Shown piece after piece: positions 1-64,000 of a stretch of DNA of 64,000 nucleotides. The stretch comes from Acidobacteriota bacterium. GTDB lineage: Bacteria; Acidobacteriota; UBA6911; RPQK01; JAJDTT01. The stretch spans positions 706,788 through 770,787 of the forward strand of contig CBDCMS010000003.1 of NCBI GenBank assembly GCA_965219005.1, given 5' to 3'. The notes beneath the pieces were generated by a model. The model did not search any database. It worked only from the letters and a program-made list of their open reading frames with translations, and was not told the origin of the DNA. The translations under genes and the position numbers were made by a program. Every line of letters begins with the position of its first letter. Within the stretch, counting starts at the first letter, position 1.

Positions 1-2
1 TA

Positions 3-1604
3 ATGCTGTCCGGAACCCTGACTTTGACGGAGGCTCGAGGCGGAGGGCAGATGCTCAACACCGAGCAAGGTTCCATCGGAAGCAGTGGTCTTCACTGGAT
101 CGATGGAGTGATCATCGCGCTCTACGCCTTCGGCATGATCGCCTTAGGCTTCTACTACAAGAAGAGACAGAAGAGTACCGAGGAGTACTTCGTGGGCAAC
201 CGGACGATGAACCCGCTGCTCATCGGAGTCTCGATGTTCGTCACCCTTTTCAGCACCATCTCCTTTCTCTCGGTGCCAGGGGAAATGTACGGTAAGGGGC
301 CTGTTCTTGTCTCCCAGACCCTCGCCATACCCTTCTATTACCTGATCGTCGGCTACCTGTTGGTCCCTGCCTACATGCGCTTTCGGGTGATCAGTGCCTA
401 CGAATTATTGGAGCAGACGCGCGGCCTGGGCGTGCGCATGACCGGTGCGGTGATGTTCATCATGCTCAGGTTGACCTGGATGTCCCTGCTCATCTATCTC
501 AGCTCTCAAGCCATGCTCCAGATGCTGAGCCTGGGGCAGGAACAGCTTCCCTACGTCTCACTCGTAATCGGGGTTGTGGCGATCACCTATGCTTCCTTCG
601 GCGGTCTGCGGGCGGTGGTCATCACGGATCTGCTACAGTTCTGTCTGCTGTTCGGCGGAGCCGTGCTGGTAGTCGTTACGGTAACGGTTCGACTCGGCGG
701 ATTCGGTTGGTTTCCAACCGAGTGGAATCCCAACTGGGACACTCAACCGCTTTTCAGCCTGGATCCGAATGTACGCGTTACGGCCTTCGGCACGATCCTG
801 GGCTCGACCCTCTGGTGGCTCTGCACGGCCGGTGGCGATCAGACCGCCGTGCAGCGCTTCATGGCAACCGGGGATGTGAGGGCGGCCCGGCGATCCTTCC
901 TGATGAACTCGGTGGCCAGTGCCATGGTGAGCGTCATTCTTGCACTGGTAGCGTTCTCACTGCTGGGTTACTTCCAGGCTCGCCCGGAGCTCCTGCCGCC
1001 GGGTCTCGGGGCGGATCGCGTGTTTCCTCACTACATCGTGCACCATCTGCCGATTGGGATCTCAGGGCTGGTGGTCTCGGGTCTGTTTGCCGCGGCGATG
1101 TCGAGTGTCGACTCGGGAGTCAACTCCCTCACGGCCGTGGTCATGACTGATTTTTTCGATCGCTTCCGCCAGCGTCCCCTCAGTGAATCGGCCCGCGTCC
1201 GCCTTTCACAGGCTCTGGCGCTTCTGATTGGCCTGATTGTGGTCTTCGTCTGCTCTTTCCTGATCAGGAATGTGCCCGGGAACTTCCTGGAGATGACGAA
1301 CCGAACGCTGCAGCTGTATGTCGGCCCCATTTTCCTGCTGTTCTTTTTGTCGTTGTTCGTCCCCTTCACCACCGGGTCGGGAGTGGTTGCCGGAGCGGTG
1401 TCAGCTCTGCTGGCTGGAGCCTCGGTGGCCTCTTGGAGCTCACTCAACCAGACAATCCAGTCCCTGGGATGGACCCCGCCGTCGGAGTGGACGGGGATCG
1501 CCTATTTCAGCTTCCAGTGGATCTTGCCGGTTTCGCTGCTCGTGGGTACCACGGTCGGATGCCTCGTTAGCCTGCTCACCCTCAACCGCACACGGAAGGC
1601 GTAG
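3..1604 (+). CDS. Sodium:solute symporter family (SSF) transporter; the start lies at or near the window edge
   Basis: 533-aa ORF with a multi-transmembrane hydrophobic profile and an SSF-type GGDQTAVQRFMA motif. About 85% aa identical to the inverted paralog at 7424..9070. Confidence 0.8.
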   Translation: MLSGTLTLTEARGGGQMLNTEQGSIGSSGLHWIDGVIIALYAFGMIALGFYYKKRQKSTEEYFVGNRTMNPLLIGVSMFVTLFSTISFLSVPGEMYGKGPVLVSQTLAIPFYYLIVGYLLVPAYMRFRVISAYELLEQTRGLGVRMTGAVMFIMLRLTWMSLLIYLSSQAMLQMLSLGQEQLPYVSLVIGVVAITYASFGGLRAVVITDLLQFCLLFGGAVLVVVTVTVRLGGFGWFPTEWNPNWDTQPLFSLDPNVRVTAFGTILGSTLWWLCTAGGDQTAVQRFMATGDVRAARRSFLMNSVASAMVSVILALVAFSLLGYFQARPELLPPGLGADRVFPHYIVHHLPIGISGLVVSGLFAAAMSSVDSGVNSLTAVVMTDFFDRFRQRPLSESARVRLSQALALLIGLIVVFVCSFLIRNVPGNFLEMTNRTLQLYVGPIFLLFFLSLFVPFTTGSGVVAGAVSALLAGASVASWSSLNQTIQSLGWTPPSEWTGIAYFSFQWILPVSLLVGTTVGCLVSLLTLNRTRKA

Positions 1605-2369
1605 GGCTCGGCATCCGCAATACCGATGTCTGGCCAACGAGTGTGAGCGAGGGGTTGGGGTGCAACGAGATGCGTGGGCAAAGGGGCTCGAAGCTCTGGG
1701 AAGCAGCGAACTCGGGACGATTCGTGGTGTTCCCCAGCCCCTCGCTTGCGCTTCAGGCTTCCATGAATCGGCAATGCCTGAAGAAGCGGACATTCAAATC
1801 TTCCCCGGAAACGTTGAACGAACTACCCCAAACGGCCAATTGCAGACTGTAAACTGGGCCTTCGAAGCCTTGATCGTGGACGACATAGCTCCGTGACCCC
1901 TTCACTACCTTACCTTTGGCGGGCAGTGGATCAGGACAACCACCTGACAAAGCCATTGGCCCGGCCCGTCGCCACCCGAAGGGCAGATGGGGGTTGTGGA
2001 CGATCTCTGCGTTCGTCGTCTTCGAAAGATGGCTAACGCGAACGCTCGTCGTTCAACGGGTCCGGTAAGGAGAGCCAGAGGTCGTGATTCTGTTTGAACC
2101 TCGTAGATTCGTCCCGCCAAGCGTTTCCGGTAGAGCATGCCCCGCGCTGGCACCTACCGGTCTCGTCATCCCGAGCACACCGCCTTCTACCAGTGTCTGG
2201 AAGACTACTGGGAAGAATTCCAGGAGGCTTATCCCTAGTGCCGAACAGACACTCGCAGCGTCCCCGGGCCTGCGGTGAGTGGGCCACGATCAACTCCACC
2301 CCCAGCATGCTAGCGACAACGGTGAGTCCCGAGGTTGACGGGGGCTCAGCCGCTGGCTAGAGTTCGGAA

Positions 2370-3611
2370 ATGATTTACAGGAGCCTGTTTCTAGCCTCCG
2401 TGTGTGCCCTTCTCGTGCTCCCATCCCACGCCAAGGAAAAGGTCATGATCCTGAGTTGGGGTGATGTCATTTGGCAGCACCGAGGAGAGGGAAGCGCCCA
2501 GCTGGACACTCCGCAGAAGGTCCGCGAGGCTGCCCTGATCTGGAAGTCCCGAGGAGTCACCAAGGTCTTGTTCCGGGTCGATGACTTTCGCATCGTCCTC
2601 TTCCACGAGACCAAGCCCGCTTACAACAACCGCTACGCCCAGGAATGGTCGAAGGTCTCAAAGCGAGCCTGGGATGAGGGACTGCTGAAGGTCGCCGTCG
2701 AGGCGATTCACCAGCAGGGCATGAAAGTCGACATGTGGATCACCATCTTCGACGAGGGATGTCCTCACGAGGTCCTCTATGGGGACAACCACTTCTTTTC
2801 CTGGCAGTCCCGTTTTACTCGGGACAACCCTCAATACCTCTCCTGCGATCGATCCCTCACTCCGAACCAGCGGCAGTACCATTGGGGTGTACTGGAGTGG
2901 GCCTATCCCGAGGTGAGGCGCTACATGCTGGACGTGATCCGTGCCTTTTCCGACCCTTTTGATTTCGATGGGGTCTTCCTGAGCGTCCGTTCCCATGCCC
3001 CTCCGGCAGAGCATGCCGACCAGTTCGGGTTCAATCGACCGGTAGTAGAGGAGTTTCAGCGGAGATATGGAAGGAACATCCTTCAGACCAGTTTCGATCT
3101 CGAGAAGTGGAGAGACCTCAGAGGCGAGTATTTCAGCAGCTTTCTGAGCGAGGTCAAGAAGCACGTTCAGAGCAAGGGACAGACCCTTTCCATCGGCGTG
3201 GCCCAGGGAGACTATATCGGTCCTCCCTTCGGCAATATGAAGCTGCAGTGGCGGTACTGGGTTTCCGAAGGGATCATCGACGGCCTGGTCATCGGTCACA
3301 TCACGAATGAAAGAGCCCGCTATCCCAGGCGTGCCCAAAGAGCGATGGGCTACATCCACAATCAGGAAGAAGGGGTAGGACTTCCACCGATTGAAGAGGC
3401 CGTGCGGGACGACTATGGACCTCTCTGCCAGCGGTATGGAGTTGGTCTCTATCTAGAGCCCCGCAACTTCAATCTCAGCTTCGCCCACCCCAGCTATGGC
3501 AAAGGCTCGCAGGATGCCGAGGTGCGAGAGAAGCTTATCCAGGCATTCGAGAAATCCCGCAGCGTCACAGGTATCCTGTACAGCTATCGACGGGTGATGG
3601 AGAACCCTTGA
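2370..3611 (+). CDS. Secreted glycoside-hydrolase-like family 10 (GHL10/YngK-like TIM-barrel) protein
   Basis: N-terminal signal peptide MIYRSLFLASVCALLVLPSHA. The motif YPEVRRYMLDVIRAFSDPFDFDGVFL resembles the GHL10 PEVRxYxxDVxxExxxxYDxDGxxxD signature. Exact duplicate at 17718..18959. Confidence 0.55.
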   Translation: MIYRSLFLASVCALLVLPSHAKEKVMILSWGDVIWQHRGEGSAQLDTPQKVREAALIWKSRGVTKVLFRVDDFRIVLFHETKPAYNNRYAQEWSKVSKRAWDEGLLKVAVEAIHQQGMKVDMWITIFDEGCPHEVLYGDNHFFSWQSRFTRDNPQYLSCDRSLTPNQRQYHWGVLEWAYPEVRRYMLDVIRAFSDPFDFDGVFLSVRSHAPPAEHADQFGFNRPVVEEFQRRYGRNILQTSFDLEKWRDLRGEYFSSFLSEVKKHVQSKGQTLSIGVAQGDYIGPPFGNMKLQWRYWVSEGIIDGLVIGHITNERARYPRRAQRAMGYIHNQEEGVGLPPIEEAVRDDYGPLCQRYGVGLYLEPRNFNLSFAHPSYGKGSQDAEVREKLIQAFEKSRSVTGILYSYRRVMENP

Positions 3612-3830
3612 ACGGCTTGCAATCCCATCGCGCTTGTCTGCGGGTAGACTCCCCCAAAAGCTTTTCTACCAACTAGTGCAGCAGCCCGTCGCCATGGACC
3701 GGATACTGTTGGAAATCTACGCTGCTGAGGGATCGAAAACGCCGACCATAGCCAAGGTTGGGTTCTGGGTTTTCCTGGCGAAAGGTTTGGAGTATGAAGA
3801 GCTGAGCTGGTCCCGAGCAACCAATGTGAC

Positions 3831-6020
3831 ATGGGGCAGTTCGCGAGTTCAGCCACGGGCCTCCCCTTACTGGCGAGAGGCTCTGCATCAGACGGGGGAC
3901 CATTGCTAGGGCCGCAGTCGAGAGTATCCAGCAAGCGATGCACGATTGGAGTGTGGTCGTTTGCCTTAGTTGGCAAGAAATTGAACCACGCGGAGGTGCG
4001 CTCGGCGATCAAAGAACTGGCTGAAACGGGAACGGACCTGATCTCACTGCAAGTTTATGAAGCCTACCTTGGAAAACTATGTTACCGATCACGACGGTAC
4101 CCTGACTTTGTTCTGGTCGAGCAAGCCGATACAACGCGCGCAATGTATGAAGCGTGTGTCGAAAATGGGATTCGAATCTGGCTACACTGTGACGAACGAG
4201 CCGCGCCGTACGGTAGCGCACTCCAAAAACATTTTGCAGATTGCTCGGAGCGAAACGCCCAAGGAGAATTGTGCCCCATGTGGGACGGCGTTTTGTTCTG
4301 TCTTCACTCGCGATATCGAAATTTCCTGAAGGACGTATACCAAGAGGCATTGGAGCTATTCCCTGAAGTTGAGGGCGTGGTAGTCGTTGATGAAGGTGGC
4401 TTCGTAGTCGGAAATGAAGGCTACTGTACACGCTGCCTCACGAAATTTCGTCAGAAATATGGCCTCGATCCACCTTTAGACCCTGACTGGCTCGACCTTG
4501 AAGGCCGGTGGTGGCAGTTCATCCGCGAACGCCTGGCCTGGTGGACCGAGTACGTCGACTTTCTCGCCAAGGCGTGTAAGGAGGTCAGACCAGATGTTCA
4601 TACGGCCGTCATGCTTAATCCTCACGGGCTTGAACAGCCTTCCCTGGCCGGCGTGGATTGGTGGGAGATCGCAAGACTCAACTCGGTCGACTCGATTGGA
4701 ACAGCCTTTCATTTCCGGCATGAGCATCATCCGGTGGCTGTCGCCAGAGCTGCAGCCTTCGTCACACAAATAGCCCGACGGGCGGGAAAGTCTGCGTTCC
4801 TGAAGTTGGCTGCTCACCGCGAAATATCACATAAGGATCTCCTATTTAGCGCCTACCACTCGGCTGCTGGTGGGGTGGATACGATCTTGTTTGTCAATCT
4901 TGAGACGCTGGTATCTGCCCCCGGCACCCAGATAGCCCTCGGGACTATTTGTACCAGGATTAGGGACGTACGGTTACACTCTTGTGAGCAGTCCCCGGCT
5001 TCCTACGCGGGCTTGTGGTTCTCGCAATCAGAGTTTTACACGTATTGGGGCGATCTAGCCACAGGCTACAATGCGGAGCATATGGGCCTGTTTCAAGCCG
5101 CGGCCTTAAATTCTCTACCTGTTCAGTTTGTTTTTGACGAAGACTTGGAACGAAGCTTGTCGCAAGATCTACGCGTCCTCGTGTTCGTAGTTCCAACCGA
5201 AATCACTTCCACTCAAGTTCAAATGCTCCAACGATTCGTTAGCGCGGGCCACGGTATCGTCGGCGTGGCAGTCAACATGAACTCTCCTTCAGCAAGCGTG
5301 CGTCGCCTTCTAACAGACTTGTTTCGCTGTCGCTATCAAGGACTCACGGGACCCATCACCTGCATAAGGTATCCGGACCACTCCAAGATGTTCACAACAG
5401 AACTACCGACTGACGACCTCCCAGTGTACCAATCGCCCACCAAAGGAGGAGCGTTCAATTACTTTTCTGGGAGAGGGACGCTTCGGCAGGGGTACAAACG
5501 GCCGGCTCTCGTTCTGTTGCCGGGATCCCGACCAGTAGCGTCGCTGGTGGATGATGACGGAGTGACCTGGCCCGGCGTGGTCGTGGCACATCATGGAAAA
5601 GGAAGGGTTGTCCTACTCGCTGAACCGTTGGGCACTATGGTGAGCAACCTCGCTGAGCACGCGACGGGGCTGGACTCGCATTGGTTACGATGGGGAAAGG
5701 AAGCAGGTCGCGTTCTGGCTGATTGTTTTAGCTGGGCGGCTGCCACTCCTCCTCCAATTACGGTTTCCTCTCTCAGAGGTAATATTTCTTCTCACATGTC
5801 GCGACAAGATGGAGCCATTCGAGTGAGGATGGTGAACAACGACTATTTCCAAGCGGACAGGGTGACGGTAAAAGCTTCTCTGCAGTATTACTCAGATAAG
5901 AAACCTACTGCCCTGGGTTTCGATAGCGTGAATGTTACCAAGGACAACGGGCACATCACACTGGAAGGTTGGATAAGCCCGGCTGATGCCGTGACCGTTG
6001 AATTTTCTGAACCGCTATAG
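3831..6020 (+). CDS. GH42-like beta-galactosidase family protein; the N-terminus is uncertain and may begin at a downstream GTG
   Basis: The Cys cluster VGNEGYCTRCLTKFRQKYG matches the GH42 NEyg-C-x-C-x-x-C Zn-site pattern, and the catalytic region is TIM-barrel-like. No signal peptide. Exact duplicate at 19179..21368. Confidence 0.5.
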   Translation: MGQFASSATGLPLLARGSASDGGPLLGPQSRVSSKRCTIGVWSFALVGKKLNHAEVRSAIKELAETGTDLISLQVYEAYLGKLCYRSRRYPDFVLVEQADTTRAMYEACVENGIRIWLHCDERAAPYGSALQKHFADCSERNAQGELCPMWDGVLFCLHSRYRNFLKDVYQEALELFPEVEGVVVVDEGGFVVGNEGYCTRCLTKFRQKYGLDPPLDPDWLDLEGRWWQFIRERLAWWTEYVDFLAKACKEVRPDVHTAVMLNPHGLEQPSLAGVDWWEIARLNSVDSIGTAFHFRHEHHPVAVARAAAFVTQIARRAGKSAFLKLAAHREISHKDLLFSAYHSAAGGVDTILFVNLETLVSAPGTQIALGTICTRIRDVRLHSCEQSPASYAGLWFSQSEFYTYWGDLATGYNAEHMGLFQAAALNSLPVQFVFDEDLERSLSQDLRVLVFVVPTEITSTQVQMLQRFVSAGHGIVGVAVNMNSPSASVRRLLTDLFRCRYQGLTGPITCIRYPDHSKMFTTELPTDDLPVYQSPTKGGAFNYFSGRGTLRQGYKRPALVLLPGSRPVASLVDDDGVTWPGVVVAHHGKGRVVLLAEPLGTMVSNLAEHATGLDSHWLRWGKEAGRVLADCFSWAAATPPPITVSSLRGNISSHMSRQDGAIRVRMVNNDYFQADRVTVKASLQYYSDKKPTALGFDSVNVTKDNGHITLEGWISPADAVTVEFSEPL

Positions 6021-6024
6021 GGCG

Positions 6025-7191
6025 TCACTTCCCATCGGGCCGGATGAAATACACGTACTCGTTGGTGTCACGTCCCTTGTAAACGATGCTGTAGACGGTC
6101 ATCAACTCGTTGGGAACGTCGTCGTCGTACTTGTTGATGATGCAGTTCTGACTGTACCCGTCAGGGTGTCCGATATCACCGCTAACGATGATCCCACTGT
6201 CCCACTTGATACCGTCGTCGGACTGGTAGAGAACAAAGCGGCGGCTGCCTTCTCCAACCTGGCCCGACCTTCCCTGTAGGTAGTACTTCCCACTGAGATA
6301 GGCAAGTTCGGGATCGCGAATCATCTTGTCCATATAGGCACGCCTCTGTTCGCTCCAGGTGCGGCCCTCATCCTGACTGATGCAATAGTAGAAATGGTGC
6401 TCGTCCTTCTCCGTGTAGGCACCGGCCAGCAGGCGCCCATCCGCCATGAAAATCATGGTGCCGTACCATTTGTCGTCGTCCAGCGTCAGCGTGCTCCTCT
6501 TGTGCCAGCTGCGCCCGTCATCCTTGCTGACGTACAGCACATGGGGATGACCTGCGCCCTTGCCCCTGTCGATCATGACATAGTTGGTCTCGCCCACCAC
6601 TGCCGTGGAACAGGGGGAGCCGACGAAATTACCGTCCATGGTCTCGTAATCCGTCCAGGTGGCGCCATCGTCGTAGCTTCTGATGACGCCGAGCTTGGTT
6701 CTGGTTTCCTCTCGTCGTCCAATCTTGAAGTGGCTCAGGAACAGTACGACGGTACCCTTCTCCGTGACCAGGCCCTCTTGCACCCAAACCGTGTTTTGCT
6801 GATCTCTTGCATACGCCTCAAAGGAGTATGGGAGCTTGTTGTACTTGTCCCAGGTCCTGCCGCGATCCTTGCTTACAGCATACTCGCTCCAACCATCCAG
6901 ATTGTGGTCGCTGGTGTTGGCATAGAAGGCCACGATGTTGCCGTTCGCGTACTCCATGCACACCGGGCCACCGTGGGAGCACCGGCCGGGAGCATCGTTC
7001 TCGAAATCGGCAATTATGGTTCCGAAGATGTCATCTCCGAGCTTGGTCGAAGGGTCGTAGTCGTAGATCACGGCACCATCAATGGGTTCGTATTGGGTAG
7101 TCTCGCCCTCAGACCCGGGATTCTGAGCGATCGCTACCAAGGAACAGCCCAGCAGGAACAGGAAAGCGATCATCGTACCTCTTTGTTTCAT
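6025..7191 (-). CDS. Secreted BNR/Asp-box repeat exo-alpha-sialidase-like protein
   Basis: Signal peptide MKQRGTMIAFLFLLGCSLVAIA. Five Asp-boxes: SKDRGRTW, SYDDGATW, SKDDGRSW, SQDEGRTW and SDDGIKW. A SD-like aaaggagaaaga precedes the ATG. Confidence 0.8.
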   Translation of the reverse strand: MKQRGTMIAFLFLLGCSLVAIAQNPGSEGETTQYEPIDGAVIYDYDPSTKLGDDIFGTIIADFENDAPGRCSHGGPVCMEYANGNIVAFYANTSDHNLDGWSEYAVSKDRGRTWDKYNKLPYSFEAYARDQQNTVWVQEGLVTEKGTVVLFLSHFKIGRREETRTKLGVIRSYDDGATWTDYETMDGNFVGSPCSTAVVGETNYVMIDRGKGAGHPHVLYVSKDDGRSWHKRSTLTLDDDKWYGTMIFMADGRLLAGAYTEKDEHHFYYCISQDEGRTWSEQRRAYMDKMIRDPELAYLSGKYYLQGRSGQVGEGSRRFVLYQSDDGIKWDSGIIVSGDIGHPDGYSQNCIINKYDDDVPNELMTVYSIVYKGRDTNEYVYFIRPDGK

Positions 7192-7423
7192 TGCCTTCTT
7201 TCTCCTTTCATCTCACATAGTTTACAGCCACCACGCTATCTCCACAGCAGGTTTCGACTGTGACGGGAGGGGATAGGATTGCTTTTCTGGGGGTCGGGTA
7301 TGGGTAGTGAATTCGCTGGGACTGGGGGTGAAGAAAAGAAGAAAAGGATCCGGGACGGGCGAGTTCCTGGCATCGCTCTCGCCCCAGCAGGCTCAAACAC
7401 CCGGCTCGCGACAAGCGAATCGC

Positions 7424-9070
7424 CTAGGCCTGAGACTCTGGCTTGCGGCCTGGGAACAGGAGACTAACCACGCACCCGACCGTGACGCCGACGATCAGCG
7501 CAACCGGTAGGATCCACTGGAAGCTGAAATAGGCGATCCCGGTCCACTCTGACGGCGGGGTCCATCCCAGGGACTCGATTGTCTTGTTGAGCGGGCCCCA
7601 GGAGGAGACCGCGGCCCCAGCCAGCAGAGCCGATGCCGCACCGGCTATCACTCCCCAGGCCGTGCTGAAGGGCACGAACAACGACAGAAAGAAGAGGAGA
7701 AAAAGCGGACCGACGTAAAGCTGTAGCGTTCGCTGCGTCATCTCCAGGAAGTTCCCGGGCACACTCCCGATCAAGAAGGAGCACGAAAAGACAACGATCA
7801 TACCGATCAGGAGAGCCAAGCCCTGTGAGAGCCTGACGCGGGCCGCTTCACTGAGCGGCTGACGGCGGAAGCGATCGAAGAAATCGGTCATGATCACGGC
7901 CGTGAGCGAGTTGACTCCCGAGTCGACACTCGACATCGCAGCCGCAAACAGGCCTGAGACCACCAACCCTGAGATCCCGATCGGCAAATGGTGAACGATG
8001 TAGTGTGGAAACACCCGGTCGGCCCCGACGCCCGCGGGCAGAAGATCCGGGCGAGCCTCGAAGTAGCCCAGCAGCGAGAAGGCCACCAGCACAAGAATCA
8101 CGGTCACCATCGCGCTGGCGACCGAGTTCATCAGGAACGATCTTTGGGCAGACCGCACGTCGACGGTTGACATGAAACGCTGCACGGCAGTCTGATCACC
8201 TCCCGCGGTACAGAGCCACCAGAGCGTTGAACCCATGACCGTACCGAAGACGGTCACCCGCACGTTGGGATCCAGGCTGAAGAGCGGTTGGGTGTCCCAG
8301 TTGGCATTCCACTCGGTCGGAATCCAGCCGAATCCCCCCAGGCGGACCGTGACCGTGATGACCACGAGCGCGGCTCCGCCGAACAGCAGACAGAACTGCA
8401 GCAGATCCGTGATGACCACGGCCCGCAGGCCCCCGAAGGAAGCATACGTGATCGCCACGATCCCGATCGCCAGCGAGACGTAGGGAAGCTTGTTCTGATC
8501 CAGGTTCAGCATCTGGAGCATGGCCTGTGAGCTCAGATAGATGAGCAGTGACATCCAGGTCAACCTGAGAAAGATGAACATCACAGCACCAGTCATCCGC
8601 ACACCCAAACCGCGCTTCTGCTCCAGCAGCTCATAGGCACTGATCACCCGAAAACGCATGTAGGCGGGCACCACCAGGTAACCGACAATCAGGTAGTAGA
8701 GGGGTATGGCGAGGATTTGGGAGAGGAAAGCCGGCCCCTTCCCGTAGATCTCCCCTGGAACGGAGAGAAAGGAGATGGTGCTGAACAGGGTGACGAACAT
8801 CGAAACCCCAATCAGCTGCGGATTCATGGTTCGGTTGCCAACGAAGTACTCTTCAGTACTCTTCTGTCTCTTGCTGTAGTAGAACCCCAGGGCGATCATG
8901 CCGAAGGCATAGAGCGCAACGATGAGTCCGTCGACCCAGTGAAGACCACTGCTCTCCAGAGAACCCTGCATCTGTTCTCCACCCCACGCCTCGGTCAGCG
9001 TGCCCCAGAGCACGCCACCCAGGAACAACATCGGATTAGGCGCTTTCCTGATGCGTCTGCTGTTATTCAT
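7424..9070 (-). CDS. Sodium:solute symporter family transporter, inverted paralog of 3..1604
   Basis: 548-aa multi-TM protein, near-colinear with the ORF at 3..1604. An alternative start at Met14 (MLFLGG) is possible. Confidence 0.8.
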   Translation of the reverse strand: MNNSRRIRKAPNPMLFLGGVLWGTLTEAWGGEQMQGSLESSGLHWVDGLIVALYAFGMIALGFYYSKRQKSTEEYFVGNRTMNPQLIGVSMFVTLFSTISFLSVPGEIYGKGPAFLSQILAIPLYYLIVGYLVVPAYMRFRVISAYELLEQKRGLGVRMTGAVMFIFLRLTWMSLLIYLSSQAMLQMLNLDQNKLPYVSLAIGIVAITYASFGGLRAVVITDLLQFCLLFGGAALVVITVTVRLGGFGWIPTEWNANWDTQPLFSLDPNVRVTVFGTVMGSTLWWLCTAGGDQTAVQRFMSTVDVRSAQRSFLMNSVASAMVTVILVLVAFSLLGYFEARPDLLPAGVGADRVFPHYIVHHLPIGISGLVVSGLFAAAMSSVDSGVNSLTAVIMTDFFDRFRRQPLSEAARVRLSQGLALLIGMIVVFSCSFLIGSVPGNFLEMTQRTLQLYVGPLFLLFFLSLFVPFSTAWGVIAGAASALLAGAAVSSWGPLNKTIESLGWTPPSEWTGIAYFSFQWILPVALIVGVTVGCVVSLLFPGRKPESQA

Positions 9071-9268
9071 TGGTCAACCGATTCACATGGAGGTCTATTC
9101 ACGCACCCCACCGGGGCCTCGTCTGCCTAAGGAACCTCGGAATCCTCTCAATGCAAAAGGTTCTGGTCAAGTCCGCTTCAACCGTCATTGAGTTCCAAGC
9201 AGGAAGTCACCACGCCCGTTAGAGGTATGGACCTGATGCGCCGACCTGTACTTCTGGACCCGAGAACG

Positions 9269-10396
9269 TCATGTGATTTGCAATCGCGCAAAGCGAATGT
9301 GCGTCACCGCCGCTTCTGTACACCAGAATGTGCAGTAGACGTCGCCGTTTTCCAGGACCGTGGCCGTTGGAGCGCCGTAGGAGATCGTGTCGTGGGAGCG
9401 CGGATACCGGTCTAGGGCGTGGATCCCGATCTTCTCGCGGCCTGTGGCGTCCCACACCAGGATCTGGTTATCAAGGTCCCACGTGTTGCCGCCGTCTTCG
9501 GATACGGCGGCGAAGAACCCGGGCGGGTCGGTTTCGCGTACTGTGTAGATCACCGCCATTCTACCCTCCCCCAGGTCGACCGGGCAGTTCGTCTGGCCGG
9601 GAATGTTCGTGGCTACCGGTGTGCTCCACTCGCGTCCGTCAGCGCTGCCGATGCAGTAATGGTGCGGCAGGGCCCCGTCGCTTTCCATCTGGGCAGACCA
9701 GAACAGCGTAAATAGCCTGTTGTCGCGCATCCGATGGATGCGCCCATGCCAATGCCCAACGCCCGGCGTATTGCTGACACCGAACGTTACGGCATGGCCC
9801 CACGTCTTGCCTTTGTCGGAAGAAAAGAGCCCCACGGTTCGTGGCTTGTACGGCCCGGGTTCGTCATACGCGTGCCACTGATCCATCGACATCATCCATC
9901 GTCCGTCAGCCAGCACCAAGATCTTGCAGCTTGGGGTTAGGACCTGGTTATCGGACGTGTGGACGATCTCAGGACCCACCCAGGTGGCGCCGTTGTCCGT
10001 CGAGCGAAACAAAAGCGTTTGCCCCGGTAAGAGGCCTCCGGTTTTCTCATTAAACAGCGGCTTGTCCGGATCGCTGCGGTCCCAGCGGTGTGCCAGGATT
10101 GTCATCGACCCGTCTTCGTAACGCGTGACCATCGGCCCGTGGTAGGAATACGGCCGGTCGTCTCCGGCCGGATCGTGGATCCGGCCTTCGGTCGTCCACG
10201 TGTTGCCGCCGTCGGTTGATCGCGTACCGAGGATCACCGAATCGGTGGCGTAAAGGGCCTGACCACACTGAAACGAACCATAAAGCTCCTGCGACGAAAT
10301 CTGCACGGCATCGCTGTGGCACGCAAAGGTGTACTGGTAGCCCGGGTTCGGGTTGATGTAGACCACACCGGTGTCGACAATTTTGATCTGTGGCAT
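9269..10396 (-). CDS. BNR/Asp-box repeat (sialidase-like) protein with no obvious signal peptide
   Basis: Asp-boxes STDGGNTW, STDNGATW, SSDKGKTW, SADGREW and SEDGGNTW. Confidence 0.75.
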   Translation of the reverse strand: MPQIKIVDTGVVYINPNPGYQYTFACHSDAVQISSQELYGSFQCGQALYATDSVILGTRSTDGGNTWTTEGRIHDPAGDDRPYSYHGPMVTRYEDGSMTILAHRWDRSDPDKPLFNEKTGGLLPGQTLLFRSTDNGATWVGPEIVHTSDNQVLTPSCKILVLADGRWMMSMDQWHAYDEPGPYKPRTVGLFSSDKGKTWGHAVTFGVSNTPGVGHWHGRIHRMRDNRLFTLFWSAQMESDGALPHHYCIGSADGREWSTPVATNIPGQTNCPVDLGEGRMAVIYTVRETDPPGFFAAVSEDGGNTWDLDNQILVWDATGREKIGIHALDRYPRSHDTISYGAPTATVLENGDVYCTFWCTEAAVTHIRFARLQIT

Positions 10397-10561
10397 GCAG
10401 AAGTCTCCGTGAATCGAAGCTCAATCCTTCCCCCTGAGATTGCTCTTCCAGACCCAACAAACGGTAGCCGCGCAAACCGTCTCGACTGAAGACCGAGTGG
10501 GTGGAGGAATTGTCAGGACACTCCGTGACGGTCCATTCGCTCGCGCTCGGCCGTGTAAGAA

Positions 10562-10900
10562 TCAGTCGATATAGAGGAACTCGTTAGTCATGAACAGGAG
10601 GTGGCAGAAGCTTTCGAGAGCCTCTTCCTCAGCCTTTCCCGGCGCGGTGTTGAACTTCAGATACAGTTCTTCCTGCCGCGCAAGATGTGCCTGGGCGATC
10701 CGCGCTTCCTCGCGAGAGGGTTTGCGGGAGAGGGCCAGCAGGTACGCTTTCTCGATCTGTTCCTCCGGATTGCTATTGGAGATGCGGGCGACCCGCTTGG
10801 CGAAGGCATCGGCGTTCTCGACGACGAAAGCATCGTTCATCAGCGTAGGTGATTGCAGCGGCGACACCGAGTTCATGCGCCGGTTGCAGTTCGTCTGCAT
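10562..10900 (-). pseudogene. C-terminal remnant (about 110 aa) of a DUF1553 (planctomycete PSD1-type) protein
   Basis: It ends ...FCHLLFMTNEFLYID, the characteristic DUF1553 C-terminus. The approximately 700 aa of upstream domains are missing, and the fragment abuts the end of the next gene. Confidence 0.5.
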
Positions 10901-10958
10901 GATGGTTCTCCCAGGAACGCTAATTCGCCGATTCTCATCTCATCTCACCTCGTCCAGT

Positions 10959-12218
10959 CTAAAATAGCTGCTCCCCCGGGCCGAGGTACTCCCTGCACAC
11001 TTCCTTATTCAGCTCTAACCCGAGCCCAGGTGCGTCAGTTAGCGGTACATGCCCGTCGGCGAACAGCGATGTGCCTTCGCGGCGGACGATGTTGGCGACC
11101 CAGTCCGTTTCGATCCAATGGTATTCCAGCCCCAGGAAATTAGGGATGGCAGCCGCGACGTGTGCCGCGGCGACCGTGGCCAGGCCGCCGCCGTTGCCGT
11201 GCATTGCCACCGGCAGCTCGTGCAGCAATGCGTACTGCGCAATCTGAAGCATGCCGTGCATTCCGCCGCAGAACATGATGTCCGGATGAATGATGTCGCA
11301 GGCCTTGTGGTCGATGAACATTCGCATCTGCTCGGCGATCAGCGTTTCACCCGTGCAGATCGGAATTGGACTCTTGGATCGCACCTGAGCACATGCCTCG
11401 AAATTGACGAGGGAGGTCGGATCTTCGAGCCAATACAACCGCAACGGCGCCAGTGCCTGGGCGAGGCGTATTCCGCTTGGTACATCGTACAGACGGTGAC
11501 AATCAAGACTTATCTCCACTTCCGGCCCGACGGCGTCACGGACCGCGCCGAGGCGTTCGACAATTCGCCCGATCTGACGTGAGGGCAGCGATCGATTGCG
11601 CACATCACTGGTGAGCTCAGGCGCGGTCTGTTCGGTGTCGAATTTGATGAAATCGAATCCGTCCTTGACCGCGTCGTTACCCATCTGTTTCCAGGCATCC
11701 AGATTCTCTTTGTCCAGCGGGGAACTGCGATCGAGGTAAACATGCGCGGTGTCGCGAAATTTACCGCCAAGCAAGTTGTAGCACGGCGTGCCCAACGCTT
11801 TACCAGCCAGGTCGCAGAGCGCGATGTCAACACCACTCATGGCCCAAATGATCGGTCCGGTGGGCGTGTCGTGGGGGCTGCCGGCGAAGATGCGTGAACT
11901 GCCGGTTTGAAAATTACCCTCCGTCTCGAGTGCCTCGTCGCTGTGCGGCGGCAGCGTGCCATAGAGCATCTCGTGCAAATGCGGTTGCCCGGCAAACGGA
12001 TCTCGGCCGAGCAGACACCCCCGCACATACTCGACGGCCTCGCGGACCCCCATGAAGTCCTGCACCTCGCCCAGGCCATAAACGCCGCTATCGGTGTCAA
12101 CACGAACCAGCATTTTCGTGGTCGTCCCCACGCCTCCCCCGACCATATGCATGCGCGGTCCGATCAGTCGCATCGTGCGGATATCAGTGATTTTCATATC
12201 GGAATAGTACCGGAACAC
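10959..12218 (-). CDS. Enolase-superfamily (mandelate racemase/muconate lactonizing enzyme family) sugar-acid dehydratase; the likely true start is at MKITDIR (12197)
   Basis: N-terminal capping-domain motif MKITDIRTMRL...VRVDTDSGVYGLGE, plus a C-terminal barrel with metal-binding-like D/E residues. Confidence 0.75.
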   Translation of the reverse strand: MFRYYSDMKITDIRTMRLIGPRMHMVGGGVGTTTKMLVRVDTDSGVYGLGEVQDFMGVREAVEYVRGCLLGRDPFAGQPHLHEMLYGTLPPHSDEALETEGNFQTGSSRIFAGSPHDTPTGPIIWAMSGVDIALCDLAGKALGTPCYNLLGGKFRDTAHVYLDRSSPLDKENLDAWKQMGNDAVKDGFDFIKFDTEQTAPELTSDVRNRSLPSRQIGRIVERLGAVRDAVGPEVEISLDCHRLYDVPSGIRLAQALAPLRLYWLEDPTSLVNFEACAQVRSKSPIPICTGETLIAEQMRMFIDHKACDIIHPDIMFCGGMHGMLQIAQYALLHELPVAMHGNGGGLATVAAAHVAAAIPNFLGLEYHWIETDWVANIVRREGTSLFADGHVPLTDAPGLGLELNKEVCREYLGPGEQLF

Positions 12219-12227
12219 TCGGGGCGT

Positions 12228-13253
12228 TCAATACCCTCGCTGCACATCCCCTACATTGATTAGCGGCCGATTATTCAACATGCGACCGAGGTTCTCGATC
12301 AGCACACTGTCGGCACGCTCGGACTGGTCGCTCGATGCCGAGCCCACATGCGGCATGATGAGTACATTGGGTATCGACCACAATGGATGATCCGGTGGCA
12401 GCGGTTCCTGCTCGAAGACATCCAACCCGGCGCCGGCCAATTGGCCCGACTCCAACAAATCGACCAGGGCAGCTTCATCGACGGTCCCGCCGCGCCCGAC
12501 GTTGACCAGCAGAGCGCCGGACGGCAGCGCCTCGAGCACCTTGCGGTCGATTAATCCGCGAGTCTCGCTGGTGCCGGGTAAGGTGTTGATCAAAATATCG
12601 GACTCCGCTGCCATCCCCTCCAGCTGAGCGGGACCGAACCAACTCCGGGGCAAGTCACCTCGCCGGTCCCCGAGATTGGGGTAGAACGGCTCATCGTTCT
12701 CGCGCTGCCGCGGATTGCGCTTGCAGGCCAACACCGTCATGCCCATCGAGTGCAACACTCGGGCGATCTGCCGCCCGACGCTGCCGTAACCAACAATTCC
12801 CACGGTTTTGCCAAGGCACAGCACTATGTCTTTACGCAGCTCCGCGTCCTGCTGAGCCCAACGCTGCTGCCGCTGTTGCCCAAGCGCATAGTCGACATGG
12901 CGGGCCACTGCCAGGAGGATCGTCACGGCCAGTTCTGCCACGGCCGGCGTGTAGGCACCCCGGAGAGTCGCAACAGGAATGTCCGCGGCCAGTCCGCGAA
13001 TGTTCTCCCTAGGGGCCAGCGAAACGGCCTTTATCTGCACCAGGCGTAAGTGCCTCAAATCGGCTGCATCGAATTCTCCGTTCAAAGTGTAGATCACGCG
13101 CGCATCCGCCAGCCCGGTCCTACTTCCCTCCCGCACCTGCACGCGCGGCGACAAGTCCGCTATTTGTTGCGGCGCAGTGGGCGACAGTTCTAGACCATTC
13201 AAGACGACCACCAAGGGCTCGTCATTCTGGAGCGGTCGGTATTGTCTGTGCAT
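12228..13253 (-). CDS. D-isomer-specific 2-hydroxyacid dehydrogenase family protein (NAD-binding)
   Basis: Rossmann motif GIVGYGSVGRQIARVL and the family's catalytic region (...MPHVGSAS...). It sits immediately upstream of the dehydratase on the same strand. Confidence 0.8.
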   Translation of the reverse strand: MHRQYRPLQNDEPLVVVLNGLELSPTAPQQIADLSPRVQVREGSRTGLADARVIYTLNGEFDAADLRHLRLVQIKAVSLAPRENIRGLAADIPVATLRGAYTPAVAELAVTILLAVARHVDYALGQQRQQRWAQQDAELRKDIVLCLGKTVGIVGYGSVGRQIARVLHSMGMTVLACKRNPRQRENDEPFYPNLGDRRGDLPRSWFGPAQLEGMAAESDILINTLPGTSETRGLIDRKVLEALPSGALLVNVGRGGTVDEAALVDLLESGQLAGAGLDVFEQEPLPPDHPLWSIPNVLIMPHVGSASSDQSERADSVLIENLGRMLNNRPLINVGDVQRGY

Positions 13254-13608
13254 GTTCCGAGTTCCTGTCAGTTACACACAAAAGTACAAGTTCCCTTGAC
13301 TCGCTCCTTGGGCGGCGATTTTCAGAGGCGTGTTGTTTTAACTGATCGCATTGCCCTCCCGTATCCTACCATTTATAATTTACTAAATAGACTCCTCTGC
13401 GGTTCTGGAGATCCGCGTTCGCACGGTCGGATTCGTTAGGCTAGGAGCTGTCGCGGTCCCGGGATAGGGAGGCCACCAAGGCGATCCAGTCCAGGGTGTC
13501 CAGGGGTGTGGCGAACTCCCTTGGGGATGCGGTATTCGACCTGATCCTGCGTCGCGCAGTCGATCGAGTAGACCCTGTGGATCTCAGTGGTATGCTGTCC
13601 TGACAAAC

Positions 13609-15207
13609 ATGGGAGGGAGGCTGACAACAATGACCCAACCGAGAGCGGATTGGATCGCGGTAGTCCGAGAGTCGAGCATCCTGGGATTCGTGGCCTGGCT
13701 CCTGGTGGTGATTTGCCAGGCCGCAGAACCGATCCACATCGGTTCTCGGCTGGAGCTGTTCGTCGACGATTACTTGATCGACACGATGGCAGGCGCCAGG
13801 TTGACGTTACATCAGCCGGTGGCGCGGGAGATCGCACTCGATCACAATGCAGTCCCCTGGGAAGGCAACACGTCGCTCTTTCACACGGTTTTCCAGGACG
13901 GGCCACTTTACCGCATGTACTATCGTGGCAAGCAGAATGAACCGACAGAAGATCCCGCGTTGCCTCCCCCCATCGTCTCGAGTTTTTTCTGTTATGCGGA
14001 GAGCGACGACGGTGTCCACTGGAGGCGGCCGGAGCTGGGTCTGGTCGAGTTCCAGGGCTCGAAGAAGAACAACATCGTCTGGTCACACGCCGACTCGGCG
14101 CGACTCTGGGATGTCCCCAATACCGTGCTGATGGGGACGGATGACCCGGATGCCTTTCGGTATTCCAGTCCTATCAACTTCACGGTATTCAAGGACACCA
14201 ATCCCGACTGCCCGCCGGAAGTACGCTACAAGCTGATGGGAGGGTCCTGGTTCGGGGGCACCTGGGTCTTCAAGTCGGCCGACGGGATCCACTTCACTCC
14301 CATGATCCGCGAACCGGTGATCCCGCCGGCGATGGGCAACAAGCTCAACCCGCGGTTTGCTGCCGACACCGCGGCACTCTGGGATCCGGTGGGAAGGCGC
14401 TATCTCAGCTTCCACAGGGCGGGACGGCTCGTGTACACCTGGCGCGAAATAGTGATGTCCAGCTCCACCGATTTTCTGGACTGGAGTGATCCCGTATATC
14501 TGGAGTATCCCGGCGCACCCGTCCAGCAGCTGTACACCAATTCGATCAACGCCTATGCGCGTGCACCCCACATTCTGCTGGGATTCCCCAAGCGGTTCAC
14601 CCAAGGGCGCAAGGCAACGATCGTGCCCGGCACCACCGATGGCCTCAGTGACGGCGTGTTCATGTCCAGCCGTGACGGCCTCCATTTCCGCCGCTGGGCC
14701 GAGGCTTTTGTGCGGCCGGGCCCCCAATCCGACCGCTGGGTCAGCCGCAACAACTCCATCGTCAACGGCGTCGTCGTCACCGGGTCCCATCTGGTGGATG
14801 CCCCCGATGAGCTGTCGATCTACGTCGTCGAGGGCTACTACAGTGTGAGCCGCAACAAGTGCCGGCTGCGCCGGCACACGATCCGCATGGACGGCTTCGT
14901 CTCGGTTCAGGCGCCCTTCAGCGGTGGCGAGCTCGTCACCAAGCCCGTCGTGTTCGAAGGGAAGACGTTGGTGATGAACTACTCGACCTCGGCCGCGGGC
15001 AGTGTCAGCGTGGAACTGCAGACCGAGTTCGGAAAGCCCATCGACGGCTTCACACTGGCGGACTCGGGAGAGATCTACGGCGACGAGATCGAACACGTGG
15101 TTTCCTGGAAGGGCAATTCCGACCTGAGCAAGCTGGCCGGCAAGCCGGTGAGGCTGAGGTTTGTGATCAAGGACGGCGATCTGTACTCCATCCGATTCCG
15201 GCCGTGA
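13609..15207 (+). CDS. Family A secreted Asp-box beta-propeller glycoside-hydrolase-like protein, subfamily A1; tandem paralog of the next gene
   Basis: Hydrophobic N-terminus. Motifs IGSRLELFVDDYLID, YRMYYRG, SDDGVHWRRP, SADGIHF and DGFVSV. C-terminal ending KPVRLRFVIKDGDLYSIRFRP. Confidence 0.8.
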   Translation: MGGRLTTMTQPRADWIAVVRESSILGFVAWLLVVICQAAEPIHIGSRLELFVDDYLIDTMAGARLTLHQPVAREIALDHNAVPWEGNTSLFHTVFQDGPLYRMYYRGKQNEPTEDPALPPPIVSSFFCYAESDDGVHWRRPELGLVEFQGSKKNNIVWSHADSARLWDVPNTVLMGTDDPDAFRYSSPINFTVFKDTNPDCPPEVRYKLMGGSWFGGTWVFKSADGIHFTPMIREPVIPPAMGNKLNPRFAADTAALWDPVGRRYLSFHRAGRLVYTWREIVMSSSTDFLDWSDPVYLEYPGAPVQQLYTNSINAYARAPHILLGFPKRFTQGRKATIVPGTTDGLSDGVFMSSRDGLHFRRWAEAFVRPGPQSDRWVSRNNSIVNGVVVTGSHLVDAPDELSIYVVEGYYSVSRNKCRLRRHTIRMDGFVSVQAPFSGGELVTKPVVFEGKTLVMNYSTSAAGSVSVELQTEFGKPIDGFTLADSGEIYGDEIEHVVSWKGNSDLSKLAGKPVRLRFVIKDGDLYSIRFRP

Positions 15208-15418
15208 GGCTGGAGCTTGGAATGTGTTTTCTCCAATCTCAGCGCAGCCGACTCGACATTTCCGGGAAGATTCTGAATGACCCCTTCTAGTAAGCAGTCA
15301 GTCAGGTCCGGCCTTGTTTGTACGGTCAGATCTGGGCTATTACACTTTCATGGTCCCTGAATACGCTCCCTTCCGAGATAGACTGGCTTTCAGCAAGACC
15401 CCCCGTCAAGGAGGAAGG

Positions 15419-17002
15419 ATGATGAGGACGGCGCTGCTTGTTTTCAGTCTGCTGCTCTCCCTCGCGGCGCTATTGTCGCACCCAGCCGAGACCACAAAGG
15501 CCCTGGACATCGGCTCCCGCTTGGAGCTGTTCGTGGACGACTACCTGATCGACACGATGGCGGGCGCCAGGCTGACGTTGCATCAGCCCGTGGCGAGGGA
15601 GATCGCACTGAATCACAATGCAGTCCCCTGGGAAGGCAACACGTCGCTCTTTCACACGGTTTTCCAGGACGGGCCACTTTACCGCATGTACTATCGTGGC
15701 AAGCAGAATGAGCCGACAGAAGATCCCACGTTGCCTCCCCCCGTCGTCTCGAGTTTCTTCTGTTATGCGGAGAGCGACGACGGTGTCCACTGGAGGCGGC
15801 CGGAGCTCGGCCTGGTCGAGTTCCAGGGCTCGAAGAAGAACAACATCCTCTGGTCACAGGCCGACTCGGCACGACTCTGGGACGTCCCCGATACCGTGCT
15901 GATGGGGACGGATGATCACCTTCAAGCCGAACCCCGAGATCTTCGAAGTTTTCGGTATTCCAGTCCTATCAACTTCACGGTATTCAAGGACACCCATCCC
16001 GACTGCCCGCCGGAAGCACGCTACAAGCTGATGGGAGGGTCCTGGTTCGGGGGCGTCTGGGCCTTCCAGTCGGCCGACGGGATCCACTTCATTCCCATGG
16101 TCCGGGAACCTGTGATTCCCCCGACGATGGGCAACAAGCTCAACTCGCCGTTTGCTGCCGACACCGCGGCACTCTGGGATTCGGTGGGAAGGCGCTATCT
16201 CAGCTACCACAGGGGAGGGCGACCGAAATACGTCTGGCGCGAACACTTCATGTCCAGCTCTGCCGATTTTCTCCACTGGAGCGAGCCCGTGTATCTGGAG
16301 TATCCCGGTGCACCCGTCCAGCAGCTGTATACCAATTCGATCAGCGCGTACGCTCGTGCACCCCACATTCTGCTGGGATTCCCCAAGCGGTTCACGCAAG
16401 GGCGCAAGGCGACGGAAGTGCCCGGCACCACCGATGGCCTCAGTGACGGCGTGTTCATGTCCAGCCGTGACGGGCTGCATTTCCGCCGCTGGGCTGAGGC
16501 TTTTGTGCGGCCGGGTTCCCAATCCGACCGCTGGGTCAGCCGCAACAACGCCATCGCCAACGGCGTCGTCGTCACCGAGTCCCATCTGGTTGATGCGCCC
16601 GATGAGCTGTCGATCTACGTCGTCGAGGGGTACTACAGTGTGATCAGCAACAAGTGCCGGCTGCGCCGGCACACGATACGGATGGACGGCTTCGTCTCGG
16701 CTCGGGCGCCCTTCAGCGGTGGTGAGCTCGTCACCAAGCCCGTCGTGTTCGGAGGGAAGACGTTGGTGATGAACTACTCGACCTCGGCCGCGGGCAGTGT
16801 CAGCGTGGAACTGCAGACCGAGTTCGGAAAGCCCATCGAGGGCTTCACGCTGGCCGACTGTGGAGAGATCTACGGCGACGAGATCGAACGCGTGGTTTCC
16901 TGGAAGGGCAGTTCCGACCTGAGCAAGCTGGCCGGCACGCCGGTGAGGCTGAGGTTCGTGATCAAGGACGGCGATCTGTACTCCATCCGATTCCGGCCGT
17001 GA
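15419..17002 (+). CDS. Family A protein, tandem paralog of 13609..15207 (about 90% aa identical)
   Basis: The ORF track opens at 15314. The likely start is the MMRTALLVFSLLLSLAALLS signal peptide, preceded by a aaggagga SD sequence. Confidence 0.8.
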   Translation: MMRTALLVFSLLLSLAALLSHPAETTKALDIGSRLELFVDDYLIDTMAGARLTLHQPVAREIALNHNAVPWEGNTSLFHTVFQDGPLYRMYYRGKQNEPTEDPTLPPPVVSSFFCYAESDDGVHWRRPELGLVEFQGSKKNNILWSQADSARLWDVPDTVLMGTDDHLQAEPRDLRSFRYSSPINFTVFKDTHPDCPPEARYKLMGGSWFGGVWAFQSADGIHFIPMVREPVIPPTMGNKLNSPFAADTAALWDSVGRRYLSYHRGGRPKYVWREHFMSSSADFLHWSEPVYLEYPGAPVQQLYTNSISAYARAPHILLGFPKRFTQGRKATEVPGTTDGLSDGVFMSSRDGLHFRRWAEAFVRPGSQSDRWVSRNNAIANGVVVTESHLVDAPDELSIYVVEGYYSVISNKCRLRRHTIRMDGFVSARAPFSGGELVTKPVVFGGKTLVMNYSTSAAGSVSVELQTEFGKPIEGFTLADCGEIYGDEIERVVSWKGSSDLSKLAGTPVRLRFVIKDGDLYSIRFRP

Positions 17003-17171
17003 GGCTGGAGCTCGGAAGGCCGGTTCTCCTGAATTTGGCCGTAGCGGCTGAGGGACATAGTTGATGCTCGCATAGAGATTGAATATGTGCTTCAAGGAGC
17101 TGCCTCCGAGATGTTCTGATTCTCTTTGTAGTGCCTTCGTGATTCCCATGCTGGTGTGATCCTGCGTGGAC

Positions 17172-17337
17172 CTAGTACCCTGTCAATTTAGAGATTGTGG
17201 GTTATGGGCGAGCAATGGTGGTCGAGGTCAAGGCGCGCGGCCACAGGCATAGCAGGGCTATTCCGAGGACGCGCAACACAGAGATCGGCCTCCAGGGCCG
17301 TCCAGAACCCACAGTTTCTAAGTTGACAGGGTACTAG
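17172..17337. mobile_element. MITE-like 166-bp element with 19–20-bp terminal inverted repeats
   Basis: ctagtaccctgtcaatttag at 17172..17191 against its reverse complement ctaagttgacagggtactag at 17318..17337 (1 mismatch). No ORF inside. Intergenic. Confidence 0.35.
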
Positions 17338-17717
17338 TCTGGTGAGACCCAGCTGGCCGACCCTTGGATCGGAACTGCTTGTCGACCATCACCGTGATCC
17401 GGTGGCGGAAGGATGGGCTTGTGCAGCGGACAAGCGATTATTGCCGGAGAAGTGGCTAGGAGTAGAGCGGGAGAAGCCCCTCGTTTTCTCCAATCTCAGC
17501 GCAGCCGACTCGAACTACCCCAAACGGCCGATTGCAGACTGTAAACTGGGCCGCTTCGAAGCCTTGATCGTGGACGACATAGCTCCGTGACCCCTTCACT
17601 ACCTTTGGCCGGCAGTCCTGCGGTGAGTGGGCCACGATCAACTCCGGCCCCAGCATGCTAGCGACAACGGTGAGTCCCGAGGTTGACGGGGGCTCAGCCG
17701 CTGGCTAGAGTTCGGAA

Positions 17718-18959
17718 ATGATTTACAGGAGCCTGTTTCTAGCCTCCGTGTGTGCCCTTCTCGTGCTCCCATCCCACGCCAAGGAAAAGGTCATGATCCT
17801 GAGTTGGGGTGATGTCATTTGGCAGCACCGAGGAGAGGGAAGCGCCCAGCTGGACACTCCGCAGAAGGTCCGCGAGGCTGCCCTGATCTGGAAGTCCCGA
17901 GGAGTCACCAAGGTCTTGTTCCGGGTCGATGACTTTCGCATCGTCCTCTTCCACGAGACCAAGCCCGCTTACAACAACCGCTACGCCCAGGAATGGTCGA
18001 AGGTCTCAAAGCGAGCCTGGGATGAGGGACTGCTGAAGGTCGCCGTCGAGGCGATTCACCAGCAGGGCATGAAAGTCGACATGTGGATCACCATCTTCGA
18101 CGAGGGATGTCCTCACGAGGTCCTCTATGGGGACAACCACTTCTTTTCCTGGCAGTCCCGTTTTACTCGGGACAACCCTCAATACCTCTCCTGCGATCGA
18201 TCCCTCACTCCGAACCAGCGGCAGTACCATTGGGGTGTACTGGAGTGGGCCTATCCCGAGGTGAGGCGCTACATGCTGGACGTGATCCGTGCCTTTTCCG
18301 ACCCTTTTGATTTCGATGGGGTCTTCCTGAGCGTCCGTTCCCATGCCCCTCCGGCAGAGCATGCCGACCAGTTCGGGTTCAATCGACCGGTAGTAGAGGA
18401 GTTTCAGCGGAGATATGGAAGGAACATCCTTCAGACCAGTTTCGATCTCGAGAAGTGGAGAGACCTCAGAGGCGAGTATTTCAGCAGCTTTCTGAGCGAG
18501 GTCAAGAAGCACGTTCAGAGCAAGGGACAGACCCTTTCCATCGGCGTGGCCCAGGGAGACTATATCGGTCCTCCCTTCGGCAATATGAAGCTGCAGTGGC
18601 GGTACTGGGTTTCCGAAGGGATCATCGACGGCCTGGTCATCGGTCACATCACGAATGAAAGAGCCCGCTATCCCAGGCGTGCCCAAAGAGCGATGGGCTA
18701 CATCCACAATCAGGAAGAAGGGGTAGGACTTCCACCGATTGAAGAGGCCGTGCGGGACGACTATGGACCTCTCTGCCAGCGGTATGGAGTTGGTCTCTAT
18801 CTAGAGCCCCGCAACTTCAATCTCAGCTTCGCCCACCCCAGCTATGGCAAAGGCTCGCAGGATGCCGAGGTGCGAGAGAAGCTTATCCAGGCATTCGAGA
18901 AATCCCGCAGCGTCACAGGTATCCTGTACAGCTATCGACGGGTGATGGAGAACCCTTGA
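17718..18959 (+). CDS. GHL10-like secreted protein, identical duplicate of 2370..3611
   Basis: 413 aa, identical. Confidence 0.55.
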   Translation: MIYRSLFLASVCALLVLPSHAKEKVMILSWGDVIWQHRGEGSAQLDTPQKVREAALIWKSRGVTKVLFRVDDFRIVLFHETKPAYNNRYAQEWSKVSKRAWDEGLLKVAVEAIHQQGMKVDMWITIFDEGCPHEVLYGDNHFFSWQSRFTRDNPQYLSCDRSLTPNQRQYHWGVLEWAYPEVRRYMLDVIRAFSDPFDFDGVFLSVRSHAPPAEHADQFGFNRPVVEEFQRRYGRNILQTSFDLEKWRDLRGEYFSSFLSEVKKHVQSKGQTLSIGVAQGDYIGPPFGNMKLQWRYWVSEGIIDGLVIGHITNERARYPRRAQRAMGYIHNQEEGVGLPPIEEAVRDDYGPLCQRYGVGLYLEPRNFNLSFAHPSYGKGSQDAEVREKLIQAFEKSRSVTGILYSYRRVMENP

Positions 18960-19178
18960 ACGGCTTGCAATCCCATCGCGCTTGTCTGCGGGTAGACTCC
19001 CCCAAAAGCTTTTCTACCAACTAGTGCAGCAGCCCGTCGCCATGGACCGGATACTGTTGGAAATCTACGCTGCTGAGGGATCGAAAACGCCGACCATAGC
19101 CAAGGTTGGGTTCTGGGTTTTCCTGGCGAAAGGTTTGGAGTATGAAGAGCTGAGCTGGTCCCGAGCAACCAATGTGAC

Positions 19179-21368
19179 ATGGGGCAGTTCGCGAGTTCAG
19201 CCACGGGCCTCCCCTTACTGGCGAGAGGCTCTGCATCAGACGGGGGACCATTGCTAGGGCCGCAGTCGAGAGTATCCAGCAAGCGATGCACGATTGGAGT
19301 GTGGTCGTTTGCCTTAGTTGGCAAGAAATTGAACCACGCGGAGGTGCGCTCGGCGATCAAAGAACTGGCTGAAACGGGAACGGACCTGATCTCACTGCAA
19401 GTTTATGAAGCCTACCTTGGAAAACTATGTTACCGATCACGACGGTACCCTGACTTTGTTCTGGTCGAGCAAGCCGATACAACGCGCGCAATGTATGAAG
19501 CGTGTGTCGAAAATGGGATTCGAATCTGGCTACACTGTGACGAACGAGCCGCGCCGTACGGTAGCGCACTCCAAAAACATTTTGCAGATTGCTCGGAGCG
19601 AAACGCCCAAGGAGAATTGTGCCCCATGTGGGACGGCGTTTTGTTCTGTCTTCACTCGCGATATCGAAATTTCCTGAAGGACGTATACCAAGAGGCATTG
19701 GAGCTATTCCCTGAAGTTGAGGGCGTGGTAGTCGTTGATGAAGGTGGCTTCGTAGTCGGAAATGAAGGCTACTGTACACGCTGCCTCACGAAATTTCGTC
19801 AGAAATATGGCCTCGATCCACCTTTAGACCCTGACTGGCTCGACCTTGAAGGCCGGTGGTGGCAGTTCATCCGCGAACGCCTGGCCTGGTGGACCGAGTA
19901 CGTCGACTTTCTCGCCAAGGCGTGTAAGGAGGTCAGACCAGATGTTCATACGGCCGTCATGCTTAATCCTCACGGGCTTGAACAGCCTTCCCTGGCCGGC
20001 GTGGATTGGTGGGAGATCGCAAGACTCAACTCGGTCGACTCGATTGGAACAGCCTTTCATTTCCGGCATGAGCATCATCCGGTGGCTGTCGCCAGAGCTG
20101 CAGCCTTCGTCACACAAATAGCCCGACGGGCGGGAAAGTCTGCGTTCCTGAAGTTGGCTGCTCACCGCGAAATATCACATAAGGATCTCCTATTTAGCGC
20201 CTACCACTCGGCTGCTGGTGGGGTGGATACGATCTTGTTTGTCAATCTTGAGACGCTGGTATCTGCCCCCGGCACCCAGATAGCCCTCGGGACTATTTGT
20301 ACCAGGATTAGGGACGTACGGTTACACTCTTGTGAGCAGTCCCCGGCTTCCTACGCGGGCTTGTGGTTCTCGCAATCAGAGTTTTACACGTATTGGGGCG
20401 ATCTAGCCACAGGCTACAATGCGGAGCATATGGGCCTGTTTCAAGCCGCGGCCTTAAATTCTCTACCTGTTCAGTTTGTTTTTGACGAAGACTTGGAACG
20501 AAGCTTGTCGCAAGATCTACGCGTCCTCGTGTTCGTAGTTCCAACCGAAATCACTTCCACTCAAGTTCAAATGCTCCAACGATTCGTTAGCGCGGGCCAC
20601 GGTATCGTCGGCGTGGCAGTCAACATGAACTCTCCTTCAGCAAGCGTGCGTCGCCTTCTAACAGACTTGTTTCGCTGTCGCTATCAAGGACTCACGGGAC
20701 CCATCACCTGCATAAGGTATCCGGACCACTCCAAGATGTTCACAACAGAACTACCGACTGACGACCTCCCAGTGTACCAATCGCCCACCAAAGGAGGAGC
20801 GTTCAATTACTTTTCTGGGAGAGGGACGCTTCGGCAGGGGTACAAACGGCCGGCTCTCGTTCTGTTGCCGGGATCCCGACCAGTAGCGTCGCTGGTGGAT
20901 GATGACGGAGTGACCTGGCCCGGCGTGGTCGTGGCACATCATGGAAAAGGAAGGGTTGTCCTACTCGCTGAACCGTTGGGCACTATGGTGAGCAACCTCG
21001 CTGAGCACGCGACGGGGCTGGACTCGCATTGGTTACGATGGGGAAAGGAAGCAGGTCGCGTTCTGGCTGATTGTTTTAGCTGGGCGGCTGCCACTCCTCC
21101 TCCAATTACGGTTTCCTCTCTCAGAGGTAATATTTCTTCTCACATGTCGCGACAAGATGGAGCCATTCGAGTGAGGATGGTGAACAACGACTATTTCCAA
21201 GCGGACAGGGTGACGGTAAAAGCTTCTCTGCAGTATTACTCAGATAAGAAACCTACTGCCCTGGGTTTCGATAGCGTGAATGTTACCAAGGACAACGGGC
21301 ACATCACACTGGAAGGTTGGATAAGCCCGGCTGATGCCGTGACCGTTGAATTTTCTGGACCGCTATAG
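19179..21368 (+). CDS. GH42-like protein, duplicate of 3831..6020
   Basis: 729 aa, differing at one residue (E versus G near the C-terminus). Confidence 0.5.
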   Translation: MGQFASSATGLPLLARGSASDGGPLLGPQSRVSSKRCTIGVWSFALVGKKLNHAEVRSAIKELAETGTDLISLQVYEAYLGKLCYRSRRYPDFVLVEQADTTRAMYEACVENGIRIWLHCDERAAPYGSALQKHFADCSERNAQGELCPMWDGVLFCLHSRYRNFLKDVYQEALELFPEVEGVVVVDEGGFVVGNEGYCTRCLTKFRQKYGLDPPLDPDWLDLEGRWWQFIRERLAWWTEYVDFLAKACKEVRPDVHTAVMLNPHGLEQPSLAGVDWWEIARLNSVDSIGTAFHFRHEHHPVAVARAAAFVTQIARRAGKSAFLKLAAHREISHKDLLFSAYHSAAGGVDTILFVNLETLVSAPGTQIALGTICTRIRDVRLHSCEQSPASYAGLWFSQSEFYTYWGDLATGYNAEHMGLFQAAALNSLPVQFVFDEDLERSLSQDLRVLVFVVPTEITSTQVQMLQRFVSAGHGIVGVAVNMNSPSASVRRLLTDLFRCRYQGLTGPITCIRYPDHSKMFTTELPTDDLPVYQSPTKGGAFNYFSGRGTLRQGYKRPALVLLPGSRPVASLVDDDGVTWPGVVVAHHGKGRVVLLAEPLGTMVSNLAEHATGLDSHWLRWGKEAGRVLADCFSWAAATPPPITVSSLRGNISSHMSRQDGAIRVRMVNNDYFQADRVTVKASLQYYSDKKPTALGFDSVNVTKDNGHITLEGWISPADAVTVEFSGPL

Positions 21369-21399
21369 GGCCCGATTTCAGTCCCCTCTTCATCGGGGG

Positions 21400-21590
21400 A
21401 TGCCTCCAGTGGGCCGGACTCGGAGGAACTCTCACCCGCCGAGTGCTTCTCCCAGCAGCGGCGGCGCAGCTGGGCGCGGCTGTCGCCCAAGATTCATGAG
21501 ATCGATCCTTTGAGATATCCCCAATGCGGCGGCGCCTTTGAAATCATCGCGGGGATCGTAACACCCAGCATCGCTGCGCTCGCCCGGAAT
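21400..21590 (+). pseudogene. Remnant of the C-terminal zinc-ribbon region of an IS91/ISCR-like (HUH Y2) transposase
   Basis: It translates to ...ARLSPKIHEIDPLRYPQCGGAFEIIAGIV. This is related to the second remnant at 43547..43820 (DPLKCPQCGGAMKIISFI). There is no upstream catalytic domain. Confidence 0.35.
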
Positions 21591-21592
21591 CT

Positions 21593-23098
21593 CTACTCGA
21601 TCCAAAAGGAGAACAAGCGGGCATTGTAGAGGCGAAACCGGAAGCGAACGCGTTGTCCCTGCAGGGAGCTGAGATCCTTCTGCCCCGTCCACTTGACTTC
21701 TGCTCGCAGATGATCGCCTTGAATGGATCGACACCGATCCCGGCTCCGGCCTTCCAGGATCTGGCGGCCCCGTTCGTTCACCACCTCCACCCGCAGTTCG
21801 CCCTCGCTGGCGTCGGCATTGACGAACAACCGAGCTCCGTCGAAGCTCAGGGCCCGGGTCTCCACGAAACCGCCCTTTTCGTCGGAGGCAAAGTAAGCAA
21901 AGCGGTCCCGCTTGAGCTTGGCCAGATGGACGGCTCCCCGGTAGGGGTCGTCCGTCTGGAAGCGGTGGTTCACACCCGTGTAGTAGAACCAGAGCTCGTC
22001 TCCGCGAACAAGCGGTCGGGACGCCGCCAGCAGCTGGCCGGTGTCGATGGCCCCGCCGCCCACTTCTGAAACCGGAATAAAGGATCCCCGACCGCCGACC
22101 TTGACCCAGTTCCTCAGATCCCGGCTGGTGGAGAGCTTGATCGAGTTGACGCCCTCCTGATTCCGGTTGGGACTGTGCCCGCTGGACTCGAAAAAAGTAG
22201 GCAGGCCGATATAGATGCCCTCATAGGGGAAGACCGGCATGTTGTATATCTCGGCATTGTAGTGTGCGGGCTGGTTGACGGTCATCAACCGGAGCCGGGG
22301 ATTGGAGAGGTGGTCTCGGACTCGCTTCTCGCCCAGCAGCTGGTCGTAGGCGTCGGCGTGGAAGATCAACTCGGGGTCGGTCCAGTTCTCGAAATCCTTG
22401 CTCAGGGACAGGTAGACCGAGCGTCCGAATGGCCCCCGGTGCTTGACGGTGACAATGAAGCGCTTCCTGACCTCGTCGTAAACCAGATGAGACTCATCCT
22501 GGCTGGGTATGATCGGAACCTCCAGCCGGGTGAACACATAGCCATCAGCCGATACCACCGGATGCCGATCCCTGGGGCCGATCAACCCCTTGTATCTCCG
22601 CTCCCCAGAACCGTTCGGATCCAGCAGAACGTGCTGAACGAAGGCCTCGGGATCGTCTCTGACCAGGATGAGGTTGTTGTTCTTGGAACCCTCAAACTCC
22701 CGCTTGCCCAAAGAAGGCTTCTCCCAGGTGATTCCGTCCTTGGACCGGGCAAACGCCGTCCTGTGGTTGGAGTAGTACCACATCTTCCAGACTTGTTCCT
22801 GGGGATCCCAACAGGGAGCGCTGCGAATCTTGGCACCTTTCGTCAATCCGGGATTCCAGTCGGGACCCGGAAACTGCTCCCAGGGCTTGTCGGGGATAAC
22901 TACGGGGTTGCCTTCGTACTTCACGGGCCTGTTGACCCGGCGTTCAACCCGGTAAAGGGATCCCACCAGGTAGTCGTCCAAAAGCAGCTGATGTTGTCCC
23001 GTGGGCAGGTGGACACGTCCCGGTGGCTTCGCCCCTTCGAGACCAACTATCAGCCATGACATCGCGAGAACAAAAGCCAGGTATCTTTGTTGCTTCAT
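21593..23098 (-). CDS. Family A protein, divergent member ending ...RFRFRLYNARLFSFWIE
   Basis: The likely start is the MKQQRYLAFVLAMSWLIVG signal peptide; the ORF track extends upstream to 23371. Motifs SKDGITW and DRFAYF. Confidence 0.75.
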   Translation of the reverse strand: MKQQRYLAFVLAMSWLIVGLEGAKPPGRVHLPTGQHQLLLDDYLVGSLYRVERRVNRPVKYEGNPVVIPDKPWEQFPGPDWNPGLTKGAKIRSAPCWDPQEQVWKMWYYSNHRTAFARSKDGITWEKPSLGKREFEGSKNNNLILVRDDPEAFVQHVLLDPNGSGERRYKGLIGPRDRHPVVSADGYVFTRLEVPIIPSQDESHLVYDEVRKRFIVTVKHRGPFGRSVYLSLSKDFENWTDPELIFHADAYDQLLGEKRVRDHLSNPRLRLMTVNQPAHYNAEIYNMPVFPYEGIYIGLPTFFESSGHSPNRNQEGVNSIKLSTSRDLRNWVKVGGRGSFIPVSEVGGGAIDTGQLLAASRPLVRGDELWFYYTGVNHRFQTDDPYRGAVHLAKLKRDRFAYFASDEKGGFVETRALSFDGARLFVNADASEGELRVEVVNERGRQILEGRSRDRCRSIQGDHLRAEVKWTGQKDLSSLQGQRVRFRFRLYNARLFSFWIE

Positions 23099-23736
23099 AG
23101 CCATCTCCATCAACTCCTGTCGGGCCAGCTTAAGTTGATAGAGGAGGTTTGCCTCAACCTCTCGCCCGAAGGAGCGGTGAGGGAATTTCGGGGGCAGCTT
23201 TTGGGGATGCCAAGAACAAAACGACAGGGATGCCGCATCTTCTAGCTTGAAAACGAGAGACCCTCCTCTAATTAAGAAGCTGCCACTCTGGCGCTTGCGC
23301 CCGCTTGAATCCCGGTTCGGCCAAACCTCTGCCCTCGGCTCGTCGAATGGCTTTTCGGGAAGCCTCTTCATCTGGCTTCAACCCTCCCACGGGGCGCGTT
23401 AGTCTTCGGACTCACCCTGAAACTGAAGGCGACTGGCCTCATGGTCTTTGCCCCGGAAGTCGGTCCATTGTACAGGTGTTTCCTGTCGCGAGAAGAATAG
23501 TTGTTGACAACTTCCGGTTTCAAGGGACAAGGTTGTGGCATTCTGGCTCGAATTGCGAAGCGACGCCAGTTCAACTAGCACCCTGCCACCCAGGATCGTC
23601 TTCGACATCCCATCGGCGTGGCGGAAGAAGGGCAACTCATAGATGGTCGAGTTGTAGAACGTATTGGAACGGTCCGAGCGCATCGGCGACTTCATCGTAG
23701 CCAGAAAGCGGGGGAGCCGACGGGGTTCAGGTCGCA

Positions 23737-24370
23737 TTGCCGTTCTGGATGGAGGTACCGGACGCAGCCATCCTGGGCTTTTTCCGTGCAGTGTCCAACG
23801 CGGCAGGCCATCTGCCTTTGTCAATCTACGAGAGTCGGCGCGCGAAGAAGTCGCTGACACTCGAGCAGCACCGGTCAATCAAGGACGAGCTGCCCAATTA
23901 CCTCAAGGTGAAATCCGGCTCGGGTACGCTCGGCACCACGGTGGACGGCTGCGCCGCCTTGACCGCGCTCGGCGTTAATGTCTTCAGCGACGAGGGCGAG
24001 ACTTGGCTGAAGCTAGGACCGCACGGCGTCGCTGGATGCTGCAGCTCGTTCGTCTATTATGTTCCGGACATCGTGCTCCCGCTCAATCGTGACCTTGCAG
24101 AGCGGAACTGGGAGCGGCTCGGGCAAGGCACCGCAAAAATTGCACGGGATTCTCGATTTCGTAATTGGGTCGTTCGGATCACGTGGTTACTATGATTCCG
24201 CGATCGACCGCCTCGGTGGTGTCGCTGGCGGCATTCTACGAACGAGCCTGGCCTGTCGCCCCCCCTATCCGCACGCCACCGACGATGACGTGCGAGCGTT
24301 CCGCGCATGGTACCGGGAAAACCTCCCGGAAGTATTCGCCGGCATCGAGGCAAAGCAAAGGTTTATCTAA
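23737..24370 (+). pseudogene. Hypothetical protein split across two overlapping frames (23737..24195 and 24059..24370); possible frameshifted gene
   Basis: Both frames look protein-like across the overlap. No family recognised. Confidence 0.25.
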
Positions 24371-24767
24371 GGGTCTGCGGTTGACGGTTGGGAAGTAGAT
24401 TACGGCATTCGGTTTCAACTGAATAACGGTCATGCCGATCTGATTGCTACATATTCTAACGCCGAATCGCGGACCGCCGCTGATCCGACCCTTTCAGCCT
24501 TTCATTTTGTGCCTGAGAAAGTTGGCGAAATATAGTTGGACGAGCGGTTCATTGACAGGTTTTAGCGGTCGGAGGCGGCCTCGTTGAACAGGGTACGAAG
24601 CGAAGATCGTTAAGGGATATCGAAACGCCAACCTTGCCAACGTATTTGCGCGCTATGAATGGGGGCGAACATTGGGGGATTCAACTTTGTCTCACTCGGC
24701 GGGAGCTTTCGATCGTGTCACGCAATGGCGTATGTTCTGGCGTGACTCTTGGGTTACAGTGATACCG

Positions 24768-26309
24768 ATGAATGCACAATCGTTGACTCGGAGCAAATTT
24801 CTAACCTATTCCTGGATAGTCTTAGCTCTTGTCGGCGCGACATTTGGATACCCGCAGGAAAAACTGGAACTCAAACCGGGCGTCAAGCAGCTATTCCTTG
24901 ACGATTATCTGATAAATGAGGTGCACAACCTCAGGCAGGTGTTGCATCAACCGGAGAAGATTTCAGCCGAGCCCGTGATTCGACCGGAGCATTCTTGGGA
25001 GAGTGTAAATGCAAGTACACGAAGCGCCCCGTTTTGGGACCCCGCGGAGCAGGTTTGGAAGCTCTATTACATGTGCAATTCCGAGAACAAGGTTTCTGGG
25101 GAAGCTCGAGGGGGGCAGTGCCTGGCGATTTCCAAGGACGGGCTGCATTGGACGAAGCCTAAACTCGGCCTCGTTGAGCGGGACGGATCGAAGGACAACA
25201 ATATCGTGGCCGAGCAACTCTACCAAGTTATCTTCGATGCGAGCGGTGGGAGCGAGCGTTACAAAGGGTTTTTCGGTTCATCGGGGCGAAAGCCCGCTAT
25301 TTCCGCAGACGGTCTGCACTGGCGGATGCTGGAAGTTCCGCTGATCCCGAGTAGGGATGAATCGCAGCTGATCTACGACGAACTGGCGGGGCAATATCTC
25401 GCCACTGTGAAACATGAGGGACCGTACGGGCGATCCGTTTATCTCACGACGAGCCGGGATTTTCGCGAATGGTCCACGCCGCGCCTAATCTTTCACGCTG
25501 ACGGCGAAGATCAGGATAGGAGTCGCAAACGAATCTCGGGGAGACTAACTGACGCGCGTTTTGCGCCGCTAACCCTCAATCGACCTGGAGATTACAACGT
25601 AGATGTCTACAACATGCCAGTGTTCCCATACGGAGGGATCTACATAGGCACTCCGATGTTTTTTAATCAGAGCGGGCCGACGCCGATCGGAAACTCCGAG
25701 GGGTTTCACCATGTGGAGTTGGTCACGAGCCGCGACCTGATTCGATGGGAGCGCGTGGCGGGTCGAGTGCCGTTCATGGAGACCTCGCATGTTGGTAGCG
25801 GCGCGTATGACACGGTTCAGTTGGTTCCTGCGAATCGCCCCGTGGTCCGGGACGACGAATTGTGGTTCTATCATGCCGGAAACAAGTATCGCTTCAATCC
25901 CGATACGATACGTACGCGACCTGATGGATCGAAAACCTGGGGTTTCCCAGATGACACCGGAGCGATCTATGTTTCCCGACTGCGCTTGGACGGCTTCGTC
26001 TCGCTGGATGCCGGGGAGTTGAACGGCGAATTACTTACCCGCCCTCTTATTCTGCGGGGCCGCCTGCTAATGGTAAACGCACATGTGCGGGACGGCGGGT
26101 TTCTCCGCGCCGAGATTCTGGATGCCACCGGGCGAAGGACGATGGAAGGATTCTCGCTCGTAAATGCGACCGCTCTAGCCGGCGATCAGTTACGCGCGCC
26201 ACTATCGTGGCAGGTCGGCAAAGATCTTGGTGCGCTGGCCGGCCAGGAGGTGCGGCTGCGCTTCGTCTTCCGCGAAGCCAGTCTCTATGCGTTCTGGTTG
26301 GCGGAGTGA
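24768..26309 (+). CDS. Family A protein, subfamily A2 (ends ...VRLRFVFREASLYAFWLAE)
   Basis: Signal-peptide region FLTYSWIVLALVGATFG; the ORF track starts at 24672. Motifs LELKPGVKQLFLDDYLI, SKDGLHW and DGFVSLDAG. Confidence 0.8.
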   Translation: MNAQSLTRSKFLTYSWIVLALVGATFGYPQEKLELKPGVKQLFLDDYLINEVHNLRQVLHQPEKISAEPVIRPEHSWESVNASTRSAPFWDPAEQVWKLYYMCNSENKVSGEARGGQCLAISKDGLHWTKPKLGLVERDGSKDNNIVAEQLYQVIFDASGGSERYKGFFGSSGRKPAISADGLHWRMLEVPLIPSRDESQLIYDELAGQYLATVKHEGPYGRSVYLTTSRDFREWSTPRLIFHADGEDQDRSRKRISGRLTDARFAPLTLNRPGDYNVDVYNMPVFPYGGIYIGTPMFFNQSGPTPIGNSEGFHHVELVTSRDLIRWERVAGRVPFMETSHVGSGAYDTVQLVPANRPVVRDDELWFYHAGNKYRFNPDTIRTRPDGSKTWGFPDDTGAIYVSRLRLDGFVSLDAGELNGELLTRPLILRGRLLMVNAHVRDGGFLRAEILDATGRRTMEGFSLVNATALAGDQLRAPLSWQVGKDLGALAGQEVRLRFVFREASLYAFWLAE

Positions 26310-26393
26310 ATCTAAACGGAAGTGAGTGTGCTACCAAACACAAACCGACTTGTGAATTGACGCCGCCGATTGGCGGCTTAACTATGGAAAAGC

Positions 26394-27989
26394 ATGAACA
26401 CTTGGGTGTATCAGTCATCAGCTCTGTTTGTGTTGGCAGTCTTATTTACGGCACCACACGTCAAGGCTAGTGAGGATTCGGTCCGCAACATTGGTTCACG
26501 GTTGGAGCTTTTCGTAGATCATTATCTGATTGAACGAATGGAAGGCGCTCGACTCAAGCTCCACGAGCCGCGACGGGAAGAAGTAGTCTTCAATACGGAC
26601 GGTTATGTGGGATATACGACAGTTATCAAGGATCGCGAATCCTATCGGCTGTACTACAGTTGGAGGGATCCACGGCGCACGGATGATGATGAAAGGCCAA
26701 GCTTCCCCGAAGGGAAAGAAGATGTTGTCACTCGTTATGCCGAGAGCTCTGATGGTATCCATTGGACAAAACCCAAGCTGAGCCTCTTCGTGGTGCAAGG
26801 CTCGCTCGATAATAATGTGGTCCTGGGGGGCCAGTCGTGGATTTCTAAAACCTTCAGCCCCTTCCGCGACACTCGCGTTGGTGTGCCTGTTTCGGAGCGG
26901 TTCAAGGCGTTGGGGGGGGCGTTCCATTCACCGAATGAGCCCCGCCTGGGCGGTTTGATGGCCTTGGTCTCCGCCGATGGAATTCATTGGAAGCAGCTCC
27001 GCGCAAGGCCGGTCATTAACGAATGGCATTATCCGCATCCGACAGATACCGATCAGCCCGCTGTCTTTTGGTCAGAGAGTGAAGAGCGCTACGTCTGTTA
27101 TCCCCGAGTTCGGATGAAGAATTCCAAGGAATTTGCTCACGAAGACGTATATAAGATTGGCTACCGTTGGATTGGGCGAAGCACGTCGAAGGACTTTATC
27201 AATTGGACAAAGGTGGAGCCGATGGATGTGGGGGACGCACCTGTAGAAGAGTTCTACCACAACCAGACGCATCCTTACTTTCGCGCCCCCCACATCTACA
27301 TTGCCTTGCCCGTACGATTCATGGGAGCACCCCTAAACCCCGGACGACGAGCCTTGACGGTGTCACAACTCAACGAGGTGCTGGCTGATCCCGTAGCACC
27401 GGGGAAGGCCTATAAATCCACTATGGCACTGGAGTTCACAGACATCGTGTTGCTGACTTCTCGAGGTGGTAACCGATATGATCGTACTTTTGCAGAAGCC
27501 CTTATCCGCCCTGGGCTTGATTTACGCAACTGGACCAACCGGGCCAACTATTCAACCTTGGGGGTTGTGCCGACGGGTCCCAGCGAGATGTCAATTTACA
27601 TGAAGCAGTATGGTCATTATTCATGGAGAGGGCGTATTCCGTCTGGCCATATTCGACGCTTTGCATTGCGCACTGATGGCTTTGTCTCTGTGAATGCTCC
27701 CTTCGGCGGTGGCGAGATTGTAACCAAGCCTTTGACCTTTTCTGGCAAGGAATTGGCAATTAACTATTCGACCTCTGCTCCTGGTAGCGTTCGAGTAGAA
27801 ATACAGGACAAGTTCGGCCAACCACTGGCCGGTTATTCGTTGGCAGAAGCTAGTGAGATTATTGGCGACCAGATTGAGCGAGTAGTTTCATGGAAGGAGG
27901 GTTCGGACGTAAGCAAACTAGCTGGGAAATCGATTCGGCTGCGTTTTGTAATGAAGGACGCTGACTTGTATTCCATCCGATTCAAGTGA
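26394..27989 (+). CDS. Family A protein, subfamily A1-like (ends IRLRFVMKDADLYSIRFK)
   Basis: Signal peptide MNTWVYQSSALFVLAVLFTAPHVKA. Motifs IGSRLELFVDHYLIE, SSDGIHW and DGFVSVNAPFGGGE. Lower GC than its neighbours. Confidence 0.8.
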   Translation: MNTWVYQSSALFVLAVLFTAPHVKASEDSVRNIGSRLELFVDHYLIERMEGARLKLHEPRREEVVFNTDGYVGYTTVIKDRESYRLYYSWRDPRRTDDDERPSFPEGKEDVVTRYAESSDGIHWTKPKLSLFVVQGSLDNNVVLGGQSWISKTFSPFRDTRVGVPVSERFKALGGAFHSPNEPRLGGLMALVSADGIHWKQLRARPVINEWHYPHPTDTDQPAVFWSESEERYVCYPRVRMKNSKEFAHEDVYKIGYRWIGRSTSKDFINWTKVEPMDVGDAPVEEFYHNQTHPYFRAPHIYIALPVRFMGAPLNPGRRALTVSQLNEVLADPVAPGKAYKSTMALEFTDIVLLTSRGGNRYDRTFAEALIRPGLDLRNWTNRANYSTLGVVPTGPSEMSIYMKQYGHYSWRGRIPSGHIRRFALRTDGFVSVNAPFGGGEIVTKPLTFSGKELAINYSTSAPGSVRVEIQDKFGQPLAGYSLAEASEIIGDQIERVVSWKEGSDVSKLAGKSIRLRFVMKDADLYSIRFK

Positions 27990-28006
27990 GGTCAATCGCG
28001 GCCGAT

Positions 28007-28026
28007 ATTGTCTCCTACGAGACAAT
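28007..28026 (+). terminator. Candidate intrinsic-terminator hairpin downstream of 26394..27989
   Basis: Perfect 8-bp stem attgtctc/gagacaat with a 4-nt loop, followed by tcgtttgtg. Confidence 0.3.
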
Positions 28027-28093
28027 TCGTTTGTGGTGTCTGAAGTTCCGGCCTGAATATGCCCGAAAACTTCGAAGTAAACACAGAGGTTAT

Positions 28094-29437
28094 CACTAGT
28101 GTCCAAACGTTGTTCTATCGCACAACTCTAAGTTACTGGTAAGAATTGTTTTAACATCGAAATCCAATTTTTTCGATACTTTTTGATATGAAACTGTGGC
28201 AGGTGCCGACCCGGTTCTCCAATCCTGTGGCCTGCAAGCCGATAGGATGCCTAGATGGATATGCGCAGAACCGTCTTTGCCCAGCTGATGGATTGCGTCC
28301 CCAGGTATCAATTTCAACTCTGTGCTCAACGCTACCGAGGAGATTACAAGATAAAAGACTTCTCCTGCTGGAAGCAGTGGCTGTGTATGGTCTTCGCCCA
28401 GCTGACCTATCGCGAGAGTCTGCGGGATATCGAAGCCACGCTAGGTTCGGTTGCAGGCAGACTCTACCACATGGGAATTCGAGGCCGCGTGGCCCGCAGC
28501 TCTTTGGCCCATACCAACGAGAATCGGGATTGGCGCATTTATGCCGATTTCGCTCAAGTCTTGATCCAAGAGGCACGGACTTTGTACGCAGGCGAGCCCT
28601 TTGCCGTGGAACTGGAAAAAACGGTCTACGCGCTCGATTCCACCACCATCGATCTGTGTCTTTCGGTGTTCCCTTGGGCCCGCTTCCGCAAACGCAAAGG
28701 AGCCATCAAACTGCATACTTTGCTCGACTTACGTGGCAACATCCCCACCTTTGTCGAGGTCACCGAGGGGCGGGTTCACGACGTCAATATCCTCGACTAT
28801 CTGCTGGTCCAACCCGGCTCCATTTACATCCTGGATCGCGGCTATCTCGATTTCGCACGTCTTTATCGGCTGCACCAGAGTTCCGGTTTCTTCATCATTC
28901 GTGCCCACCAGCGCCTGAATTTCCGCCGTCTGTACTCCCATCGTGTCGACAAGAGCATCGGGCTAAGAAGCGATCAAACCGGGGTCCTGAGCGGCCGTTA
29001 CACGGCCAACAAGTACCCCGACAAACTCCGACGAGTCCGCTACTACGACGCCGAGACCCAAAAACACTTGGTCTTCTTGAGCAACAACTTTTCCCTGACT
29101 GCCCTCACTGTCGCCCAGCTGTACCGTTGCCGCTGGCGCGTGGAACTTTTCTTCAAATGGATCAAGCAACACCTGCGCATCAAAGCCTTCTATGGGACTT
29201 CTCCGAACGCCGTCAAAACTCAGATCTGGATCGCCATCTCCGTGTATATCCTCGTTGCCATCCTGAAAAAACGCCTGAAATTGGAGCTGAGCCTCTACAC
29301 AACTCTACAGATTCTCAGCCTGACTGTTTTCGAGAAAACCCCATTAATTCAAGTACTTACCAGCTTCGATTACAGGAACCACCAGGGAGGTTCATGTAAC
29401 CAGTTGAATCTATTTGACTTATGATTGGACACTAGTG
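28094..29437 (+). mobile_element. Intact IS4-family insertion sequence (1344 bp) with 13-bp terminal inverted repeats and a perfect 9-bp target-site duplication
   Basis: Inverted repeats cactagtgtccaa at 28094..28106 and ttggacactagtg at 29425..29437. The 9-bp duplication agaggttat occurs at 28085..28093 and 29438..29446. Confidence 0.85.
28255..29424 (+). CDS. IS4-family DDE transposase
   Basis: The C-terminal motif YRCRWRVELFFKWIKQHLRIKAFYGTSPNAVKTQIWIAISVYIL is typical of the DDE_Tnp_1/IS4 family. 389 aa. Confidence 0.85.
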   Translation: MDMRRTVFAQLMDCVPRYQFQLCAQRYRGDYKIKDFSCWKQWLCMVFAQLTYRESLRDIEATLGSVAGRLYHMGIRGRVARSSLAHTNENRDWRIYADFAQVLIQEARTLYAGEPFAVELEKTVYALDSTTIDLCLSVFPWARFRKRKGAIKLHTLLDLRGNIPTFVEVTEGRVHDVNILDYLLVQPGSIYILDRGYLDFARLYRLHQSSGFFIIRAHQRLNFRRLYSHRVDKSIGLRSDQTGVLSGRYTANKYPDKLRRVRYYDAETQKHLVFLSNNFSLTALTVAQLYRCRWRVELFFKWIKQHLRIKAFYGTSPNAVKTQIWIAISVYILVAILKKRLKLELSLYTTLQILSLTVFEKTPLIQVLTSFDYRNHQGGSCNQLNLFDL

Positions 29438-29447
29438 AGAGGTTATT

Positions 29448-30344
29448 ATGAATGCAAGCCTAGTACTTTGGTCCAGGTTTTTACTTCGATGTTCGCTCAC
29501 CATTCTTGTTGCTGCGACTTACGGACACGCTCAGGAACAATTGGAGCTTAAGCCAACCGCCAAGCAGCTTTTCCTCGATGACTACGTTATCAAGAGAGTG
29601 CATAACCTCCGGCGCGTACTGCATCAGCCGGCGAAAATTGTACCCGAGCCAGTGATTAGTCCTGAGCATTCCTGGGAAAATGTGACCGTAGGGACACGCA
29701 ATACGCCTTATTGGGACTCCGGTGAAAAGGTTTGGAAACTCTATTACCATGGAACGGCTATGGAAAGCGACGACGTCGGTCAAAGTCGACTTACTTATAG
29801 ACAGTGCCTCGCAATTTCCAAGGATGGGCTGTACTGGACGAAGCCCAATCTCGGCTTGATCGAGTGGAACGAATCAAAAGAAAACAATATCGTGGCGTCG
29901 AGCGGCAACTTTCTGTATCACGTAATCCATGATGTGAATGGTGGAAACGAACGCTACAAAGGACTCTTTGGAATGTCGGGCCGGAAGTCGGCTGTCTCTC
30001 CCGACGGGCTGAATTGGCGCTTCCTCGATGCACCAGTAATTCCGAGTCAGGATCAATCGAAGTTGAACTATGACGAACTGGCTGGGGAATATCTGCTTAC
30101 GGTAAAGCATGAGGGGCCGTACGGACGCTCCGTTTATCTCACGACGAGCAAGGATTTTCGAGAATGGTCCAAGCCGTGGCTGATCTTTCACGCTGACGGC
30201 GAGGATCAAGAGGCGAGCCGCAGGCGGATCGCTGCCAGATTGACGGACGCGCGGTACGCACCGCTTACCGTCAACCGGCCCCTGGCAGCTCCAAGAAGCC
30301 TACCGGATGTCGATGGAGACCGGCTTTCCGGGGAAGGAGGATGA
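29448..30344 (+). pseudogene. Truncated family A (subfamily A2) gene covering only the N-terminal ~280 residues
   Basis: Colinear with 33401..34957 up to ...LTVNRP, then about 20 unrelated residues and a stop. The IS4 element sits 10 bp upstream of its ATG. Confidence 0.6.
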
Positions 30345-31948
30345 CCCGGGGCACCTTCCTTCTGACCACCGTCCTCGCCGCCGCCTCGACCCTCTGGAGT
30401 GGTCAGCCGGTCATAAAGATCGATTCCGACCGGCAGCTGTTCGTGGACGAACTCCTCATCGCTCGCCAACAGGGAGTGACTCTTCAACTCCATTCGCCCA
30501 TTCCGCGGGAGGTGGCGCTGGCGATGGAAGAGCCCTGGGAGCAGGAGGATCTGTCCTCTCCGGTGGTCATGAAGGACGGCAGTCGATATCGCATGTGGTA
30601 CAGCGTCTGGCACAGCATAGGGGAGGAGGAGCGTGCCCTGGGTCTGCGCCGGACAGGCCATGTTCGGAAGGGAGTCAGATACACCGGGTACGCCGAAAGC
30701 AAGGACGGCATTCACTGGCACAGGCCCATTCTCGGCCTCCATGATTTTATGGGATCGAGAAACAACAATCTGGTCTGGGCAGGTCCCGGCGATCACATAT
30801 CGGTTCTGAAGGATGCAAACCCGGGTGTACCGGAGGATGAGCGTTACAAGGCGGTGACCCGGGCCAGAGGGGCCTACGGGTTGGTGTCTGGGGACGGCAT
30901 CCGATGGCGACTGATTCAGGAGGAGCCAATCCTCAGCGGGGGGGCGTTCGATTCCCATAACACTGTCTCTCAAGATCCTTGGACCGGGGAGTACGTCTAC
31001 TACGGGCGCGGCTTCCTGGACCGCTCCTCGAAGAAGCAGTGGGACCGGCAGGCAGGCGACCGCCGCAACCTGGTTCGCCGTATTCGCCGGGCAAGTTCCA
31101 AAGATTTCCGGAGCTGGTCGGCGCTGGAGTTTATCGACCTGGGCCCGGAGCCGCTGGATCATCTCTACACCAATGCAGCTACACCCTACCTCAGGGCCCG
31201 GGGACTGTATCTGATCTTTCCCATGCGCTTCGTGCCGGAACGGAAGTTTCACCAGGATTGGCCTTACCAGGGTCTGTCCGATGTCGTATTCGCTTCCAGT
31301 CGGGACGGTGTGCACTGGAAGCGCACCTTTCTGGGAGCTTTTCTGCGGCCTGGTCTGGACTCGAGGAACTGGCACGAACGAGCGATCATCCAGGGGCAGG
31401 GTCTGGTGGAAACGGGACCCGGTGAACTCTCCCTCTACTGGGTGGAGAACAAGCGGACCGATGGCTGCAGGATACGCCGCGGTACCATCCGTACGGACGG
31501 CTTTGTCTCCGTCAATGCAGGCTATGAAGGTGGAGAGTTCCTCACTCCTCTCCTGACTTTCAAGGGCGAGCACTTGTGGCTGAATTACTCGACGTCGGCC
31601 GTAGGCTGGCTCAAGCTGGAGATTCAGGATGTTGCGGGCAGACCCATCTCGGGCTTCGGTTTAGATGAAAGCCAGGAGATTTTCGGTGATGAGCTGGAGA
31701 GGAAGGCCCACTGGATCTCAGGCTCCCAAGTAGGCCAGCTTCAGGGGCGCCCGGTGAGGTTGAGATTCAAGATGAAGGACGCAGATCTCTTCTCCTTCCG
31801 GTTCGGGGGGAGGACCTCGGATCCACCAACTTCCAATGGTTCACTCCGCCAGCCAGAACGCATAGAGACTGGCTTCACGGAAGACGAAGCGCAGCCGCAC
31901 CTCCTCGCCCGCCAGCGCACCCAGATCTTTTCCGGCCTGCCACGATAG
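30341..31948 (+). CDS. Family A protein (A1-like) with a 48-residue C-terminal read-through beyond the usual ...DLFSFRF ending
   Basis: Signal peptide MTRGTFLLTTVLAAASTLWS. High GC (about 60%) inside a lower-GC block. The start overlaps the end of the truncated gene (ATGA), and the 3' extension runs antisense into 31841..33355. Confidence 0.75.
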   Translation: MTRGTFLLTTVLAAASTLWSGQPVIKIDSDRQLFVDELLIARQQGVTLQLHSPIPREVALAMEEPWEQEDLSSPVVMKDGSRYRMWYSVWHSIGEEERALGLRRTGHVRKGVRYTGYAESKDGIHWHRPILGLHDFMGSRNNNLVWAGPGDHISVLKDANPGVPEDERYKAVTRARGAYGLVSGDGIRWRLIQEEPILSGGAFDSHNTVSQDPWTGEYVYYGRGFLDRSSKKQWDRQAGDRRNLVRRIRRASSKDFRSWSALEFIDLGPEPLDHLYTNAATPYLRARGLYLIFPMRFVPERKFHQDWPYQGLSDVVFASSRDGVHWKRTFLGAFLRPGLDSRNWHERAIIQGQGLVETGPGELSLYWVENKRTDGCRIRRGTIRTDGFVSVNAGYEGGEFLTPLLTFKGEHLWLNYSTSAVGWLKLEIQDVAGRPISGFGLDESQEIFGDELERKAHWISGSQVGQLQGRPVRLRFKMKDADLFSFRFGGRTSDPPTSNGSLRQPERIETGFTEDEAQPHLLARQRTQIFSGLPR

Positions 31949-33355
31949 CGGTGCGCGCAAGTGATCGCCGGCTAGAGCTGTCGCGTTTTCGAGCGAAAAC
32001 CCTTCCAGCGTCCTTCGCCCGGTGGCATCCAGAATTTCAGCGCGGAGAAAACCGCCGTCCCTCACTTGTGCGTTTACCATCAGCAAGCGGCCCCGCAGAA
32101 TAAGAGGGCGGGTAAGTAATTCGCCCTTCAATTCCCCGGCATCCAGCGAGACAAAGCCATCCAGGCGCAGTCGGGAAGCATAGATCGCTCCGGTGTCATT
32201 GGGGAAACCCCAGGCCTTGGATCCATCAGGTCGCGTATGTACTGTATCGGGATTGAAGCGATATCTGTTTCCTGCGTGATAGAACCACAATTCGTCCTCC
32301 CGGACCACGGGCCGATTCGCAGGAACCAACTGAACTGTGTCATACGCGCCGCTACCAACATGTGAGGTCTCCATGAACGGCGCCCGACCCGCCACTCGCT
32401 GCCATCGAATCAGGTCGCGGCTGGTGACTAGCTCCACGTGATGAAACCCCTCGGAGTTTCCGATGGGCGTTGGTCCACTCTGATTGAAAAACATCGGAGT
32501 GCCTATATAAACCCCTCCGTAAGGGAATATTGGCATGTTATAGACATCCGTGTTGTAGTCAGCCGGCCGGTTGATGGTAAGTGGGGCGTACCGCGGATCC
32601 GTCAATCTGGCGGCGATCCGCCTGCGGCTTGCCTCTTGATCTTCGCCGTCAGCATGAAAGATCAGCCGCGGCTTCGACCATTCTCGAAAATTCTTGCTCC
32701 TGGTTAGATAAACCGAGCGTCCGTACGGCCCCTCATGCTTCACAGTGGCGAGAAATTGCCCCGCCAGTTCGTCGTAGATCAGCTGCGATTCATCTTGACT
32801 CGGGATCAGTGGAACTTCCAGCATTCGCCAATGCAGACCGTCGGCGGAAACAGCGGGTCTTCGCCCCTGTGACCCGAAAAGCCCCTTGTAACGCTCGCTC
32901 CCACCGGTCGCATCGAAGATAACATGGTAAAGCTGCTCGGCCACGATATTGTTGTCCTTCGATCCCTCCCACTCAACGAGGCCGAGCTTGGGCTTCGTCC
33001 AGTTCAGCCCGTCCTTGGAAATCGCCAGGCATTGTCCCGGTCGAGCCTGCCCAGAAACATTCTCAATTCTCGTGACCACCCTGTAATAGAGTTTCCACAA
33101 CTGCTCCGCGGGGTCCCAAAACGGGGCGTTGCGTGTGCTTACAATTACACTCTCCCAGGAATGCTCCGGTAGAATCACGGGCTCGGCCGAAATCTTCTCT
33201 GGTTGATGCAAGACCCGCCTGAGGTTGTGCACCTCCCTGATAAGATAATCGTCGAGAAATAGCTGCTTAACGCCCGGTTGAGGCGCCGGAGCTTTCTGCG
33301 AATAGACAAAGGTTGCGCTGAAGAAAACTATTAAAATCCAATAATAAGCTAACAT
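31841..33355 (-). CDS. Family A protein, subfamily A2
   Basis: Signal peptide MLAYYWILIVFFSATFVYS. About 85% identical to 24768..26309 and ends ASLYAFWLAE. Confidence 0.8.
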   Translation of the reverse strand: MLAYYWILIVFFSATFVYSQKAPAPQPGVKQLFLDDYLIREVHNLRRVLHQPEKISAEPVILPEHSWESVIVSTRNAPFWDPAEQLWKLYYRVVTRIENVSGQARPGQCLAISKDGLNWTKPKLGLVEWEGSKDNNIVAEQLYHVIFDATGGSERYKGLFGSQGRRPAVSADGLHWRMLEVPLIPSQDESQLIYDELAGQFLATVKHEGPYGRSVYLTRSKNFREWSKPRLIFHADGEDQEASRRRIAARLTDPRYAPLTINRPADYNTDVYNMPIFPYGGVYIGTPMFFNQSGPTPIGNSEGFHHVELVTSRDLIRWQRVAGRAPFMETSHVGSGAYDTVQLVPANRPVVREDELWFYHAGNRYRFNPDTVHTRPDGSKAWGFPNDTGAIYASRLRLDGFVSLDAGELKGELLTRPLILRGRLLMVNAQVRDGGFLRAEILDATGRRTLEGFSLENATALAGDHLRAPLSWQAGKDLGALAGEEVRLRFVFREASLYAFWLAE

Positions 33356-33400
33356 TCTGTCCTCAATAAAGTGTACACATCATTATTTACAGAGGTGATT

Positions 33401-34957
33401 ATGAATTCAAGCCTGGTACGTGCGTCCGCGTTTCTACTTCGGTGGTCGCTCACCATTCTGGTTGCTGGGACTTACGGATACGCTCAGGAGCAATTGGAGC
33501 TCAAACCAGGCGTCAAGGAGCTTTTCCTCGATGACTACTTCATCAGGGGAGTGCATAACCTCCGGCGTGTACTGCATCAGCCGGAGAAAATTGTACCGGG
33601 GCCAGTGATTGGTCCCGAGCACTCCTGGGAAAATGTGATAGTAGGGACACGCAATACGCCCTATTGGGACCCCAGTGAACAGGTTTGGAAACTCTACTAC
33701 CATGGGGCGGCTATGGAAGACGACGGCGAAGGTCACCGTCGAATGACGTATCGACAGTGCCTTGCAATTTCCAAGGACGGACTGCATTGGACAAAGCCCA
33801 ATCTCGGCTTGATCGAGTGGAACGGATCAAGAGAAAACAATATCGTCGCATCGAGCAGTAACTTTCTGTATCACGTAATACATGATGCGAATGGTGGAAA
33901 CGAACGCTACAAAGGACTCTTTGGAATGTCGGGGCGGAAGCCGGCTGTCTCTCCCGACGGGCTGAATTGGCGCTTCCTCGAGGCGTCGGTAATTCCGAGT
34001 CAGGATCAATCGAAGTTGAACTATGACGAACTGGCTGGGGAATATCTGCTTACGGTAAAGCATGAGGGGCCGTACGGACGCTCCGTTTATCTCACGACGA
34101 GCAAGGATTTTCGAGAATGGTCCAAGCCGCGGCTGATCTTTCACGCTGACGGCGAGGATCAAGAGGCGAGCCGCAGGCGGATCGCTGCCAGATTGACGGA
34201 CCCGCGGTACGCCCCGCTTACCATCAACCGGCCGGCTGACTACAACACGGATGTCTATAACATGCAGGTGTTTCGCTACCAAGGAGTGTATATAGGGATG
34301 CCGATGTTCTTCAACCAGAGTGGGCCGACGCCGATCGGAAACTCCGAGGGATTTCACCATGTGGAACTTGTAATGAGTCGCGATCTGATTCGATGGCAGC
34401 GGGTGGCGGGTCGGGCACCGTTCATGGAAACTTCGCATGTCGGCAAGGGCGGCTACGACACAGTGCAGTTGATTCCTGCCGATCGTCCGGTAGTTCGGGA
34501 CGGCGAGTTGTGGTTTTACTACTCGGGCAACAGAGGCCGCTTCATTCCCGATTCTGTTTATACGCGGCCCGACGGGAGGAAAGTGTTCGGATTCCCGGAG
34601 CACACCGGGGCAGTTCATGTGTCGCGGCTGCGCCTTGACGGCTTCGTTTCGATGGACGCAGGTGAATTGGATGGCAAGCTGCTTACCCGTCCAATGTTCT
34701 TACGGGGACGCCGCCTTTTCGTGAATGCAAAGGTAAGCGAGGGCGGATTCTTGCGCGTTGAGATCCTGGATACCGCCGGGCGAACGCCAGTTGATGGATT
34801 CGCATTCGGAAATGCAGTTCCGATCACCGGAGATGAATTGCGAGCGCCTTTGACATGGCGGGACGGAAAGGATGTTGGTGCGCTGGCCGGCCAGGAAGTG
34901 CGGTTGCGTTTTGTCCTACGCCGGGCAAGTCTTTATGCGTTCTGGGTAGCGGAGTGA
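33401..34957 (+). CDS. Family A protein, subfamily A2
   Basis: Likely start MNSSLVRASAFLLRWSLTILVAG, preceded by gaggtgatt; the ORF track starts at 33371. Ends ASLYAFWVAE. Confidence 0.8.
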   Translation: MNSSLVRASAFLLRWSLTILVAGTYGYAQEQLELKPGVKELFLDDYFIRGVHNLRRVLHQPEKIVPGPVIGPEHSWENVIVGTRNTPYWDPSEQVWKLYYHGAAMEDDGEGHRRMTYRQCLAISKDGLHWTKPNLGLIEWNGSRENNIVASSSNFLYHVIHDANGGNERYKGLFGMSGRKPAVSPDGLNWRFLEASVIPSQDQSKLNYDELAGEYLLTVKHEGPYGRSVYLTTSKDFREWSKPRLIFHADGEDQEASRRRIAARLTDPRYAPLTINRPADYNTDVYNMQVFRYQGVYIGMPMFFNQSGPTPIGNSEGFHHVELVMSRDLIRWQRVAGRAPFMETSHVGKGGYDTVQLIPADRPVVRDGELWFYYSGNRGRFIPDSVYTRPDGRKVFGFPEHTGAVHVSRLRLDGFVSMDAGELDGKLLTRPMFLRGRRLFVNAKVSEGGFLRVEILDTAGRTPVDGFAFGNAVPITGDELRAPLTWRDGKDVGALAGQEVRLRFVLRRASLYAFWVAE

Positions 34958-35138
34958 AACCATTGGAAGATCAGGCATCACCCGCGCTCAGAAAAGCGGA
35001 TGAAACGTAAACAGAGGTGAGGCTACAACCAGGCACAAACCGACCTATGAATGCTTCTCCAACCGAGAACGACGGTGGCCGCCGACCCGATTCTCCATGT
35101 CGCCGCGCCTGAGTTGAGAAAGTGAGACCACTGTCATC

Positions 35139-36845
35139 ATGATTCCCAGACACATTCTGCTTACCGCCATTGCAATCGCATGCGCTTCGGCAGTTGGACC
35201 GGTGTCCTATTGCCAAGAACTCTTTTCGCCCAGGCCCGCATCGCGCCCACGGGTTCTCATGGACTACTACCACAAGAAGTTACCGCAATCCAAGGTGGGA
35301 AGGTATCTGTTGACAGGTGGTCGTGCGGATAACGTCGGACGTTATGGATTCAATGATTTTTCTCACACCAACAGTTTTGATGCGCTCTTTTTGATCTTAG
35401 AGAGGGAATTCGCGTTATACGTAAATCGTAAGCCGTTTACGACATCGGGCCTGTCCGAAATAGATATCGTCTTGATAATCAACCCAGAACATCCGGATTT
35501 AGCTCCTGATATCCCCGTCATTTCAGATGCAGAGATCGAGGTATTGAGAGAATTCGTGAAGGAGGGGGGGAGCTTGATGGTAATGATCAACGCTGGGGGC
35601 CGTGGGACGGAAAGATTCGAAGAAGTGCAAACCCGGAAACTGCTGAGGAATTTTGGTTTAGATTGGTATGACAACGATACAAGTTATACGGACATAGCCC
35701 TTGGGCCACAGCATCCCTACTTTTACGATATTGATGTTTTTCACTACGGAGCGGGTTGCACCATCAAGATACTTCCTGATGCCCAAGAAGAAGAGAGAAT
35801 GCTGGAAGTGCACGAAGATGAAGGATCACCAAAAACCAGAGGCCCCGGACTTGTTATGGTGCGACACGGAAAGGGAAAGGTCATGGTAGTTGGGGACACG
35901 GGATCGTGGGGAGCCAATATGGCGCGACCCTGGGCTCAGAATGAAATATTCCTGAAGCAGATGTTCAGGCACCTAAAACGGGATAACGATGTCAAGCCGG
36001 CGGCCTACTTCCCAGGCCAGTCACTACTTTACGATGCCCGGTTTGTGGAGCTGGCAGCGATTCCAGTGAGGAATACGATTAACCAAGTTCGGCATCCAGA
36101 AGCGCGCGTCTTCCAACCCACGCCTAGAACAGAACTACCGTACCTGGAATCTGAAGGGAAACTCCGATTGCGATGTGTCTCAGAAAGCGCGAGTGGTGCC
36201 AGAAAGTTCGAAGCTTGGGTTGATTCATTCGCGCGTTTCGAGGAGACGACCAAGCTCTCACAGACGGAATCGATTAGCTTCGGAGCCAGTCGGCAGGGAA
36301 ACGTCTTTGACGTAGAGGCTCAGGGAAAGTACGCCGCTTGGATGGCTCCCGACATAGGGCACTTGATTGCACTCTTGCCTCATGACGGAATACGTTTGGG
36401 AGATCGTTGGGAGAAAGTGGAACAACTTCGAATTATTCCGATTCAGAGTTCGGATTCTGCGTTGACTCGGCCAGTTGAAACAAAAATGACCTATCTTCGA
36501 GATGAAGTCATTGGAAAGAGACGCTGTCGCCTTATTCGCACGCAAGCGCGGACCTGGCTTGCGGATGCAGGTGTCAGAGTGGAGGATTTACTCCCTCATG
36601 ATTGGGTCCGAAAGTGGAGTGGCTCCAATTTCGAGTTAGTAAAGGGTCGAGGGGGCACCCTTATTTTCAGACGTGAACAATGGGTAGACGCAGAGACTGG
36701 AGTAGTGGTCAAATCCGAAGCAAGAACGGGTATCACTGTTTGGATTCGTGATCTGAGTAAGCCTTTGAGTGTGAGCAACGAGGATAGGGATCAAACGATG
36801 CTGACGACAGTTTCGCATATGGCCATGTTTGAACTGAAACCCTGA
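35139..36845 (+). CDS. Secreted hypothetical protein with a ThuA/class-I glutamine-amidotransferase-like (DUF4350-like) N-terminal region
   Basis: Signal peptide MIPRHILLTAIAIACASAVG. The motif EIEVLREFVKEGGSLMVMINAGG resembles the ThuA/GATase1-like fold. Low GC (about 48%). Confidence 0.4.
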   Translation: MIPRHILLTAIAIACASAVGPVSYCQELFSPRPASRPRVLMDYYHKKLPQSKVGRYLLTGGRADNVGRYGFNDFSHTNSFDALFLILEREFALYVNRKPFTTSGLSEIDIVLIINPEHPDLAPDIPVISDAEIEVLREFVKEGGSLMVMINAGGRGTERFEEVQTRKLLRNFGLDWYDNDTSYTDIALGPQHPYFYDIDVFHYGAGCTIKILPDAQEEERMLEVHEDEGSPKTRGPGLVMVRHGKGKVMVVGDTGSWGANMARPWAQNEIFLKQMFRHLKRDNDVKPAAYFPGQSLLYDARFVELAAIPVRNTINQVRHPEARVFQPTPRTELPYLESEGKLRLRCVSESASGARKFEAWVDSFARFEETTKLSQTESISFGASRQGNVFDVEAQGKYAAWMAPDIGHLIALLPHDGIRLGDRWEKVEQLRIIPIQSSDSALTRPVETKMTYLRDEVIGKRRCRLIRTQARTWLADAGVRVEDLLPHDWVRKWSGSNFELVKGRGGTLIFRREQWVDAETGVVVKSEARTGITVWIRDLSKPLSVSNEDRDQTMLTTVSHMAMFELKP

Positions 36846-36948
36846 CCTTGACGCCTTTGGACCTCTTCTAGAAGTAAGAATCGTTATCTGCTGCTGGCCG
36901 ATCGTGCGTGCTACTTATAAACATCCGGAAAACTTGAGCGGGGTAAAT

Positions 36949-38568
36949 ATGAGAGCCAATACACTCGACACTTGGGTGATAAGTGTGCATAAGCTGACCT
37001 TGCGCGCCAGTCTGCGATTATCTCATGCCAGTAGAGAAGCCGCATTCGTCCTGATTCTATTTGCTTTTTCATTCCTACAGCCGGCGCTATCAGCCCAAGC
37101 GAAGGATTCAGCAGAAAAACCAGCAAACATCCGCGGATTGCTGCATATAGGATCACAACGACAGCTCTTTCTGGATGAATCCATTGTGGAGACAATGGAA
37201 AATACGAAGCGCCGGTTGAACCCAGCTCTAAAGAGCATATCCAATCCTGTCTTGAAGGTAGATAAACCCTGGGAAGGTCCGGACAACCGGATAGATTGGA
37301 TCTTCTACGATCATAGACTGAAGAAATTTCGGCTGAGGTACAAGAGTAGGATCTTCTATGCGAGCGGGAGAGATGAAAAGGGAAACATCATCGTAAGAGG
37401 AGAAGGAGGCAGCGACCCCGTGCTTGTCTGCGAAGCCTTTTCTGAGGACGGTATCGAATGGGAAAAACCTCGATTGGGATTGGCTGAGTTCGAGGGTACT
37501 ACTGCGAATAACATAGTTCCAGATGATAGGCATTGTGCCTTCGCATTTGAAGATCTCCATGATCCTGATCCCAACCGCAGGTACAAAGGGATCAGGTTTT
37601 CCAAGAACGGCGGGCAGTGGTACAGCGATAAACTAACATTCTCATATTATTATTCACCGGATGGGTACAACTGGACAGCATTTGGAGAGAATCCCGTCAA
37701 TAGAGATTGGGGATGGCCCGTCTTGACGGGCTGGGACCCGATCCGGAGGTGCTATGGCGTTCATTTCGAGAATGAACACCACAGGCGCTCAGACTCGCGT
37801 CCTTTCAAAGAAAAGAGAGTCATTGGAAGGGCGGAGAGTCCGGATATGATTCATTGGTCAGGTGCCGAAACAATTATCGTCCCGGACGGTCGCGATTACC
37901 CGGATACAGAATTCTATCAACTCGAGACCTCACATTATGAGGGATGGAGTGTGGGGTTCCTCTGGAATTTTTCCACTACCAACACCACCATACACCCACA
38001 ATTTGTCTTTAGCCGTGATGGTACTCACTATAGCCGTGAGCACAGGGAGCCTGTCATTCGACGGGGAGACAATGGAGATTTTGATTCGGCGGCAATTTAT
38101 GCCAGGCAGCCGATTGTTCATAAGGGAGAGATCTATTGCTTTTACTATGGTACCAACTGGCGCTCGCCGGAGACTCTGGTGGAATTGGGTGAAAAGGCTA
38201 CCTGCGGGATCGGATTGGCGAAGCTCCCCCTGGATGGATTTGTCTCTTTAGAGGGAGCAAGGCGAGGCTACAGTATCGTAACAACGCGGTCGTTTACCTT
38301 TACGGGCGCATCTCTTTATTTGAATATGCGGGCCGCGTTGCAACAATGGGGCGCCGGTCCTTGTGAAGTGAAAGTTGAATTGCTGGATGGCCGTCATGTG
38401 CCTATTGAAGGTTATACATTTGATGATGCGGACAATCTTTCCACTACGAACATAAAGCAACAGGTTACGTGGAATGATGAATCGGATATTACTTCATTGG
38501 CAGGAAGGCCTATTCGATTAAGAATCTTTTTCACAAATGCGAAATTGTACGCGTTTCAGTTTATATAA
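36949..38568 (+). CDS. Family A protein, divergent member ending IRLRIFFTNAKLYAFQFI
   Basis: Hydrophobic AAFVLILFAFSFLQPALSAQA. Motifs SEDGIEW and DGFVSLEGA. Low GC. Confidence 0.75.
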   Translation: MRANTLDTWVISVHKLTLRASLRLSHASREAAFVLILFAFSFLQPALSAQAKDSAEKPANIRGLLHIGSQRQLFLDESIVETMENTKRRLNPALKSISNPVLKVDKPWEGPDNRIDWIFYDHRLKKFRLRYKSRIFYASGRDEKGNIIVRGEGGSDPVLVCEAFSEDGIEWEKPRLGLAEFEGTTANNIVPDDRHCAFAFEDLHDPDPNRRYKGIRFSKNGGQWYSDKLTFSYYYSPDGYNWTAFGENPVNRDWGWPVLTGWDPIRRCYGVHFENEHHRRSDSRPFKEKRVIGRAESPDMIHWSGAETIIVPDGRDYPDTEFYQLETSHYEGWSVGFLWNFSTTNTTIHPQFVFSRDGTHYSREHREPVIRRGDNGDFDSAAIYARQPIVHKGEIYCFYYGTNWRSPETLVELGEKATCGIGLAKLPLDGFVSLEGARRGYSIVTTRSFTFTGASLYLNMRAALQQWGAGPCEVKVELLDGRHVPIEGYTFDDADNLSTTNIKQQVTWNDESDITSLAGRPIRLRIFFTNAKLYAFQFI

Positions 38569-38838
38569 TGCTATTGATGCCTTTCTATGAATCGTTGTGT
38601 TACGTTGCATTTACTGTGTTAGAACGAAACTGCTACGCGCTGGAAGAAGCTGGGTCAAGGCTAAGTGCAAGAGGTTCTCTGAGGTAACCGGCACCCCTGA
38701 ACTTAGTACACTGGAACGAAGGAAGACAGGACGTCATCGACACCAGATGGGAGTGAGCCGCTGGGGATTGGAGATGTAGAGAAAGAGGGACTGGGGACAG
38801 GAAATGCCCGGGCCGCGGAAGCTCTGATCACCCCTGCC

Positions 38839-40050
38839 ATGGACCGTCACAACGGTCGCATCATCATCTTCTCGGCACTCCTGCACTACTTTGCTTCTCC
38901 AGTCATCTACCTAGGCATTGTCCAGGCGGCACTATGCGACCGTCTGGGAGCCAGCGCCACGGTGTCCAACCTGCCCAGCTCGGCCTACCTCCTGGCCGCA
39001 GCGGCTCCCATCTTCCTCTCCTGGCTCGTCCCTCATCGACTAGTGCGAGCTACGGTGGTGGCAGCGTCGTTGGCGACCAGCCTGGTCCTGTGCACGGTCC
39101 TCCTGGTACTGGTTCTCCCCCTCCCTGATCCGGTGCGTTTATGGGCCGTCGTGGCTCAGGGCCTGGCCCAGGGCTTCTCCTCTAACATTGCACACGTCTA
39201 TTCGCATCAGTGTATGAAGCGCGGCACCACTCTCGAGGGTCGAGCCCGGGCCCTGAAGTGGGCTTTTTCCCTGTCTCCCATGGCGGGCGTGGCGGGCTCC
39301 CTCTGGGCTCAGTTCCTTCTGGATGGGGGAATTGGAGGACTCCTCTTTCCCCACGAATTCGCGCTCCTCTACCTGACGGCGATCCCCTGCATGGTGGCCG
39401 TAGCCATCCTCAACAGCCGCTATCAACTGCTGCCCATCCAGGAGGAGAGGCATCCGCCCCTGCTCCCGTACCTCTGGAGGAGTATCCAGTCCTACTGGAG
39501 CGTTCGTCTGCTCCTGCTGGTCTGGTTTGCCTATCTCTTCTGGTATCTGACCATCAATATCATGCCCAACCTCGCTCTCTATGCCCGCGAAGCCCTGGGG
39601 AGAGAGCCGCAAGAGCTGTCGGGTTGGATGATGGCGCTGCGTTTCGGGTTCAAGTGTCTAGGCGGACTCCTATTGGGGGTCATCAGCATCCGCTGGGGGT
39701 TCCGTGCCCCTCTGTTTGCTTGTGTCTTCCTGGTAGGCAGTGCCGTGCTCTGGGCCTGGCTGGTTCCCGGGCACCTCTATTTGCTGGCGTTCGGCATCAT
39801 GGGTGCCGGCGAGCTGGGTGGAGTGTATTTCCCCAATTACGTCATCAGCATCTCTTCGGCATCGGCCGCCACCCGAAACCTGGCCATCCTCTCCCTGGTG
39901 ACCCCGGTGAGCAGTATCGGGCCGGCTCTGCACGGTGGCCTGACCGATCTGCACGGCTTTTCAGCGAGCTTCGCCTTCGGACTGTCAGCCGCGATCCTGG
40001 CCCTGATCCTGCTTCGGCAGCTCTCTTCCAAGCCAGCCCGGGGAAACTGA
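38839..40050 (+). CDS. MFS-type transporter (12-TM-like membrane protein)
   Basis: 403 aa and almost entirely hydrophobic, with two 6-helix halves. Confidence 0.65.
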   Translation: MDRHNGRIIIFSALLHYFASPVIYLGIVQAALCDRLGASATVSNLPSSAYLLAAAAPIFLSWLVPHRLVRATVVAASLATSLVLCTVLLVLVLPLPDPVRLWAVVAQGLAQGFSSNIAHVYSHQCMKRGTTLEGRARALKWAFSLSPMAGVAGSLWAQFLLDGGIGGLLFPHEFALLYLTAIPCMVAVAILNSRYQLLPIQEERHPPLLPYLWRSIQSYWSVRLLLLVWFAYLFWYLTINIMPNLALYAREALGREPQELSGWMMALRFGFKCLGGLLLGVISIRWGFRAPLFACVFLVGSAVLWAWLVPGHLYLLAFGIMGAGELGGVYFPNYVISISSASAATRNLAILSLVTPVSSIGPALHGGLTDLHGFSASFAFGLSAAILALILLRQLSSKPARGN

Positions 40051-40225
40051 AGCCAAGTGTCGTACTACAAGAAATCCGGCTACGGATATTCTGTGAATCG
40101 GCCATCTATGCCATACAGATTGTCTGTACGGCAGAGGCAAGACCAGAGACCAAGAGTACTATTTGAATTGAGTTGGAAATACTTTAAGTAGTCTAATCTC
40201 AGGAGGGGACAGCGTGCCTCATTCC

Positions 40226-41803
40226 CTAGCAGCCTGTCGGACTTTCGAGGTCACACCGAACGGGCATCATTAGTGTATGGCGAATCGATTTAGAACAGTA
40301 GATCGAGAGACTCCTTATCTGTTTCCTCCTTCGGTGCAGGAATGGCTGCCGGAGACGCATCTGGCTCGCTTCGTGGTGGAGGTGGTGAGCAAGCTGGAGT
40401 TGAGGAAGTTGGAGGATTCCTACACGAAACGGGGATCGGAAGGATACCATCCGGCGGTGATGCTGGCGTTGTTGTTTTACGGGTATGCGACGGGGGTGTT
40501 TTCGAGTCGGAAGTTGGAGCAAGCCACCTACGATTCGGTGGCGTTTCGCTACCTCGCCGGCAACACGCATCCGGATCACGACACCATAGCCCATTTCCGA
40601 AAGCGGTTTTTGGAAGAGCTGAAGCCGCTGTTTGTGGAGATCTTGCTGCTGGCCCAGGCGATGGGATTTCTGAAGTTGGGCCGAGTGAGTTTGGATGGCA
40701 CGAAGGTCAAAGCCAATGCCTCCAAGCACAGTGCGTTGAGCTGGGGGCACATCCAGAAACTGGAAGCGCGGCTGCGAGAAGAAGTGGACGAGTTGATGCA
40801 GCTGGCCGAGGAAGCGGATGGACGAGAAGAAACGGAAGGGATGGACATCCCGGCCGAGCTGGCGCGGCGGGAAGCACGGTTGAAAGCGATCGATCAAGCG
40901 AAGCAGAAGCTGGTCGAGCGGGCGGCCGAGCGGCAGGCGGCCGAGCACGCCGAATATGAAGGGAAGGTGGCCAAGCGGCAAGCCCAGAGGAAAAGGGGAA
41001 ACAAACCGAAGGGTCGCGAACCCAAACCGCCCCGAGGAGGAATCCGAGACCAGGATCAGATCAATCTGACGGATGAAGATTCTCGGATCATGCCGGTCTC
41101 GGGCGGGGGATTTGAGCAATGCTACAACGCTCAGGCCCTGGTGGATAACGACAGTCTGTTGATTGTGGCCGTTCATGTCACGCCAAACGCCAATGACAAG
41201 AAAGAACTGAAACCGGCCCTGGCGGCGCTGCACGCATTGCCGGAGTCGTTGGGTCGGCCCCAGGAGCTGCTGGCCGACAACGGCTACTTCAGTGGTGCCA
41301 ACGTGGAGCTTTGTAGCGAGCATGCGGTCCTTCCCTATATTGCGGTCGAGCGGGAAGCCCACCACTTGCCGCCGAACGAACGCTGGAAAGAACCGGAGCC
41401 ACCCGGGGAAGACGCCGATGCGGTGGAGCAGATGAGATACCGGTTGAAGACCCCGGCGGGTCGAGCCATCTACGGGCAACGCAAAGCTGTCCCCGAGCCC
41501 GTCTTTGGGATCATCAAATCGGTGATGGGCTTTGCGCAGTTCTCTCTCCGAGGAGCGGAGGCGGCAGACGGGGAGTGGACTCTGGCCAGCATCGCCTGGA
41601 ATCTGAAAAGAATGTACAACCTCGCCTGCCGCCAGCCGAAGCTGGCCCGTGCCACCCTCTGAAGAGGTGGGCCAGGTCGTTTCAGCGGCCAAATCACCGC
41701 CGCAGATCAGACGATTCATCGATTTCGTGCTTGGTCGTGCAAGACTTTGGATCAAACGTCAAATTTCAGAAGTGCCTGTGAGTCAAGTCCGACAGGCTGC
41801 TAG
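40226..41803 (+). mobile_element. Intact IS1182-family insertion sequence (about 1578 bp) with 19-bp perfect terminal inverted repeats
   Basis: ctagcagcctgtcggactt at 40226..40244 against aagtccgacaggctgctag at 41785..41803. Confidence 0.8.
40277..41662 (+). CDS. IS1182-family transposase
   Basis: N-terminus DRETPYLFPPSVQEWLPETHLARFV...YHPAVMLALLFYGYATGVFSSRKLE. Also DGTKVKANAS and the C-terminal PEPVFGIIK...FSLRG. 461 aa. The 509-aa antisense ORF is judged spurious. Confidence 0.85.
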   Translation: MANRFRTVDRETPYLFPPSVQEWLPETHLARFVVEVVSKLELRKLEDSYTKRGSEGYHPAVMLALLFYGYATGVFSSRKLEQATYDSVAFRYLAGNTHPDHDTIAHFRKRFLEELKPLFVEILLLAQAMGFLKLGRVSLDGTKVKANASKHSALSWGHIQKLEARLREEVDELMQLAEEADGREETEGMDIPAELARREARLKAIDQAKQKLVERAAERQAAEHAEYEGKVAKRQAQRKRGNKPKGREPKPPRGGIRDQDQINLTDEDSRIMPVSGGGFEQCYNAQALVDNDSLLIVAVHVTPNANDKKELKPALAALHALPESLGRPQELLADNGYFSGANVELCSEHAVLPYIAVEREAHHLPPNERWKEPEPPGEDADAVEQMRYRLKTPAGRAIYGQRKAVPEPVFGIIKSVMGFAQFSLRGAEAADGEWTLASIAWNLKRMYNLACRQPKLARATL

Positions 41804-41965
41804 CTGGCGAGAGTATGGATCAGAGTTTGAAGAATACGACAAACTGGTTCCGTATCGGTGCGATTATTGAAAAGAAATAGGGCGTCACAAAAGTGCCGCA
41901 ATTCCCCGTTTGTTTTCGGAGCAGTTCTCACTCGGGGTGGTACAACAATGGGGGGGTGGTCACTG

Positions 41966-43546
41966 ATGAAAGCTCTCTACGTAAGGATTCTGGTTGCGGC
42001 CTGGTGTTTGCTCCCCAGCCCCACACTTGCCGAGGAGACGCCTATCAAGGTCGGCTTCGAGAAGCAGCTGTTTTTAGACGGCTACCTGATCAGCAACATG
42101 GACAACGTGAATCGGGTGTTACATCAACCAAAGAAGCATCCGCAAAACCCGATTCTGCTTCCGGAAAAGCCGTGGGAGGGGCGCTCAATAAACCCTTACC
42201 TGGTGGTCTTCGACCAAAACGAGAAAACCTGGAAACTCTGGTATACCGGTTTTGGAGTCCATAAGAGCCTTCCAGGGCTGGAAGACTTGGAGAAGGTTGT
42301 TGGGCTGCATGGAAGAAAAGGCGCCGTCGTGGTACCCGGACTAGATATCCGCAGCCGCCATGATGGCGACCTTAATGTGTATGCCGAATGCTATGCGATA
42401 TCGAAGGACGGCATCCACTTCGCGAGACCACCCTTGGGCCTGATCGCCTTCCCCGGTTCCCACGAGAAAACGAATCTCGTACCCTACCGGCCTGCTTTCC
42501 GTGACGATCACGATCCCGATCCGCAGAGGAGATTCAAGGCGACCATTGGGACGGGGGACGCGTCGGCTGGCGTGGGGATTGCTTGGTCTCCGGACGGGTT
42601 GCACTGGACGCAACACCCTGACAATCCGGTGATGGACGAGCCGATAGGCGGCGGGATGATCATCTGGGACGATCGGATCAAGAAGTACGTGGGGTATTTC
42701 CGCCCACGTCCTTTTCTTGCTTACCCGCGGCGAGGCCGCATAAGGGTCGTAGGTCGATCAACCAGTCCTGACTTTATCCACTGGACACTACCCCAAGAGA
42801 ATGTAGTATTGGCCCCCGACGAGAAAGACGACCCCGGCATCGAGTTCTACCGGATGTCTGTTCATCAATACGAAGGCTGTTACATAGGATTTCTTTGGAT
42901 TTACCACAACATCACGAGTTCCAGGAATCCAGAACCAAGAGGCTGGGACCAGACAATCGATTGTCAACTTGCCTTCAGCCGGGATGGAAGACATTGGATC
43001 CGGGTATCTGACCGGCAGACCTTTATGCCAAAAGGGCCACCCGGCGGCTGGGACGAACTTGAGGTCTATCCCACCGGAATGATCAATCGCAACAATGAGA
43101 TATGGATTTACTACGGCGGAAGCCTCAGCGGTCATGGGTATCGCTTTTCCGACAGCCGAAGCACTCTCGTCGAGGGGCGCAAAGTCGTCGGCGGTATCGG
43201 GCTGGCCAAGTTGCGCCTAGACGGTTTCGTCTCGATCCGTGCAGGGGAGGAAGAGGGCACGATGACCACCCGAATCATCGAATTCAGTGGTCAGCGAAGG
43301 CTAATCGCAAATGCATCCGCGAAAGGTGGGTACGTCATCGCGGAGGTTCTTGACCGGTTCGGCAAGCCGTTAGCGGGGTACGGGCGCCACGACTGTGTTC
43401 CGCTGGAAGGAGACTTTCTGGAATCTGAGATCGATTGGAAGACAGGAAAATCGCTAACGGGATTAGTGGGAAAGCCAATACGGCTCCGCTTTATTATGAA
43501 AAACGCCGACCTCTATTCGTTTCGCCTTACGAAGTCGATCCGCTGA
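41966..43546 (+). CDS. Family A protein whose 3' end is fused to an IS91-like remnant (ends ...LYSFRLTKSIR)
   Basis: Signal peptide MKALYVRILVAAWCLLPSPTLA. Motifs SKDGIHF and DGFVSIRAG. Confidence 0.75.
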   Translation: MKALYVRILVAAWCLLPSPTLAEETPIKVGFEKQLFLDGYLISNMDNVNRVLHQPKKHPQNPILLPEKPWEGRSINPYLVVFDQNEKTWKLWYTGFGVHKSLPGLEDLEKVVGLHGRKGAVVVPGLDIRSRHDGDLNVYAECYAISKDGIHFARPPLGLIAFPGSHEKTNLVPYRPAFRDDHDPDPQRRFKATIGTGDASAGVGIAWSPDGLHWTQHPDNPVMDEPIGGGMIIWDDRIKKYVGYFRPRPFLAYPRRGRIRVVGRSTSPDFIHWTLPQENVVLAPDEKDDPGIEFYRMSVHQYEGCYIGFLWIYHNITSSRNPEPRGWDQTIDCQLAFSRDGRHWIRVSDRQTFMPKGPPGGWDELEVYPTGMINRNNEIWIYYGGSLSGHGYRFSDSRSTLVEGRKVVGGIGLAKLRLDGFVSIRAGEEEGTMTTRIIEFSGQRRLIANASAKGGYVIAEVLDRFGKPLAGYGRHDCVPLEGDFLESEIDWKTGKSLTGLVGKPIRLRFIMKNADLYSFRLTKSIR

Positions 43547-43820
43547 AGTGCCCCCAATGTGGCGGCGCGATGAAAATCATCAGCTTCATCGAGCGGTGCC
43601 AGCAGGACGTCATCGAGCGGACCCTGCGTCACTGCGGTCTCTGGGAAGGCACGCTGGCCACCGCCCGAGCACCGCCGCCCGCTTGCAAACCACGCCCGGC
43701 CGAACCTAGCGAGCTGGAAGTCGTACTCGACGACGAGTTCTTGGAGTTTCAGCGGCGACAGAAGCAGCGGGCCGCGCCGGGCGAGCTGCAGTTGGTGCTC
43801 GATCCCGAGTTCCTCTAGCC
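43547..43820 (+). pseudogene. Remnant of an IS91/ISCR-like transposase C-terminal zinc-ribbon region
   Basis: EVDPLKCPQCGGAMKIISFIERCQQDVIERTLRHCGLWEG...APPPA. It begins exactly at the family A gene stop. Confidence 0.35.
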
Positions 43821-43888
43821 AGGGGCGTGCCTGGCCAGCGGCTGTTGTCGGCCACCGCCAGCAGCCTGCGCCCGGGGTCCGTGCCGAC

Positions 43889-44467
43889 GTGAGGACCTAC
43901 TACGCTTCCATCGACCACCAGTGCTTGATCGAGCGTCTGGCACGGGTCATCCAGGACCGTCGCGTGCTGAACCTGGTGGAGCAGTATCTGCAGCGGACAG
44001 CCGAGCAGGGTGGACTATTCTGGGAGTCGGAGCGGGGAATTCCACTAGGCTCTTCCCTGAGCCCGATCCTTGGGGCCTTCTTTCTGGCAGAGTTGGACCA
44101 GCGGCTGGAGAGGACGGGGCTGTTCTACGTCCGCTCCATGGATGACATCCTGGTGCTGGCCCCCTCGCGCTGGAAACTGCGTCGGGCGGTGCGAGTCCTG
44201 AACCAGATCCTGTCCTCTCTGAAACTTGAGAAACACCCGGAGAAGACCTTCATCGGTCCGATCGAAAGGGGCTTTGATTTCCTTGGCTGGTTTGCGCTGG
44301 AGGAATCACCCCTGATCTGGGGAGACGAGATCGAGCACACAGTACGCTGGGCACCGAGTCATGCCAAGGCGACTTCAGATAAGCCCCTGGCAAGGATTGA
44401 AGGCAAGCCGGTCCGGCTGCGCTTCGTGATGAAGGGTGCGGATCTGTACTCCCTGAGGTTCAGATAA
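43889..44467 (+). pseudogene. Chimeric ORF: a reverse-transcriptase fragment (group-II-intron-like) fused in frame to the last ~55 residues of a family A protein
   Basis: RT motifs YYASIDH, GIPLGSSLSPILGAFFL, YVRSMDDILV and GFDFLGWF, followed by GDEIEHTVRW...GKPVRLRFVMKGADLYSLRFR. Confidence 0.55.
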
Positions 44468-44481
44468 GAGGAGTCAGAAGT

Positions 44482-46260
44482 CTACCAACCGATTGCGTAC
44501 GATGTAGAGCGCGGGTCGGCGCCGCCTACGCGGACGCCGCTCTCGCGATCGACGGTGATTGCGCACACCCGGCTGACCTCAGAGCTCCAATCTTCGTGAT
44601 CGTCGACAATATGCCCTCGATTTCTCAAAGCCTCGCGTGTCCGCGGGCCAATCCGGGCTTCAACCGTCACCTGGCCGGGCAACGATCCGTGGGGCCAGAA
44701 GGAGTTGGGAAAGCTGTGACTGATGACGCGGGGTGCTTCGATGGCTTCTTGTGGCTCCATCCCGAACTCGATGATGTTGAGGAACACTTGCAGCATTCCT
44801 TGGACCTGTGCATCACCGCCGGGGCAGCCAAAGGGCATGAACGGCTTTCCAGCCTTGAGAACCACCGCCGGGTTCGGCGTGAGGCGCGGACGCTTCCAAG
44901 GACGAAGACAGGAAGGGTGTGCCGGATCAAGCCAAGACTGCGTCCCACGTCCTGAAACGGGAAAGCCCAAGCCGGGGACGACGGGGGACCATCCCACCAC
45001 ATCCGAAGGCGTCGCTGAAAAAGCATTGCCTTCTTCGTCAACTACACACAGATAGCAGGTATCGCTTTCCCAGAGCGATGTGCGTTCCGGCTGCGGACCA
45101 CAGGGATCCACGGTTGGCAGGGCACCCTTTTTGCCACGCGGCTGTGGATGGAATGGCCACGGATTTCCGGGCGGCGGCATGTCGGGGGCGGCGTGCTCCA
45201 GGTCGATTTCGGCACGTCTTTCGGCAGCATATCCTTCCCGAAGCAAGCCCGCCATCGGTACTTGCACAAATTCGGGGTCGCCGAAGTAGGCCTCCCGATC
45301 CGCAAACACCAGCTTGAGTCCCTCGATGATCGTATGCAGATAGTCTGCGGAATGATGGCCCATCTGCTTCAGCTCAACCCCTTCGAGAATCTTCAGCGCC
45401 ATGTTCAAGGTTGGACCCTGACACCAGGGCCCGCAGGTATAAACGTCGTAGCCTTTATAGGTGGCGTGCTCCGGCGCCTCGATCTGCACTGAAAACGTCA
45501 CCAGATCTTCATAGGTCAGCAGCCCACCTTCCCGCCGTTGAAAACCGGCGATTTCGTGGGCAATTTCACCCTTGTAAACCAGGTCTCGCGCCGCCCTGAT
45601 GCCTGCCTTCCGATCGCCGCCTGCCTTGCGCTCGGCCTCGATCATCCTTTTGAAAGTGTTCGCCAGATCTTTCTGGAAAAAGATTTCCCCGATCTGTGGA
45701 ATTTGCCCACCGGGATTGAAGGTTGCGGCGGTTGAAGGCGCAGTTCCGATCCCCCCGCTGACAAACGAATGAAACTGTGCGTCAACGGGGTGACCCTGCT
45801 CGGCCAGATCCAGAGCGGGCTGGATAACCTCCCCAAAGGTCATCGTGCCGAACCGCGCCAACGCGGTCAGCCACGCATCGGGTGATGCCGGGGTGACTGT
45901 CCGCAGAATTCCGGGGGGTAGATCGCCGCCGTGGTGTTGGTGAAAGTAGTCCATGGTGGCGGCTCTGGGCCAACGTCCTACGCCGCTGATCGTTTCGACG
46001 GGGCTGCCCGATGCCGGACAGTAGATAATCGGCGCAACCCCTCCGAAATGGGTGTACCCGGGTTGAAGCACGTTGATGCAGATGCCAGTAGCGACACCAG
46101 CGTCGGCGGCATTGCCACCACTTTCGAGAATGCGAACCCCGCCCATCGTTGCCAGATAATGAAGCGACGAGACAACATAACGCTTCCCTCGTACCGAGGG
46201 GCGATGGCTTCTTGGCATTAGAGTTTCTCTCCTGCGCCTCAAGCGGGTGTAGTGTCCCAC
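44482..46260 (-). CDS. Gamma-glutamyltranspeptidase (GGT) family protein
   Basis: GGNAADAGVATG motif and a nucleophile-Thr region DTCYLCVVDEEGNAFSATPSD. About 590 aa. The likely true start is Met15 (MPRSHRP). Confidence 0.75.
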   Translation of the reverse strand: MGHYTRLRRRRETLMPRSHRPSVRGKRYVVSSLHYLATMGGVRILESGGNAADAGVATGICINVLQPGYTHFGGVAPIIYCPASGSPVETISGVGRWPRAATMDYFHQHHGGDLPPGILRTVTPASPDAWLTALARFGTMTFGEVIQPALDLAEQGHPVDAQFHSFVSGGIGTAPSTAATFNPGGQIPQIGEIFFQKDLANTFKRMIEAERKAGGDRKAGIRAARDLVYKGEIAHEIAGFQRREGGLLTYEDLVTFSVQIEAPEHATYKGYDVYTCGPWCQGPTLNMALKILEGVELKQMGHHSADYLHTIIEGLKLVFADREAYFGDPEFVQVPMAGLLREGYAAERRAEIDLEHAAPDMPPPGNPWPFHPQPRGKKGALPTVDPCGPQPERTSLWESDTCYLCVVDEEGNAFSATPSDVVGWSPVVPGLGFPVSGRGTQSWLDPAHPSCLRPWKRPRLTPNPAVVLKAGKPFMPFGCPGGDAQVQGMLQVFLNIIEFGMEPQEAIEAPRVISHSFPNSFWPHGSLPGQVTVEARIGPRTREALRNRGHIVDDHEDWSSEVSRVCAITVDRESGVRVGGADPRSTSYAIGW

Positions 46261-46559
46261 TACTGTCCGGTTAAAAGCGAAATGATGTCAAGTGATTACG
46301 GATATGACAATGCGAGTTTGCAAGCTCCAGTGCCTAAGTGTCTGAACAATTGGGGTTTCCTTTACCGGCCTCGTGCGGCTTTCGGCGTGCCTGGCCCCAT
46401 AGAGGTCCAGCCTAAGGGCAAGGGAGTTAGTTGCGGCGTCACCTTACCTATAATGGCCCAGATCCAACCGTACAGACAGTGTCAGCGTAGATCGCCGCTG
46501 ATCGGCCGTGTGATAGTCGGCATCCGATCTTACAGACAGCGTCCGATTTGATCGCAATC

Positions 46560-47060
46560 GAACGGCGGCTTCCGCCTGCGATTTCAACCGATCGACGCAA
46601 CACATTGGCTAAATCGTTCGGCTGGTGTTTCGTAGTCTAGGTCGAGTAGGCGGGGTGCTCCCAGTGAGTGGCAAGCCTGTAGGTGGAGGGTTTCCAGCTT
46701 CGCCCTTTCGGTTGCGAAGTGGGTTCACAGTTCCACCATGGACCAGCGGTCTCACCAGTTGCCACCCACGCCCCTCACAGAACCGGACAAGCAGCTTTCC
46801 CGCATCTTATGTGCCGCGGCACACCTAAGATGCGGTAGTTCCGCCTGTCCGGTTCGATGAGGAGGATGTGGAAACGGAGTGATGGTCCGGCTATTGAGGC
46901 ACCGCCAGACGAAAGGGGCGGTAACAGATAGGCCGAACCTTCGACCACCGCGCCACATCCTTACTCTACCGAGGGTGTGTGAAAAGTCCAAAACCTCTTT
47001 GATTTAGGGGTCTCTTTACCCTTCCTACGACGGAGATCGTGGCTTGCACGCGATCCTATG
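46560..47060. other. Structured non-coding region (candidate ncRNA or element remnant) inside a 1.4-kb ORF-free gap
   Basis: Nested stems ggtgga...[cttcgc-cctttcggtt-gcgaag]...tccacc. A long imperfect hairpin runs gaaccggacaagcag...cgcatcttatgtgccgc|ggcacacctaagatgcg...cctgtccggttc. Confidence 0.2.
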
Positions 47061-47708
47061 AAGTCAAAATTTCAAATCCGAAATCATGAATGACTTTTCA
47101 CACACCCTCAGGCGGAAGCAGCCGGTCAGGTGCGATCTATTCTGACGCCGTTTGTACGGTCAGATCTGGGTTATTACAGATCCGCCTGTTGCGCCGCCGC
47201 GTGCCTGTTGCGCCGCTCGAAAAATTTTCAAAAAAGATTTTCTATGGCGTGAGTCTAGCACCTTCCTCCATCCCCTGACCGACCCCCTTTCGACAATCGA
47301 TTCGCCAATCGGGCAAAATCGCGGCGCAACCACTCCACCTATGCAGAAAAGTGGTGATTTTTCGCCGAACTGGCGCTCCGGTCATTTTGGGGTTAAGTGA
47401 TTGATACAACAGGGGATGCGGGAATGGTTACATAACCGCCGTTATACGACGATAATCCCGCTATCTATTTGCAAACAGTGTGCTTATCCTCGGTGACAAT
47501 CCCGAGCGAGTAGGGTATACTGGAAGACACTATCAGGACCTCCCGACTACTGATCATCCCGTCAGACAAGCGTTTCAGCCCGCTCCAGCGTCCAAAAGTG
47601 CGTCTTTTTAGGTTGGAGTGAGTTGGTGGGTGGCTTCATCCTGCCAAACCGCTTGCGCTTTGAGAACAAAGACGCGACTCTGTACTCACCGCGATTTAGA
47701 TTCAGGAG

Positions 47709-49292
47709 TTGGATATGAGGAATGTTGGCTTGAACCGGCGCCGCTTCCTGACCGGGAGCTTGAGCACAGGGGGCTTCGTCTACTGGTCCTGGGCCTGTGT
47801 TTTTCTTTGCTGGTGCTCGACAATGGGTCTCTCGGCCCCCCTCGAGGTGCGCCAGCTGGGAAGCCAGCTTCAACCGCTCTGGGACGATTGGCTGGTCGAA
47901 AGCCTGGACAACGTCCGCCATATCCTCCACAGCCCGAAGCCGGGGGAGATCGTCCTCCGGCGGGATCGTCCCTGGGAGGATCAGGCCATCTACAACCCGG
48001 TGGTCATCAGGGATGGGTATCGCTACCGTATGTGGTACCGCGCCCGGGCGGTGGAGAAACCTATCTACACTGCATACGCCGAGAGTCTGGACGGGATCCA
48101 CTGGGTGAAACCCAATCTGGGCTTCATAGAGCATGACGGATCGAAGGAAAACAACCTTGTGTGGCCGGTGCCGGGAGGCAAGGGCAGGTCCGTTTCCGTC
48201 ATCAAGGACGAGAACCCCCAGGCGGATCCCCAGGAGCGCTACAAGGCCATCACCAACCAGGGGACGACCTTGCCTTCGGGCCGGGACATCGCCCTGCTGT
48301 ACGGGCTGGTTTCCCCGGACGGTCTGCGCTGGCGCATGGTGCAGGAGAAGCCCATCGTCGTTCCTCCTCTGGGGGACGGGGCCTTTGACTCGCACAACAT
48401 CATCTTGTGGGATGGAGCGCGGGGGCACTATTCCATCTATGCCCGGGGCTGGTACCGCAGGGGAAGCCTTCCCCTGGAGGGAAAGCGGGTAGCCAAGGAA
48501 GCGGACCATGTCCTGATGAAGCTACCCTCGGGAAAGATCGAGAAGATCAGCCGGATCCGGGACATTCGGCGCTTCACCTCGAAGGATTTCCGGACCTGGT
48601 CCGAGCCGGAGTACATTGGTCTTGGCGACACGCCACTGGAGCACCTGTACAAGAACTCGGCGGTTCCCTACTATCGACGTCCCGACATTCTCCTTATGTT
48701 TCCCAAACGCTTCCTGCCCACCCGGAAGTTTCATGCCGACTGGCTCCAACCTGGTCTCTCGGACGTGGTCTTCATGTTCAGCCGAGATGGGCTGAACTTC
48801 GACCGGCGCTTCATGGAGGCTTTCCTGCGCCCTGGACCCAATCCCTTGAACTGGCATGAGCGGGCGATCCAGGTAGGCCCCACACTGGTACCCACCGCTC
48901 CAGGAGAGATGTCCCTCTACTATGCCGAGCAGGCCAAGACGACCCAGGTTCGGATCCGCCGGGCCCTGCTGCGTGAAGATGGCTTTGTGTCCCTTCATGC
49001 ACCTTACCAGGGAGGCACACTCCGGACGCGGCCCCTGCAGTTCTCGGGCTCACGTCTGGTTCTCAACTACTCCACCTCGGCGGCCGGGAGTATCCGGGTG
49101 GAGATCCAGGACGCCGACGGAACACCGCTGGAAGGGCATCGCCTGGAAGATTCCCCGGACACCTTCGGGGACGAACTAGAGAGGGAGCTCAGATGGAAGG
49201 GTGGCCCCGATGTGGGCAGACTGGCAGGGAAGCCGGTTCGGCTGCGCTTCGTGATGAAGGATGCGGATCTCTACTCGCTGAGGTTCAGGTAG
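47709..49292 (+). CDS. Family A protein with a twin-arginine (Tat) signal
   Basis: N-terminus MRNVGLNRRRFLTGSLSTGG is Tat-like. Ends KPVRLRFVMKDADLYSLRFR. Confidence 0.8.
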   Translation: MDMRNVGLNRRRFLTGSLSTGGFVYWSWACVFLCWCSTMGLSAPLEVRQLGSQLQPLWDDWLVESLDNVRHILHSPKPGEIVLRRDRPWEDQAIYNPVVIRDGYRYRMWYRARAVEKPIYTAYAESLDGIHWVKPNLGFIEHDGSKENNLVWPVPGGKGRSVSVIKDENPQADPQERYKAITNQGTTLPSGRDIALLYGLVSPDGLRWRMVQEKPIVVPPLGDGAFDSHNIILWDGARGHYSIYARGWYRRGSLPLEGKRVAKEADHVLMKLPSGKIEKISRIRDIRRFTSKDFRTWSEPEYIGLGDTPLEHLYKNSAVPYYRRPDILLMFPKRFLPTRKFHADWLQPGLSDVVFMFSRDGLNFDRRFMEAFLRPGPNPLNWHERAIQVGPTLVPTAPGEMSLYYAEQAKTTQVRIRRALLREDGFVSLHAPYQGGTLRTRPLQFSGSRLVLNYSTSAAGSIRVEIQDADGTPLEGHRLEDSPDTFGDELERELRWKGGPDVGRLAGKPVRLRFVMKDADLYSLRFR

Positions 49293-50168
49293 TGAACACG
49301 GGCGGCTGCGGGCTATTCCCCATTGGTCCGATTCCGGGAGGAGAGAAAGCCTGATTTACTCCCCCAGGGTGTCCTGCCTCACGGAGCGAAACGCCACTTG
49401 GAAGGCCCCACAAGTCGCCTGAGAAGCCCTAGGATCGACGATCCCGCTACAGGCGACCCCGAGGATGCCAATCAAGGATTCTTGGTGCGGCGATTCTCAC
49501 ATGGCCAAGCGAAACCCCCAGACAGACAAGCATGCCGGAATCGCCGTGCCTGCCCATGAGGCCCACCTGGGAATAGACCAGGGTCCCAGTACAAAGTCCC
49601 AGTCGTTGATCAGCCCACAACCCTCTCGTGGACCCCGAAATGCCGTACTTCGACAGATGAGTGGCGTGGAATCGAAGATAACTAACGGTTCGTGAGGTAC
49701 TTGCAACTATCATCGAGGTGAGAGTAGAAGGGCATTACAAGGGGATTCAGGTACCATTAGGAAGCAGAAAGACGAGGATAGCCGAGCAATGCGATGGATT
49801 AGCGGGTGACTATGAGCCAGCGCTAGCGGACCTCCCGAGACCAGCCCATGGGCGGAGGTTATCCCGGGTTTAGAACCAGGATTCTGAAAGTTCTCATTGA
49901 AAATAACGTCTACTTCAAACTTGGAGATGCCAGTGCACCTCGCTGCCGACAGCTCCCAGAAATCTCCTCGCCTGTTCAGCCCGATTCTGTCCCTTAGTGC
50001 CGCCGTATTTCGAGGTAACTCCCTTGTGTCTGGCCCCTATCTGCCTGGTGTCTTTGTCTCTGTCCAGGACGTTAACATCCAATGAATCAGCAACTTGAAT
50101 GCGGACTCCTTGGAACTAATCTTCCATATTTCGGCCCAGCGCAGGCATATTCATGAGGGAAGTTCCTG

Positions 50169-51173
50169 GTGCGCTACGACAACAAGTGGGCCGTCTCCCG
50201 GAACCTGGGACGCCTGACCACCCGTGATGGGGTGAACTGGAAACGAAGCTACATCTGGGCACCCCCACGGAAACACCCCAGACACCAGAGCTACGGCATG
50301 CAGCGGGTGGAGCGGATCGGGGATCTCTACGTCGCCTTCTTCCCTCTCTACGACTGTGCCACCCAACGGATGAACATTCATCTCTGGGTCAGTCGTAACG
50401 GCATCCACTGGGAGGACGTGGGAGGCGACCAAGCCTGGATCCCAAATGGACCTGACAGCAGCTACGATCACGGGATCGTCTACAGCTTTGCAGGCTGGAG
50501 GAGTGACGGAGACCGGTCCATCGGTTTCTATCACGGCACCAACACGCTGCACTTCAACGCCTGGGTCCGGGTGAAGATGGCGGGGACCAGCGAAAGACCC
50601 GGAATTCCCGCCTCCCAGATCTTCGACGATGAGCAGTACAATGGCCGGGCCTACCTCTCGCCTCCAGCGCCCACCCGACCGGGCTGGGCCCTCTACGACT
50701 GCATCTGGAGCTGGCGCCGGCGCACCTGCAGCCAGAGCCTGGAGGAGGCCCGGGAGGCCTTCTGGGCCGAGGTGGAGGCCAACACGGGACAGAATCGATC
50801 CAACCACATCCAGAAGAGCCGGGAGCTCAAGATCGTGCCGGCCCAGGTGGAGTTCCGCACTCTGGGTTTTGCGTCCCGCCGGGCTGGAGAGCGGGAGGGA
50901 GTCCTCACGACCCATCTCCTCCTTTTCCAGGGCAGTAGGTTGACTCTCAATGCGGCCGCCGCCCAGGGTCACCTGAAGGTGGAGGTGCTGGATGCAGGCG
51001 GGCATCCCGTGCCCGGCTACTCCCGGGCGGAGTGCAGCCTTCAGGGATTCGACAGCACCCGACAGGAGGTCAGCTGGCAAGGTCGTTCGGACCTGAAACC
51101 CCTGAGTGGGAAGCCGGTCCGGCTTCGCTTCTATCTTCAGAAGGCCGATCTCTATGGCTTCCAGATCCGATAG
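50169..51173 (+). pseudogene. N-terminally truncated family A gene (334 aa); the first ~200 residues are missing
   Basis: It starts inside the propeller (TRDGVNW) and ends VRLRFYLQKADLYGFQIR. It is preceded by an 870-bp ORF-poor gap. Confidence 0.55.
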
Positions 51174-51200
51174 CCTCGCCGTCTGGTCAGCCAATCGATC

Positions 51201-51941
51201 ATGAAGAAGACTTCAATGAGAATGCGAGTCCGGCGGGTGGGCGTCCTCCTCTCGCCCTGGCCTCCTCCGGAATCCAAGTCGCCCCCGATATCCCTGGAGT
51301 CATCGACATCGGCCACAGAAAGCAGCTCTTCATCGACGGCTACAGTGTTGAGTCCATGGAGCCCCGGGTCTACCGCCTCATGCTTAGACCAGCCGCAGAT
51401 CAACCTCCCGGCCCAGTCCTCCTGTGGAATTCAGGTTCTGGATCTGAATCGGGACGGCTACCTGGAGATCGTCGTCCACAATCACATCCTGAACGGACGC
51501 CACGACTTCGGCGCCTACATCTATTGGGGCGGACCGGGCGGCTACAACATCGATCGCAGGAGCCACCTGCCCACCAGCGGCACCCACATGTCCAACATCC
51601 TGGAACCGGGAAACGTCTATTCCCGGCGGCTGGAGGAGAAGTACATTTCACCTCCGATTTCCAAGCCTGCTTCCCGCAGGGTCCTTCTCCACTGGGAAGC
51701 GGATACACACTTTGGAACAGGGGTGCGGTTTCAGACTCGCGGCGGGAGTGAGCGGGAATTGGACGGAAAGGAATGGACCGGTCCCTCGGGTCCGGAATCC
51801 TACTTCACGGTGTCCGGCAGCTCCTTGCCCGAGTCACTCGCTTCGGTGCCCTGGATACAATACCGGGCAGTCCTCACCACTCCGGACGGGGGGAATTCTC
51901 CGGTGTTGAAAGAGGTGTCTCTGGAATGTGTGACCGACTAG
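51201..51941 (+). pseudogene. C-terminal fragment of an FG-GAP/ASPIC-UnbV-like protein; a family-A N-terminal stub lies out of frame just upstream
   Basis: VLDLNRDGYLEIVV (FG-GAP-like) and HWEADTHFGTG (UnbV/ASPIC-like). The other frame at about 51290..51380 encodes VIDIGHRKQLFIDGYSVESM, the family A N-terminal motif. Confidence 0.3.
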
Positions 51942-51987
51942 GTTATAGGTTAGGTTATAGGTTAAGCTTAGCTCCGGGAGGACACCC

Positions 51988-52728
51988 GTGAACCCAACTG
52001 GAAGCGAATCCAACATAGTCGTTCTCTTCAAAGGAGGGCGACTGCCCAGCTGGCATCGCCTGACGGCGACCCAACGCACCGATTACGAGCGGCAGCATGT
52101 AGACCTGATGCTCTCCATCGTCAGCGAGTATGGGATGAAGCGTCTCGAGGGTTTTCGCCTGATCGCACCACAGGAACGTTGGGAGCGCTTCTGGCTCATC
52201 GAGTTCCCCACCCTCGAAGGTGCCGAAGCCTGGATCGAGGCCGAGATGGCGCCTCCCAATGGCCTCTACGGATTCTACGAGTACTACCTCTCGCGTCCCT
52301 TTCGACCCAAAGAGCTCGCAACCTGGGTCCCGAACCCCCGTCCCACCACTGTCGTCAACCCCCAGGCAGATCCCCACCAGATTCCCTCTCTAGAGACCGA
52401 TCTCAGCAGCGTCGTTGTGCTGCTGTTCGGGCGGTGGCTTCCAGGATCTGAGGCAGTCGAACCCAACGTCCGAGGTGATCAGGAACATGTGGATCTGATG
52501 AAGGGAATCGCGCGGGATCACCGCATGATGCGGTTGGAAGCCTTCAGGCTGATAGATCCGCAGCCGGATTGGCATCGAGCCTGGGTGATGGAATTCCCTG
52601 ACTTGGCCGGCGCCGAAGCCTGGATCAACGGCGAGATCCTGCCACCCCATGGAGCCTATTCCAACAAGATCATGTACCTCGCCCGCAGATGGGCCTCGGA
52701 TTACTTCGCCAGTTGGGTCAATGACTGA
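51988..52728 (+). CDS. Hypothetical protein built from two tandem ~120-aa homologous domains
   Basis: Repeat 1 is VVLFKGGRLPSWHRL...HVDLMLSIVSEYGMKRLEGFRLIAPQERWERFWLIEFPTLEGAEAWIEAEMAPPNGLY. Repeat 2 is VVLLFGRWLPGSEAV...HVDLMKGIARDHRMMRLEAFRLIDPQPDWHRAWVMEFPDLAGAEAWINGEILPPHGAY. Confidence 0.55.
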   Translation: MNPTGSESNIVVLFKGGRLPSWHRLTATQRTDYERQHVDLMLSIVSEYGMKRLEGFRLIAPQERWERFWLIEFPTLEGAEAWIEAEMAPPNGLYGFYEYYLSRPFRPKELATWVPNPRPTTVVNPQADPHQIPSLETDLSSVVVLLFGRWLPGSEAVEPNVRGDQEHVDLMKGIARDHRMMRLEAFRLIDPQPDWHRAWVMEFPDLAGAEAWINGEILPPHGAYSNKIMYLARRWASDYFASWVND

Positions 52729-52900
52729 AGTTTCTTTCGGAGCAAGAGTCAGCTCTGCCGAGCATATCAACATCAGCGTGATCAACAGAGCCGCGCACGG
52801 CTGTCAAAGTCTGCAACATCAGTCCAGTTTCCGAGGAGAGAGCGGTCAACAGCAACATCTTCCAACCACCCGGATGGCACCATCACCACCCTTGAAGAAT

Positions 52901-53318
52901 GGGCGAAACAACCCCTCTCCACCTTAGAACTGAAGTGATTGACAGCCCAGGATTTAGAGCTGTCGAATGGCGGTCTGGATAAACACCCACGAGTGGGCCG
53001 ATGATCTTATCAAGATGGTTGCCGGAGCCATCATTCTGGTTTCTTGGCGTCGGACCGGGACGAGGGAGGTCGGGGCAGTTTCGTGAGGACTTCCCGGCCA
53101 TACCCTGGTCCGCCGGTCATTCTCGAGTAAGCTGAGTAAGTGCCCCCGATCCCTTTTCGAGCCTATGTCTCCGGAATCCCAGAGGTAAACGAAGATAAAG
53201 GGATCAAAGAACCTTCTATCTGAACCCCACCTGGCGTCTATTCAAACCTCTGTCTGTTAGCTCTAACGCCTACGCTGTCAATCACTTCAGCTCTAAAGTC
53301 GAGAGGGGTTGTTTCGCC
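52901..53318. mobile_element. MITE-like 418-bp element with ~45-bp imperfect terminal inverted repeats
   Basis: gggcgaaacaacccctctccaccttagaactgaagtgattgacagc at 52901..52946 against the reverse complement of gctgtcaatcacttcagctctaaagtcgagaggggttgtttcgccc at 53274..53318 (about 3 mismatches). Confidence 0.35.
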
Positions 53319-53594
53319 CATCCTTCGAGTTGCGCTCGGTACGCACGTGTCTATCCCCCAAAATCACTTTGAATTTCGTGGAGGCACACCCGAGCAAAAG
53401 GAAGGTTCATCAAACATCTGGATCATCAGGTTATTGCTTGGAAGCAAAGGTCTATCCTTTGAACTGGCAGCCACCGAAGATTCCCCCGACGACTCTATTA
53501 AGCAACAAGCTCTGCGGGCACTCGGAGGCGAGCTTCGTCGAATTGGCTTAGGAGACAGATTCTAGGGCTTGATCGCGGATAGCGACATAGCGTC

Positions 53595-53661
53595 AAGGGT
53601 AGCGCCCAGATTGGTATTGAAATACAACATAAGGGCTCGTTTCTAGCGGACAAGGGCGCGA
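53595..53661 (+). repeat. Copy A of a dispersed ~67-bp repeat (about 88% identical to 63626..63692, same orientation)
   Basis: aagggtagcgcccagattggtattgaaatacaacataagggctcgtttctagcggacaagggcgcga. Confidence 0.7.
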
Positions 53662-53768
53662 ACCGAGCAGAGCTGTACGGCGTACCCCAGGCGGTTGGAG
53701 TCACGCCGTCGCCGATCAATGTGACTTCGGTCCTCGTCGTCAAGGAAGAAGTAGGCCCAGAACTGGCG
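53647..53768 (-). pseudogene. Stub of a Tn3-family transposase N-terminal (DUF4158) region, about 40 aa
   Basis: Translates to LRQFWAYFFLDDEDRSHIDRRRRDSNRLGYAVQLCSVRALVR*, which fits the Tn3 TnpA N-terminal RRG..NRLGFAVQL motif. Its stop lies inside the 67-bp repeat. Confidence 0.4.
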
Positions 53769-53927
53769 AAGCTATCATGAGGTACCATCTGTGGGACCGA
53801 CTCGTCTGATTTGGCCCCCGAGGCCTCTGCCTGGTCCTACCGACTCTCCCCCTTCATCCTCCCTTTATGTACGTCCCTGATACGATCCTCTCCGGACACC
53901 CTTGGGGGATAGAGGAGCTGGGGAGGA

Positions 53928-54356
53928 GTGATGAAGAGACACTGGGACGAGCAGGAGCTCGCTGAGCACTGGTCTTTGACCCACGACGAGTTCGAGCTGC
54001 TCCGAAACCGCACGGAGCGGAGTCGCATTGGCTTCGCTGTCTTGCTGAAGTTCTTTCAGGTTGAAGGGCGGTTTCCGAGCGACAGGAAGGAGGTTCCAGC
54101 GGTAGCGCTGGACTATCTTGGCGACCAACTGGAGGCCTCGAGCAAGGCGTTCTCTGAGTACGACTGGAGCGGTCGCAGCGGCAAGAGGGACCGCGAGCAG
54201 GTGCGATCCTTTCTGGGATTCCGCCGGGTCACCGTGGACGATTCCAAAACACTAGCAGATTGGCTCAGCTGCGAAGTTCTTCCCATTGACTCCAAGCCCG
54301 AACACCTCAAGCAAGCAGCGCTGGACTGGTGGTTCTGTTCCAACAAAGGTACGTAA
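53928..54356 (+). pseudogene. Tn3-family transposase N-terminal DUF4158 domain fragment (142 aa)
   Basis: WDEQELAEHWSLTHDEFELLRNRTERSRIGFAVLLKFFQVEGRFP...REQVRSFLGFRRVT. Confidence 0.55.
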
Positions 54357-54673
54357 TGCGACATAGGCTTCGGACCTTTTGGTCGAAGGGCACAGCTCGC
54401 GTCGCGAACTGCCCCTCGACGCATCGGTACCACAGAGAACTATCGTCTATTGAACCGTCTCATAAAACGACCATTTGATGAGATATCCTTCCGCCCCGGA
54501 GCAGCCCGTGTGGTTTCTGGCTTTCCGAGTCTCAATAAACCATCTCATGATTCATAGTCTCGGAAACTCGATTCCTAAGCGCCCCAATGAGACAATGCGA
54601 GCAAGACGAGGGAGGGATACCGTGTAGCGAGACTTATCGGCTATGCACGGGTGAGCAACCGGAGGAAAGACCC

Positions 54674-56527
54674 ATGCCCAGGATGAAAATCCTCAGCACG
54701 GTGGAGCAGGAGGCGTTTGATCTACCCCCGGAGTTTACCGGTGTCCAGCGTAAGCAATACTTCGATATCCCTCTGGCACTACAACGAGTAGCCTCCAATC
54801 TCCGCACTCCGACCCATCACCTAGGGTTTCTGCTGAGCTGCGGGTACTTCAAGGCCGCCAAGCGTTTCTTCAGCCCCCGGTAGTTCCCAGCACGTGACAT
54901 TCAATATCTGGCCCGTCGGCTTGACTTGTCCCCCGAAACGTTCGATGCAGACGACTACAACGATCGCACACGTCAGCGTCACCAACTTCTGATTCTGAAG
55001 CACTACGGCTACCACGACTTCGATGCAAAAGCGCGGTTCTTCATCGTTCAGGAAATCAACGCCATGGTGTGCTCCCAGCTCAAACCGCGGCTCATATTCT
55101 GGCGCTGTGTCGACCTATTGACACGAGAAAAGGTTCACGTGCCCGGTTGTTTTCGTCTCGCGGAGTTGATCCTCGATGCGATTAACCGTCGCAAGAAGGT
55201 ATTGACAGAACTCGTCGGGAAACGACTGTCAACAGAAACCAGGGCATTGCTGGATGAGCTATTCGTCCAGAGCACGGAGCTTGACGGCGAGTCGATGCCA
55301 TCGAAAACCGCTGCTTACAAGTTGACGTTGCTGAAAACACTCTCTCAATCCACGAAGCCGTCCAAGGTCAAGGAACGGGTCTCAGATCTGGATGTATTGG
55401 CGACGCTCTATGCGCGTCTGCAGCCCGTGCTCAACTCGATCAGCCTGAATCACGACGGGATCCACTACTACGCAAATAGCGTCATCAAGGCAGAGATATT
55501 CCAGGTGCTACGACGCAGCGAAGAGGATCGGTACTTGCACGTCATCGCCTTTGTCGCCCACCAGTATTATCGGTTGCAGGACAACCTGGTGGACGGCCTA
55601 TTGAGCAGTCTACAAAGCTTCCACAACAGCGCCCAGCGCGAGCACAAAGAGCAGTGCTACGTACGCCGCCAGCAGCGCAATCAATCCCTCAAAGCGTTGG
55701 TAAACTGCCTTGATGAAGAGCTCCTGGGTACACTGGCCGTCATTGACGCCATTACCCACGATGAGAGACTCACCGACTCGGAGAAAATCGAACGCATTCG
55801 CCGGGTCCTCGACGCGCGCGACCCTGCACGGCGCGAGCTGGAAGAGGAGCTGGTGGAGCTGAAGCGCGGCCTCCAGTCCGAGCTGAACGAGGAGAACTAC
55901 TACGAGATCCTGGAAACGAAGTCGATCCGCCTGCAGAATCGGGTTGCCCCGGTCATCAAGGCGCTGACCTTCCAGGCCGAACCCGCAGCCACAGAGCTGC
56001 TTGCCGCGATCGATCACTTCAAGCATAAGGACGGAGCGATCGACAAGCGCGTACCGCTCGACTTCCTTGACCCGGCGGAACGCGCCGCCGTCCTCGGAGC
56101 CGACCAACGATTTCGAATCTCATTGTACAAAGCCTTGCTCTTCCGTCACGTTCAGAGCGCCATCAAATCGGGGACCCTCAACCTCGAGTATTCGTACAAG
56201 TACAGAGCACTCGATGACTAGCTGATCGACCGACAACGCTGGGCCCGTGAAAAGGAGCAACTACTCGAGCGGGCCGGGATGCAGGACTTCGCCGATCCTG
56301 AAAGCGTGCTCGACGCGCTCGATGATGCACTGCATAAACAGTACGAGATAACGAACGACAACATCCGAGCCGGCGATAATCCCCACGTGCAGTTCAAAAA
56401 GAACGGTCTCTTCAGCATCACCACTCCAAAACAGGAAGAGACGGATGCCGAGCCGCTCCAAGGCTTCTTTCCCGAAGGGTGCGGCTCTTTTAGAACGAAC
56501 CATTATCCTTTATTGACAATAGGTTAG
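54674..56527 (+). pseudogene. Tn3-family transposase, N-terminal ~620 aa, disrupted by an in-frame stop at 54881..54883 and a frameshift near 56221..56279, then cut by an IS insertion
   Basis: Starts MPRMKILSTVEQEAFDLPPEF...HHLGFLLSCGYFKAAKRFF (Tn3 TnpA-like), preceded by ggaggaaag. It continues through 54926..56221 and 56279..56527. Confidence 0.65.
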
Positions 56528-56748
56528 CCAGGTCCGAATCGCAGCGAGCGGTGCTTTGTGGCGAGATAAGGCTTGGCTAAGCGCATAAGTCGGCTAAAAC
56601 GCGTCGAATTGCGGTGCGCTCGGATAGCTGCCCGTCCTGGTCTGAGACTCTGCCCGCTGTGAGTCGGTGCAATCCCGGTGCGATGAAAAATAGAAGAGGG
56701 AAAAAAAGCACTGGGCATTTGGTTTCGTTGGTTTGCTAGCGTAGGTTT

Positions 56749-57651
56749 GTGGCAGAGGGTGTGGAGAGGAAAGCGCCGCGTTTCCTAGGTCGGGAGGTGG
56801 GCGAAGCGGAGCAGGCCCTGATCCGGGAGATCGTGGGGATGTGTGGGGGTCTGAGCCGGATGGAACTGGCCGCCACCGTGTGCGAGTTGCTGGGGTGGAA
56901 GCGCCGCAGCGGGTCGCTGAAAGCGCGGGAGTGCCGGGAGTTTCTGGAGAAGCTGGAGAGCCAGGGGTGGCTACGGCTGCCCGCCAAGCGGCCGGGGCGG
57001 CCGGCGGGCAAAGCGACCGAGGTGCCGGTGACGGCGCGGGGAGAGCCGGGGGCCCGATTGGTGGGGACGGCGCGGGATCTGGGTGAGATCCGGCTACAGC
57101 GGGTTCAGACGCTGGAGCAGCGACGGCTGTTCCGGGAGCTGGTGGGGCGTTACCACTATCTGGGCCAGCGGGTGCCGTTCGGGGCGCATCTGCGCTATCT
57201 GGTCTCCGCGTCGGAGCCGGCGGCCACGGTGGTGGCCTGCGTGCAGTTTTCGAGCGCGGCCTGGCAGATTGCGGTGCGCGACCGCTGGATTGGATGGGAG
57301 GCGGAGACGCGGGCGCGCCAGCTGGTGCACGTGGTCTCGAACAGTCGCTATTTAGTGTTGCCCTGGGTCGAGGTCAAGAACCTGGCGAGCCGGATCTTAT
57401 CGCGGGCAGTGCGGCAGCTGGCGGTGGACTGGCCCCGGAGCTACGGGGCCAAGGTGTTTCTGGTGGAGACGCTAGTGGATCCAGCCCGTTACCGGGGCAG
57501 CTGCTATCGGGGGGCGAACTGGATCGAGCTGGGGAGCACCCGGGGCGGGAAGCGGGGGGATCGGCTGGCGCGGGGCGAGGCGGTGAAACCGAAACGGGTG
57601 CTGGTGTATCCGCTGGTGGCGGAGGCGGCCCGGCGCTTGCGGGAGGGCTAG
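56749..57651 (+). CDS. DUF4338 domain protein (accessory ORF of the ISKra4-family element)
   Basis: WIGWEAETRARQLVHVVSNSRYLVLPWVEVKNLASRIL...VFLVETLVDPARYRGSCYRGANWIELGSTRG. Confidence 0.5.
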   Translation: MAEGVERKAPRFLGREVGEAEQALIREIVGMCGGLSRMELAATVCELLGWKRRSGSLKARECREFLEKLESQGWLRLPAKRPGRPAGKATEVPVTARGEPGARLVGTARDLGEIRLQRVQTLEQRRLFRELVGRYHYLGQRVPFGAHLRYLVSASEPAATVVACVQFSSAAWQIAVRDRWIGWEAETRARQLVHVVSNSRYLVLPWVEVKNLASRILSRAVRQLAVDWPRSYGAKVFLVETLVDPARYRGSCYRGANWIELGSTRGGKRGDRLARGEAVKPKRVLVYPLVAEAARRLREG

Positions 57652-57654
57652 AAG

Positions 57655-59212
57655 TTGCGAGCGGTGGCCGCCCAGTTACAGGCTGAGGATGAGTTCGCGG
57701 CGGCGCGAGAGCAGTTCGCCCAGATGGAGGCCTTTCTAGTGTCGGACGAGGCCCATAGTAAGACGCATAGCGAGTTGGAGCGGGAGCTGGAGCAGCAGGG
57801 GCGGGAGCTGCTACGACGGCTCTATCAGGCGCACCTGGAGCGGCGGGCTCCGGGCGAGGCGACCGCTGCGGTGCGGGAACTCGCAGGGGTACAGTGCGGC
57901 AACAGAGCCGACGGCAGGAACGGGGGCTGGAAACGGTCTTTGGAGAGGTTCGGGTGGAGCGGCTCGGCTATGGGGGAGAGGGGCTCCAGAGCCTGCACCC
58001 GCTGGATGCGGATCTGAACCTGCCTCCGGAGTTGTACTCGCACCAGGTGCGGCGGCGTGCGGCGGAGGAAGCCGCCGAGGGGTCGTTCGACAAAGTCGTG
58101 GAGGCGCTGTCGAAAACCACGGGGGCGCAGGTGGGCAAGCGCCAGTGGAGGAGCTGGTGGGCCGGGCTGCCCAGAACTTCGATGCCTTCTATGAGGAGAG
58201 ACAAGCGGGAGCGTTACAGGAGAGCGAGTCGGGGGCGATCTTGGCGATCTCGGTGGACGGCAAAGGCGTGGTGCTGCGTCGTGAGGATCTGCGGGAGGCG
58301 ACGCGCCAGCGGGCGGAAGCGAGCGAGCACAAGCTGCAGAAGCGGTTGAGCAAGGGCGAAAAGCGCCACGCCAAGCGGATGGCGACGGTCGCGGCGGTGT
58401 ATACCATCGCGCCTCAGGTGCGGCGGCCGGAGGAGGTGATACGGGTCCTGGCCCCGCAGCCGCAGCGGGAGGAAGGGAAGCGACCGCGGCCCCAGCACAA
58501 AGGGCTGTGGGCGAGCTTGGAGAAGCGCCCCGAAGAGGTCATCGAGCAAGCCCTCGGGGAAGCCCGCTCGCGGGATCCCACCGGGAGCAAGAGTTGGGTG
58601 GTGCTGGTCGACGGCCACCGGAGTCAGCTGAAGACGCTGTTCCGGTGTTTGCGCCGATCCGGCAGGGCTGCGCCCACGATCGTGCTGGACTTCATCCACG
58701 TGAGCGAGTACGTGTGGAAGGCCGGCATGGCTCTGCACGGGGAAGTCAACCCGAAGCTGGAGGGCTGGGTGGGCGAGCACCTACTGAGCCTTCTGTGCGG
58801 GCGCAGTGGCTATGTGGCGGGCGGAATCCGTCGCAGTGCGACTCGTCGGGGCCTGGCGGGCAACGCGCGCAAAGCGGTGGATCGCTGCGCCAACTATCTG
58901 CTCAAAAATGCGGGGTATCTTCACTATGACACGTATCTGGCGAAGGGGTTCCCCATTGCCACCGGTGTCATCGAGGGGGCCTGCCGTTACCTGGTCAAAG
59001 ATCGGATGGAGGTGACCGGCGCGCGCTGGTCTCTGGCGGGGGCCGAGGCGGTTTTACGCCTACGTGCGCTGCAGGCCAGCGGAGACTTCGACGCCTATTG
59101 GCGCTTTCACGAGCGGCAGGAGTCGCTGAGAAACCATGCCGCGCGCTACGCGGAGGGCAAGGTCGTCCCAGTCCGCGGCCCCAAGCGCCCTCACCTGAAG
59201 CGGGTGAAGTAA
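57655..59212 (+). pseudogene. ISKra4-family DDE transposase split over three frames (57655.., 57894.., 58145..59212)
   Basis: TIVLDFIHVSEYVWKAGMALHG and the C-terminal ATGVIEGACRYLVKDRMEVTGARWSLAGAEAVLRLRAL are characteristic of ISKra4-family transposases. Two frameshifts. Confidence 0.6.
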
Positions 59213-59281
59213 GAAGATCCAGAAGTCCAATCGGTCGGTCTTCCGTGTCAGATTGTTCTGCCCCACCCAACTACCCAACCC

Positions 59282-60394
59282 CAGAATGCCTTCGCTGCTC
59301 CCATAGTAAGAGAGGTCCATCTTGCGTTCGACGGCACCAGAATCGCCTGTTCTAAAAGAGCCGCACCCTTTCCCGAACGCCAATACGTCCCGCTCTCGGA
59401 GGTGCTGGCGACCGTGAATCGCTATGCCGGGTTTCTCGACGAGTTTCAGCACTGGCAGCAACGCTATAACCGGCGCCAACCGCCATCGAGGACCTTCTAC
59501 GCCGGGGTCATTGGACTCGGATGCGGGATTGGCACCCGCAAGATTGCCCAGATCTCGCGGCAGATCGAAGAATCGGAGCTCGAGCACACCGTGAACTGGT
59601 ACTTCTCACCGGAGAATGCGGCCGCGGCGAACGACAAAGTGATCCGTCTCATGGACCGCTTGGATTTGCCGAACGTCTACCGCCACACACCGGGTAAACT
59701 CCATACTTCGAGCGACGGCCAGAAATTCACCGTGCGAGGCGATTCTCTCAATGCCAATTTCTCGTTCAAATACTTCGGCAAAGAGCAGGGAGTCACGCTT
59801 CATAGCTTCATCGACGAACGCCACCTGCTGTTCCACTCCACGGTCTTCAGTGCCGCAGAGCGCGAGAGCGCCTATGTCATCGATGGCTTAATGCACAACG
59901 ATGTGGTCAAAAGCGACATCCACTCGACCGACACCCACGGCTACAGCGAGGCCATATTCGGCACGACCCACTTGCTCGGTTTCTCCTACGCACCACGCAT
60001 CAGGAATCTGAAGAAACAGCTCCTATACATCTTCAAGAACCGCAGTGGTGTCGATCGCTCTGAATGGCGAATCAAACCTTCCGGTTACGTGAATCGGCAA
60101 CATATTGCTGACAACTGGGACGACATTCTGCGACTCATTGCAACTATCAAGCTCAAGGAAGTGACCGCATCAGAGCTCTTCCGGCGGCTCAACTCGTACT
60201 CCAAACAACACGCCCTCTATCGGGCCCTCAAGTCCTTCGGGCAGATCATCAAGTCGATTTCCATCCTTCGCTACCTGGATGATGTCCCGCTGCGCCACGC
60301 GATCGAGCACCAGCTCAGCAAGATTGAGCAGTCCCATCGTTTCACGAGGGCGTCCAAAGGGATGATGGCAAAGGCGAAGTTGGAGCGCAGCTGA
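59282..60394 (+). pseudogene. Tn3-family transposase C-terminal DDE region; the 3' part of the gene split by the ISKra4 insertion
   Basis: HSTDTHGYSEAIFGTTHLLGFSYAPRIRNLKKQ is the Tn3 DDE-domain signature. The ORF track starts at a GTG at 59402 and homology extends upstream in frame. Confidence 0.65.
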
Positions 60395-60631
60395 TTGACC
60401 CTGCCGATCGCCGGCCAGAGATTATGAAGATCGGCTTCCATGAAGTTGAATCGCCGGCTTTCTCTTCGGCACTGCTTTCTGGTGCGGCCAGGGCAGCCGG
60501 CACGCCTTTTTCATCCAACTTGCCGGCGGCACACGTTGTTGCATAAATCGATTCGGCGTTTCGGCTTGTCTCTGATCGGTCAGGGTGCCCGCATGAGGAA
60601 TGACGCCGAATGAATACTGCTTTTCGACCGG

Positions 60632-62392
60632 TTAGCGGCCCTTCTTCCGAGCAGCTTCCTTCACCTGCTCCGCAAAACGACCCTGTCGTGTGGCAGGGTT
60701 GGCCTGGCTTCGAGGATGTGGAGACACGCCCGGGGCGGGTTCAGTCGATCGAACACCCCACTGATCGGACCGATGCCGGATGAGTTCGAGCCAGCGGGCA
60801 TTGGCCTTGTTACGACTCAGACTTCCGTCCGGATCGGGCAGCGTGAAAGTATAGGAGTAGAGTTTGGCTTGCTTGAGATACAGCTTCAGGCAAATCCCAC
60901 CGAAGTGCTCGACGCTCAGCTCGTAGGGGGACCTGCCGCTTTTCCACCTGAGCTGCTGGCGGGTTTCGTCGTCCCGAAGGGGAATCGACTCCTGGCGCGT
61001 GAAACCCGCAATCGGATCGCCGTAGGGCGTGATCAGCTCGGCTTCGATCGAGCCTCCCTCGGCGTCGGCATTAACGAAGATCTGGTAGGGTGGGCCCCAC
61101 GGTTTGGTCATCAGCCAACCTTCTTCGGTTCCTGCGTCCAGCGACACCCAGTGATCCTCAGGCATACGCGCCAGCATCAGAACAGCCACGTTTCTCATGC
61201 CTTGGGACCGATCGTAGCTCAGCCAGTCCCACCAGGTGTGGTTCAAGCGGCTGGCGGAGTAGTAGATCCAGGTTTCACCGTCCCTAACCACGGGATTCTC
61301 AGCGGGGAAAACCATGCCGCCATCCTGCGCTCCTACCTTGCCGATAGGGACAACCGGAGAGCGATCGTCAGGCCGGTGCCAGGTCTGGCCATCCCGGCTG
61401 TAGGCCAGCGAGATCTCCAGCTGCCCCACCTTGCCCTTGGGATAATCTTTGGGCTTGTGATAGGCCGCGTAGGTGGGAGCGAAAGGGTGGACGTAGTAGG
61501 GGGTGATCATGCCCAGGAAGAAGCCCTCGTAGCGGAACACCGGCATGTCGTAGAGGTTGTACAGTTCGGGAGGATCCAGCTCGTCCCCGGCCACCAGGAC
61601 GCGCCCCTTGTCTTCCCAATTCACCAGGTCGTAGCTCTCGTATTGGGAGATGTCTCGGGGCACGTTGGGTACGCGGCGGGTCACCAGCACATACTTACGC
61701 CGGTCCTCATCGTAGAACAGGGTGTGGTTGTCGTCACTGATGCCTCTCAGCACCGGATTCACGTGACGGGGCCGCTCCCAGCGCAGCCCATCGTGGGAGT
61801 AGGCAAGGTTCAGACTCGAGTAGTGTTTAGCCCACAGGCCCTCCTCGCCAAACGTGCTGAACGTCATCTTGTAGCGCCGGGCGGGGATATCGCTGCGATC
61901 CTTGATGATGCTGTAGACGAAGTTGCGCTTGAAGGAGATAACCATGTTGTTCTCAGTGGAGCCGTTGGCTTCGACCAGTCCCAGAATCGGCTTCTCCCAC
62001 GTCAGCCCATCCTTGCTGGTTGCGTAGGCCACCCCTCGGGGACCGTCTGTCGTCTCCCCCTGCCAGCGCCCGAGGGTGTACCACATCTTGAAGATCTGTT
62101 CCTCCTCGTCGTATATGACGCTCACGTAATTGAGCTTGTCACCATCGGTTTCCCAGGGAGCGTCCAGACGCAGCACCGGTTCCGCCCGCTTGACTGCCTG
62201 GTTGACCTTGCGACGCAGATTCTGGCTCTCAAGTAGAGGCTCATCGTCTAGAAGCAAGAACTTGTAGCGGCAGAATCTCCGCTCCTCTGCCGCACCTTCC
62301 GGAGAGTTTGTCCAAGCTGGCTGAGCAAGGACCAGAAGCAACATGAGCTTGGACTGGACCCGGAATCGACCTCTGCTGAGTGATTTGTGCAT
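60632..62392 (-). CDS. Family A protein, divergent, with a ~70-residue C-terminal extension past the usual ...KLYSYTF ending
   Basis: Signal peptide MHKSLSRGRFRVQSKLMLLLVLAQPAWT; the ORF track starts at 62476. Motifs SKDGLTW and SRDGQTW. Confidence 0.7.
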   Translation of the reverse strand: MHKSLSRGRFRVQSKLMLLLVLAQPAWTNSPEGAAEERRFCRYKFLLLDDEPLLESQNLRRKVNQAVKRAEPVLRLDAPWETDGDKLNYVSVIYDEEEQIFKMWYTLGRWQGETTDGPRGVAYATSKDGLTWEKPILGLVEANGSTENNMVISFKRNFVYSIIKDRSDIPARRYKMTFSTFGEEGLWAKHYSSLNLAYSHDGLRWERPRHVNPVLRGISDDNHTLFYDEDRRKYVLVTRRVPNVPRDISQYESYDLVNWEDKGRVLVAGDELDPPELYNLYDMPVFRYEGFFLGMITPYYVHPFAPTYAAYHKPKDYPKGKVGQLEISLAYSRDGQTWHRPDDRSPVVPIGKVGAQDGGMVFPAENPVVRDGETWIYYSASRLNHTWWDWLSYDRSQGMRNVAVLMLARMPEDHWVSLDAGTEEGWLMTKPWGPPYQIFVNADAEGGSIEAELITPYGDPIAGFTRQESIPLRDDETRQQLRWKSGRSPYELSVEHFGGICLKLYLKQAKLYSYTFTLPDPDGSLSRNKANARWLELIRHRSDQWGVRSTEPAPGVSPHPRSQANPATRQGRFAEQVKEAARKKGR

Positions 62393-62866
62393 GCGGAAAT
62401 AATAACGTCGATTCGGCTGGAGCGAAACCATCCTGTTGCCCTTCGCCTGCCACGTTCTGGAGGCCTGAAATGCCAATTGGCTTCGGAAGGTCTTCCTGTG
62501 GACGATGCCCTGGAGATCTGCCGGACTTCATGCAGCAGGACCCTGTGGTATGGCAAGAATTATGGATATTGCCCACTTGTGAGCGTAATTCATGCTGTAA
62601 CCCATCCATCGAATCCGCATGGGAACGAATGAGGCGCGGATCCTCAGCACAAGAGTAGATGAAGAAGGTGCGCCCGTTCCGGGGATCGCACCAAAGACTG
62701 TCCAGTCCTTCCGGGGTCATGCGTTTCTGGAGCAGAAAACAGTCTACTGGTTTACTGCGGCAAAGGTGAAAAAGGCCACTCGCAGAGCGGCCACTACAAA
62801 TGGATTATCCATAAAATAATCATTTGTAATAGTTTAACAACAGAGTCTAGCAATATAGCTTCAGTT

Positions 62867-62901
62867 AGAAATAAGGGGACGGACGGCTCGGATATTGAGC
62901 T
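62867..62901 (-). terminator. Candidate rho-independent terminator for the minus-strand gene 62964..63452
   Basis: 8-bp GC-rich stem gggacgga/tccgtccc with an internal hairpin, followed on the minus strand by cttatttct. Confidence 0.4.
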
Positions 62902-62963
62902 ATCCGTCCCTTGTTCTCAGTGGGTGAGGGTGTCCCACTGCGTGGCGGGAAAAAGTTGGTCTC

Positions 62964-63452
62964 TTACTCGCCGACGATCTGAACAATGCGCTCCAGCGCC
63001 GCCTCGGCCTGACGCTGGCCGTGGACGAAAGGATCCACGCCTTCGGTTTCTGTCTCAGACGGCAAGCCGGACTCTTTGGGAAAGCGCGGCGGAATCACGA
63101 CGAAAACCGACTGCACCAGGAAGAAACTCCACAGGGCCGTCGGCATGCTTCCGGTCTGGTTGAACAGATAACCTGCAAATCCCAGGCCGGCCACGGATGT
63201 GACGCCGTCAAGAGCCGTGGCGACCAGACTGCGCTGAAAAAGCAGGGATCGGTTCACACTGACCAGGATGGCTAGAGCCCCGACCACGGCGGTGGGGGTG
63301 ATGGGCAGGAACGCGAGTCCCAGGCCTACCACCAGATTGGCCACAGCCAGGCTGAGGGCCCCGACCCGGGTGTTGGCAGTCCTTAGCAGATAGACACAGT
63401 AAGCCAGGTAAGGGGTACTAAGCAGATTGCTGCGATTTTTCACGTTAAGCAA
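62964..63452 (-). CDS. Hypothetical small membrane protein
   Basis: 162 aa with several hydrophobic helices (ALSLAVANLVVGLGLAFLPITPTAVVGALAILV...). A terminator-like hairpin lies downstream. Confidence 0.45.
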   Translation of the reverse strand: MLNVKNRSNLLSTPYLAYCVYLLRTANTRVGALSLAVANLVVGLGLAFLPITPTAVVGALAILVSVNRSLLFQRSLVATALDGVTSVAGLGFAGYLFNQTGSMPTALWSFFLVQSVFVVIPPRFPKESGLPSETETEGVDPFVHGQRQAEAALERIVQIVGE

Positions 63453-63625
63453 GCTATTTCAAAAAGCGACCCGTCGTAATGTTGCCCTTAAGTCCCGTAT
63501 TATCAGTGAGGTAAGTCAGTTCTTGCGCGAAAACGTTTGATGATCACAGTCTCGAAACTTCGAGGCCAAATGGCTTTTGGTATCTCTGGGCTGGAAAGAT
63601 ATAAGGCAAGCTATTTCATGCAGTT

Positions 63626-63692
63626 AAGGGTAGCGCCCAGATTGGTGTTGAAATACAACATAAGGACCCGTTCCTAGCGGACCAGGGCGCGA
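63626..63692 (+). repeat. Copy B of the dispersed ~67-bp repeat
   Basis: aagggtagcgcccagattggtgttgaaatacaacataaggacccgttcctagcggaccagggcgcga. Confidence 0.7.
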
Positions 63693-64000
63693 TCGGGGCC
63701 GTACTGGCCGTAGAGAACGACGTTGTCCCATTCGATCAGCTCCTCACGTGCTGCAGCAGCGTCTGGTTGACGCCTTCCTAAGCGGCATCGGCAGAGCGCA
63801 CCGTCTTCGGCTCCCCCGCGGCGGGCTGGGTGTCGAAAAAAACGACCGTTTTGCTCGACGCTATCCGACTATACAATGTTCGGATACTACAGTCAGCAAT
63901 CGTCGAAATAGACCGTGTTTCGCCTTTTCTTGGACGTCACGTGGAAACCAGTCTCTTGTCCGCTTGAGCGCCGCATCGAGGAGTTGCTGGGGACGCTTCA

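What the first reader, a model, noticed from the sequence alone, without database searches (positions are those of the whole stretch)
1819..21372. Near-identical 3.9–4.2 kb direct segmental duplication of a GHL10-like and GH42-like gene pair, 15.3 kb apart
Copies 1819..6024 and 17510..21372 encode identical 413-aa and 729-aa proteins apart from one codon, and the few differences cluster at the left junction. This implies a very recent duplication or ongoing gene conversion, since the surrounding paralogs are only 80–90% identical. Copy 2 is preceded by a 32-bp sequence also found after gene 13609..15207, which may be a recombination junction. Such repeats can mediate deletion or amplification of the intervening 15 kb.
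Basis: seen in the sequence. Interest (0 to 1): 0.6.

Follow-up and report, generated by a model that had tools for sequence, protein, structure and literature searches.

The report
Strain-specific duplicated glycosidase gene pair
Two almost identical 3.9-kb copies of a pair of sugar-cleaving enzyme genes really do lie 15 kb apart in this uncultivated bacterium, but it is an ordinary strain-specific rearrangement, marked by insertion-sequence scars and kept uniform by recombination.

Summary
The repeat is real. Window 2269..6023 equals 17617..21371 (3755 bp, 3 mismatches). An upstream block, 1819..1927 versus 17511..17616, is more diverged. Copy 1 also carries a 341-bp piece holding a remnant of an IS91-family element.

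Each copy encodes a secreted GHL10-like protein and a 729-aa protein. The 729-aa protein has no Pfam hit, but its model has the three-domain GH42/GH164/GH151 fold.

Four related assemblies (95-98.6% identical) have one copy, with copy 1's left flank and copy 2's right flank. In a fifth contig the 11.5-kb intervening block X lies at another locus, beside a 1.8-kb partial copy. The window's arrangement is therefore a strain-specific structural variant.

Copy 2's left junction is a 2-3-nt microhomology join. It falls exactly where that relative has a 37-nt motif followed by an IS30-family element. Differences between the copies cluster at the edges, and the partial copy in the relative is a conversion mosaic. 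I conclude the second full-length copy is recent and that gene conversion also homogenises the copies.

An assembly artefact is unlikely, but reads were not available. Interest is modest.

The parts
1782..1815 (-). Copy of a ~37-nt palindrome-containing motif (GACGTTTCCGGGGAAAATCTGAATGTCCGC...). It forms the outer end of an IS30-family element in related loci, and lies 3-6 nt left of copy 1's boundary.
   Evidence: It aligns with the ends of the full IS30-family copies in L006 and L013. The transposases of those copies match NF033563 at 288-292 bits.
1819..1927 (+). Copy 1, left block (109 nt).
   Evidence: It matches 17511..17616 with 4 difference events. It is identical to the single-copy relatives L007 and L014-L016.
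1928..2268 (+). 341-bp piece present in copy 1 only. Positions 1963..2237 are the 5' end of an IS91-family element, including the first 33 codons of its transposase (ORF 2137..2238).
   Evidence: It is 94% identical to L011 15669..15396, which lies upstream of a Y2_Tnp ORF. It is 76% identical to the start of a full IS91-family gene in L017. It is present in L007 and L014-L016 and absent from copy 2 and L005.
2269..6023 (+). Copy 1, main block (3755 bp).
   Evidence: It is 99.92% identical to 17617..21371, with 3 mismatches.
2370..3611 (+). Gene for a 413-aa GHL10-like protein with a signal-peptide-like N-terminus, copy 1.
   Evidence: Pfam PF02638 scores 31.3 bits against a cut-off of 27.9. 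The ORF is listed.
3831..6020 (+). Gene for a 729-aa three-domain GH42/GH151-like protein, copy 1 (Glu727).
   Evidence: It has no Pfam or NCBIfam hit. There are 57 HMMER relatives among 1.84 billion representatives. The model has pLDDT 82. Foldseek gives GH42, GH164 and GH151 structures at TM about 0.65. A profile search gives 6tvk at 2e-50.
6024..17510 (.). Intervening block X (11,487 bp): BNR388(-), SSF(-), BNR375(-), a PSD1 fragment, an enolase-superfamily gene(-), a 2-hydroxyacid dehydrogenase(-), and tandem 525-aa and 527-aa genes(+).
   Evidence: Pfam results are and gene calls. The same block lies at another locus in L013/L018 at 96.5-99% identity.
15226..15256 (+). 31-mer, first copy: the downstream flank of the 525-aa gene. 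It is followed at about 15255..15292 by another copy of the 37-nt motif.
17172..17337 (.). MITE-like insertion that folds as a near-perfect hairpin, within the 527-aa gene / copy 2 spacer.
   Evidence: Inverted ends were found. The fold is -113.6 kcal/mol with z = -9.8. Window 17177..17333 is absent from L013.
17483..17513 (+). 31-mer, second copy. Its last 3 nt (CGA) overlap the start of copy 2, making this the X|copy 2 junction.
   Evidence: In L013 the same flank (...gcagccgactc) is followed by the 37-nt motif and a full IS30-family element instead of copy 2.
17511..17616 (+). Copy 2, left block (106 nt). All of its differences from copy 1 are unique to copy 2.
17617..21371 (+). Copy 2, main block (3755 bp).
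   Evidence: An independent assembly from another sample (L005) reproduces X|copy 2|right flank with 4 substitutions in 12.8 kb.
17718..18959 (+). 413-aa GHL10-like gene, copy 2 (identical protein).
19179..21368 (+). 729-aa GH42/GH151-like gene, copy 2 (Gly727).
21372..23579 (.). Right flank B, including a 592-aa gene of unknown family at 21593..23371(-). It is contiguous with the single copy in all relatives.
   Evidence: L007, L010 and L014-L016 run from the unit straight into this flank.

Best explanation
**What it is.** This is a genuine, strain-specific segmental duplication. I call the duplicated unit U. It holds two genes: a secreted GHL10-like protein and a 729-aa three-domain glycosidase-like protein of the GH42/GH164/GH151 fold.

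**The usual state of the locus.** U normally sits once, between left flank A (an SSF symporter) and right flank B (a 592-aa gene). In a related lineage the 11.5-kb sugar-acid/BNR block X lies elsewhere, next to a 1.8-kb partial copy of U that I call U''.

**The state in this strain.** X lies between two full-length copies, giving A-U1-X-U2-B.
- The U1|X junction is the old U''-X adjacency minus about 190 bp.
- The X|U2 junction is an illegitimate join with 2-3 nt of microhomology. It falls at the outer edge of a 37-nt motif that forms the end of an IS30-family element. This junction looks derived.

**Most likely origin (inferred).** One or two events, started at that IS30-associated site and helped by the U/U'' homology, produced the arrangement. 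Two routes fit: a break-induced or template-switching copy, or an unequal sister-chromosome exchange followed by U/U'' recombination.

**Why the copies stay alike (inferred).** The copies remain nearly identical because the event is recent and because RecA-type gene conversion homogenises everything except the last roughly 30 nt at each edge. The direct repeats can in turn delete or amplify the 15.3-kb interval.
For: **Shown**
- The repeat geometry and the positions of the differences.
- Single-copy A-U-B in L007, L014, L015 and L016, and U-B in L010, at 95-98.6% identity.
- X next to a partial U'' with a different left flank, followed by an IS30-family element, in L013/L018.
- L013 probably belongs to the same strain as the L015-type genome. 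Both L012 and L013 are 4x contigs of one sample, and the first 1463 bp of U'' are identical to L015.
- In L013 the flank ...gcagccgactc is followed by the 37-nt motif and the IS. In the window the same flank is followed by copy 2. The transposase matches NF033563.
- The first 31-mer copy is followed by a copy of the same motif in both lineages. This polarises the X|U2 junction as derived.
- The two difference events in the main block lie within 31 nt of an end (P about 2.7e-4 if placed at random). The left block has 4 events in 105 nt against 2 in 3755 nt (Fisher 7e-6).
- Copies group by genome, not by flank: U1-U2 differ at 1 site, L15-L13 at 13, and between lineages at 60-67 of 1806.
- U'' is a mosaic.
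- Both 729-aa variants are on record from two sources, NCBI (3.02-Mb contig) and ENA (1.86 Mb). The window differs from the ENA contig by a 40-bp indel.
- A second sample reproduces X|U2|B.

**Inferred**
- The order of events and the repair pathway.
Against: - No outgroup fixes the ancestral arrangement. The reverse history, in which the window-like state is ancestral, is not excluded.
- Copy 2 lacks the IS91 remnant that copy 1 and all single-copy relatives carry. If copy 2 was copied from a remnant-bearing U, a 341-bp deletion spanning the whole remnant must also be assumed.
- The U1|X junction is seen only in this genome's assemblies. Reads were not available.
- Assigning L013 to the L015-type genome rests on coverage and sequence identity, not on linkage.
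- I could not check whether a second X or a W-U'' locus also exists in this genome, because the contig look-ups were exhausted.
Confidence: 0.65

Rival explanations
1. The duplication is old and is kept identical only by gene conversion. On this view A-U-X-U-B predates the split of these lineages. The single-copy A-U-B genomes arose by crossing-over between the two copies, and the W-U''-X locus arose by later rearrangement.
For: - Copy 2 looks like an 'empty site' for the IS91 remnant, which copy 1 and all A-U relatives share.
- The left block, shielded from conversion by the 341-bp heterology, is about 4% diverged, against 0.05% in the interior.
- Conversion demonstrably occurs in this family.
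- A single copy carries the edge states of copy 1 on its left and copy 2's flank on its right, as a crossover product would.
Against: - A full-length second copy is found in one strain only.
- X is not lost from the single-copy lineage. It sits at another locus with a truncated U'', so a simple crossover deletion does not explain that genome.
- The flank|motif arrangement after the 31-mer is shared by both tandem genes in the relative. This makes the flank|copy 2 join look derived.
Confidence: 0.22
2. It is an assembly artefact or a chimera of co-existing strains. The sample holds at least two strains, and a 3.9-kb repeat could have been mis-joined.
For: The same sample contains a 4x strain with different arrangements. 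The U1|X junction is seen only in this genome's assemblies.
Against: - The four junctions are all different sequences. The U1|X join (TAGGGC|G|TCACTT) cannot be built from the other strain's arrangements.
- The copies differ at fixed sites and by a 341-bp indel.
- The contig names suggest long-read assemblies at 13x (my reading of the naming style). Reads of that kind would usually span 3.9 kb.
- Both protein variants are on record from two sources, NCBI and ENA.
- A contig from a different sample reproduces X|U2|B at 99.97% identity.
Confidence: 0.05
3. U is itself a mobile cassette, such as a transposon or a unit moved by an IS91/ISCR-type element, and it copied itself to a second site.
For: An IS91-family remnant lies inside copy 1's left end. 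IS30-family-associated motifs sit at the left boundaries. A third copy of the GHL10 gene exists about 290 kb away.
Against: - U has no transposase or recombinase gene.
- U has no terminal inverted repeats and no target-site duplication.
- The IS91 remnant is absent from copy 2. Its transposase 5' end points into U, so on the usual model of IS91/ISCR one-ended transposition (from general knowledge) it would mobilise DNA on the other side.
- The right end of U carries no IS scar.
- No tRNA or known RNA element is nearby.
Confidence: 0.04

Closest known systems
Bacterial low-copy direct repeats under concerted evolution (for example tufA/tufB in Salmonella, rRNA operons) and the deletions or amplifications they mediate
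   Same: These are kilobase-scale direct repeats on one chromosome. The interior is kept identical while the edges diverge. Copies group by genome rather than by position, and single-copy structural variants occur in the population.
   Different: Here the second full-length copy is confined to one strain and its junction is IS-associated. The repeated genes are accessory glycosidase-like genes, not core genes. Conversion is inferred from sequence patterns, not measured.
IS30-family-mediated rearrangements (IS30 is described as preferring palindromic hot spots and its own inverted repeats, and as producing deletions, inversions and fusions; from general knowledge)
   Same: The X|copy 2 junction falls at the outer edge of a 37-nt palindrome-containing motif that abuts full IS30-family copies in related loci. 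Copies of the same motif lie next to copy 1's left boundary and after the first 31-mer.
   Different: No IS30-family copy remains at either junction in the window. Whether the motif is part of the IS or its preferred target is unresolved. No transposase-made 2-3-bp target duplication can be shown.
Microhomology-mediated break-induced replication / template-switching duplications (MMBIR/FoSTeS)
   Same: A duplication carries an inserted segment from another locus. The junction has 2-3 nt of microhomology. A cluster of small mutations and a 341-bp skip lie within about 140 nt of the new junction.
   Different: This is only a model that fits. The same pattern is produced by an older edge that escaped gene conversion.
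GH42 beta-galactosidases, GH164 beta-mannosidases and GH151 alpha-L-fucosidases (three-domain clan GH-A enzymes); Pfam GHL6/GHL10 'glycosyl hydrolase-like' families
   Same: The 729-aa model superposes on 5xb7, 6t5o, 6tvk and 4oif at TM about 0.65. Distant homologues carry GHL6 + Glyco_hydro_42M + ThuA-like domains. The alignment conserves a Cys cluster (C157, C199, C202) that recalls the Zn site of GH42 (from memory). The 413-aa protein passes the GHL10 threshold.
   Different: Identity to any solved enzyme is 10-14%. The protein itself has no Pfam or NCBIfam hit. There are only 57 HMMER relatives among 1.84 billion representatives. Catalytic residues and substrate are untested.

Membership tests
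Segmental duplication (dispersed direct low-copy repeat) | Two copies of at least 1 kb at 90% identity or more, in the same orientation, separated by unique sequence, with unrelated flanks | tested here: met
   3755 bp at 99.92% plus a 106-109-nt block. The offset is 15,348 bp and the flanks are about 25% identical.
Simple tandem duplication | Head-to-tail repeat of one contiguous segment with a single novel junction | tested here: not met
   Only U is repeated and X occurs once in the window. Relatives place X at a different locus.
Composite transposon / IS-bounded mobile unit | IS copies or terminal inverted repeats at both ends of the unit, plus a target-site duplication | tested here: not met
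   No terminal inverted repeats or flanking direct repeats were found. Only IS remnants or motifs are present, and only on the left side.
Concerted evolution by gene conversion | Paralogs group by genome rather than by flanking context | tested here: met
   U1-U2 differ at 1 of 1806 sites, L15 U - L13 U'' at 13, and between lineages at 60-67. Caveat: L013 is assigned to the L015-type strain by inference.
Concerted evolution by gene conversion | Mosaic tracts, or differences confined to the repeat edges | tested here: met
   U'' against U of L015 shows 0 differences over 4215..5677 and 14 over 5678..6021. Window differences lie within 31 nt of the block ends.
Assembly artefact | Junctions unsupported by spanning reads; collapsed or doubled depth | not testable with these tools
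   No reads were available. Indirect evidence against: both protein variants are on record from NCBI and ENA, and a second sample reproduces X|U2|B.
Pfam GHL10 (PF02638), 413-aa protein | Score above the gathering threshold | tested here: met
   31.3 bits against 27.9, covering residues 82-309.
GH42 (729-aa protein) | Match to Glyco_hydro_42 (PF02449) or Glyco_hydro_42M (PF08532) | tested here: not met
   The protein itself has no Pfam family. Only homologues at 20-29% identity carry GHL6 and Glyco_hydro_42M.
GH42 (729-aa protein) | Three-domain fold: TIM barrel, GH42M-type alpha/beta domain and C-terminal beta-sandwich | tested here: met
   The model has pLDDT 82 and pTM 0.86. Foldseek gives E of 1e-26 to 1e-22 and TM 0.62-0.65 to GH42, GH164 and GH151 structures.
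GH42 / GH151 (729-aa protein) | Conserved catalytic acid/base and nucleophile glutamates in register | not tested
   E172 is invariant in alignment A1. No structure-based residue mapping was done.
IS91 family (341-bp piece in copy 1) | Homology to the 5' end and first codons of a Y2-transposase gene | tested here: met
   94% nt identity to L011, upstream of a Y2_Tnp ORF. 76% identity to the start of an NF033538-positive gene in L017. The 33-aa ORF alone gives no Pfam hit and no significant tblastn hit.
IS30 family (element whose end-motif marks the junctions) | Transposase matching NF033563, and inverted terminal repeats | tested here: met
   288-292 bits against a cut-off of 80 for the L006 and L013 copies. 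Inverted-repeat cores are visible at both ends. Only motif copies, no full IS30-family element, lie at the junctions in the window.

The most novel reading that the evidence does not exclude
The ~37-nt palindrome-containing motif (GACGTTTCCGGGGAAAATCTGAATG...) may be a dedicated recombination hot spot used by the IS30-family element. It recurs at the borders of several gene modules: left of U, upstream of a BNR gene, after each tandem 525/527-aa gene, and in the U''-X spacer of L013. On this reading the glycan-utilisation modules of this symbiont are shuffled and copied as cassettes. The duplication of a very rare GHL10 + GH151/42-like pair would then be a dosage adaptation to host glycans.
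Probability: 0.12. Interest if true: 0.5.

Novelty: new member of a known kind. Interest (0 to 1): 0.3.

Why it matters
The locus is a clean natural example of how accessory carbohydrate-active gene clusters are rearranged between very close strains of an uncultivated bacterium. The closest public genome contig is a MAG labelled Acidobacteriota from the Langseth project, so the organism is probably sponge-associated.

Three things meet at this one locus:
- an IS-scarred junction;
- a pre-existing partial paralog that supplied homology;
- gene conversion that erases divergence.

There are also two practical points. Near-identical 3.9-kb repeats like this break short-read assemblies, and the short-read relative L010 ends inside the locus. 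The repeats also create copy-number variation.

The duplicated 729-aa protein belongs to a very small, unannotated branch of the GH42/GH151-like fold. It may be worth biochemical testing. None of this changes current concepts.

Tried and rejected
- **Pfam and NCBIfam on the 729-aa protein.** No hit, so I used an exhaustive HMMER search, a structure model and a fold search instead.
- **The 33-aa ORF in the 341-bp piece.** No Pfam hit. tblastn against plasmids gave only E = 4-9. The IS91 assignment came from nucleotide homology to related loci.
- **JGI metagenome scan for relatives of the 729-aa protein.** Nothing found.
- **GTDB genome scan.** One 5-kb contig only.
- **The 414-aa neighbour of the 53%-identical homologue in L008.** It is not a GHL10 protein, so the gene pair is not conserved at that distance.
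- **A common origin for the two proteins of the unit.** No similarity.
- **Terminal inverted repeats or target duplications around U.** None.
- **tRNA genes, Rfam families and terminators near the junctions.** Nothing above chance.
- **A step in divergence at position 4215, the left limit of U''.** None. Divergence from L015 rises gradually from about 1% to about 4%.
- **Campbell-type integration of a U+X circle.** Rejected as the sole mechanism, because the donor locus holds only the 3' 1.8 kb of U.
- **Single reciprocal crossovers or inversions between the two loci.** Rejected, because none yields two full-length copies.
- **The L011 locus as a guide to the native continuation of the 31-mer.** It lacks the 31-mer.

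Full report
**1. Observation**

A comparison of the window with itself at offset 15,348 shows one ungapped block, 2269..6023 = 17617..21371. It is 3755 bp long, with mismatches only at 2298, 2299 and 6010. A further block lies upstream, 1819..1927 versus 17511..17616. It differs by two substitutions, a 2-nt indel and a 5-nt indel.

Between the two blocks copy 1 has 341 extra bases (1928..2268). Outside these limits the flanks are unrelated.

The 413-aa ORFs are identical. The 729-aa ORFs differ at codon 727, Glu versus Gly.

The short repeat in front of copy 2 is an exact 31-mer, 15226..15256 = 17483..17513. Its last three bases (CGA) overlap the start of copy 2.

**2. The genes**

The 413-aa protein has a signal-peptide-like N-terminus and passes the Pfam GHL10 threshold, at 31.3 bits against a cut-off of 27.9.

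The 729-aa protein is harder to place:
- It has no Pfam or NCBIfam hit.
- It has three word-based homologues among 5.8 billion proteins.
- It has 57 HMMER hits among 1.84 billion representatives.
- Hits at 20-29% identity carry GHL6, Glyco_hydro_42M and ThuA-like domains.
- An AlphaFold model built from 16 sequences has pLDDT 82 and pTM 0.86.
- The model matches GH42, GH164 and GH151 structures at TM about 0.65 and 10-14% identity.
- A profile of the alignment finds the GH151 fucosidase 6tvk at 2e-50 and GH42 enzymes at about 1e-27.

'GH42-like' is thus right for fold and architecture, but family membership is not established.

The neighbours are SSF symporters, BNR/sialidase-like proteins, an enolase-superfamily enzyme and a 2-hydroxyacid dehydrogenase. 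This points to a sugar or sugar-acid scavenging region; that reading is inferred.

**3. Source**

The window matches the ENA metagenome contig ERZ25067264:ctg836442_13x_l (1.86 Mb). The exact proteins are also on record from NCBI, where the longest contig listed is 3.02 Mb.

The only GTDB hit is a 5-kb contig of 'MAG: Acidobacteriota bacterium isolate Langseth_Bin_00184'. The name points to the Langseth Ridge sponge grounds, where Acidobacteriota are abundant in Geodia (PMC8826442). The link between the MAG and that study is my inference.

**4. Comparative evidence**

I write A for copy 1's left flank, U for the unit, X for 6024..17510 and B for copy 2's right flank.

- *Same strain, second sample.* Contig L005 from another sample covers X-U2-B with 4 substitutions in 12.8 kb. 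That half is therefore reproduced independently.
- *Single-copy relatives.* L007, L014, L015 and L016 come from four samples at 95-98.6% identity. L014-L016 are 0.85-3.5-Mb contigs. All four carry a single A-U-B. L015 is colinear with window -2038..3668 and 19020..23579 and simply lacks the 15.3 kb. L010 shows U-B.
- *Shared features of those relatives.* They share copy 1's left-edge states and the 341-bp piece. They also have a 768-bp IS200-like insertion in the gene spacer that the window lacks.
- *X at another locus.* Contig L013/L018 is a 4x contig in the window's own sample. It carries X at 96.5-99% identity in a different locus. Left of X is a spacer of about 185 nt and a partial unit U'' that starts at window position 4215. 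U'' is preceded by unrelated genes W, with no GHL10 gene and no flank A. Right of X is the 31-mer flank, followed by a 37-nt motif and a full IS30-family element.
- *Which strain L013 belongs to.* Another 4x contig of that sample (L012) matches the contig_39 locus L011: it carries the same exact protein and gives the same BLAST pattern. The first 1463 bp of U'' are identical to L015. L013 therefore most likely belongs to the single-copy lineage. That lineage then has two loci, A-U-B and W-U''-X.

**5. Junctions**

*U1|X.* The window reads TAGGGC|G|TCACTT. L013 reads TAG CGCCCCATTTCA, then about 185 nt, then G TCACTT. Its first 12 nt after the stop codon are shared with the U|B junction. U1|X is therefore the old U''-X adjacency with about 190 bp deleted.

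*X|U2.* The flank ...gcagccgactc is followed by GA + ACTACCCC (copy 2) in the window. In L013 it is followed by GACGTTTCCGGGG..., the motif that forms the outer end of the IS30-family element.

The same motif occurs at three further places:
- after the first 31-mer, at about 15255..15292, in both lineages;
- in inverted orientation at 1782..1815, 3-6 nt left of copy 1;
- upstream of a BNR gene outside the window.

Because both tandem genes have flank|motif in the relative, flank|copy 2 is best read as derived.

U has no terminal inverted repeats or target duplication.

**6. Why the copies are so alike**

The two difference events in the 3755-bp block lie 30-31 nt from the left end and 14 nt from the right end. 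If placed at random, the probability of that is about 2.7e-4.

The 105-nt left block has 4 events, against 2 in 3755 nt (Fisher 7e-6).

Polarity of the differences:
- All left-edge differences are unique to copy 2.
- At 6010, copy 2, L007 and L010 have G, while copy 1 has A. L005's copy 2 also has A.

Over the 1.8 kb shared by all copies, sequences group by genome and not by flank.

U'' is a mosaic. Against U of L015 it has no differences over 4215..5677 and 14 over 5678..6021. Nine of those 14 match the window's state. Gene conversion between copies is therefore demonstrable in this family.

For the window, two readings remain:
- a recent copy whose new junction carries a shower of small errors, including a 341-bp skip;
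- an older copy homogenised everywhere except its edges.

I favour the first, with conversion acting as well. A full-length second copy exists only in this strain, and the X|U2 junction looks derived. The missing IS91 remnant in copy 2 is the main point for the second reading.

**7. Mechanism**

The steps here are inferred, not shown. A break or transposase action at the IS30-associated site right of X joined X to the left edge of U through 2-3 nt of microhomology. The 1.8-kb U/U'' homology supplied the other join.

Two routes fit. One is a single break-induced, template-switching copy. The other is an unequal sister-chromosome exchange followed by U/U'' recombination.

I tested simple Campbell integration, a single reciprocal crossover and a single inversion on paper. 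None gives two full-length copies.

**8. Verdict**

This is a real, ordinary segmental duplication with an unusually well-documented population context.

An artefact is unlikely. The four junctions are distinct, the copies differ at fixed sites, the proteins are on record from two sources, and a second sample reproduces half of the structure. Reads were not available, so this is not proven.

Novelty is a new member of a known kind, and interest is modest. The rare GH-like family and the recurrent 37-nt motif are the only parts that might repay further work.

Noticed in passing
window 7222|7223: The ENA contig has 40 extra bases here (CGAGCGGGCGGCCGAGCGGCAGGCGGCCGAGCACGCCGAA), in the BNR388/SSF intergenic region. 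The window lacks them. The window therefore seems to come from another assembly version of the same genome, probably the 3.02-Mb NCBI contig.
   Followed up: partly
window 17172..17337: A ~165-nt insertion with ~32-nt inverted ends folds into a near-perfect hairpin (-113.6 kcal/mol, z = -9.8). Window 17177..17333 is absent from L013, so it is MITE-like. No other copy occurs in the window or in the fetched loci, apart from the same site in L002, L004 and L005.
   Followed up: partly
window 6025..7268 (-) and L006 2095..3338 (window -7855..-6612, +): A 1244-bp inverted repeat at 98.55% identity carries a 388-aa BNR-repeat gene. One arm ends exactly at its stop codon, one base from copy 1's right end. 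A third copy at 97-98% lies in L017.
   Followed up: partly
L017 9954..11312 (same 1.86-Mb contig, about 290 kb away): A third copy of the GHL10-like gene is 97.2% identical over window 2323..3683. It has no 729-aa partner and is flanked by BNR genes, with a full IS91-family transposase gene nearby.
   Followed up: partly
window 13736..15222 and 15507..17017; also 24.6-38.6 kb: Tandem 525-aa and 527-aa genes are 91.5% identical. Further paralogs lie at 24672..26309, 29448..30344, 31841..33355(-) and 33371..34957 (74-91%). The 527-aa protein belongs to a very large unannotated family, with 5936 proteins at E<=1e-30 among the scored candidates. A few members are tagged with the GH32 N-terminal domain.
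   Followed up: partly
window 28094..29437: A 1344-bp insertion sequence (DDE_Tnp_1 transposase, ORF 28188..29399) is present in the window but absent from the near-identical strain L005. It is a polymorphic IS insertion.
   Followed up: no
window 26448..27997: L005 differs from the window at about 22 substitutions in this 1.5 kb (the 531-aa gene), against 4 in the preceding 12.8 kb. This is a patch of recombination or paralog conversion between otherwise identical strains. The single-base insertions in L005 at 23687..26926 look like low-coverage errors.
   Followed up: no
L007 2313..3080; L015 8626..9394 (between window 3668 and 3672): Relatives carry a 768-bp insertion in the spacer between the two genes of the unit. 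It holds the C-terminal end of an IS200-like Y1 transposase (Pfam 21.7 bits, just under the cut-off) and palindromic repeats. The window has neither.
   Followed up: partly
window 10423..11631: This 1.2-kb stretch (a PSD1-domain fragment and part of the enolase-superfamily gene) is missing from L013, so that gene is truncated there.
   Followed up: no
window 65..1576 (+) and 7458..8969 (-): The SSF symporter genes form an 84%-identical inverted pair around copy 1. L011, from a related genome, has a 527-like gene directly followed by an SSF gene and an IS91-family element.
   Followed up: partly
window 17683..17711 (= 2335..2363): The only sigma-70-like match in the copy 2 region (TTGACG-17-TAGAGT) lies inside the duplicated block, just upstream of the GHL10-like start codon. 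Both copies may therefore carry their own promoter. The count is not above chance.
   Followed up: no
window 40277..41662 and 54926..56221: More mobile-element genes lie further along the window: an IS1182-family transposase (NF033551, 371 bits) and a DUF4158-containing ORF, a domain I recall from Tn3-family transposases.
   Followed up: no

What the first reader, a model, noticed from the sequence alone, without database searches (positions are those of the whole stretch)
30281..31948. Cassette-like replacement: a high-GC paralog inserted precisely between a truncated gene and a convergent gene, and its stop codon is lost
Gene 29448..30344 is colinear with its A2 paralogs up to ...LTVNRP (about 30280) and then breaks off. 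About 60 bp later, after an RBS-like ggaaggagg, a different-subfamily gene (30341..31948, about 60% GC versus 45–55% for its neighbours) begins. That gene lacks the usual stop after ...FSFRF and reads 48 codons further, antisense into the 3' end of the convergent gene 31841..33355. The inserted block is essentially one ORF with no flanks. This suggests gene-precise recombination or cassette capture rather than ordinary tandem duplication.
Basis: seen in the sequence. Interest (0 to 1): 0.7.

Follow-up and report, generated by a model that had tools for sequence, protein, structure and literature searches.

The report
Old deletion scars around one glycosidase-like gene
A glycoside-hydrolase-like gene sits between a broken paralog and a convergent paralog and has lost its own stop codon, but this is an old, inherited rearrangement scar in an unstable array of paralogs, not a mobile gene cassette.

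Summary
Gene A2t (29448-30280) matches its paralog A2 at 91% and the match stops exactly at 30280. Sixty unique bases later the B-family gene B' (30341-31948) starts. B' runs 47 residues past the family's ...FSFRF end and overlaps the convergent gene A (31841-33355, minus strand) by 108 nt.

Both junction 40-mers are identical in 14 independent contigs from 11 samples, one of them a short-read assembly. Misassembly is therefore excluded and the missing stop is inherited.

The cassette interpretation is not supported:
- B' (60% GC, GC3 0.72) has the typical composition of the window. Its neighbours are the low-GC genes.
- The junctions carry no repeats or attC-like hairpins, and no integrase was found.
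- The block never appears in another context with the same ends.

Related strains show many other breakpoints, insertion-sequence (IS) insertions, pseudogenes and a gene-conversion tract in the same array. A sister lineage keeps the same B'/A junction as a roughly 90-nt remnant.

B' itself is under purifying selection (dN/dS about 0.19). It models as a five-bladed beta-propeller plus beta-sandwich with a disordered tail.

Best reading: illegitimate-recombination (deletion) scars, filtered by selection to keep B' intact. Low interest.

The parts
24732..26309 (+). A1, a full-length A-family paralog and the first gene of the co-directional run A1-B-A2t-B'
   Evidence: It is 87% identical at nucleotide level to the convergent gene A. 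GC is 56%. There is no Pfam family for it.
26394..27989 (+). B, a B-family paralog that is 40% identical at protein level to B' and has a normal C-terminus (...YSIRFK*)
   Evidence: GC is 52%.
28094..29437 (+). IS4-like insertion sequence (DUF4372 + DDE_Tnp_1 transposase at 28255-29424), present only in this strain. It is inserted in the ribosome-binding site of A2t, with 13-nt terminal inverted repeats CACTAGTGTCCAA and a 9-bp target duplication AGAGGTTAT (28085-28093 and 29438-29446).
   Evidence: The element is absent from L010 and L020-L026, where B is followed directly by the A2t ORF.
29448..30280 (+). A2t, the 5' 833 nt of an A2-type paralog, i.e. a truncated pseudogene remnant. It contains a gene-conversion tract copied from A2 at about 30105-30235.
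   Evidence: It is 91% identical to 33391-34233, with the match ending at 30280. Most other strains carry two 5-nt deletions that put the native ATG out of frame, and L006/L007 keep only the last 275 nt. The conversion tract is shown.
30281..30340 (+). Unique 60-nt leader of B', including GGAAGGAGG at 30332-30340. The left breakpoint lies at 30280/30281.
   Evidence: It matches nothing else in the window or in any fetched locus apart from the orthologous position. It differs by 0-1 nt among 14 contigs. It shows no significant secondary structure.
30341..31822 (+). B' core: a signal-peptide-bearing glycoside-hydrolase-like protein (five-bladed beta-propeller plus C-terminal beta-sandwich), residues 1-494, with an intact native N-terminus (MxRxxFL, as in homologues)
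   Evidence: More than 4000 homologues were found. Alignments are. dN/dS is 0.19 against the L006 lineage. The AlphaFold2 model has pLDDT 86, and the top Foldseek hits are GH137, GH43, GH130 and GH32 structures. GC is 60% and GC3 is 0.72.
31823..31948 (+). Read-through tail of B': 41 codons plus the stop. It begins with 18 nt of the 3' flank of gene A and then runs antisense through the last 35 codons and the stop codon of A. The right breakpoint lies within GGATCCACCA (about 31822-31828).
   Evidence: Comparison with the natural end of P0002 and with the 3' flanks of paralogs A1 and A2 is. The tail models as disordered, with pLDDT below 50 for residues 496-535. There is 1 substitution in 123 nt between lineages, synonymous in both frames.
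31841..33355 (-). A, a full-length convergent A-family paralog whose last 108 nt are overlapped by the B' tail
   Evidence: It is 95.5% identical to gene A of the L002 lineage, where the same junction plus a roughly 90-nt degenerate B' 3' remnant follows it. dN/dS is 0.19.
33401..34957 (+). A2, a full-length paralog divergent from A with 45 nt between the two start codons. It is the donor of the conversion tract in A2t.

Best explanation
The region is part of a dense array of paralogous, secreted, glycoside-hydrolase-like beta-propeller genes (families A, A2, B, B' and X). The array lies within a locus rich in sialidase (BNR_2), transporter and other glycoside-hydrolase-like genes, in an uncultured bacterium that is probably a Poribacteria relative.

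B' is a functional gene with composition typical of the window. Two old illegitimate-recombination events left scars on either side of it, and they were most simply deletions:
1. The first removed the 3' half of the upstream paralog A2* and the spacer, down to 60 nt before the B' start. This left the pseudogene stub A2t.
2. The second removed the last few codons and the stop of B', plus the spacer to the convergent gene A. Translation of B' now runs 41 extra codons antisense into A and adds a disordered tail.

The breakpoints hug the B' ORF because variants that cut into B' would have been removed by selection, not because a cassette mechanism cut there. B' is probably transcribed with A1-B-A2t and initiates at its native ATG, which overlaps the stub's stop codon as ATGA.

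Shown: the breakpoints, their age and fixation, the composition, purifying selection on B', and the instability of the array. Inferred: that the events were deletions and were two separate events, and how B' is expressed.
For: **The junctions are real, identical and old.**
- The exact junction 40-mers occur in 14 contigs from 11 samples, including one short-read contig.
- They are also present in the L006/L007 lineage, which is 94-96% identical at nucleotide level.
- The right junction survives as a degenerate remnant of the window's B' type next to gene A in the L002-L004 lineage.

**B' is the gene with typical composition and is functional.**
- GC and GC3 match the bulk of the window, while A1, B, A2t, A, A2, the 568-aa gene and X are lower.
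- dN/dS is 0.19 over 73 differences.
- The native N-terminus and the whole conserved domain are retained, and the fold model is confident.

**The tail looks like neutral read-through.** It is absent from all homologues and is modelled as disordered.

**A2t is a decaying remnant.** Most strains carry frameshifting 5-nt deletions, and L006 carries a further 5' truncation.

**The array is a hotspot of ordinary rearrangement.**
- A 5-kb deletion in L006, and loss of the outer-membrane-protein gene in the window, leaving a 118-nt inverted remnant at 23581-23698.
- A B' allele fused to a truncated 729-aa gene in L002-L005.
- IS4, IS66 and IS5 insertions at different sites in different strains.
- A2 is a pseudogene in L002, and an A2-to-A2t gene-conversion tract is present in the window.

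**Tandem paralogs next to B' orthologues are normal.** This is seen in the outgroups L028-L030 and in L002, where P0002 is followed by A2.

**No cassette hallmarks were found**.

**The type is known.** Loss of a stop codon that extends a gene into a convergent neighbour is the documented 'group iii' origin of long convergent overlaps (PMC2478687).
Against: - No genome with the pre-event arrangement was found, that is an intact A2* upstream of B', or B' with its own stop next to A. Deletion versus insertion therefore cannot be decided, nor can one event versus two.
- Having both breakpoints within 60 nt and 6 codons of the conserved B' domain is somewhat tidy for two independent random deletions.
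- A2-type homology also starts only 7-13 nt before the ATG in three different contexts.
- B' carries a 2-nt insertion in L008 and a 59-nt insertion in L009. If these are real and not assembly errors, selection on B' is not universal.
- Expression was not tested.
Confidence: 0.68

Rival explanations
1. One-step duplicative replacement. A fragment copied from a complete B' gene elsewhere, spanning -60 to codon 494, was pasted by two simultaneous illegitimate crossovers between position 843 of A2* and the 3' flank of convergent gene A, replacing what lay between them. This keeps the first reader's 'replacement' idea but needs no dedicated cassette machinery.
For: A second B' lineage with a natural C-terminus (P0002, 87% identical, followed in tandem by A2) coexists in the L002-L004 genomes with the remnant of the window-type B'/A junction. 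Two B' copies therefore may have existed in the ancestor. Both breakpoints closely bracket the conserved domain.
Against: It requires two non-homologous joins in a single event. No donor carrying the same leader was found. In outgroup L028, an A-like gene directly upstream of a B' orthologue is a natural arrangement, which makes a simple internal deletion sufficient for the left junction.
Confidence: 0.2
2. Dedicated gene-cassette system: integron-like or another site-specific or ORF-scale mobilisation process that moves single glycoside-hydrolase-like ORFs within the array.
For: Several homology boundaries in the array lie close to ORF ends. The B' block runs from -60 to 6 codons past the conserved domain. 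A2 homology starts 7-13 nt before the ATG in three different contexts. A-type homology ends 12-16 nt after the stop.
Against: - There are no conserved motifs, direct repeats or inverted repeats at the junctions.
- Junction DNA folds no better than shuffled sequence, with z-scores of -0.2 to +1.1.
- No tyrosine recombinase was found among the ORFs scanned.
- The B' block occurs in only one context with these ends.
- Short spacers, selection for intact genes and gene conversion confined to coding homology together explain boundaries near ORF ends.
Confidence: 0.03
3. Recent horizontal acquisition of a foreign high-GC gene.
For: B' is 4-8 GC points above its immediate neighbours.
Against: B' matches the majority composition of the 64-kb window, where GC3 of 0.71-0.80 is the norm, and the neighbours are the outliers. 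B' orthologues sit in the same kind of sialidase/transporter locus in distant relatives. The arrangement is fixed across lineages that differ by 4-6% at nucleotide level.
Confidence: 0.03
4. Assembly chimera or sequencing error that created the break and removed the stop codon.
For: The window comes from a 13x long-read metagenome assembly, and two relatives show indels in B'.
Against: Identical junctions occur in 14 contigs from 11 samples, including the independent short-read Logan contig L027, which spans both junctions without gaps. Shifting the G-run at 31805-31810 by one base in either direction does not restore a nearby stop (read directly from the sequence).
Confidence: 0.01

Closest known systems
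Long convergent gene overlaps created by loss of a stop codon (3'-end extension, 'group iii' of Palleja et al. 2008, PMC2478687)
   Same: One gene is longer than all its orthologues at the 3' end only. Its partner has normal length. [quoted passage not shown] The arrangement is conserved only among close relatives.
   Different: The stop was not lost by a point mutation or frameshift. A breakpoint removed the last codons, the stop and the spacer. The state is verified in many independent assemblies, so it is not an annotation or sequencing artefact.
Birth-and-death evolution of tandem paralog arrays in bacterial glycan-utilisation loci, with pseudogene stubs, ectopic gene conversion and IS-associated rearrangement
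   Same: The array holds many paralogs of one superfamily side by side and contains truncated and frameshifted copies. It also shows a demonstrable conversion tract between paralogs, strain-specific deletions and IS insertions.
   Different: The protein family has no Pfam model and is uncharacterised. No IS end lies at either of the two junctions in question, so IS involvement in these particular events is not shown.
Integron gene cassettes
   Same: Superficially, a single promoterless ORF with very short flanks sits inside an array of co-directional genes.
   Different: There is no attC-like imperfect inverted repeat, no attI site or IntI integrase, no re-use of the unit in other contexts, and the 3' end is truncated inside the gene.
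Five-bladed beta-propeller glycoside hydrolases and phosphorylases (GH43, GH32, GH130, GH137)
   Same: The predicted fold of B' (propeller plus C-terminal beta-sandwich) matches these structures, with Foldseek probability 1.0.
   Different: Sequence identity is only 9-16% and no Pfam or PDB sequence match was found. Catalytic residues and substrate are unknown.

Membership tests
Integron gene cassette | An attC site (imperfect inverted repeat forming a hairpin) at the 3' end of the cassette | tested here: not met
   The repeat search over 29400-33450 found no inverted repeat at either junction. ssDNA folds of 30251-30350 and 31790-31870 are no more stable than shuffles, with z-scores of -0.23 and +0.46.
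Integron gene cassette | An IntI tyrosine recombinase and an attI site adjacent to the array | tested here: not met
   Pfam scans of 28 of the window's largest ORFs (all 200 aa or more) found DDE transposases (IS4-like, IS5-like, Tn3-type) but no integrase. Smaller ORFs were not scanned.
Integron gene cassette | The same unit, with the same ends, found in different contexts | tested here: not met
   The unit with these ends occurs only in the single context A2t|B'|A, in 14 contigs. The related allele P0002 has different 5' and 3' boundaries.
Stop-loss 3' extension giving a convergent overlap | The gene is longer than its orthologues at the 3' end only, and the extra part is not conserved in the family | tested here: met
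   B' is 535 aa against 445-517 aa for its homologues, which end 0-3 residues after FRF, or 12 residues after FRF in P0002. The tail is modelled as disordered.
Stop-loss 3' extension giving a convergent overlap | [quoted passage not shown] | tested here: met
   Gene A is 504 aa and colinear with A1 and with gene A of L002 up to its stop. The overlap is 31841-31948, i.e. 108 nt.
Pseudogene remnant (A2t) | Colinear with a full-length paralog and then broken, with disabling mutations in some strains | tested here: met
   Homology ends at 30280. Two 5-nt deletions occur in 10 strains, and L006 has an additional 1-nt insertion and a 5' truncation.
Five-bladed beta-propeller glycoside hydrolase clans (GH43/32/130/137) | Five-bladed beta-propeller catalytic fold | tested here: met
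   The AlphaFold2 model has pLDDT 86 and pTM 0.84. Foldseek against the PDB gives top hits BT_0996 (listed by the PDB only as a glycoside hydrolase; GH137 from memory), GH43, GH130 and GH32, with E-values from 1e-10 to 1e-6.
Five-bladed beta-propeller glycoside hydrolase clans (GH43/32/130/137) | Sequence membership in a curated family and conserved catalytic acidic residues | tested here: not met
   B' has no Pfam hit, and the A-type genes hit only sub-threshold. There is no PDB sequence hit with E below 0.1. Catalytic residues were not examined.
Tandem duplication followed by internal deletion | An ancestral genome with the intact upstream paralog and spacer | tested here: inconclusive
   None was found in GTDB genomes, JGI metagenomes or the protein database. 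Those searches have limited sensitivity: the last one did not even return the window's own A2.

The most novel reading that the evidence does not exclude
An unrecognised ORF-scale copy-and-replace process operates in these Poribacteria-like glycosidase arrays and moves or swaps single paralog ORFs with only a ribosome-binding site's worth of flank. The A2t|B'|A arrangement would be one of its products. So would the inverted gene A placed between B' and A2, and the A2 copies whose homology begins 7-13 nt before the ATG in three different contexts.
Probability: 0.04. Interest if true: 0.6.

Novelty: new member of a known kind. Interest (0 to 1): 0.13.

Why it matters
The main value is as a worked negative. 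A tidy 'one ORF, no flanks, different GC, lost stop' pattern can arise from ordinary deletion scars that selection has filtered in a paralog array, and the GC contrast can point the wrong way.

There is also minor practical value:
- It documents a verified 108-nt convergent overlap created when a breakpoint removed the stop codon.
- It shows that a large, uncharacterised family of beta-propeller glycoside-hydrolase-like proteins is expanded next to sialidases in an uncultured lineage that is probably Poribacteria.
- It shows that the locus is a hotspot of IS activity and gene conversion.

Tried and rejected
**Searches for the ancestral arrangement.**
- An exact-pattern scan of JGI metagenomes with the B' leader gave 0 hits.
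- The search for related loci with B' returned only relatives at 32-54% identity, both in GTDB genomes and in JGI metagenomes.
- A protein search with the A2t stub, looking for an intact A2*, returned only the 331-aa stub cluster and distant proteins at 58% identity or less. It missed the window's own A2, so its negative result is weak.

**Cassette hallmarks.**
- The repeat search, blastn-short of the leader and spacers, and ssDNA folding of three junctions were all negative.

**Other tests.**
- The promoter and terminator scan of 24000-35500 gave counts equal to shuffled sequence.
- I compared the A1-B spacer and the 3' end of A2 with the B' leader by eye, to see whether the leader derives from an A-type 3' end. 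There was no convincing similarity.
- I considered models in which the arrangement arose by inversion between the inverted A2t and A repeats (I1-I3), or by a simple 3953-nt tandem duplication (D1). I rejected both. Gene A is not chimeric, being 87% identical to A1 along its whole length, and only the first 843 nt of the putative second duplication unit match.
- The B-A2t spacer looks, from memory, like the N-terminus of an IS6-type transposase. Pfam gave no hit, so this idea is not used.
- A frameshift in the G-run at the FRF end was considered as the cause of the stop loss. It is rejected because neither the +1 nor the -1 frame gives a nearby stop.
Full report
**What is in the sequence**

The window (ENA assembly ERZ25067264, contig ctg836442, 1.86 Mb) carries a run of paralogous genes with no Pfam family:
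- A1 (24732-26309, +)
- B (26394-27989, +)
- an IS4-like element
- A2t (29448-30344, +)
- B' (30341-31948, +)
- A (31841-33355, -)
- A2 (33401-34957, +)
- a 568-aa gene
- X (36949-38568, +)

A and B types are about 28% identical to each other, and X belongs to the same superfamily.

Self-BLASTN shows A2t matching A2 at 91% over 843 nt, with the match ending exactly at 30280. The multiple alignment places the break after AACCGGCC.

The next 60 nt are unique and end in GGAAGGAGG followed by the B' ATG. That ATG overlaps the stub's TGA.

B' is 535 aa. Its homologues are 445-517 aa and end 0-3 residues after the ...FSFRF motif. The ORF continues to 31948 and overlaps convergent gene A by 108 nt.

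**Two corrections to the observation**

First, the nearest relative, P0002 (87% identity), ends ...FRFGDRTSDGSQTGD*. It shares G(G/D)RTSD with B', so the 3' breakpoint is at 31822, six codons after FRF. Ten to sixteen bases of the conserved 3' flank of A-type genes begin at about 31828. Only 41 codons are read-through.

Second, the GC contrast points the other way. The window is 57.2% GC and most of its genes are 59-62% with GC3 of 0.71-0.80. B' is 60.1% with GC3 of 0.72. A1, B, A2t, A, A2, the 568-aa gene and X are the low-GC genes, at 48-56% with GC3 of 0.50-0.63.

**Not an artefact, and not recent**

Exact look-ups of B' and its 90%-identity cluster members returned 14 contigs from 11 samples with the same core order A2t-B'-A. 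These are the window, L006-L010 and L020-L027, and they include a 2.2-kb short-read Logan contig that spans both junctions. In the 11 of them that extend far enough upstream and downstream and still carry A1 and B, the order is A1-B-A2t-B'-A-A2.

The 40-mers across both junctions are identical in all 14. The most divergent lineage, L006/L007 (94-96% nucleotide identity), has the same junctions. It keeps only the last 275 nt of A2t, directly after an outer-membrane-protein gene.

A sister lineage, L002-L005, is 96-98% identical in the flanking sialidase/transporter genes. Three of its contigs (L002-L004) keep gene A, followed by the same junction sequence and a degenerate B' 3' fragment of about 90 nt. 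That fragment carries the diagnostic bases of the window's B' type. The right junction therefore predates the split of these lineages.

It is not met: the relatives lack the stop too.

**What B' is**

- Between the window and L006, the B' core has 44 synonymous and 29 non-synonymous differences, giving dN/dS of 0.19, the same as gene A.
- Its N-terminus (MTRGTFL...) aligns with the MxRRxFL signal region of homologues.
- An AlphaFold2 model built on 51 sequences has pLDDT 86 and pTM 0.84. It shows a beta-propeller followed by a beta-sandwich ending at residue 488. Residues 496-535 have pLDDT below 50.
- The best Foldseek hits in the PDB are BT_0996 (GH137), GH43, GH130 and GH32 enzymes, at 9-16% identity. 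No hit is detectable at sequence level.
- B' orthologues at 57-60% identity in other metagenomes sit beside BNR_2 sialidases, SSF transporters, TonB-type outer-membrane proteins and further paralogs of the same superfamily.
- The window's gamma-glutamyltransferase is 78-81% identical to proteins from 'Candidatus Poribacteria' MAGs.

**The array is unstable in ordinary ways**

- The window alone has an IS4-like insertion at 28094-29437, with 13-nt inverted repeats and a 9-bp target duplication, inside the A2t ribosome-binding site.
- Most other strains have two 5-nt deletions that put the A2t start out of frame.
- L006 has lost about 5 kb (A1, B and the 5' part of A2t). The window has lost the outer-membrane-protein gene except for a 118-nt inverted remnant.
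- IS66/DruA, IS5, IS3 and Mutator-type elements sit at different places in different strains.
- In L002-L005 the B' allele P0002 lacks its first 32 codons and abuts a truncated 729-aa gene. The A2 that follows it is a pseudogene.
- The window's A2t carries a tract of about 130 nt copied from A2. The other strains lack it, which shows ectopic gene conversion between paralogs.
- L008 and L009 have 2-nt and 59-nt insertions in B' that may be real or may be assembly errors.

**Tests of the cassette idea**

- No direct or inverted repeats mark the junctions.
- The leader and spacers have no other copies.
- Junction DNA folds no better than shuffled sequence.
- Pfam scans of 28 large ORFs found DDE transposases but no integrase.
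- The block is never seen with the same ends in another context.
- Promoter-like and terminator-like sites are at background level.

**Interpretation**

The most economical account is that B' is a resident, selected gene flanked by two old illegitimate-recombination scars.

The left scar is most simply an internal deletion. It removed the 3' half of an upstream A2-type paralog and most of the spacer. An A-like gene directly upstream of a B' orthologue is seen in outgroup L028, and tandem paralogs are the rule.

The right scar removed the last codons, the stop and the spacer between B' and convergent gene A. This produced a disordered 41-residue read-through tail. It is the known route to long convergent overlaps (PMC2478687).

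Because spacers in this array are only 45-100 nt and B' is under purifying selection, the breakpoints that survive will necessarily lie close to the ORF.

I could not find a genome that preserves the ancestral state. A one-step duplicative replacement from a second B' copy therefore remains a serious rival. A P0002-like gene coexists with the junction remnant in L002-L004. A dedicated ORF-scale mobility mechanism is not excluded but has no positive evidence.

**Verdict**

The feature is real and inherited, and it is of a known kind. The cassette-capture reading is not supported, and interest is low.

Noticed in passing
window 2269-6023 and 17617-21371: A 3755-nt direct repeat at 99.92% identity carries a GHL10-like 413-aa gene and a 729-aa gene. 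It is a very recent segmental duplication or a mobile unit. In the L002-L005 relatives, a truncated copy of the 729-aa gene abuts the truncated B' allele.
   Followed up: partly
L003 17489-19977; L006 13180-15503; L002 18245-20591; window 56749-57651: A DruA-domain ORF (PF14236, the Druantia defence protein family) always lies next to an IS66-type DDE transposase, and the pair is inserted at different sites in different strains. This looks like an IS66-like element with a DruA-like passenger or accessory gene. In the window, a DruA ORF lies between the two halves of a Tn3-type transposase (DUF4158 at 54926-56221 and DDE_Tnp_Tn3 at 59402-60394).
   Followed up: no
window 27990-28096: The spacer between B and A2t translates to ...IVSYETIRLWCLKFRPEYARKLRSKHRG. 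From memory this resembles the N-terminus of an IS6/IS26-type transposase. In strains without the IS4 insertion this frame is open from B's stop into the A2t body, giving a 331-aa ORF. Pfam gave no hit, so the resemblance is unverified.
   Followed up: partly
window 13609-15207 and 15314-17002; 41858-43546; 21593-23371: Further paralogs related to the A/B superfamily. A tandem pair is 91% identical to each other and about 68% identical to the 3' end of B. At least ten superfamily members therefore lie in 64 kb, next to two BNR_2 sialidases, SSF and MFS transporters, and enolase-superfamily (MR_MLE) and 2-hydroxyacid dehydrogenase genes.
   Followed up: no
L009 9813-9872 (after window-equivalent 30619); L008 (after window-equivalent 30503): A 59-nt AT-rich insertion (GTTAAACTCTTTGGTTGTCGTC...) and a CG insertion interrupt B' in two strains. 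These could be real pseudogenisation or long-read assembly artefacts.
   Followed up: no
window 30341-38568 versus L002 9994-14662: B', A2 and X are only 86-87% identical between the window lineage and the L002 lineage. The surrounding sialidase/transporter genes and gene A are 95-98% identical. This suggests either allelic replacement by recombination with a more distant relative, or retention of different ancestral paralogs.
   Followed up: partly
window 23581-23698: A 118-nt inverted remnant (91% identity) of the 3' part of the roughly 1200-aa CarboxypepD_reg/OMP beta-barrel gene. In all other strains that gene precedes the array, and the window has lost the rest of it.
   Followed up: no

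What the first reader, a model, noticed from the sequence alone, without database searches (positions are those of the whole stretch)
43547..44467. Composite scar at a family A gene end: IS91/ISCR-like transposase C-terminal remnant, RT fragment and a captured family A tail
The stop region of gene 41966..43546 is replaced in frame by DNA encoding DPLKCPQCGGAMKIISFIE...HCGLWEG, which resembles an IS91-family HUH transposase C-terminus. It is followed by a reverse-transcriptase fragment (YVRSMDDILV...GFDFLGWF) fused to the last 55 residues of another family A protein. A second, independent IS91-like C-terminal remnant (DPLRYPQCGGAFEIIAGIV, 21400..21590) lies exactly where gene 21593..23098 ends and the segmental duplication stops. 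IS91/ISCR elements move by rolling-circle, one-ended transposition and are known to mobilise adjacent genes. Their repeated association with family A 3' ends suggests a mechanism for dispersing and shuffling this family.
Basis: partly seen in the sequence, partly recalled or inferred. Interest (0 to 1): 0.7.

Follow-up and report, generated by a model that had tools for sequence, protein, structure and literature searches.

The report
Dead mobile-element debris behind a gene
The 0.9 kb between two genes is a patchwork of three dead gene fragments (the tail of an IS91-type transposase, the middle of a UG4-class reverse transcriptase, and the tail of a decayed glycosidase-like paralog); it is ordinary genomic debris, not an active gene-shuffling device.

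Summary
The sequence features exist, but the mechanistic reading is mostly unsupported. Window 43528..43888 is an internal piece of an IS91-family element: the last 96 codons of tnpA plus 70 nt of 3' UTR. Intact relatives (Zn_Tnp_IS91 + Y2_Tnp + this zinc-ribbon tail) occur in Planctomycetota and related MAGs. In those, the right end lies 140-345 nt after the stop and ends in CCTATCA. The window copy lacks that end and the left end, so it cannot move.

It is not fused in frame to gene A1. A1 loses about 2-3 native codons and stops 6 codons later, in a different frame.

The RT piece (43878..44288) is a UG4-class RT, not a group II intron RT. It joins the IS91 piece through a ~12-nt microhomology.

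The family A tail (44297..44467) is an old relic. A genome with a 92% identical neighbouring gene has the same tail behind other DNA.

Family A has 13 full or partial copies plus this tail in the window. About 90 IS91 loci elsewhere have no family A neighbour, so the association looks like chance.

One lead remains. Metagenome contigs L082-L084 carry 33 nt of the A1 tail plus the same junction plus a complete IS91 3' end, at 97% identity, in a different context. This fits one-ended transposition or a rearranged orthologous locus.

The parts
41858..43546 (+). Family A gene A1 (GH130/GH32-like beta-propeller family). It is native through ...LYSFR(L). The last 5-6 codons (TKSIR) and the TGA stop are read out of frame from IS91-derived DNA.
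   Evidence: ORF list, sequence, paralog comparison and consensus tail LYSFRFxx, PDB profile hits 7fip 2e-11 and GH32 2e-7.
43495..43527 (+). The last 33 nt of native A1 coding sequence. L082-L084 carry this piece attached to the same IS91 junction, in a different genomic context.
   Evidence: Blastn 43495..43889 vs L082 1885..2279, 97.0% over 395 nt. Sequence. 12 differences listed.
43528..43818 (+). IS91-family tnpA remnant: the last 96 codons (C-terminal zinc-ribbon tail) and its own stop. It corresponds to residues ~443-536 of the L003 open frame. It lies downstream of, and lacks, the Zn_Tnp_IS91 and Y2_Tnp catalytic regions.
   Evidence: Blastn hits from about 80 loci nearly all begin at 43527-43531.
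43819..43888 (+). Proximal 70 nt of the IS91 3' UTR, including the conserved box GGTCCGTGCC (43876..43885). The distal ~240 nt, with the CCTATCA terminus, is missing.
   Evidence: Homology to L007/L061 up to 43888 and to L082 up to 43889. UTR alignment by eye. Termini of multi-copy elements. No terminus motif in the window beyond chance.
43878..43889 (+). Junction J2. This stretch is homologous to both the IS91 UTR (GTCCGTGCCGACG) and the UG4 RT gene (ATCCGAACCGACG in L095), a microhomology-type junction.
   Evidence: IS91 homology ends at 43888/9. RT DNA homology starts at 43878/43884. L095 sequence.
43878..44288 (+). Internal fragment of a UG4-class reverse transcriptase gene (profile positions 119-257 of 307). 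The catalytic box reads SMDD where relatives have FMDD. It lacks the N-terminal third and the C-terminal thumb-like region.
   Evidence: PADLOC RT_UG4 8.5e-58. RVT_1 5.4e-16. 84% nt identity to the L095 RT gene. Relatives listed.
44289..44296 (+). Junction J3. These 8 nt (GGTTTGCG) match neither the RT gene nor the tail shared with L086. They may be filler, or two further family A codons (FA).
   Evidence: RT homology ends at 44288. L086 homology starts at 44297. The family A profile aligns 'FA' weakly.
44297..44467 (+). Tail (56 codons + stop) of a decayed family A paralog, A2, of the 13609/15314/26394/47709 subfamily. It lies 14 nt from the stop of the convergent gamma-glutamyltransferase gene.
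   Evidence: Blastp 57-59% to paralog tails. 91% nt identity of 44401..44466 to 49226..49291. Profile E 2.6e-18. 92% nt identity to L086 from exactly 44297 onward.
21402..21557 (+). Second, older IS91 tnpA C-terminal fragment (...SWARLSPKIHEIDPLRYPQCGGAFEIIAGIV), truncated on both sides. It lies in the intergenic gap between convergent genes.
   Evidence: Tblastn E 1e-4 to 2e-5 with ten reference transposases. Sequence. Only a 47-nt local alignment to the 43528 copy.
2138..2236 (+). IS91 tnpA N-terminal fragment (MPRAGTYRSRHPEHTAFYQCLEDYWEEFQEAYP*). It sits inside a 341-nt insert (1928..2268) that is absent from the paralogous site at 17616|17617.
   Evidence: Tblastn to the N-termini of many full-length tnpA genes at the expected position, E down to 1e-5. 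Sequences.

Best explanation
Window 43528..44467 is inert debris: three internal or terminal fragments of unrelated genes, joined by illegitimate recombination and deletion.

(1) An IS91-family element once lay at the extreme 3' end of family A gene A1. Only 361 nt of it survive: the last 96 tnpA codons plus 70 nt of 3' UTR. Both the terIS side and the oriIS terminus are gone, so it can neither encode a transposase nor serve as a substrate for one. A1 lost about 2-3 codons. It now terminates 6 codons later at a TGA inside the IS91 DNA, read in another frame, and is probably still functional.

(2) The IS91 UTR is joined to the middle of a UG4-class reverse transcriptase gene through a ~12-nt microhomology. 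The RT piece lacks its N- and C-terminal parts and has a mutated catalytic box.

(3) The RT piece is joined to the last 56 codons of a decayed family A paralog (A2). That relic predates the split from a related genome whose neighbouring GGT gene is 92% identical.

Shown: fragment identities, boundaries, absence of element ends, and the shared tail relic.

Inferred: the order of events, and that the joins arose by microhomology-mediated deletion.

The host is probably a Poribacteria-like bacterium, with a dense array of family A paralogs and many IS remnants.
For: Fragment identity:
- 159 homologs of the zinc-ribbon tail, some with PF04986.
- Full-length relatives with Zn_Tnp_IS91 + Y2_Tnp and an HPHIH motif (sequence).
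- RT_UG4 8.5e-58.
- Family A profile 2.6e-18.

Boundaries:
- IS91 homology spans 43528..43888.
- RT homology spans 43878..44288.
- Tail homology runs from 44297.

Missing ends:
- Related elements end 140-345 nt after the stop in CCTATCA, found in about 35 of about 62 loci that have enough downstream DNA.
- The window has no such motif above chance: 4 hits with 2 mismatches, against 3.2 expected.
- tblastn with ten reference transposases found only two C-terminal pieces and a 32-codon N-terminal piece in 64 kb.

Decay:
- 3 synonymous and 3 non-synonymous differences from the L082 copy.
- SMDD in place of FMDD.
- No RNA family hits.

Frames: ORF 43435..43818 and gene 41858..43546 are in different frames.
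Against: - The IS91 ORF piece is still uninterrupted and 97% identical to a copy elsewhere, so it is young debris, not ancient.
- The L082 copy shows that this junction, or the unit carrying it, exists in a second context. That hints at mobility after the junction formed.
- The RT-tail fusion is in frame and gene callers call it as a 167- or 192-aa ORF, so expression cannot be excluded.
- The A2 tail boundary is the same to within 8 nt in two genomes that have different upstream partners. My scenario does not explain this.
Confidence: 0.78

Rival explanations
1. IS91-type elements, supplied with transposase in trans, use one-ended rolling-circle transposition from oriIS to carry adjacent 3' ends of family A genes to new places. 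In this way they shuffle tails among paralogs. The scar would be a footprint of such events.
For: - L082-L084 carry 33 nt of A1 tail, the identical junction J1, the tnpA remnant and a complete 3' UTR ending in AAATCCCTATCATT. They are 97% identical and lie next to a URO-D gene.
- The captured DNA lies on the terIS side. This is the expected side for read-through in IS91, where termination fails in 1-10% of events (PMC13181058).
- 5'-truncated copies with complete 3' ends and variable 5' ends are common: L090, L091, L006, L009, L017 and others.
- A near-intact relative exists in a metagenome (L094).
Against: - The window copy lacks oriIS, and the window holds no intact element.
- In L082 the left flank is itself another junction, apparently to an 11-codon IS110-like N-terminus. 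The rest of that gene does not follow the IS91 end, so L082 is not a clean insertion. It could be a rearranged orthologous locus.
- Only 33 nt were carried, not a functional tail.
- No family A gene lies near about 90 other IS91 loci.
- The A2 tail is joined to an RT fragment, not to IS91, and is an old relic.
- My sample of 5'-truncated copies is biased, because loci were selected with a C-terminal query.
Confidence: 0.13
2. The RT piece is the remnant of a group II intron that invaded the IS91 element or the A2 gene. The scar would then record retrohoming followed by decay.
For: The best NCBIfam hit is TIGR04416, group II intron RT/maturase (1.3e-27). Group II introns often target mobile elements (general knowledge).
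Against: - The TIGR04416 score is 96.9 bits against a cutoff of 300.
- The UG4 profile fits far better: 194 bits for the fragment, and 368-387 bits end to end for full-length relatives.
- Relatives are 328-345 aa with only RVT_1, no maturase or endonuclease domain.
- No group II intron RNA was found in the window or in three loci with full-length relatives.
Confidence: 0.05
3. One of the chimeric ORFs is a functional new gene: either the RT-tail fusion (43889..44467) or the 82-127 aa zinc-ribbon ORF.
For: Both are open. Both are called as genes in several assemblies. Short ORFs of 85 and 105 aa recur among homologs.
Against: - The recurring lengths are explained by conserved internal Met codons of the transposase, MLIKRVYEVDPL... 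and MKIISFIE....
- The substitution pattern looks neutral.
- The RT piece lacks fingers motifs and its catalytic box is altered.
- No known family matches a stand-alone version.
Confidence: 0.03

Closest known systems
IS91 family insertion sequences (IS91, IS801, IS1294; HUH/Y2 rolling-circle transposases) and the related ISCR elements
   Same: - The parent element encodes a protein with Zn_Tnp_IS91 + Y2_Tnp domains and an HUH-like HPHIH motif.
- tnpA is followed by a non-coding right end with a conserved terminus.
- Copies have no obvious inverted repeats.
- 5'-truncated copies and one possible case of co-carried flanking DNA recall one-ended transposition (PMC13181058).
   Different: - The window holds only a 361-nt internal fragment with no catalytic region and no ends.
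- This lineage has a ~95-aa C-terminal zinc-ribbon/acidic tail beyond the Pfam Y2_Tnp model.
- It also has a CCTATCA terminus 140-345 nt after the stop, sometimes tandemly repeated.
- I could not define a target tetranucleotide.
- I did not test ISCR-specific features.
UG4 ('unknown group 4') prokaryotic reverse transcriptases of the UG/Abi collection
   Same: The fragment matches the RT_UG4 profile over positions 119-257 of 307. Full-length relatives match end to end. They are stand-alone RVT_1 proteins of about 340 aa, as described for class 2 UG/Abi RTs without extra domains (PMC9226505).
   Different: Here it is a dead internal fragment. In these Poribacteria-like genomes the family is multi-copy with many truncated copies. 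This echoes the old remark that UG4 is the only non-intron RT with hints of mobility (PMC2602772), but I did not analyse it further.
Pseudogene/IS graveyards in host-associated or IS-rich bacterial genomes
   Same: Juxtaposed fragments of several mobile-element genes and a decayed paralog, microhomology at a junction, and a neutral substitution pattern.
   Different: Nothing substantive; this is the category it belongs to.

Membership tests
IS91 family (parent element of 43528..43888) | Homology to transposases that carry the Y2_Tnp (PF04986) and Zn_Tnp_IS91 (PF14319) domains | tested here: met
   The fragment aligns at 57-68% identity to the C-termini of open frames that carry both domains: L003, L025, L030, L037, L042. 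Pfam itself does not reach the fragment, because the model ends upstream of it.
IS91 family (parent element of 43528..43888) | HUH motif and catalytic tyrosines present in the copy itself | tested here: not met
   The window copy starts at about residue 443 of 536. The HPHIH motif and the RYYGWYS region seen in L003 and L005 lie upstream of that point and are absent from the window.
IS91 family (parent element of 43528..43888) | Functional ends: oriIS at the right end and terIS at the left end | tested here: not met
   Relatives end in CCTATCA 140-345 nt after the stop. The window copy stops 70 nt after the stop codon, and the window has no such motif above chance. The left end is deleted.
IS91 family (parent element of 43528..43888) | Target tetranucleotide next to oriIS and no target-site duplication | tested here: inconclusive
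   The flanks of four copies in one MAG (GAGA, TGGT, CCTC, TATG) show no common tetranucleotide. There are too few clean insertions to judge.
ISCR subgroup | ISCR-type transposase clade, with consistently missing terIS and adjacent captured genes | not tested
   I made no phylogeny against the ISCR1-ISCR27 transposases.
UG4 reverse transcriptases | Best and near full-length match to the RT_UG4 profile | tested here: met
   Fragment: 193.9 bits, E 8.5e-58, positions 119-257 of 307. The next best specific group is UG17, at 97 bits. Relatives P0403, P0404 and P0414 score 368-387 bits over nearly the whole profile (positions 3-5 to 304-306 of 307).
Group II intron RT/maturase | Score above the TIGR04416 cutoff, a maturase (X) domain, and intron RNA domains | tested here: not met
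   96.9 bits against a cutoff of 300. Relatives carry PF00078 only. There are no Rfam hits in the window or in L095-L097.
Family A (GH130/GH32-like paralog family of this genome) | C-terminal tail motif ...GDE(I/L)E..V.W....L..LAGKPVRLRF.MK.ADLYS.RF | tested here: met
   A profile of five paralogs aligns to 44291..44464 with E 2.6e-18. Blastp identity to paralog tails is 46-59%.

The most novel reading that the evidence does not exclude
In Poribacteria/Planctomycetota-type genomes, 5'-truncated IS91 elements that keep their oriIS end may act as non-autonomous one-ended transposition units. Mobilised in trans, they would drag along short pieces of whatever lies on their 5' side. These pieces include gene 3' ends such as the A1 tail seen in L082. 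The process would be a bacterial analogue of LINE 5' truncation and transduction, and could seed chimeric gene ends.
Probability: 0.12. Interest if true: 0.5.

Novelty: new member of a known kind. Interest (0 to 1): 0.22.

Why it matters
As it stands it matters little. It documents how IS decay and microhomology-mediated joins remodel the end of one gene in a paralog-rich, IS-rich genome.

It gives a usable description of a poorly catalogued IS91 lineage of PVC-type bacteria: the C-terminal zinc-ribbon tail and the CCTATCA right terminus.

If the L082 lead proved to be true one-ended transposition of a truncated element, it would be natural evidence for IS91-type capture outside the clinical ISCR context.

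Tried and rejected
- Pfam and NCBIfam on the zinc-ribbon ORF gave nothing useful. Identity had to come from homolog searches.
- tblastn against plasmids gave only weak IS91/Tn3-region hits.
- I searched the window for the right-end motif and the UTR box. Nothing rose beyond chance, or beyond the known site.
- Exact search for junction J1 in JGI metagenomes returned 0 hits.
- Search for A1 orthologs that would show an 'empty site' found no close relative with a 3' end.
- Rfam scans for group II intron RNA found none.
- I considered a DGR (template/variable repeat) reading of the RT plus repeated family A tail. I dropped it because the RT is UG4 and the tail similarity is ordinary paralogy.
- I considered the proximal UTR hairpin as an ori-like structure. 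Its folding energy is no better than that of shuffles (z = 0.38).
- I tested whether L086 keeps more of A2 upstream of the shared tail. No family A signal was found there.
- I tested whether the 523-aa neighbour of the L091 remnant is family A. It is not detectable as such.

Full report
OBSERVATION

Gene A1 (41858 or 41966..43546, + strand) ends ...GKPIRLRFIMKNADLYSFRLTKSIR*. Other family A genes end LYSLRFR*, LYSIRFRP* or LFSFWIE*, and the family consensus ends LYSFRF plus two residues. A1 is therefore native up to ...FR(L).

A1 is not fused to it. A1 simply runs 5-6 codons into the foreign DNA and meets a TGA. 'Replaced in frame' is therefore wrong.

IDENTITY OF THE FIRST FRAGMENT

- Pfam and NCBIfam do not recognise the ORF.
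- The large protein search found 159 homologs, all 221 aa or shorter. Many come from Planctomycetota, and about 15 carry PF04986 (Y2_Tnp) on the part upstream of the match.
- The recurring lengths of 85 and 105 aa come from conserved internal Met codons (MKIISFIE..., MLIKRVYEVDPL...), not from a stand-alone gene.
- A genome scan gave 80 loci. Several have open frames of about 500 aa with Zn_Tnp_IS91 + Y2_Tnp followed by this tail. These frames contain an HPHIH motif and RYYGWYS.
- The fragment is therefore the C-terminal extension of an IS91-family transposase.

BOUNDARIES OF THE IS91 PIECE

- Blastn of the window against the loci starts at 43527-43531 in almost every case. This fixes junction J1 at 43527|43528.
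- Homology to L007/L061 and to L082 continues past the stop codon (43816..43818) to 43888/43889.

WHERE THE ELEMENT NORMALLY ENDS

- Multi-copy elements in single MAGs (L006/L056/L041, L052/L053, L020/L033) share homology up to about 220-320 nt after the stop. Where the sequences were examined (L006/L056/L041), that homology ends in ...AAATTCCTATCAG.
- The 7-mer CCTATCA occurs 140-345 nt after the stop in about 35 of about 62 loci that have enough downstream DNA. These loci span relatives with 34-80% protein identity.
- L007, L049, L082 and L094 have the motif tandemly repeated.
- The window has no such motif above chance.
- tblastn with ten reference transposases finds only two other IS91 pieces in 64 kb. 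One is a degraded C-terminal piece at about 21402..21557. The other is a 32-codon N-terminal piece at 2138..2236.
- The window therefore has no intact element, and no copy with either functional end.

THE RT FRAGMENT

- RVT_1 scores 5e-16 and TIGR04416 scores 97 bits, far below its cutoff of 300.
- The PADLOC RT_UG4 profile fits much better (194 bits, positions 119-257 of 307).
- Full-length relatives are 328-345 aa and contain RVT_1 only. They match RT_UG4 end to end at 1e-111 to 1e-116.
- No group II intron RNA is detectable in the window or in three loci with full-length relatives.
- UG4 is an uncharacterised RT group with no defence enrichment (PMC9226505). It is the only non-intron RT for which multi-copy hints of mobility were noted (PMC2602772).
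- The catalytic box reads SMDD where relatives have FMDD.

JUNCTIONS J2 AND J3

- DNA homology to RT genes starts at 43878-43884. It therefore overlaps the IS91 homology, which runs to 43888/9.
- The IS91 UTR reads GTCCGTGCCGACG and the L095 RT gene reads ATCCGAACCGACG. J2 is a microhomology junction.
- RT homology ends at 44288. Then come 8 nt of unclear origin, and the family A tail runs from 44297.

THE FAMILY A TAIL

- It belongs to the 13609/15314/26394/47709 subfamily.
- L086 is a related genome whose neighbouring GGT is 92% identical. It is homologous to the window from exactly 44297 through the GGT gene.
- Upstream of that point L086 has an ATG plus 16 signal-peptide-like codons, then a DUF5655 fragment, then a different family A paralog.
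- The tail is therefore a relic of a decayed paralog sitting in place. It was not freshly captured by the IS91 or RT element.
- Two genomes share this boundary to within 8 nt while having different upstream partners. I cannot explain this.

IS THE ASSOCIATION WITH FAMILY A MEANINGFUL?

- The window contains 12 full-length family A genes, one truncated copy (29448..30344) and this tail. That is 13 of about 43 long ORFs. Two of three IS91 remnants lying next to a family A 3' end is unremarkable (roughly p = 0.2, my estimate).
- None of the about 90 other IS91 loci fetched has a family A homolog within the up to ±6 kb of flank held per locus.

THE ONE LEAD IN FAVOUR OF MOBILISATION

- Cluster members of the window's own 82-aa ORF led to contigs L082-L084.
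- These carry window 43495..43889 at 97% identity, next to a URO-D gene. That stretch is 33 nt of A1 tail, the identical J1, and the tnpA remnant.
- In L082 the complete 3' UTR follows, ending in AAATCCCTATCATTAAATCCCTATCATT. L083 matches the L082 UTR at 100% through that terminus. L084 ends 24 nt after the stop codon.
- The carried DNA is on the terIS side. That is the side expected if rolling-circle transfer starts at oriIS and runs past a missing terIS, as in IS91 one-ended transposition (PMC13181058).
- However, the left flank in L082 is itself a junction to what looks like an 11-codon IS110-type N-terminus (my recollection of that motif). The remainder of that gene does not follow the IS91 end. 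L082 may equally be the orthologous locus after other rearrangements. With the data available, both readings need the same number of events.
- Close relatives L090 and L091 are 5'-truncated at other points (about residues 420 and 429), with complete 3' ends, in unrelated contexts. This fits premature termination or later 5' deletion. My sample was selected with a C-terminal query, so it cannot show that 5' truncation is favoured.

DECAY

The window and L082 copies differ at 12 of 395 positions: 3 synonymous, 3 non-synonymous, 4 in the UTR and 2 in the A1 piece. This looks neutral.

VERDICT

- It is made of an IS91-family C-terminal/UTR fragment, a UG4 RT fragment and an old family A tail relic.
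- The pieces were joined by illegitimate, partly microhomology-mediated recombination.
- None of it can move or encode an enzyme now.
- The idea that IS91 elements disperse family A is not supported, except for the ambiguous L082 unit.
- Host: probably Poribacteria-like (named GGT relatives at 78-81% identity).
- Family A is a distant GH130/GH32-like beta-propeller family.

Noticed in passing
window 1928..2268 (IS91 N-terminal ORF 2138..2236), compared with 17511..17617: A 341-nt insert carrying the first 32 codons of an IS91 tnpA sits exactly at the left edge of copy 1 of the 3.76-kb duplication. Copy 2 has the uninterrupted 'empty' sequence (...ggcagt|cctgcgg...).
   Followed up: partly
window 2269..6023 = 17617..21371; also 1819..1927 ~ 17511..17616: The duplicated segment holds two genes, neither of them family A. 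It is 99.9% identical, yet the 108 nt just to its left are only 92% identical. This suggests an older duplication whose core was recently homogenised by gene conversion, with the tract limited on the left by the IS91 insert. Its right end lies 31 nt before the second IS91 C-terminal fragment.
   Followed up: partly
window 44297 and L086 (reverse complement ~6756..6974): The A2 tail begins at the same nucleotide, to within 8 nt, in two genomes whose neighbouring GGT genes are 92% identical. It is preceded by an RT fragment in one genome and by ATG plus 16 signal-peptide-like codons in the other. The 9 nt at the right side of J2 (GTGAGGACC) resemble the L086 start (ATGAGGACA). Unexplained.
   Followed up: partly
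proteins P0394-P0402, P0428; loci L095, L096/L097: UG4-class RT genes are multi-copy in these Poribacteria-like genomes. At least ten distinct relatives share 81-87% identity with the window fragment, and many are truncated. One (P0396) is on the same 3.02-Mb contig as the window. L096 has two copies 3.9 kb apart at 92% identity. This bears on the old question of whether UG4 RTs are retromobile (PMC2602772).
   Followed up: partly
loci L007 (~1900..2000), L049, L082 (2497..2527), L094: The IS91 right-terminal motif (GGAATTCCTATCAG / AAATCCCTATCATT) is tandemly repeated two or three times in several elements. This may reflect repeated insertion or termination at the same end.
   Followed up: no
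L082 1823..1884: Upstream of the A1-tail/IS91 unit there is a further terminus-like motif (AACTTTCACTATCAG). It is followed by an ORF start MRKYFVGLDVH that looks like an IS110-family transposase N-terminus fused to the family A tail codons.
   Followed up: no
window 13609..62476 (12 full-length genes plus truncated copy 29448..30344): There is a very dense array of family A paralogs at 24-88% identity, including near-tandem and inverted pairs. Examples: 24874..26310 vs 31840..33279 at 87% (inverted); 13736..15222 vs 15507..17017 at 91%; 29438..30280 vs 33391..34233 at 91%. The family is distantly GH130/GH32-like (7fip 2e-11).
   Followed up: partly
window 40277..41662 (+), with a 509-aa antisense ORF 40226..41755: An apparently intact IS1182-family transposase gene (NF033551, 1.3e-110) lies directly upstream of A1. 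The metagenome contig L001 breaks inside A1, presumably because of this repeat.
   Followed up: no
window 57001..59000: G+C rises to 0.66-0.69 with strong positive GC skew (0.19-0.26), well above the window average of about 0.57. Overlapping ORFs lie at 57894..59212.
   Followed up: no
window 3..1604 (+) vs 7424..9070 (-): Another inverted paralog pair (85% protein identity, 84% nt), unrelated to family A.
   Followed up: no
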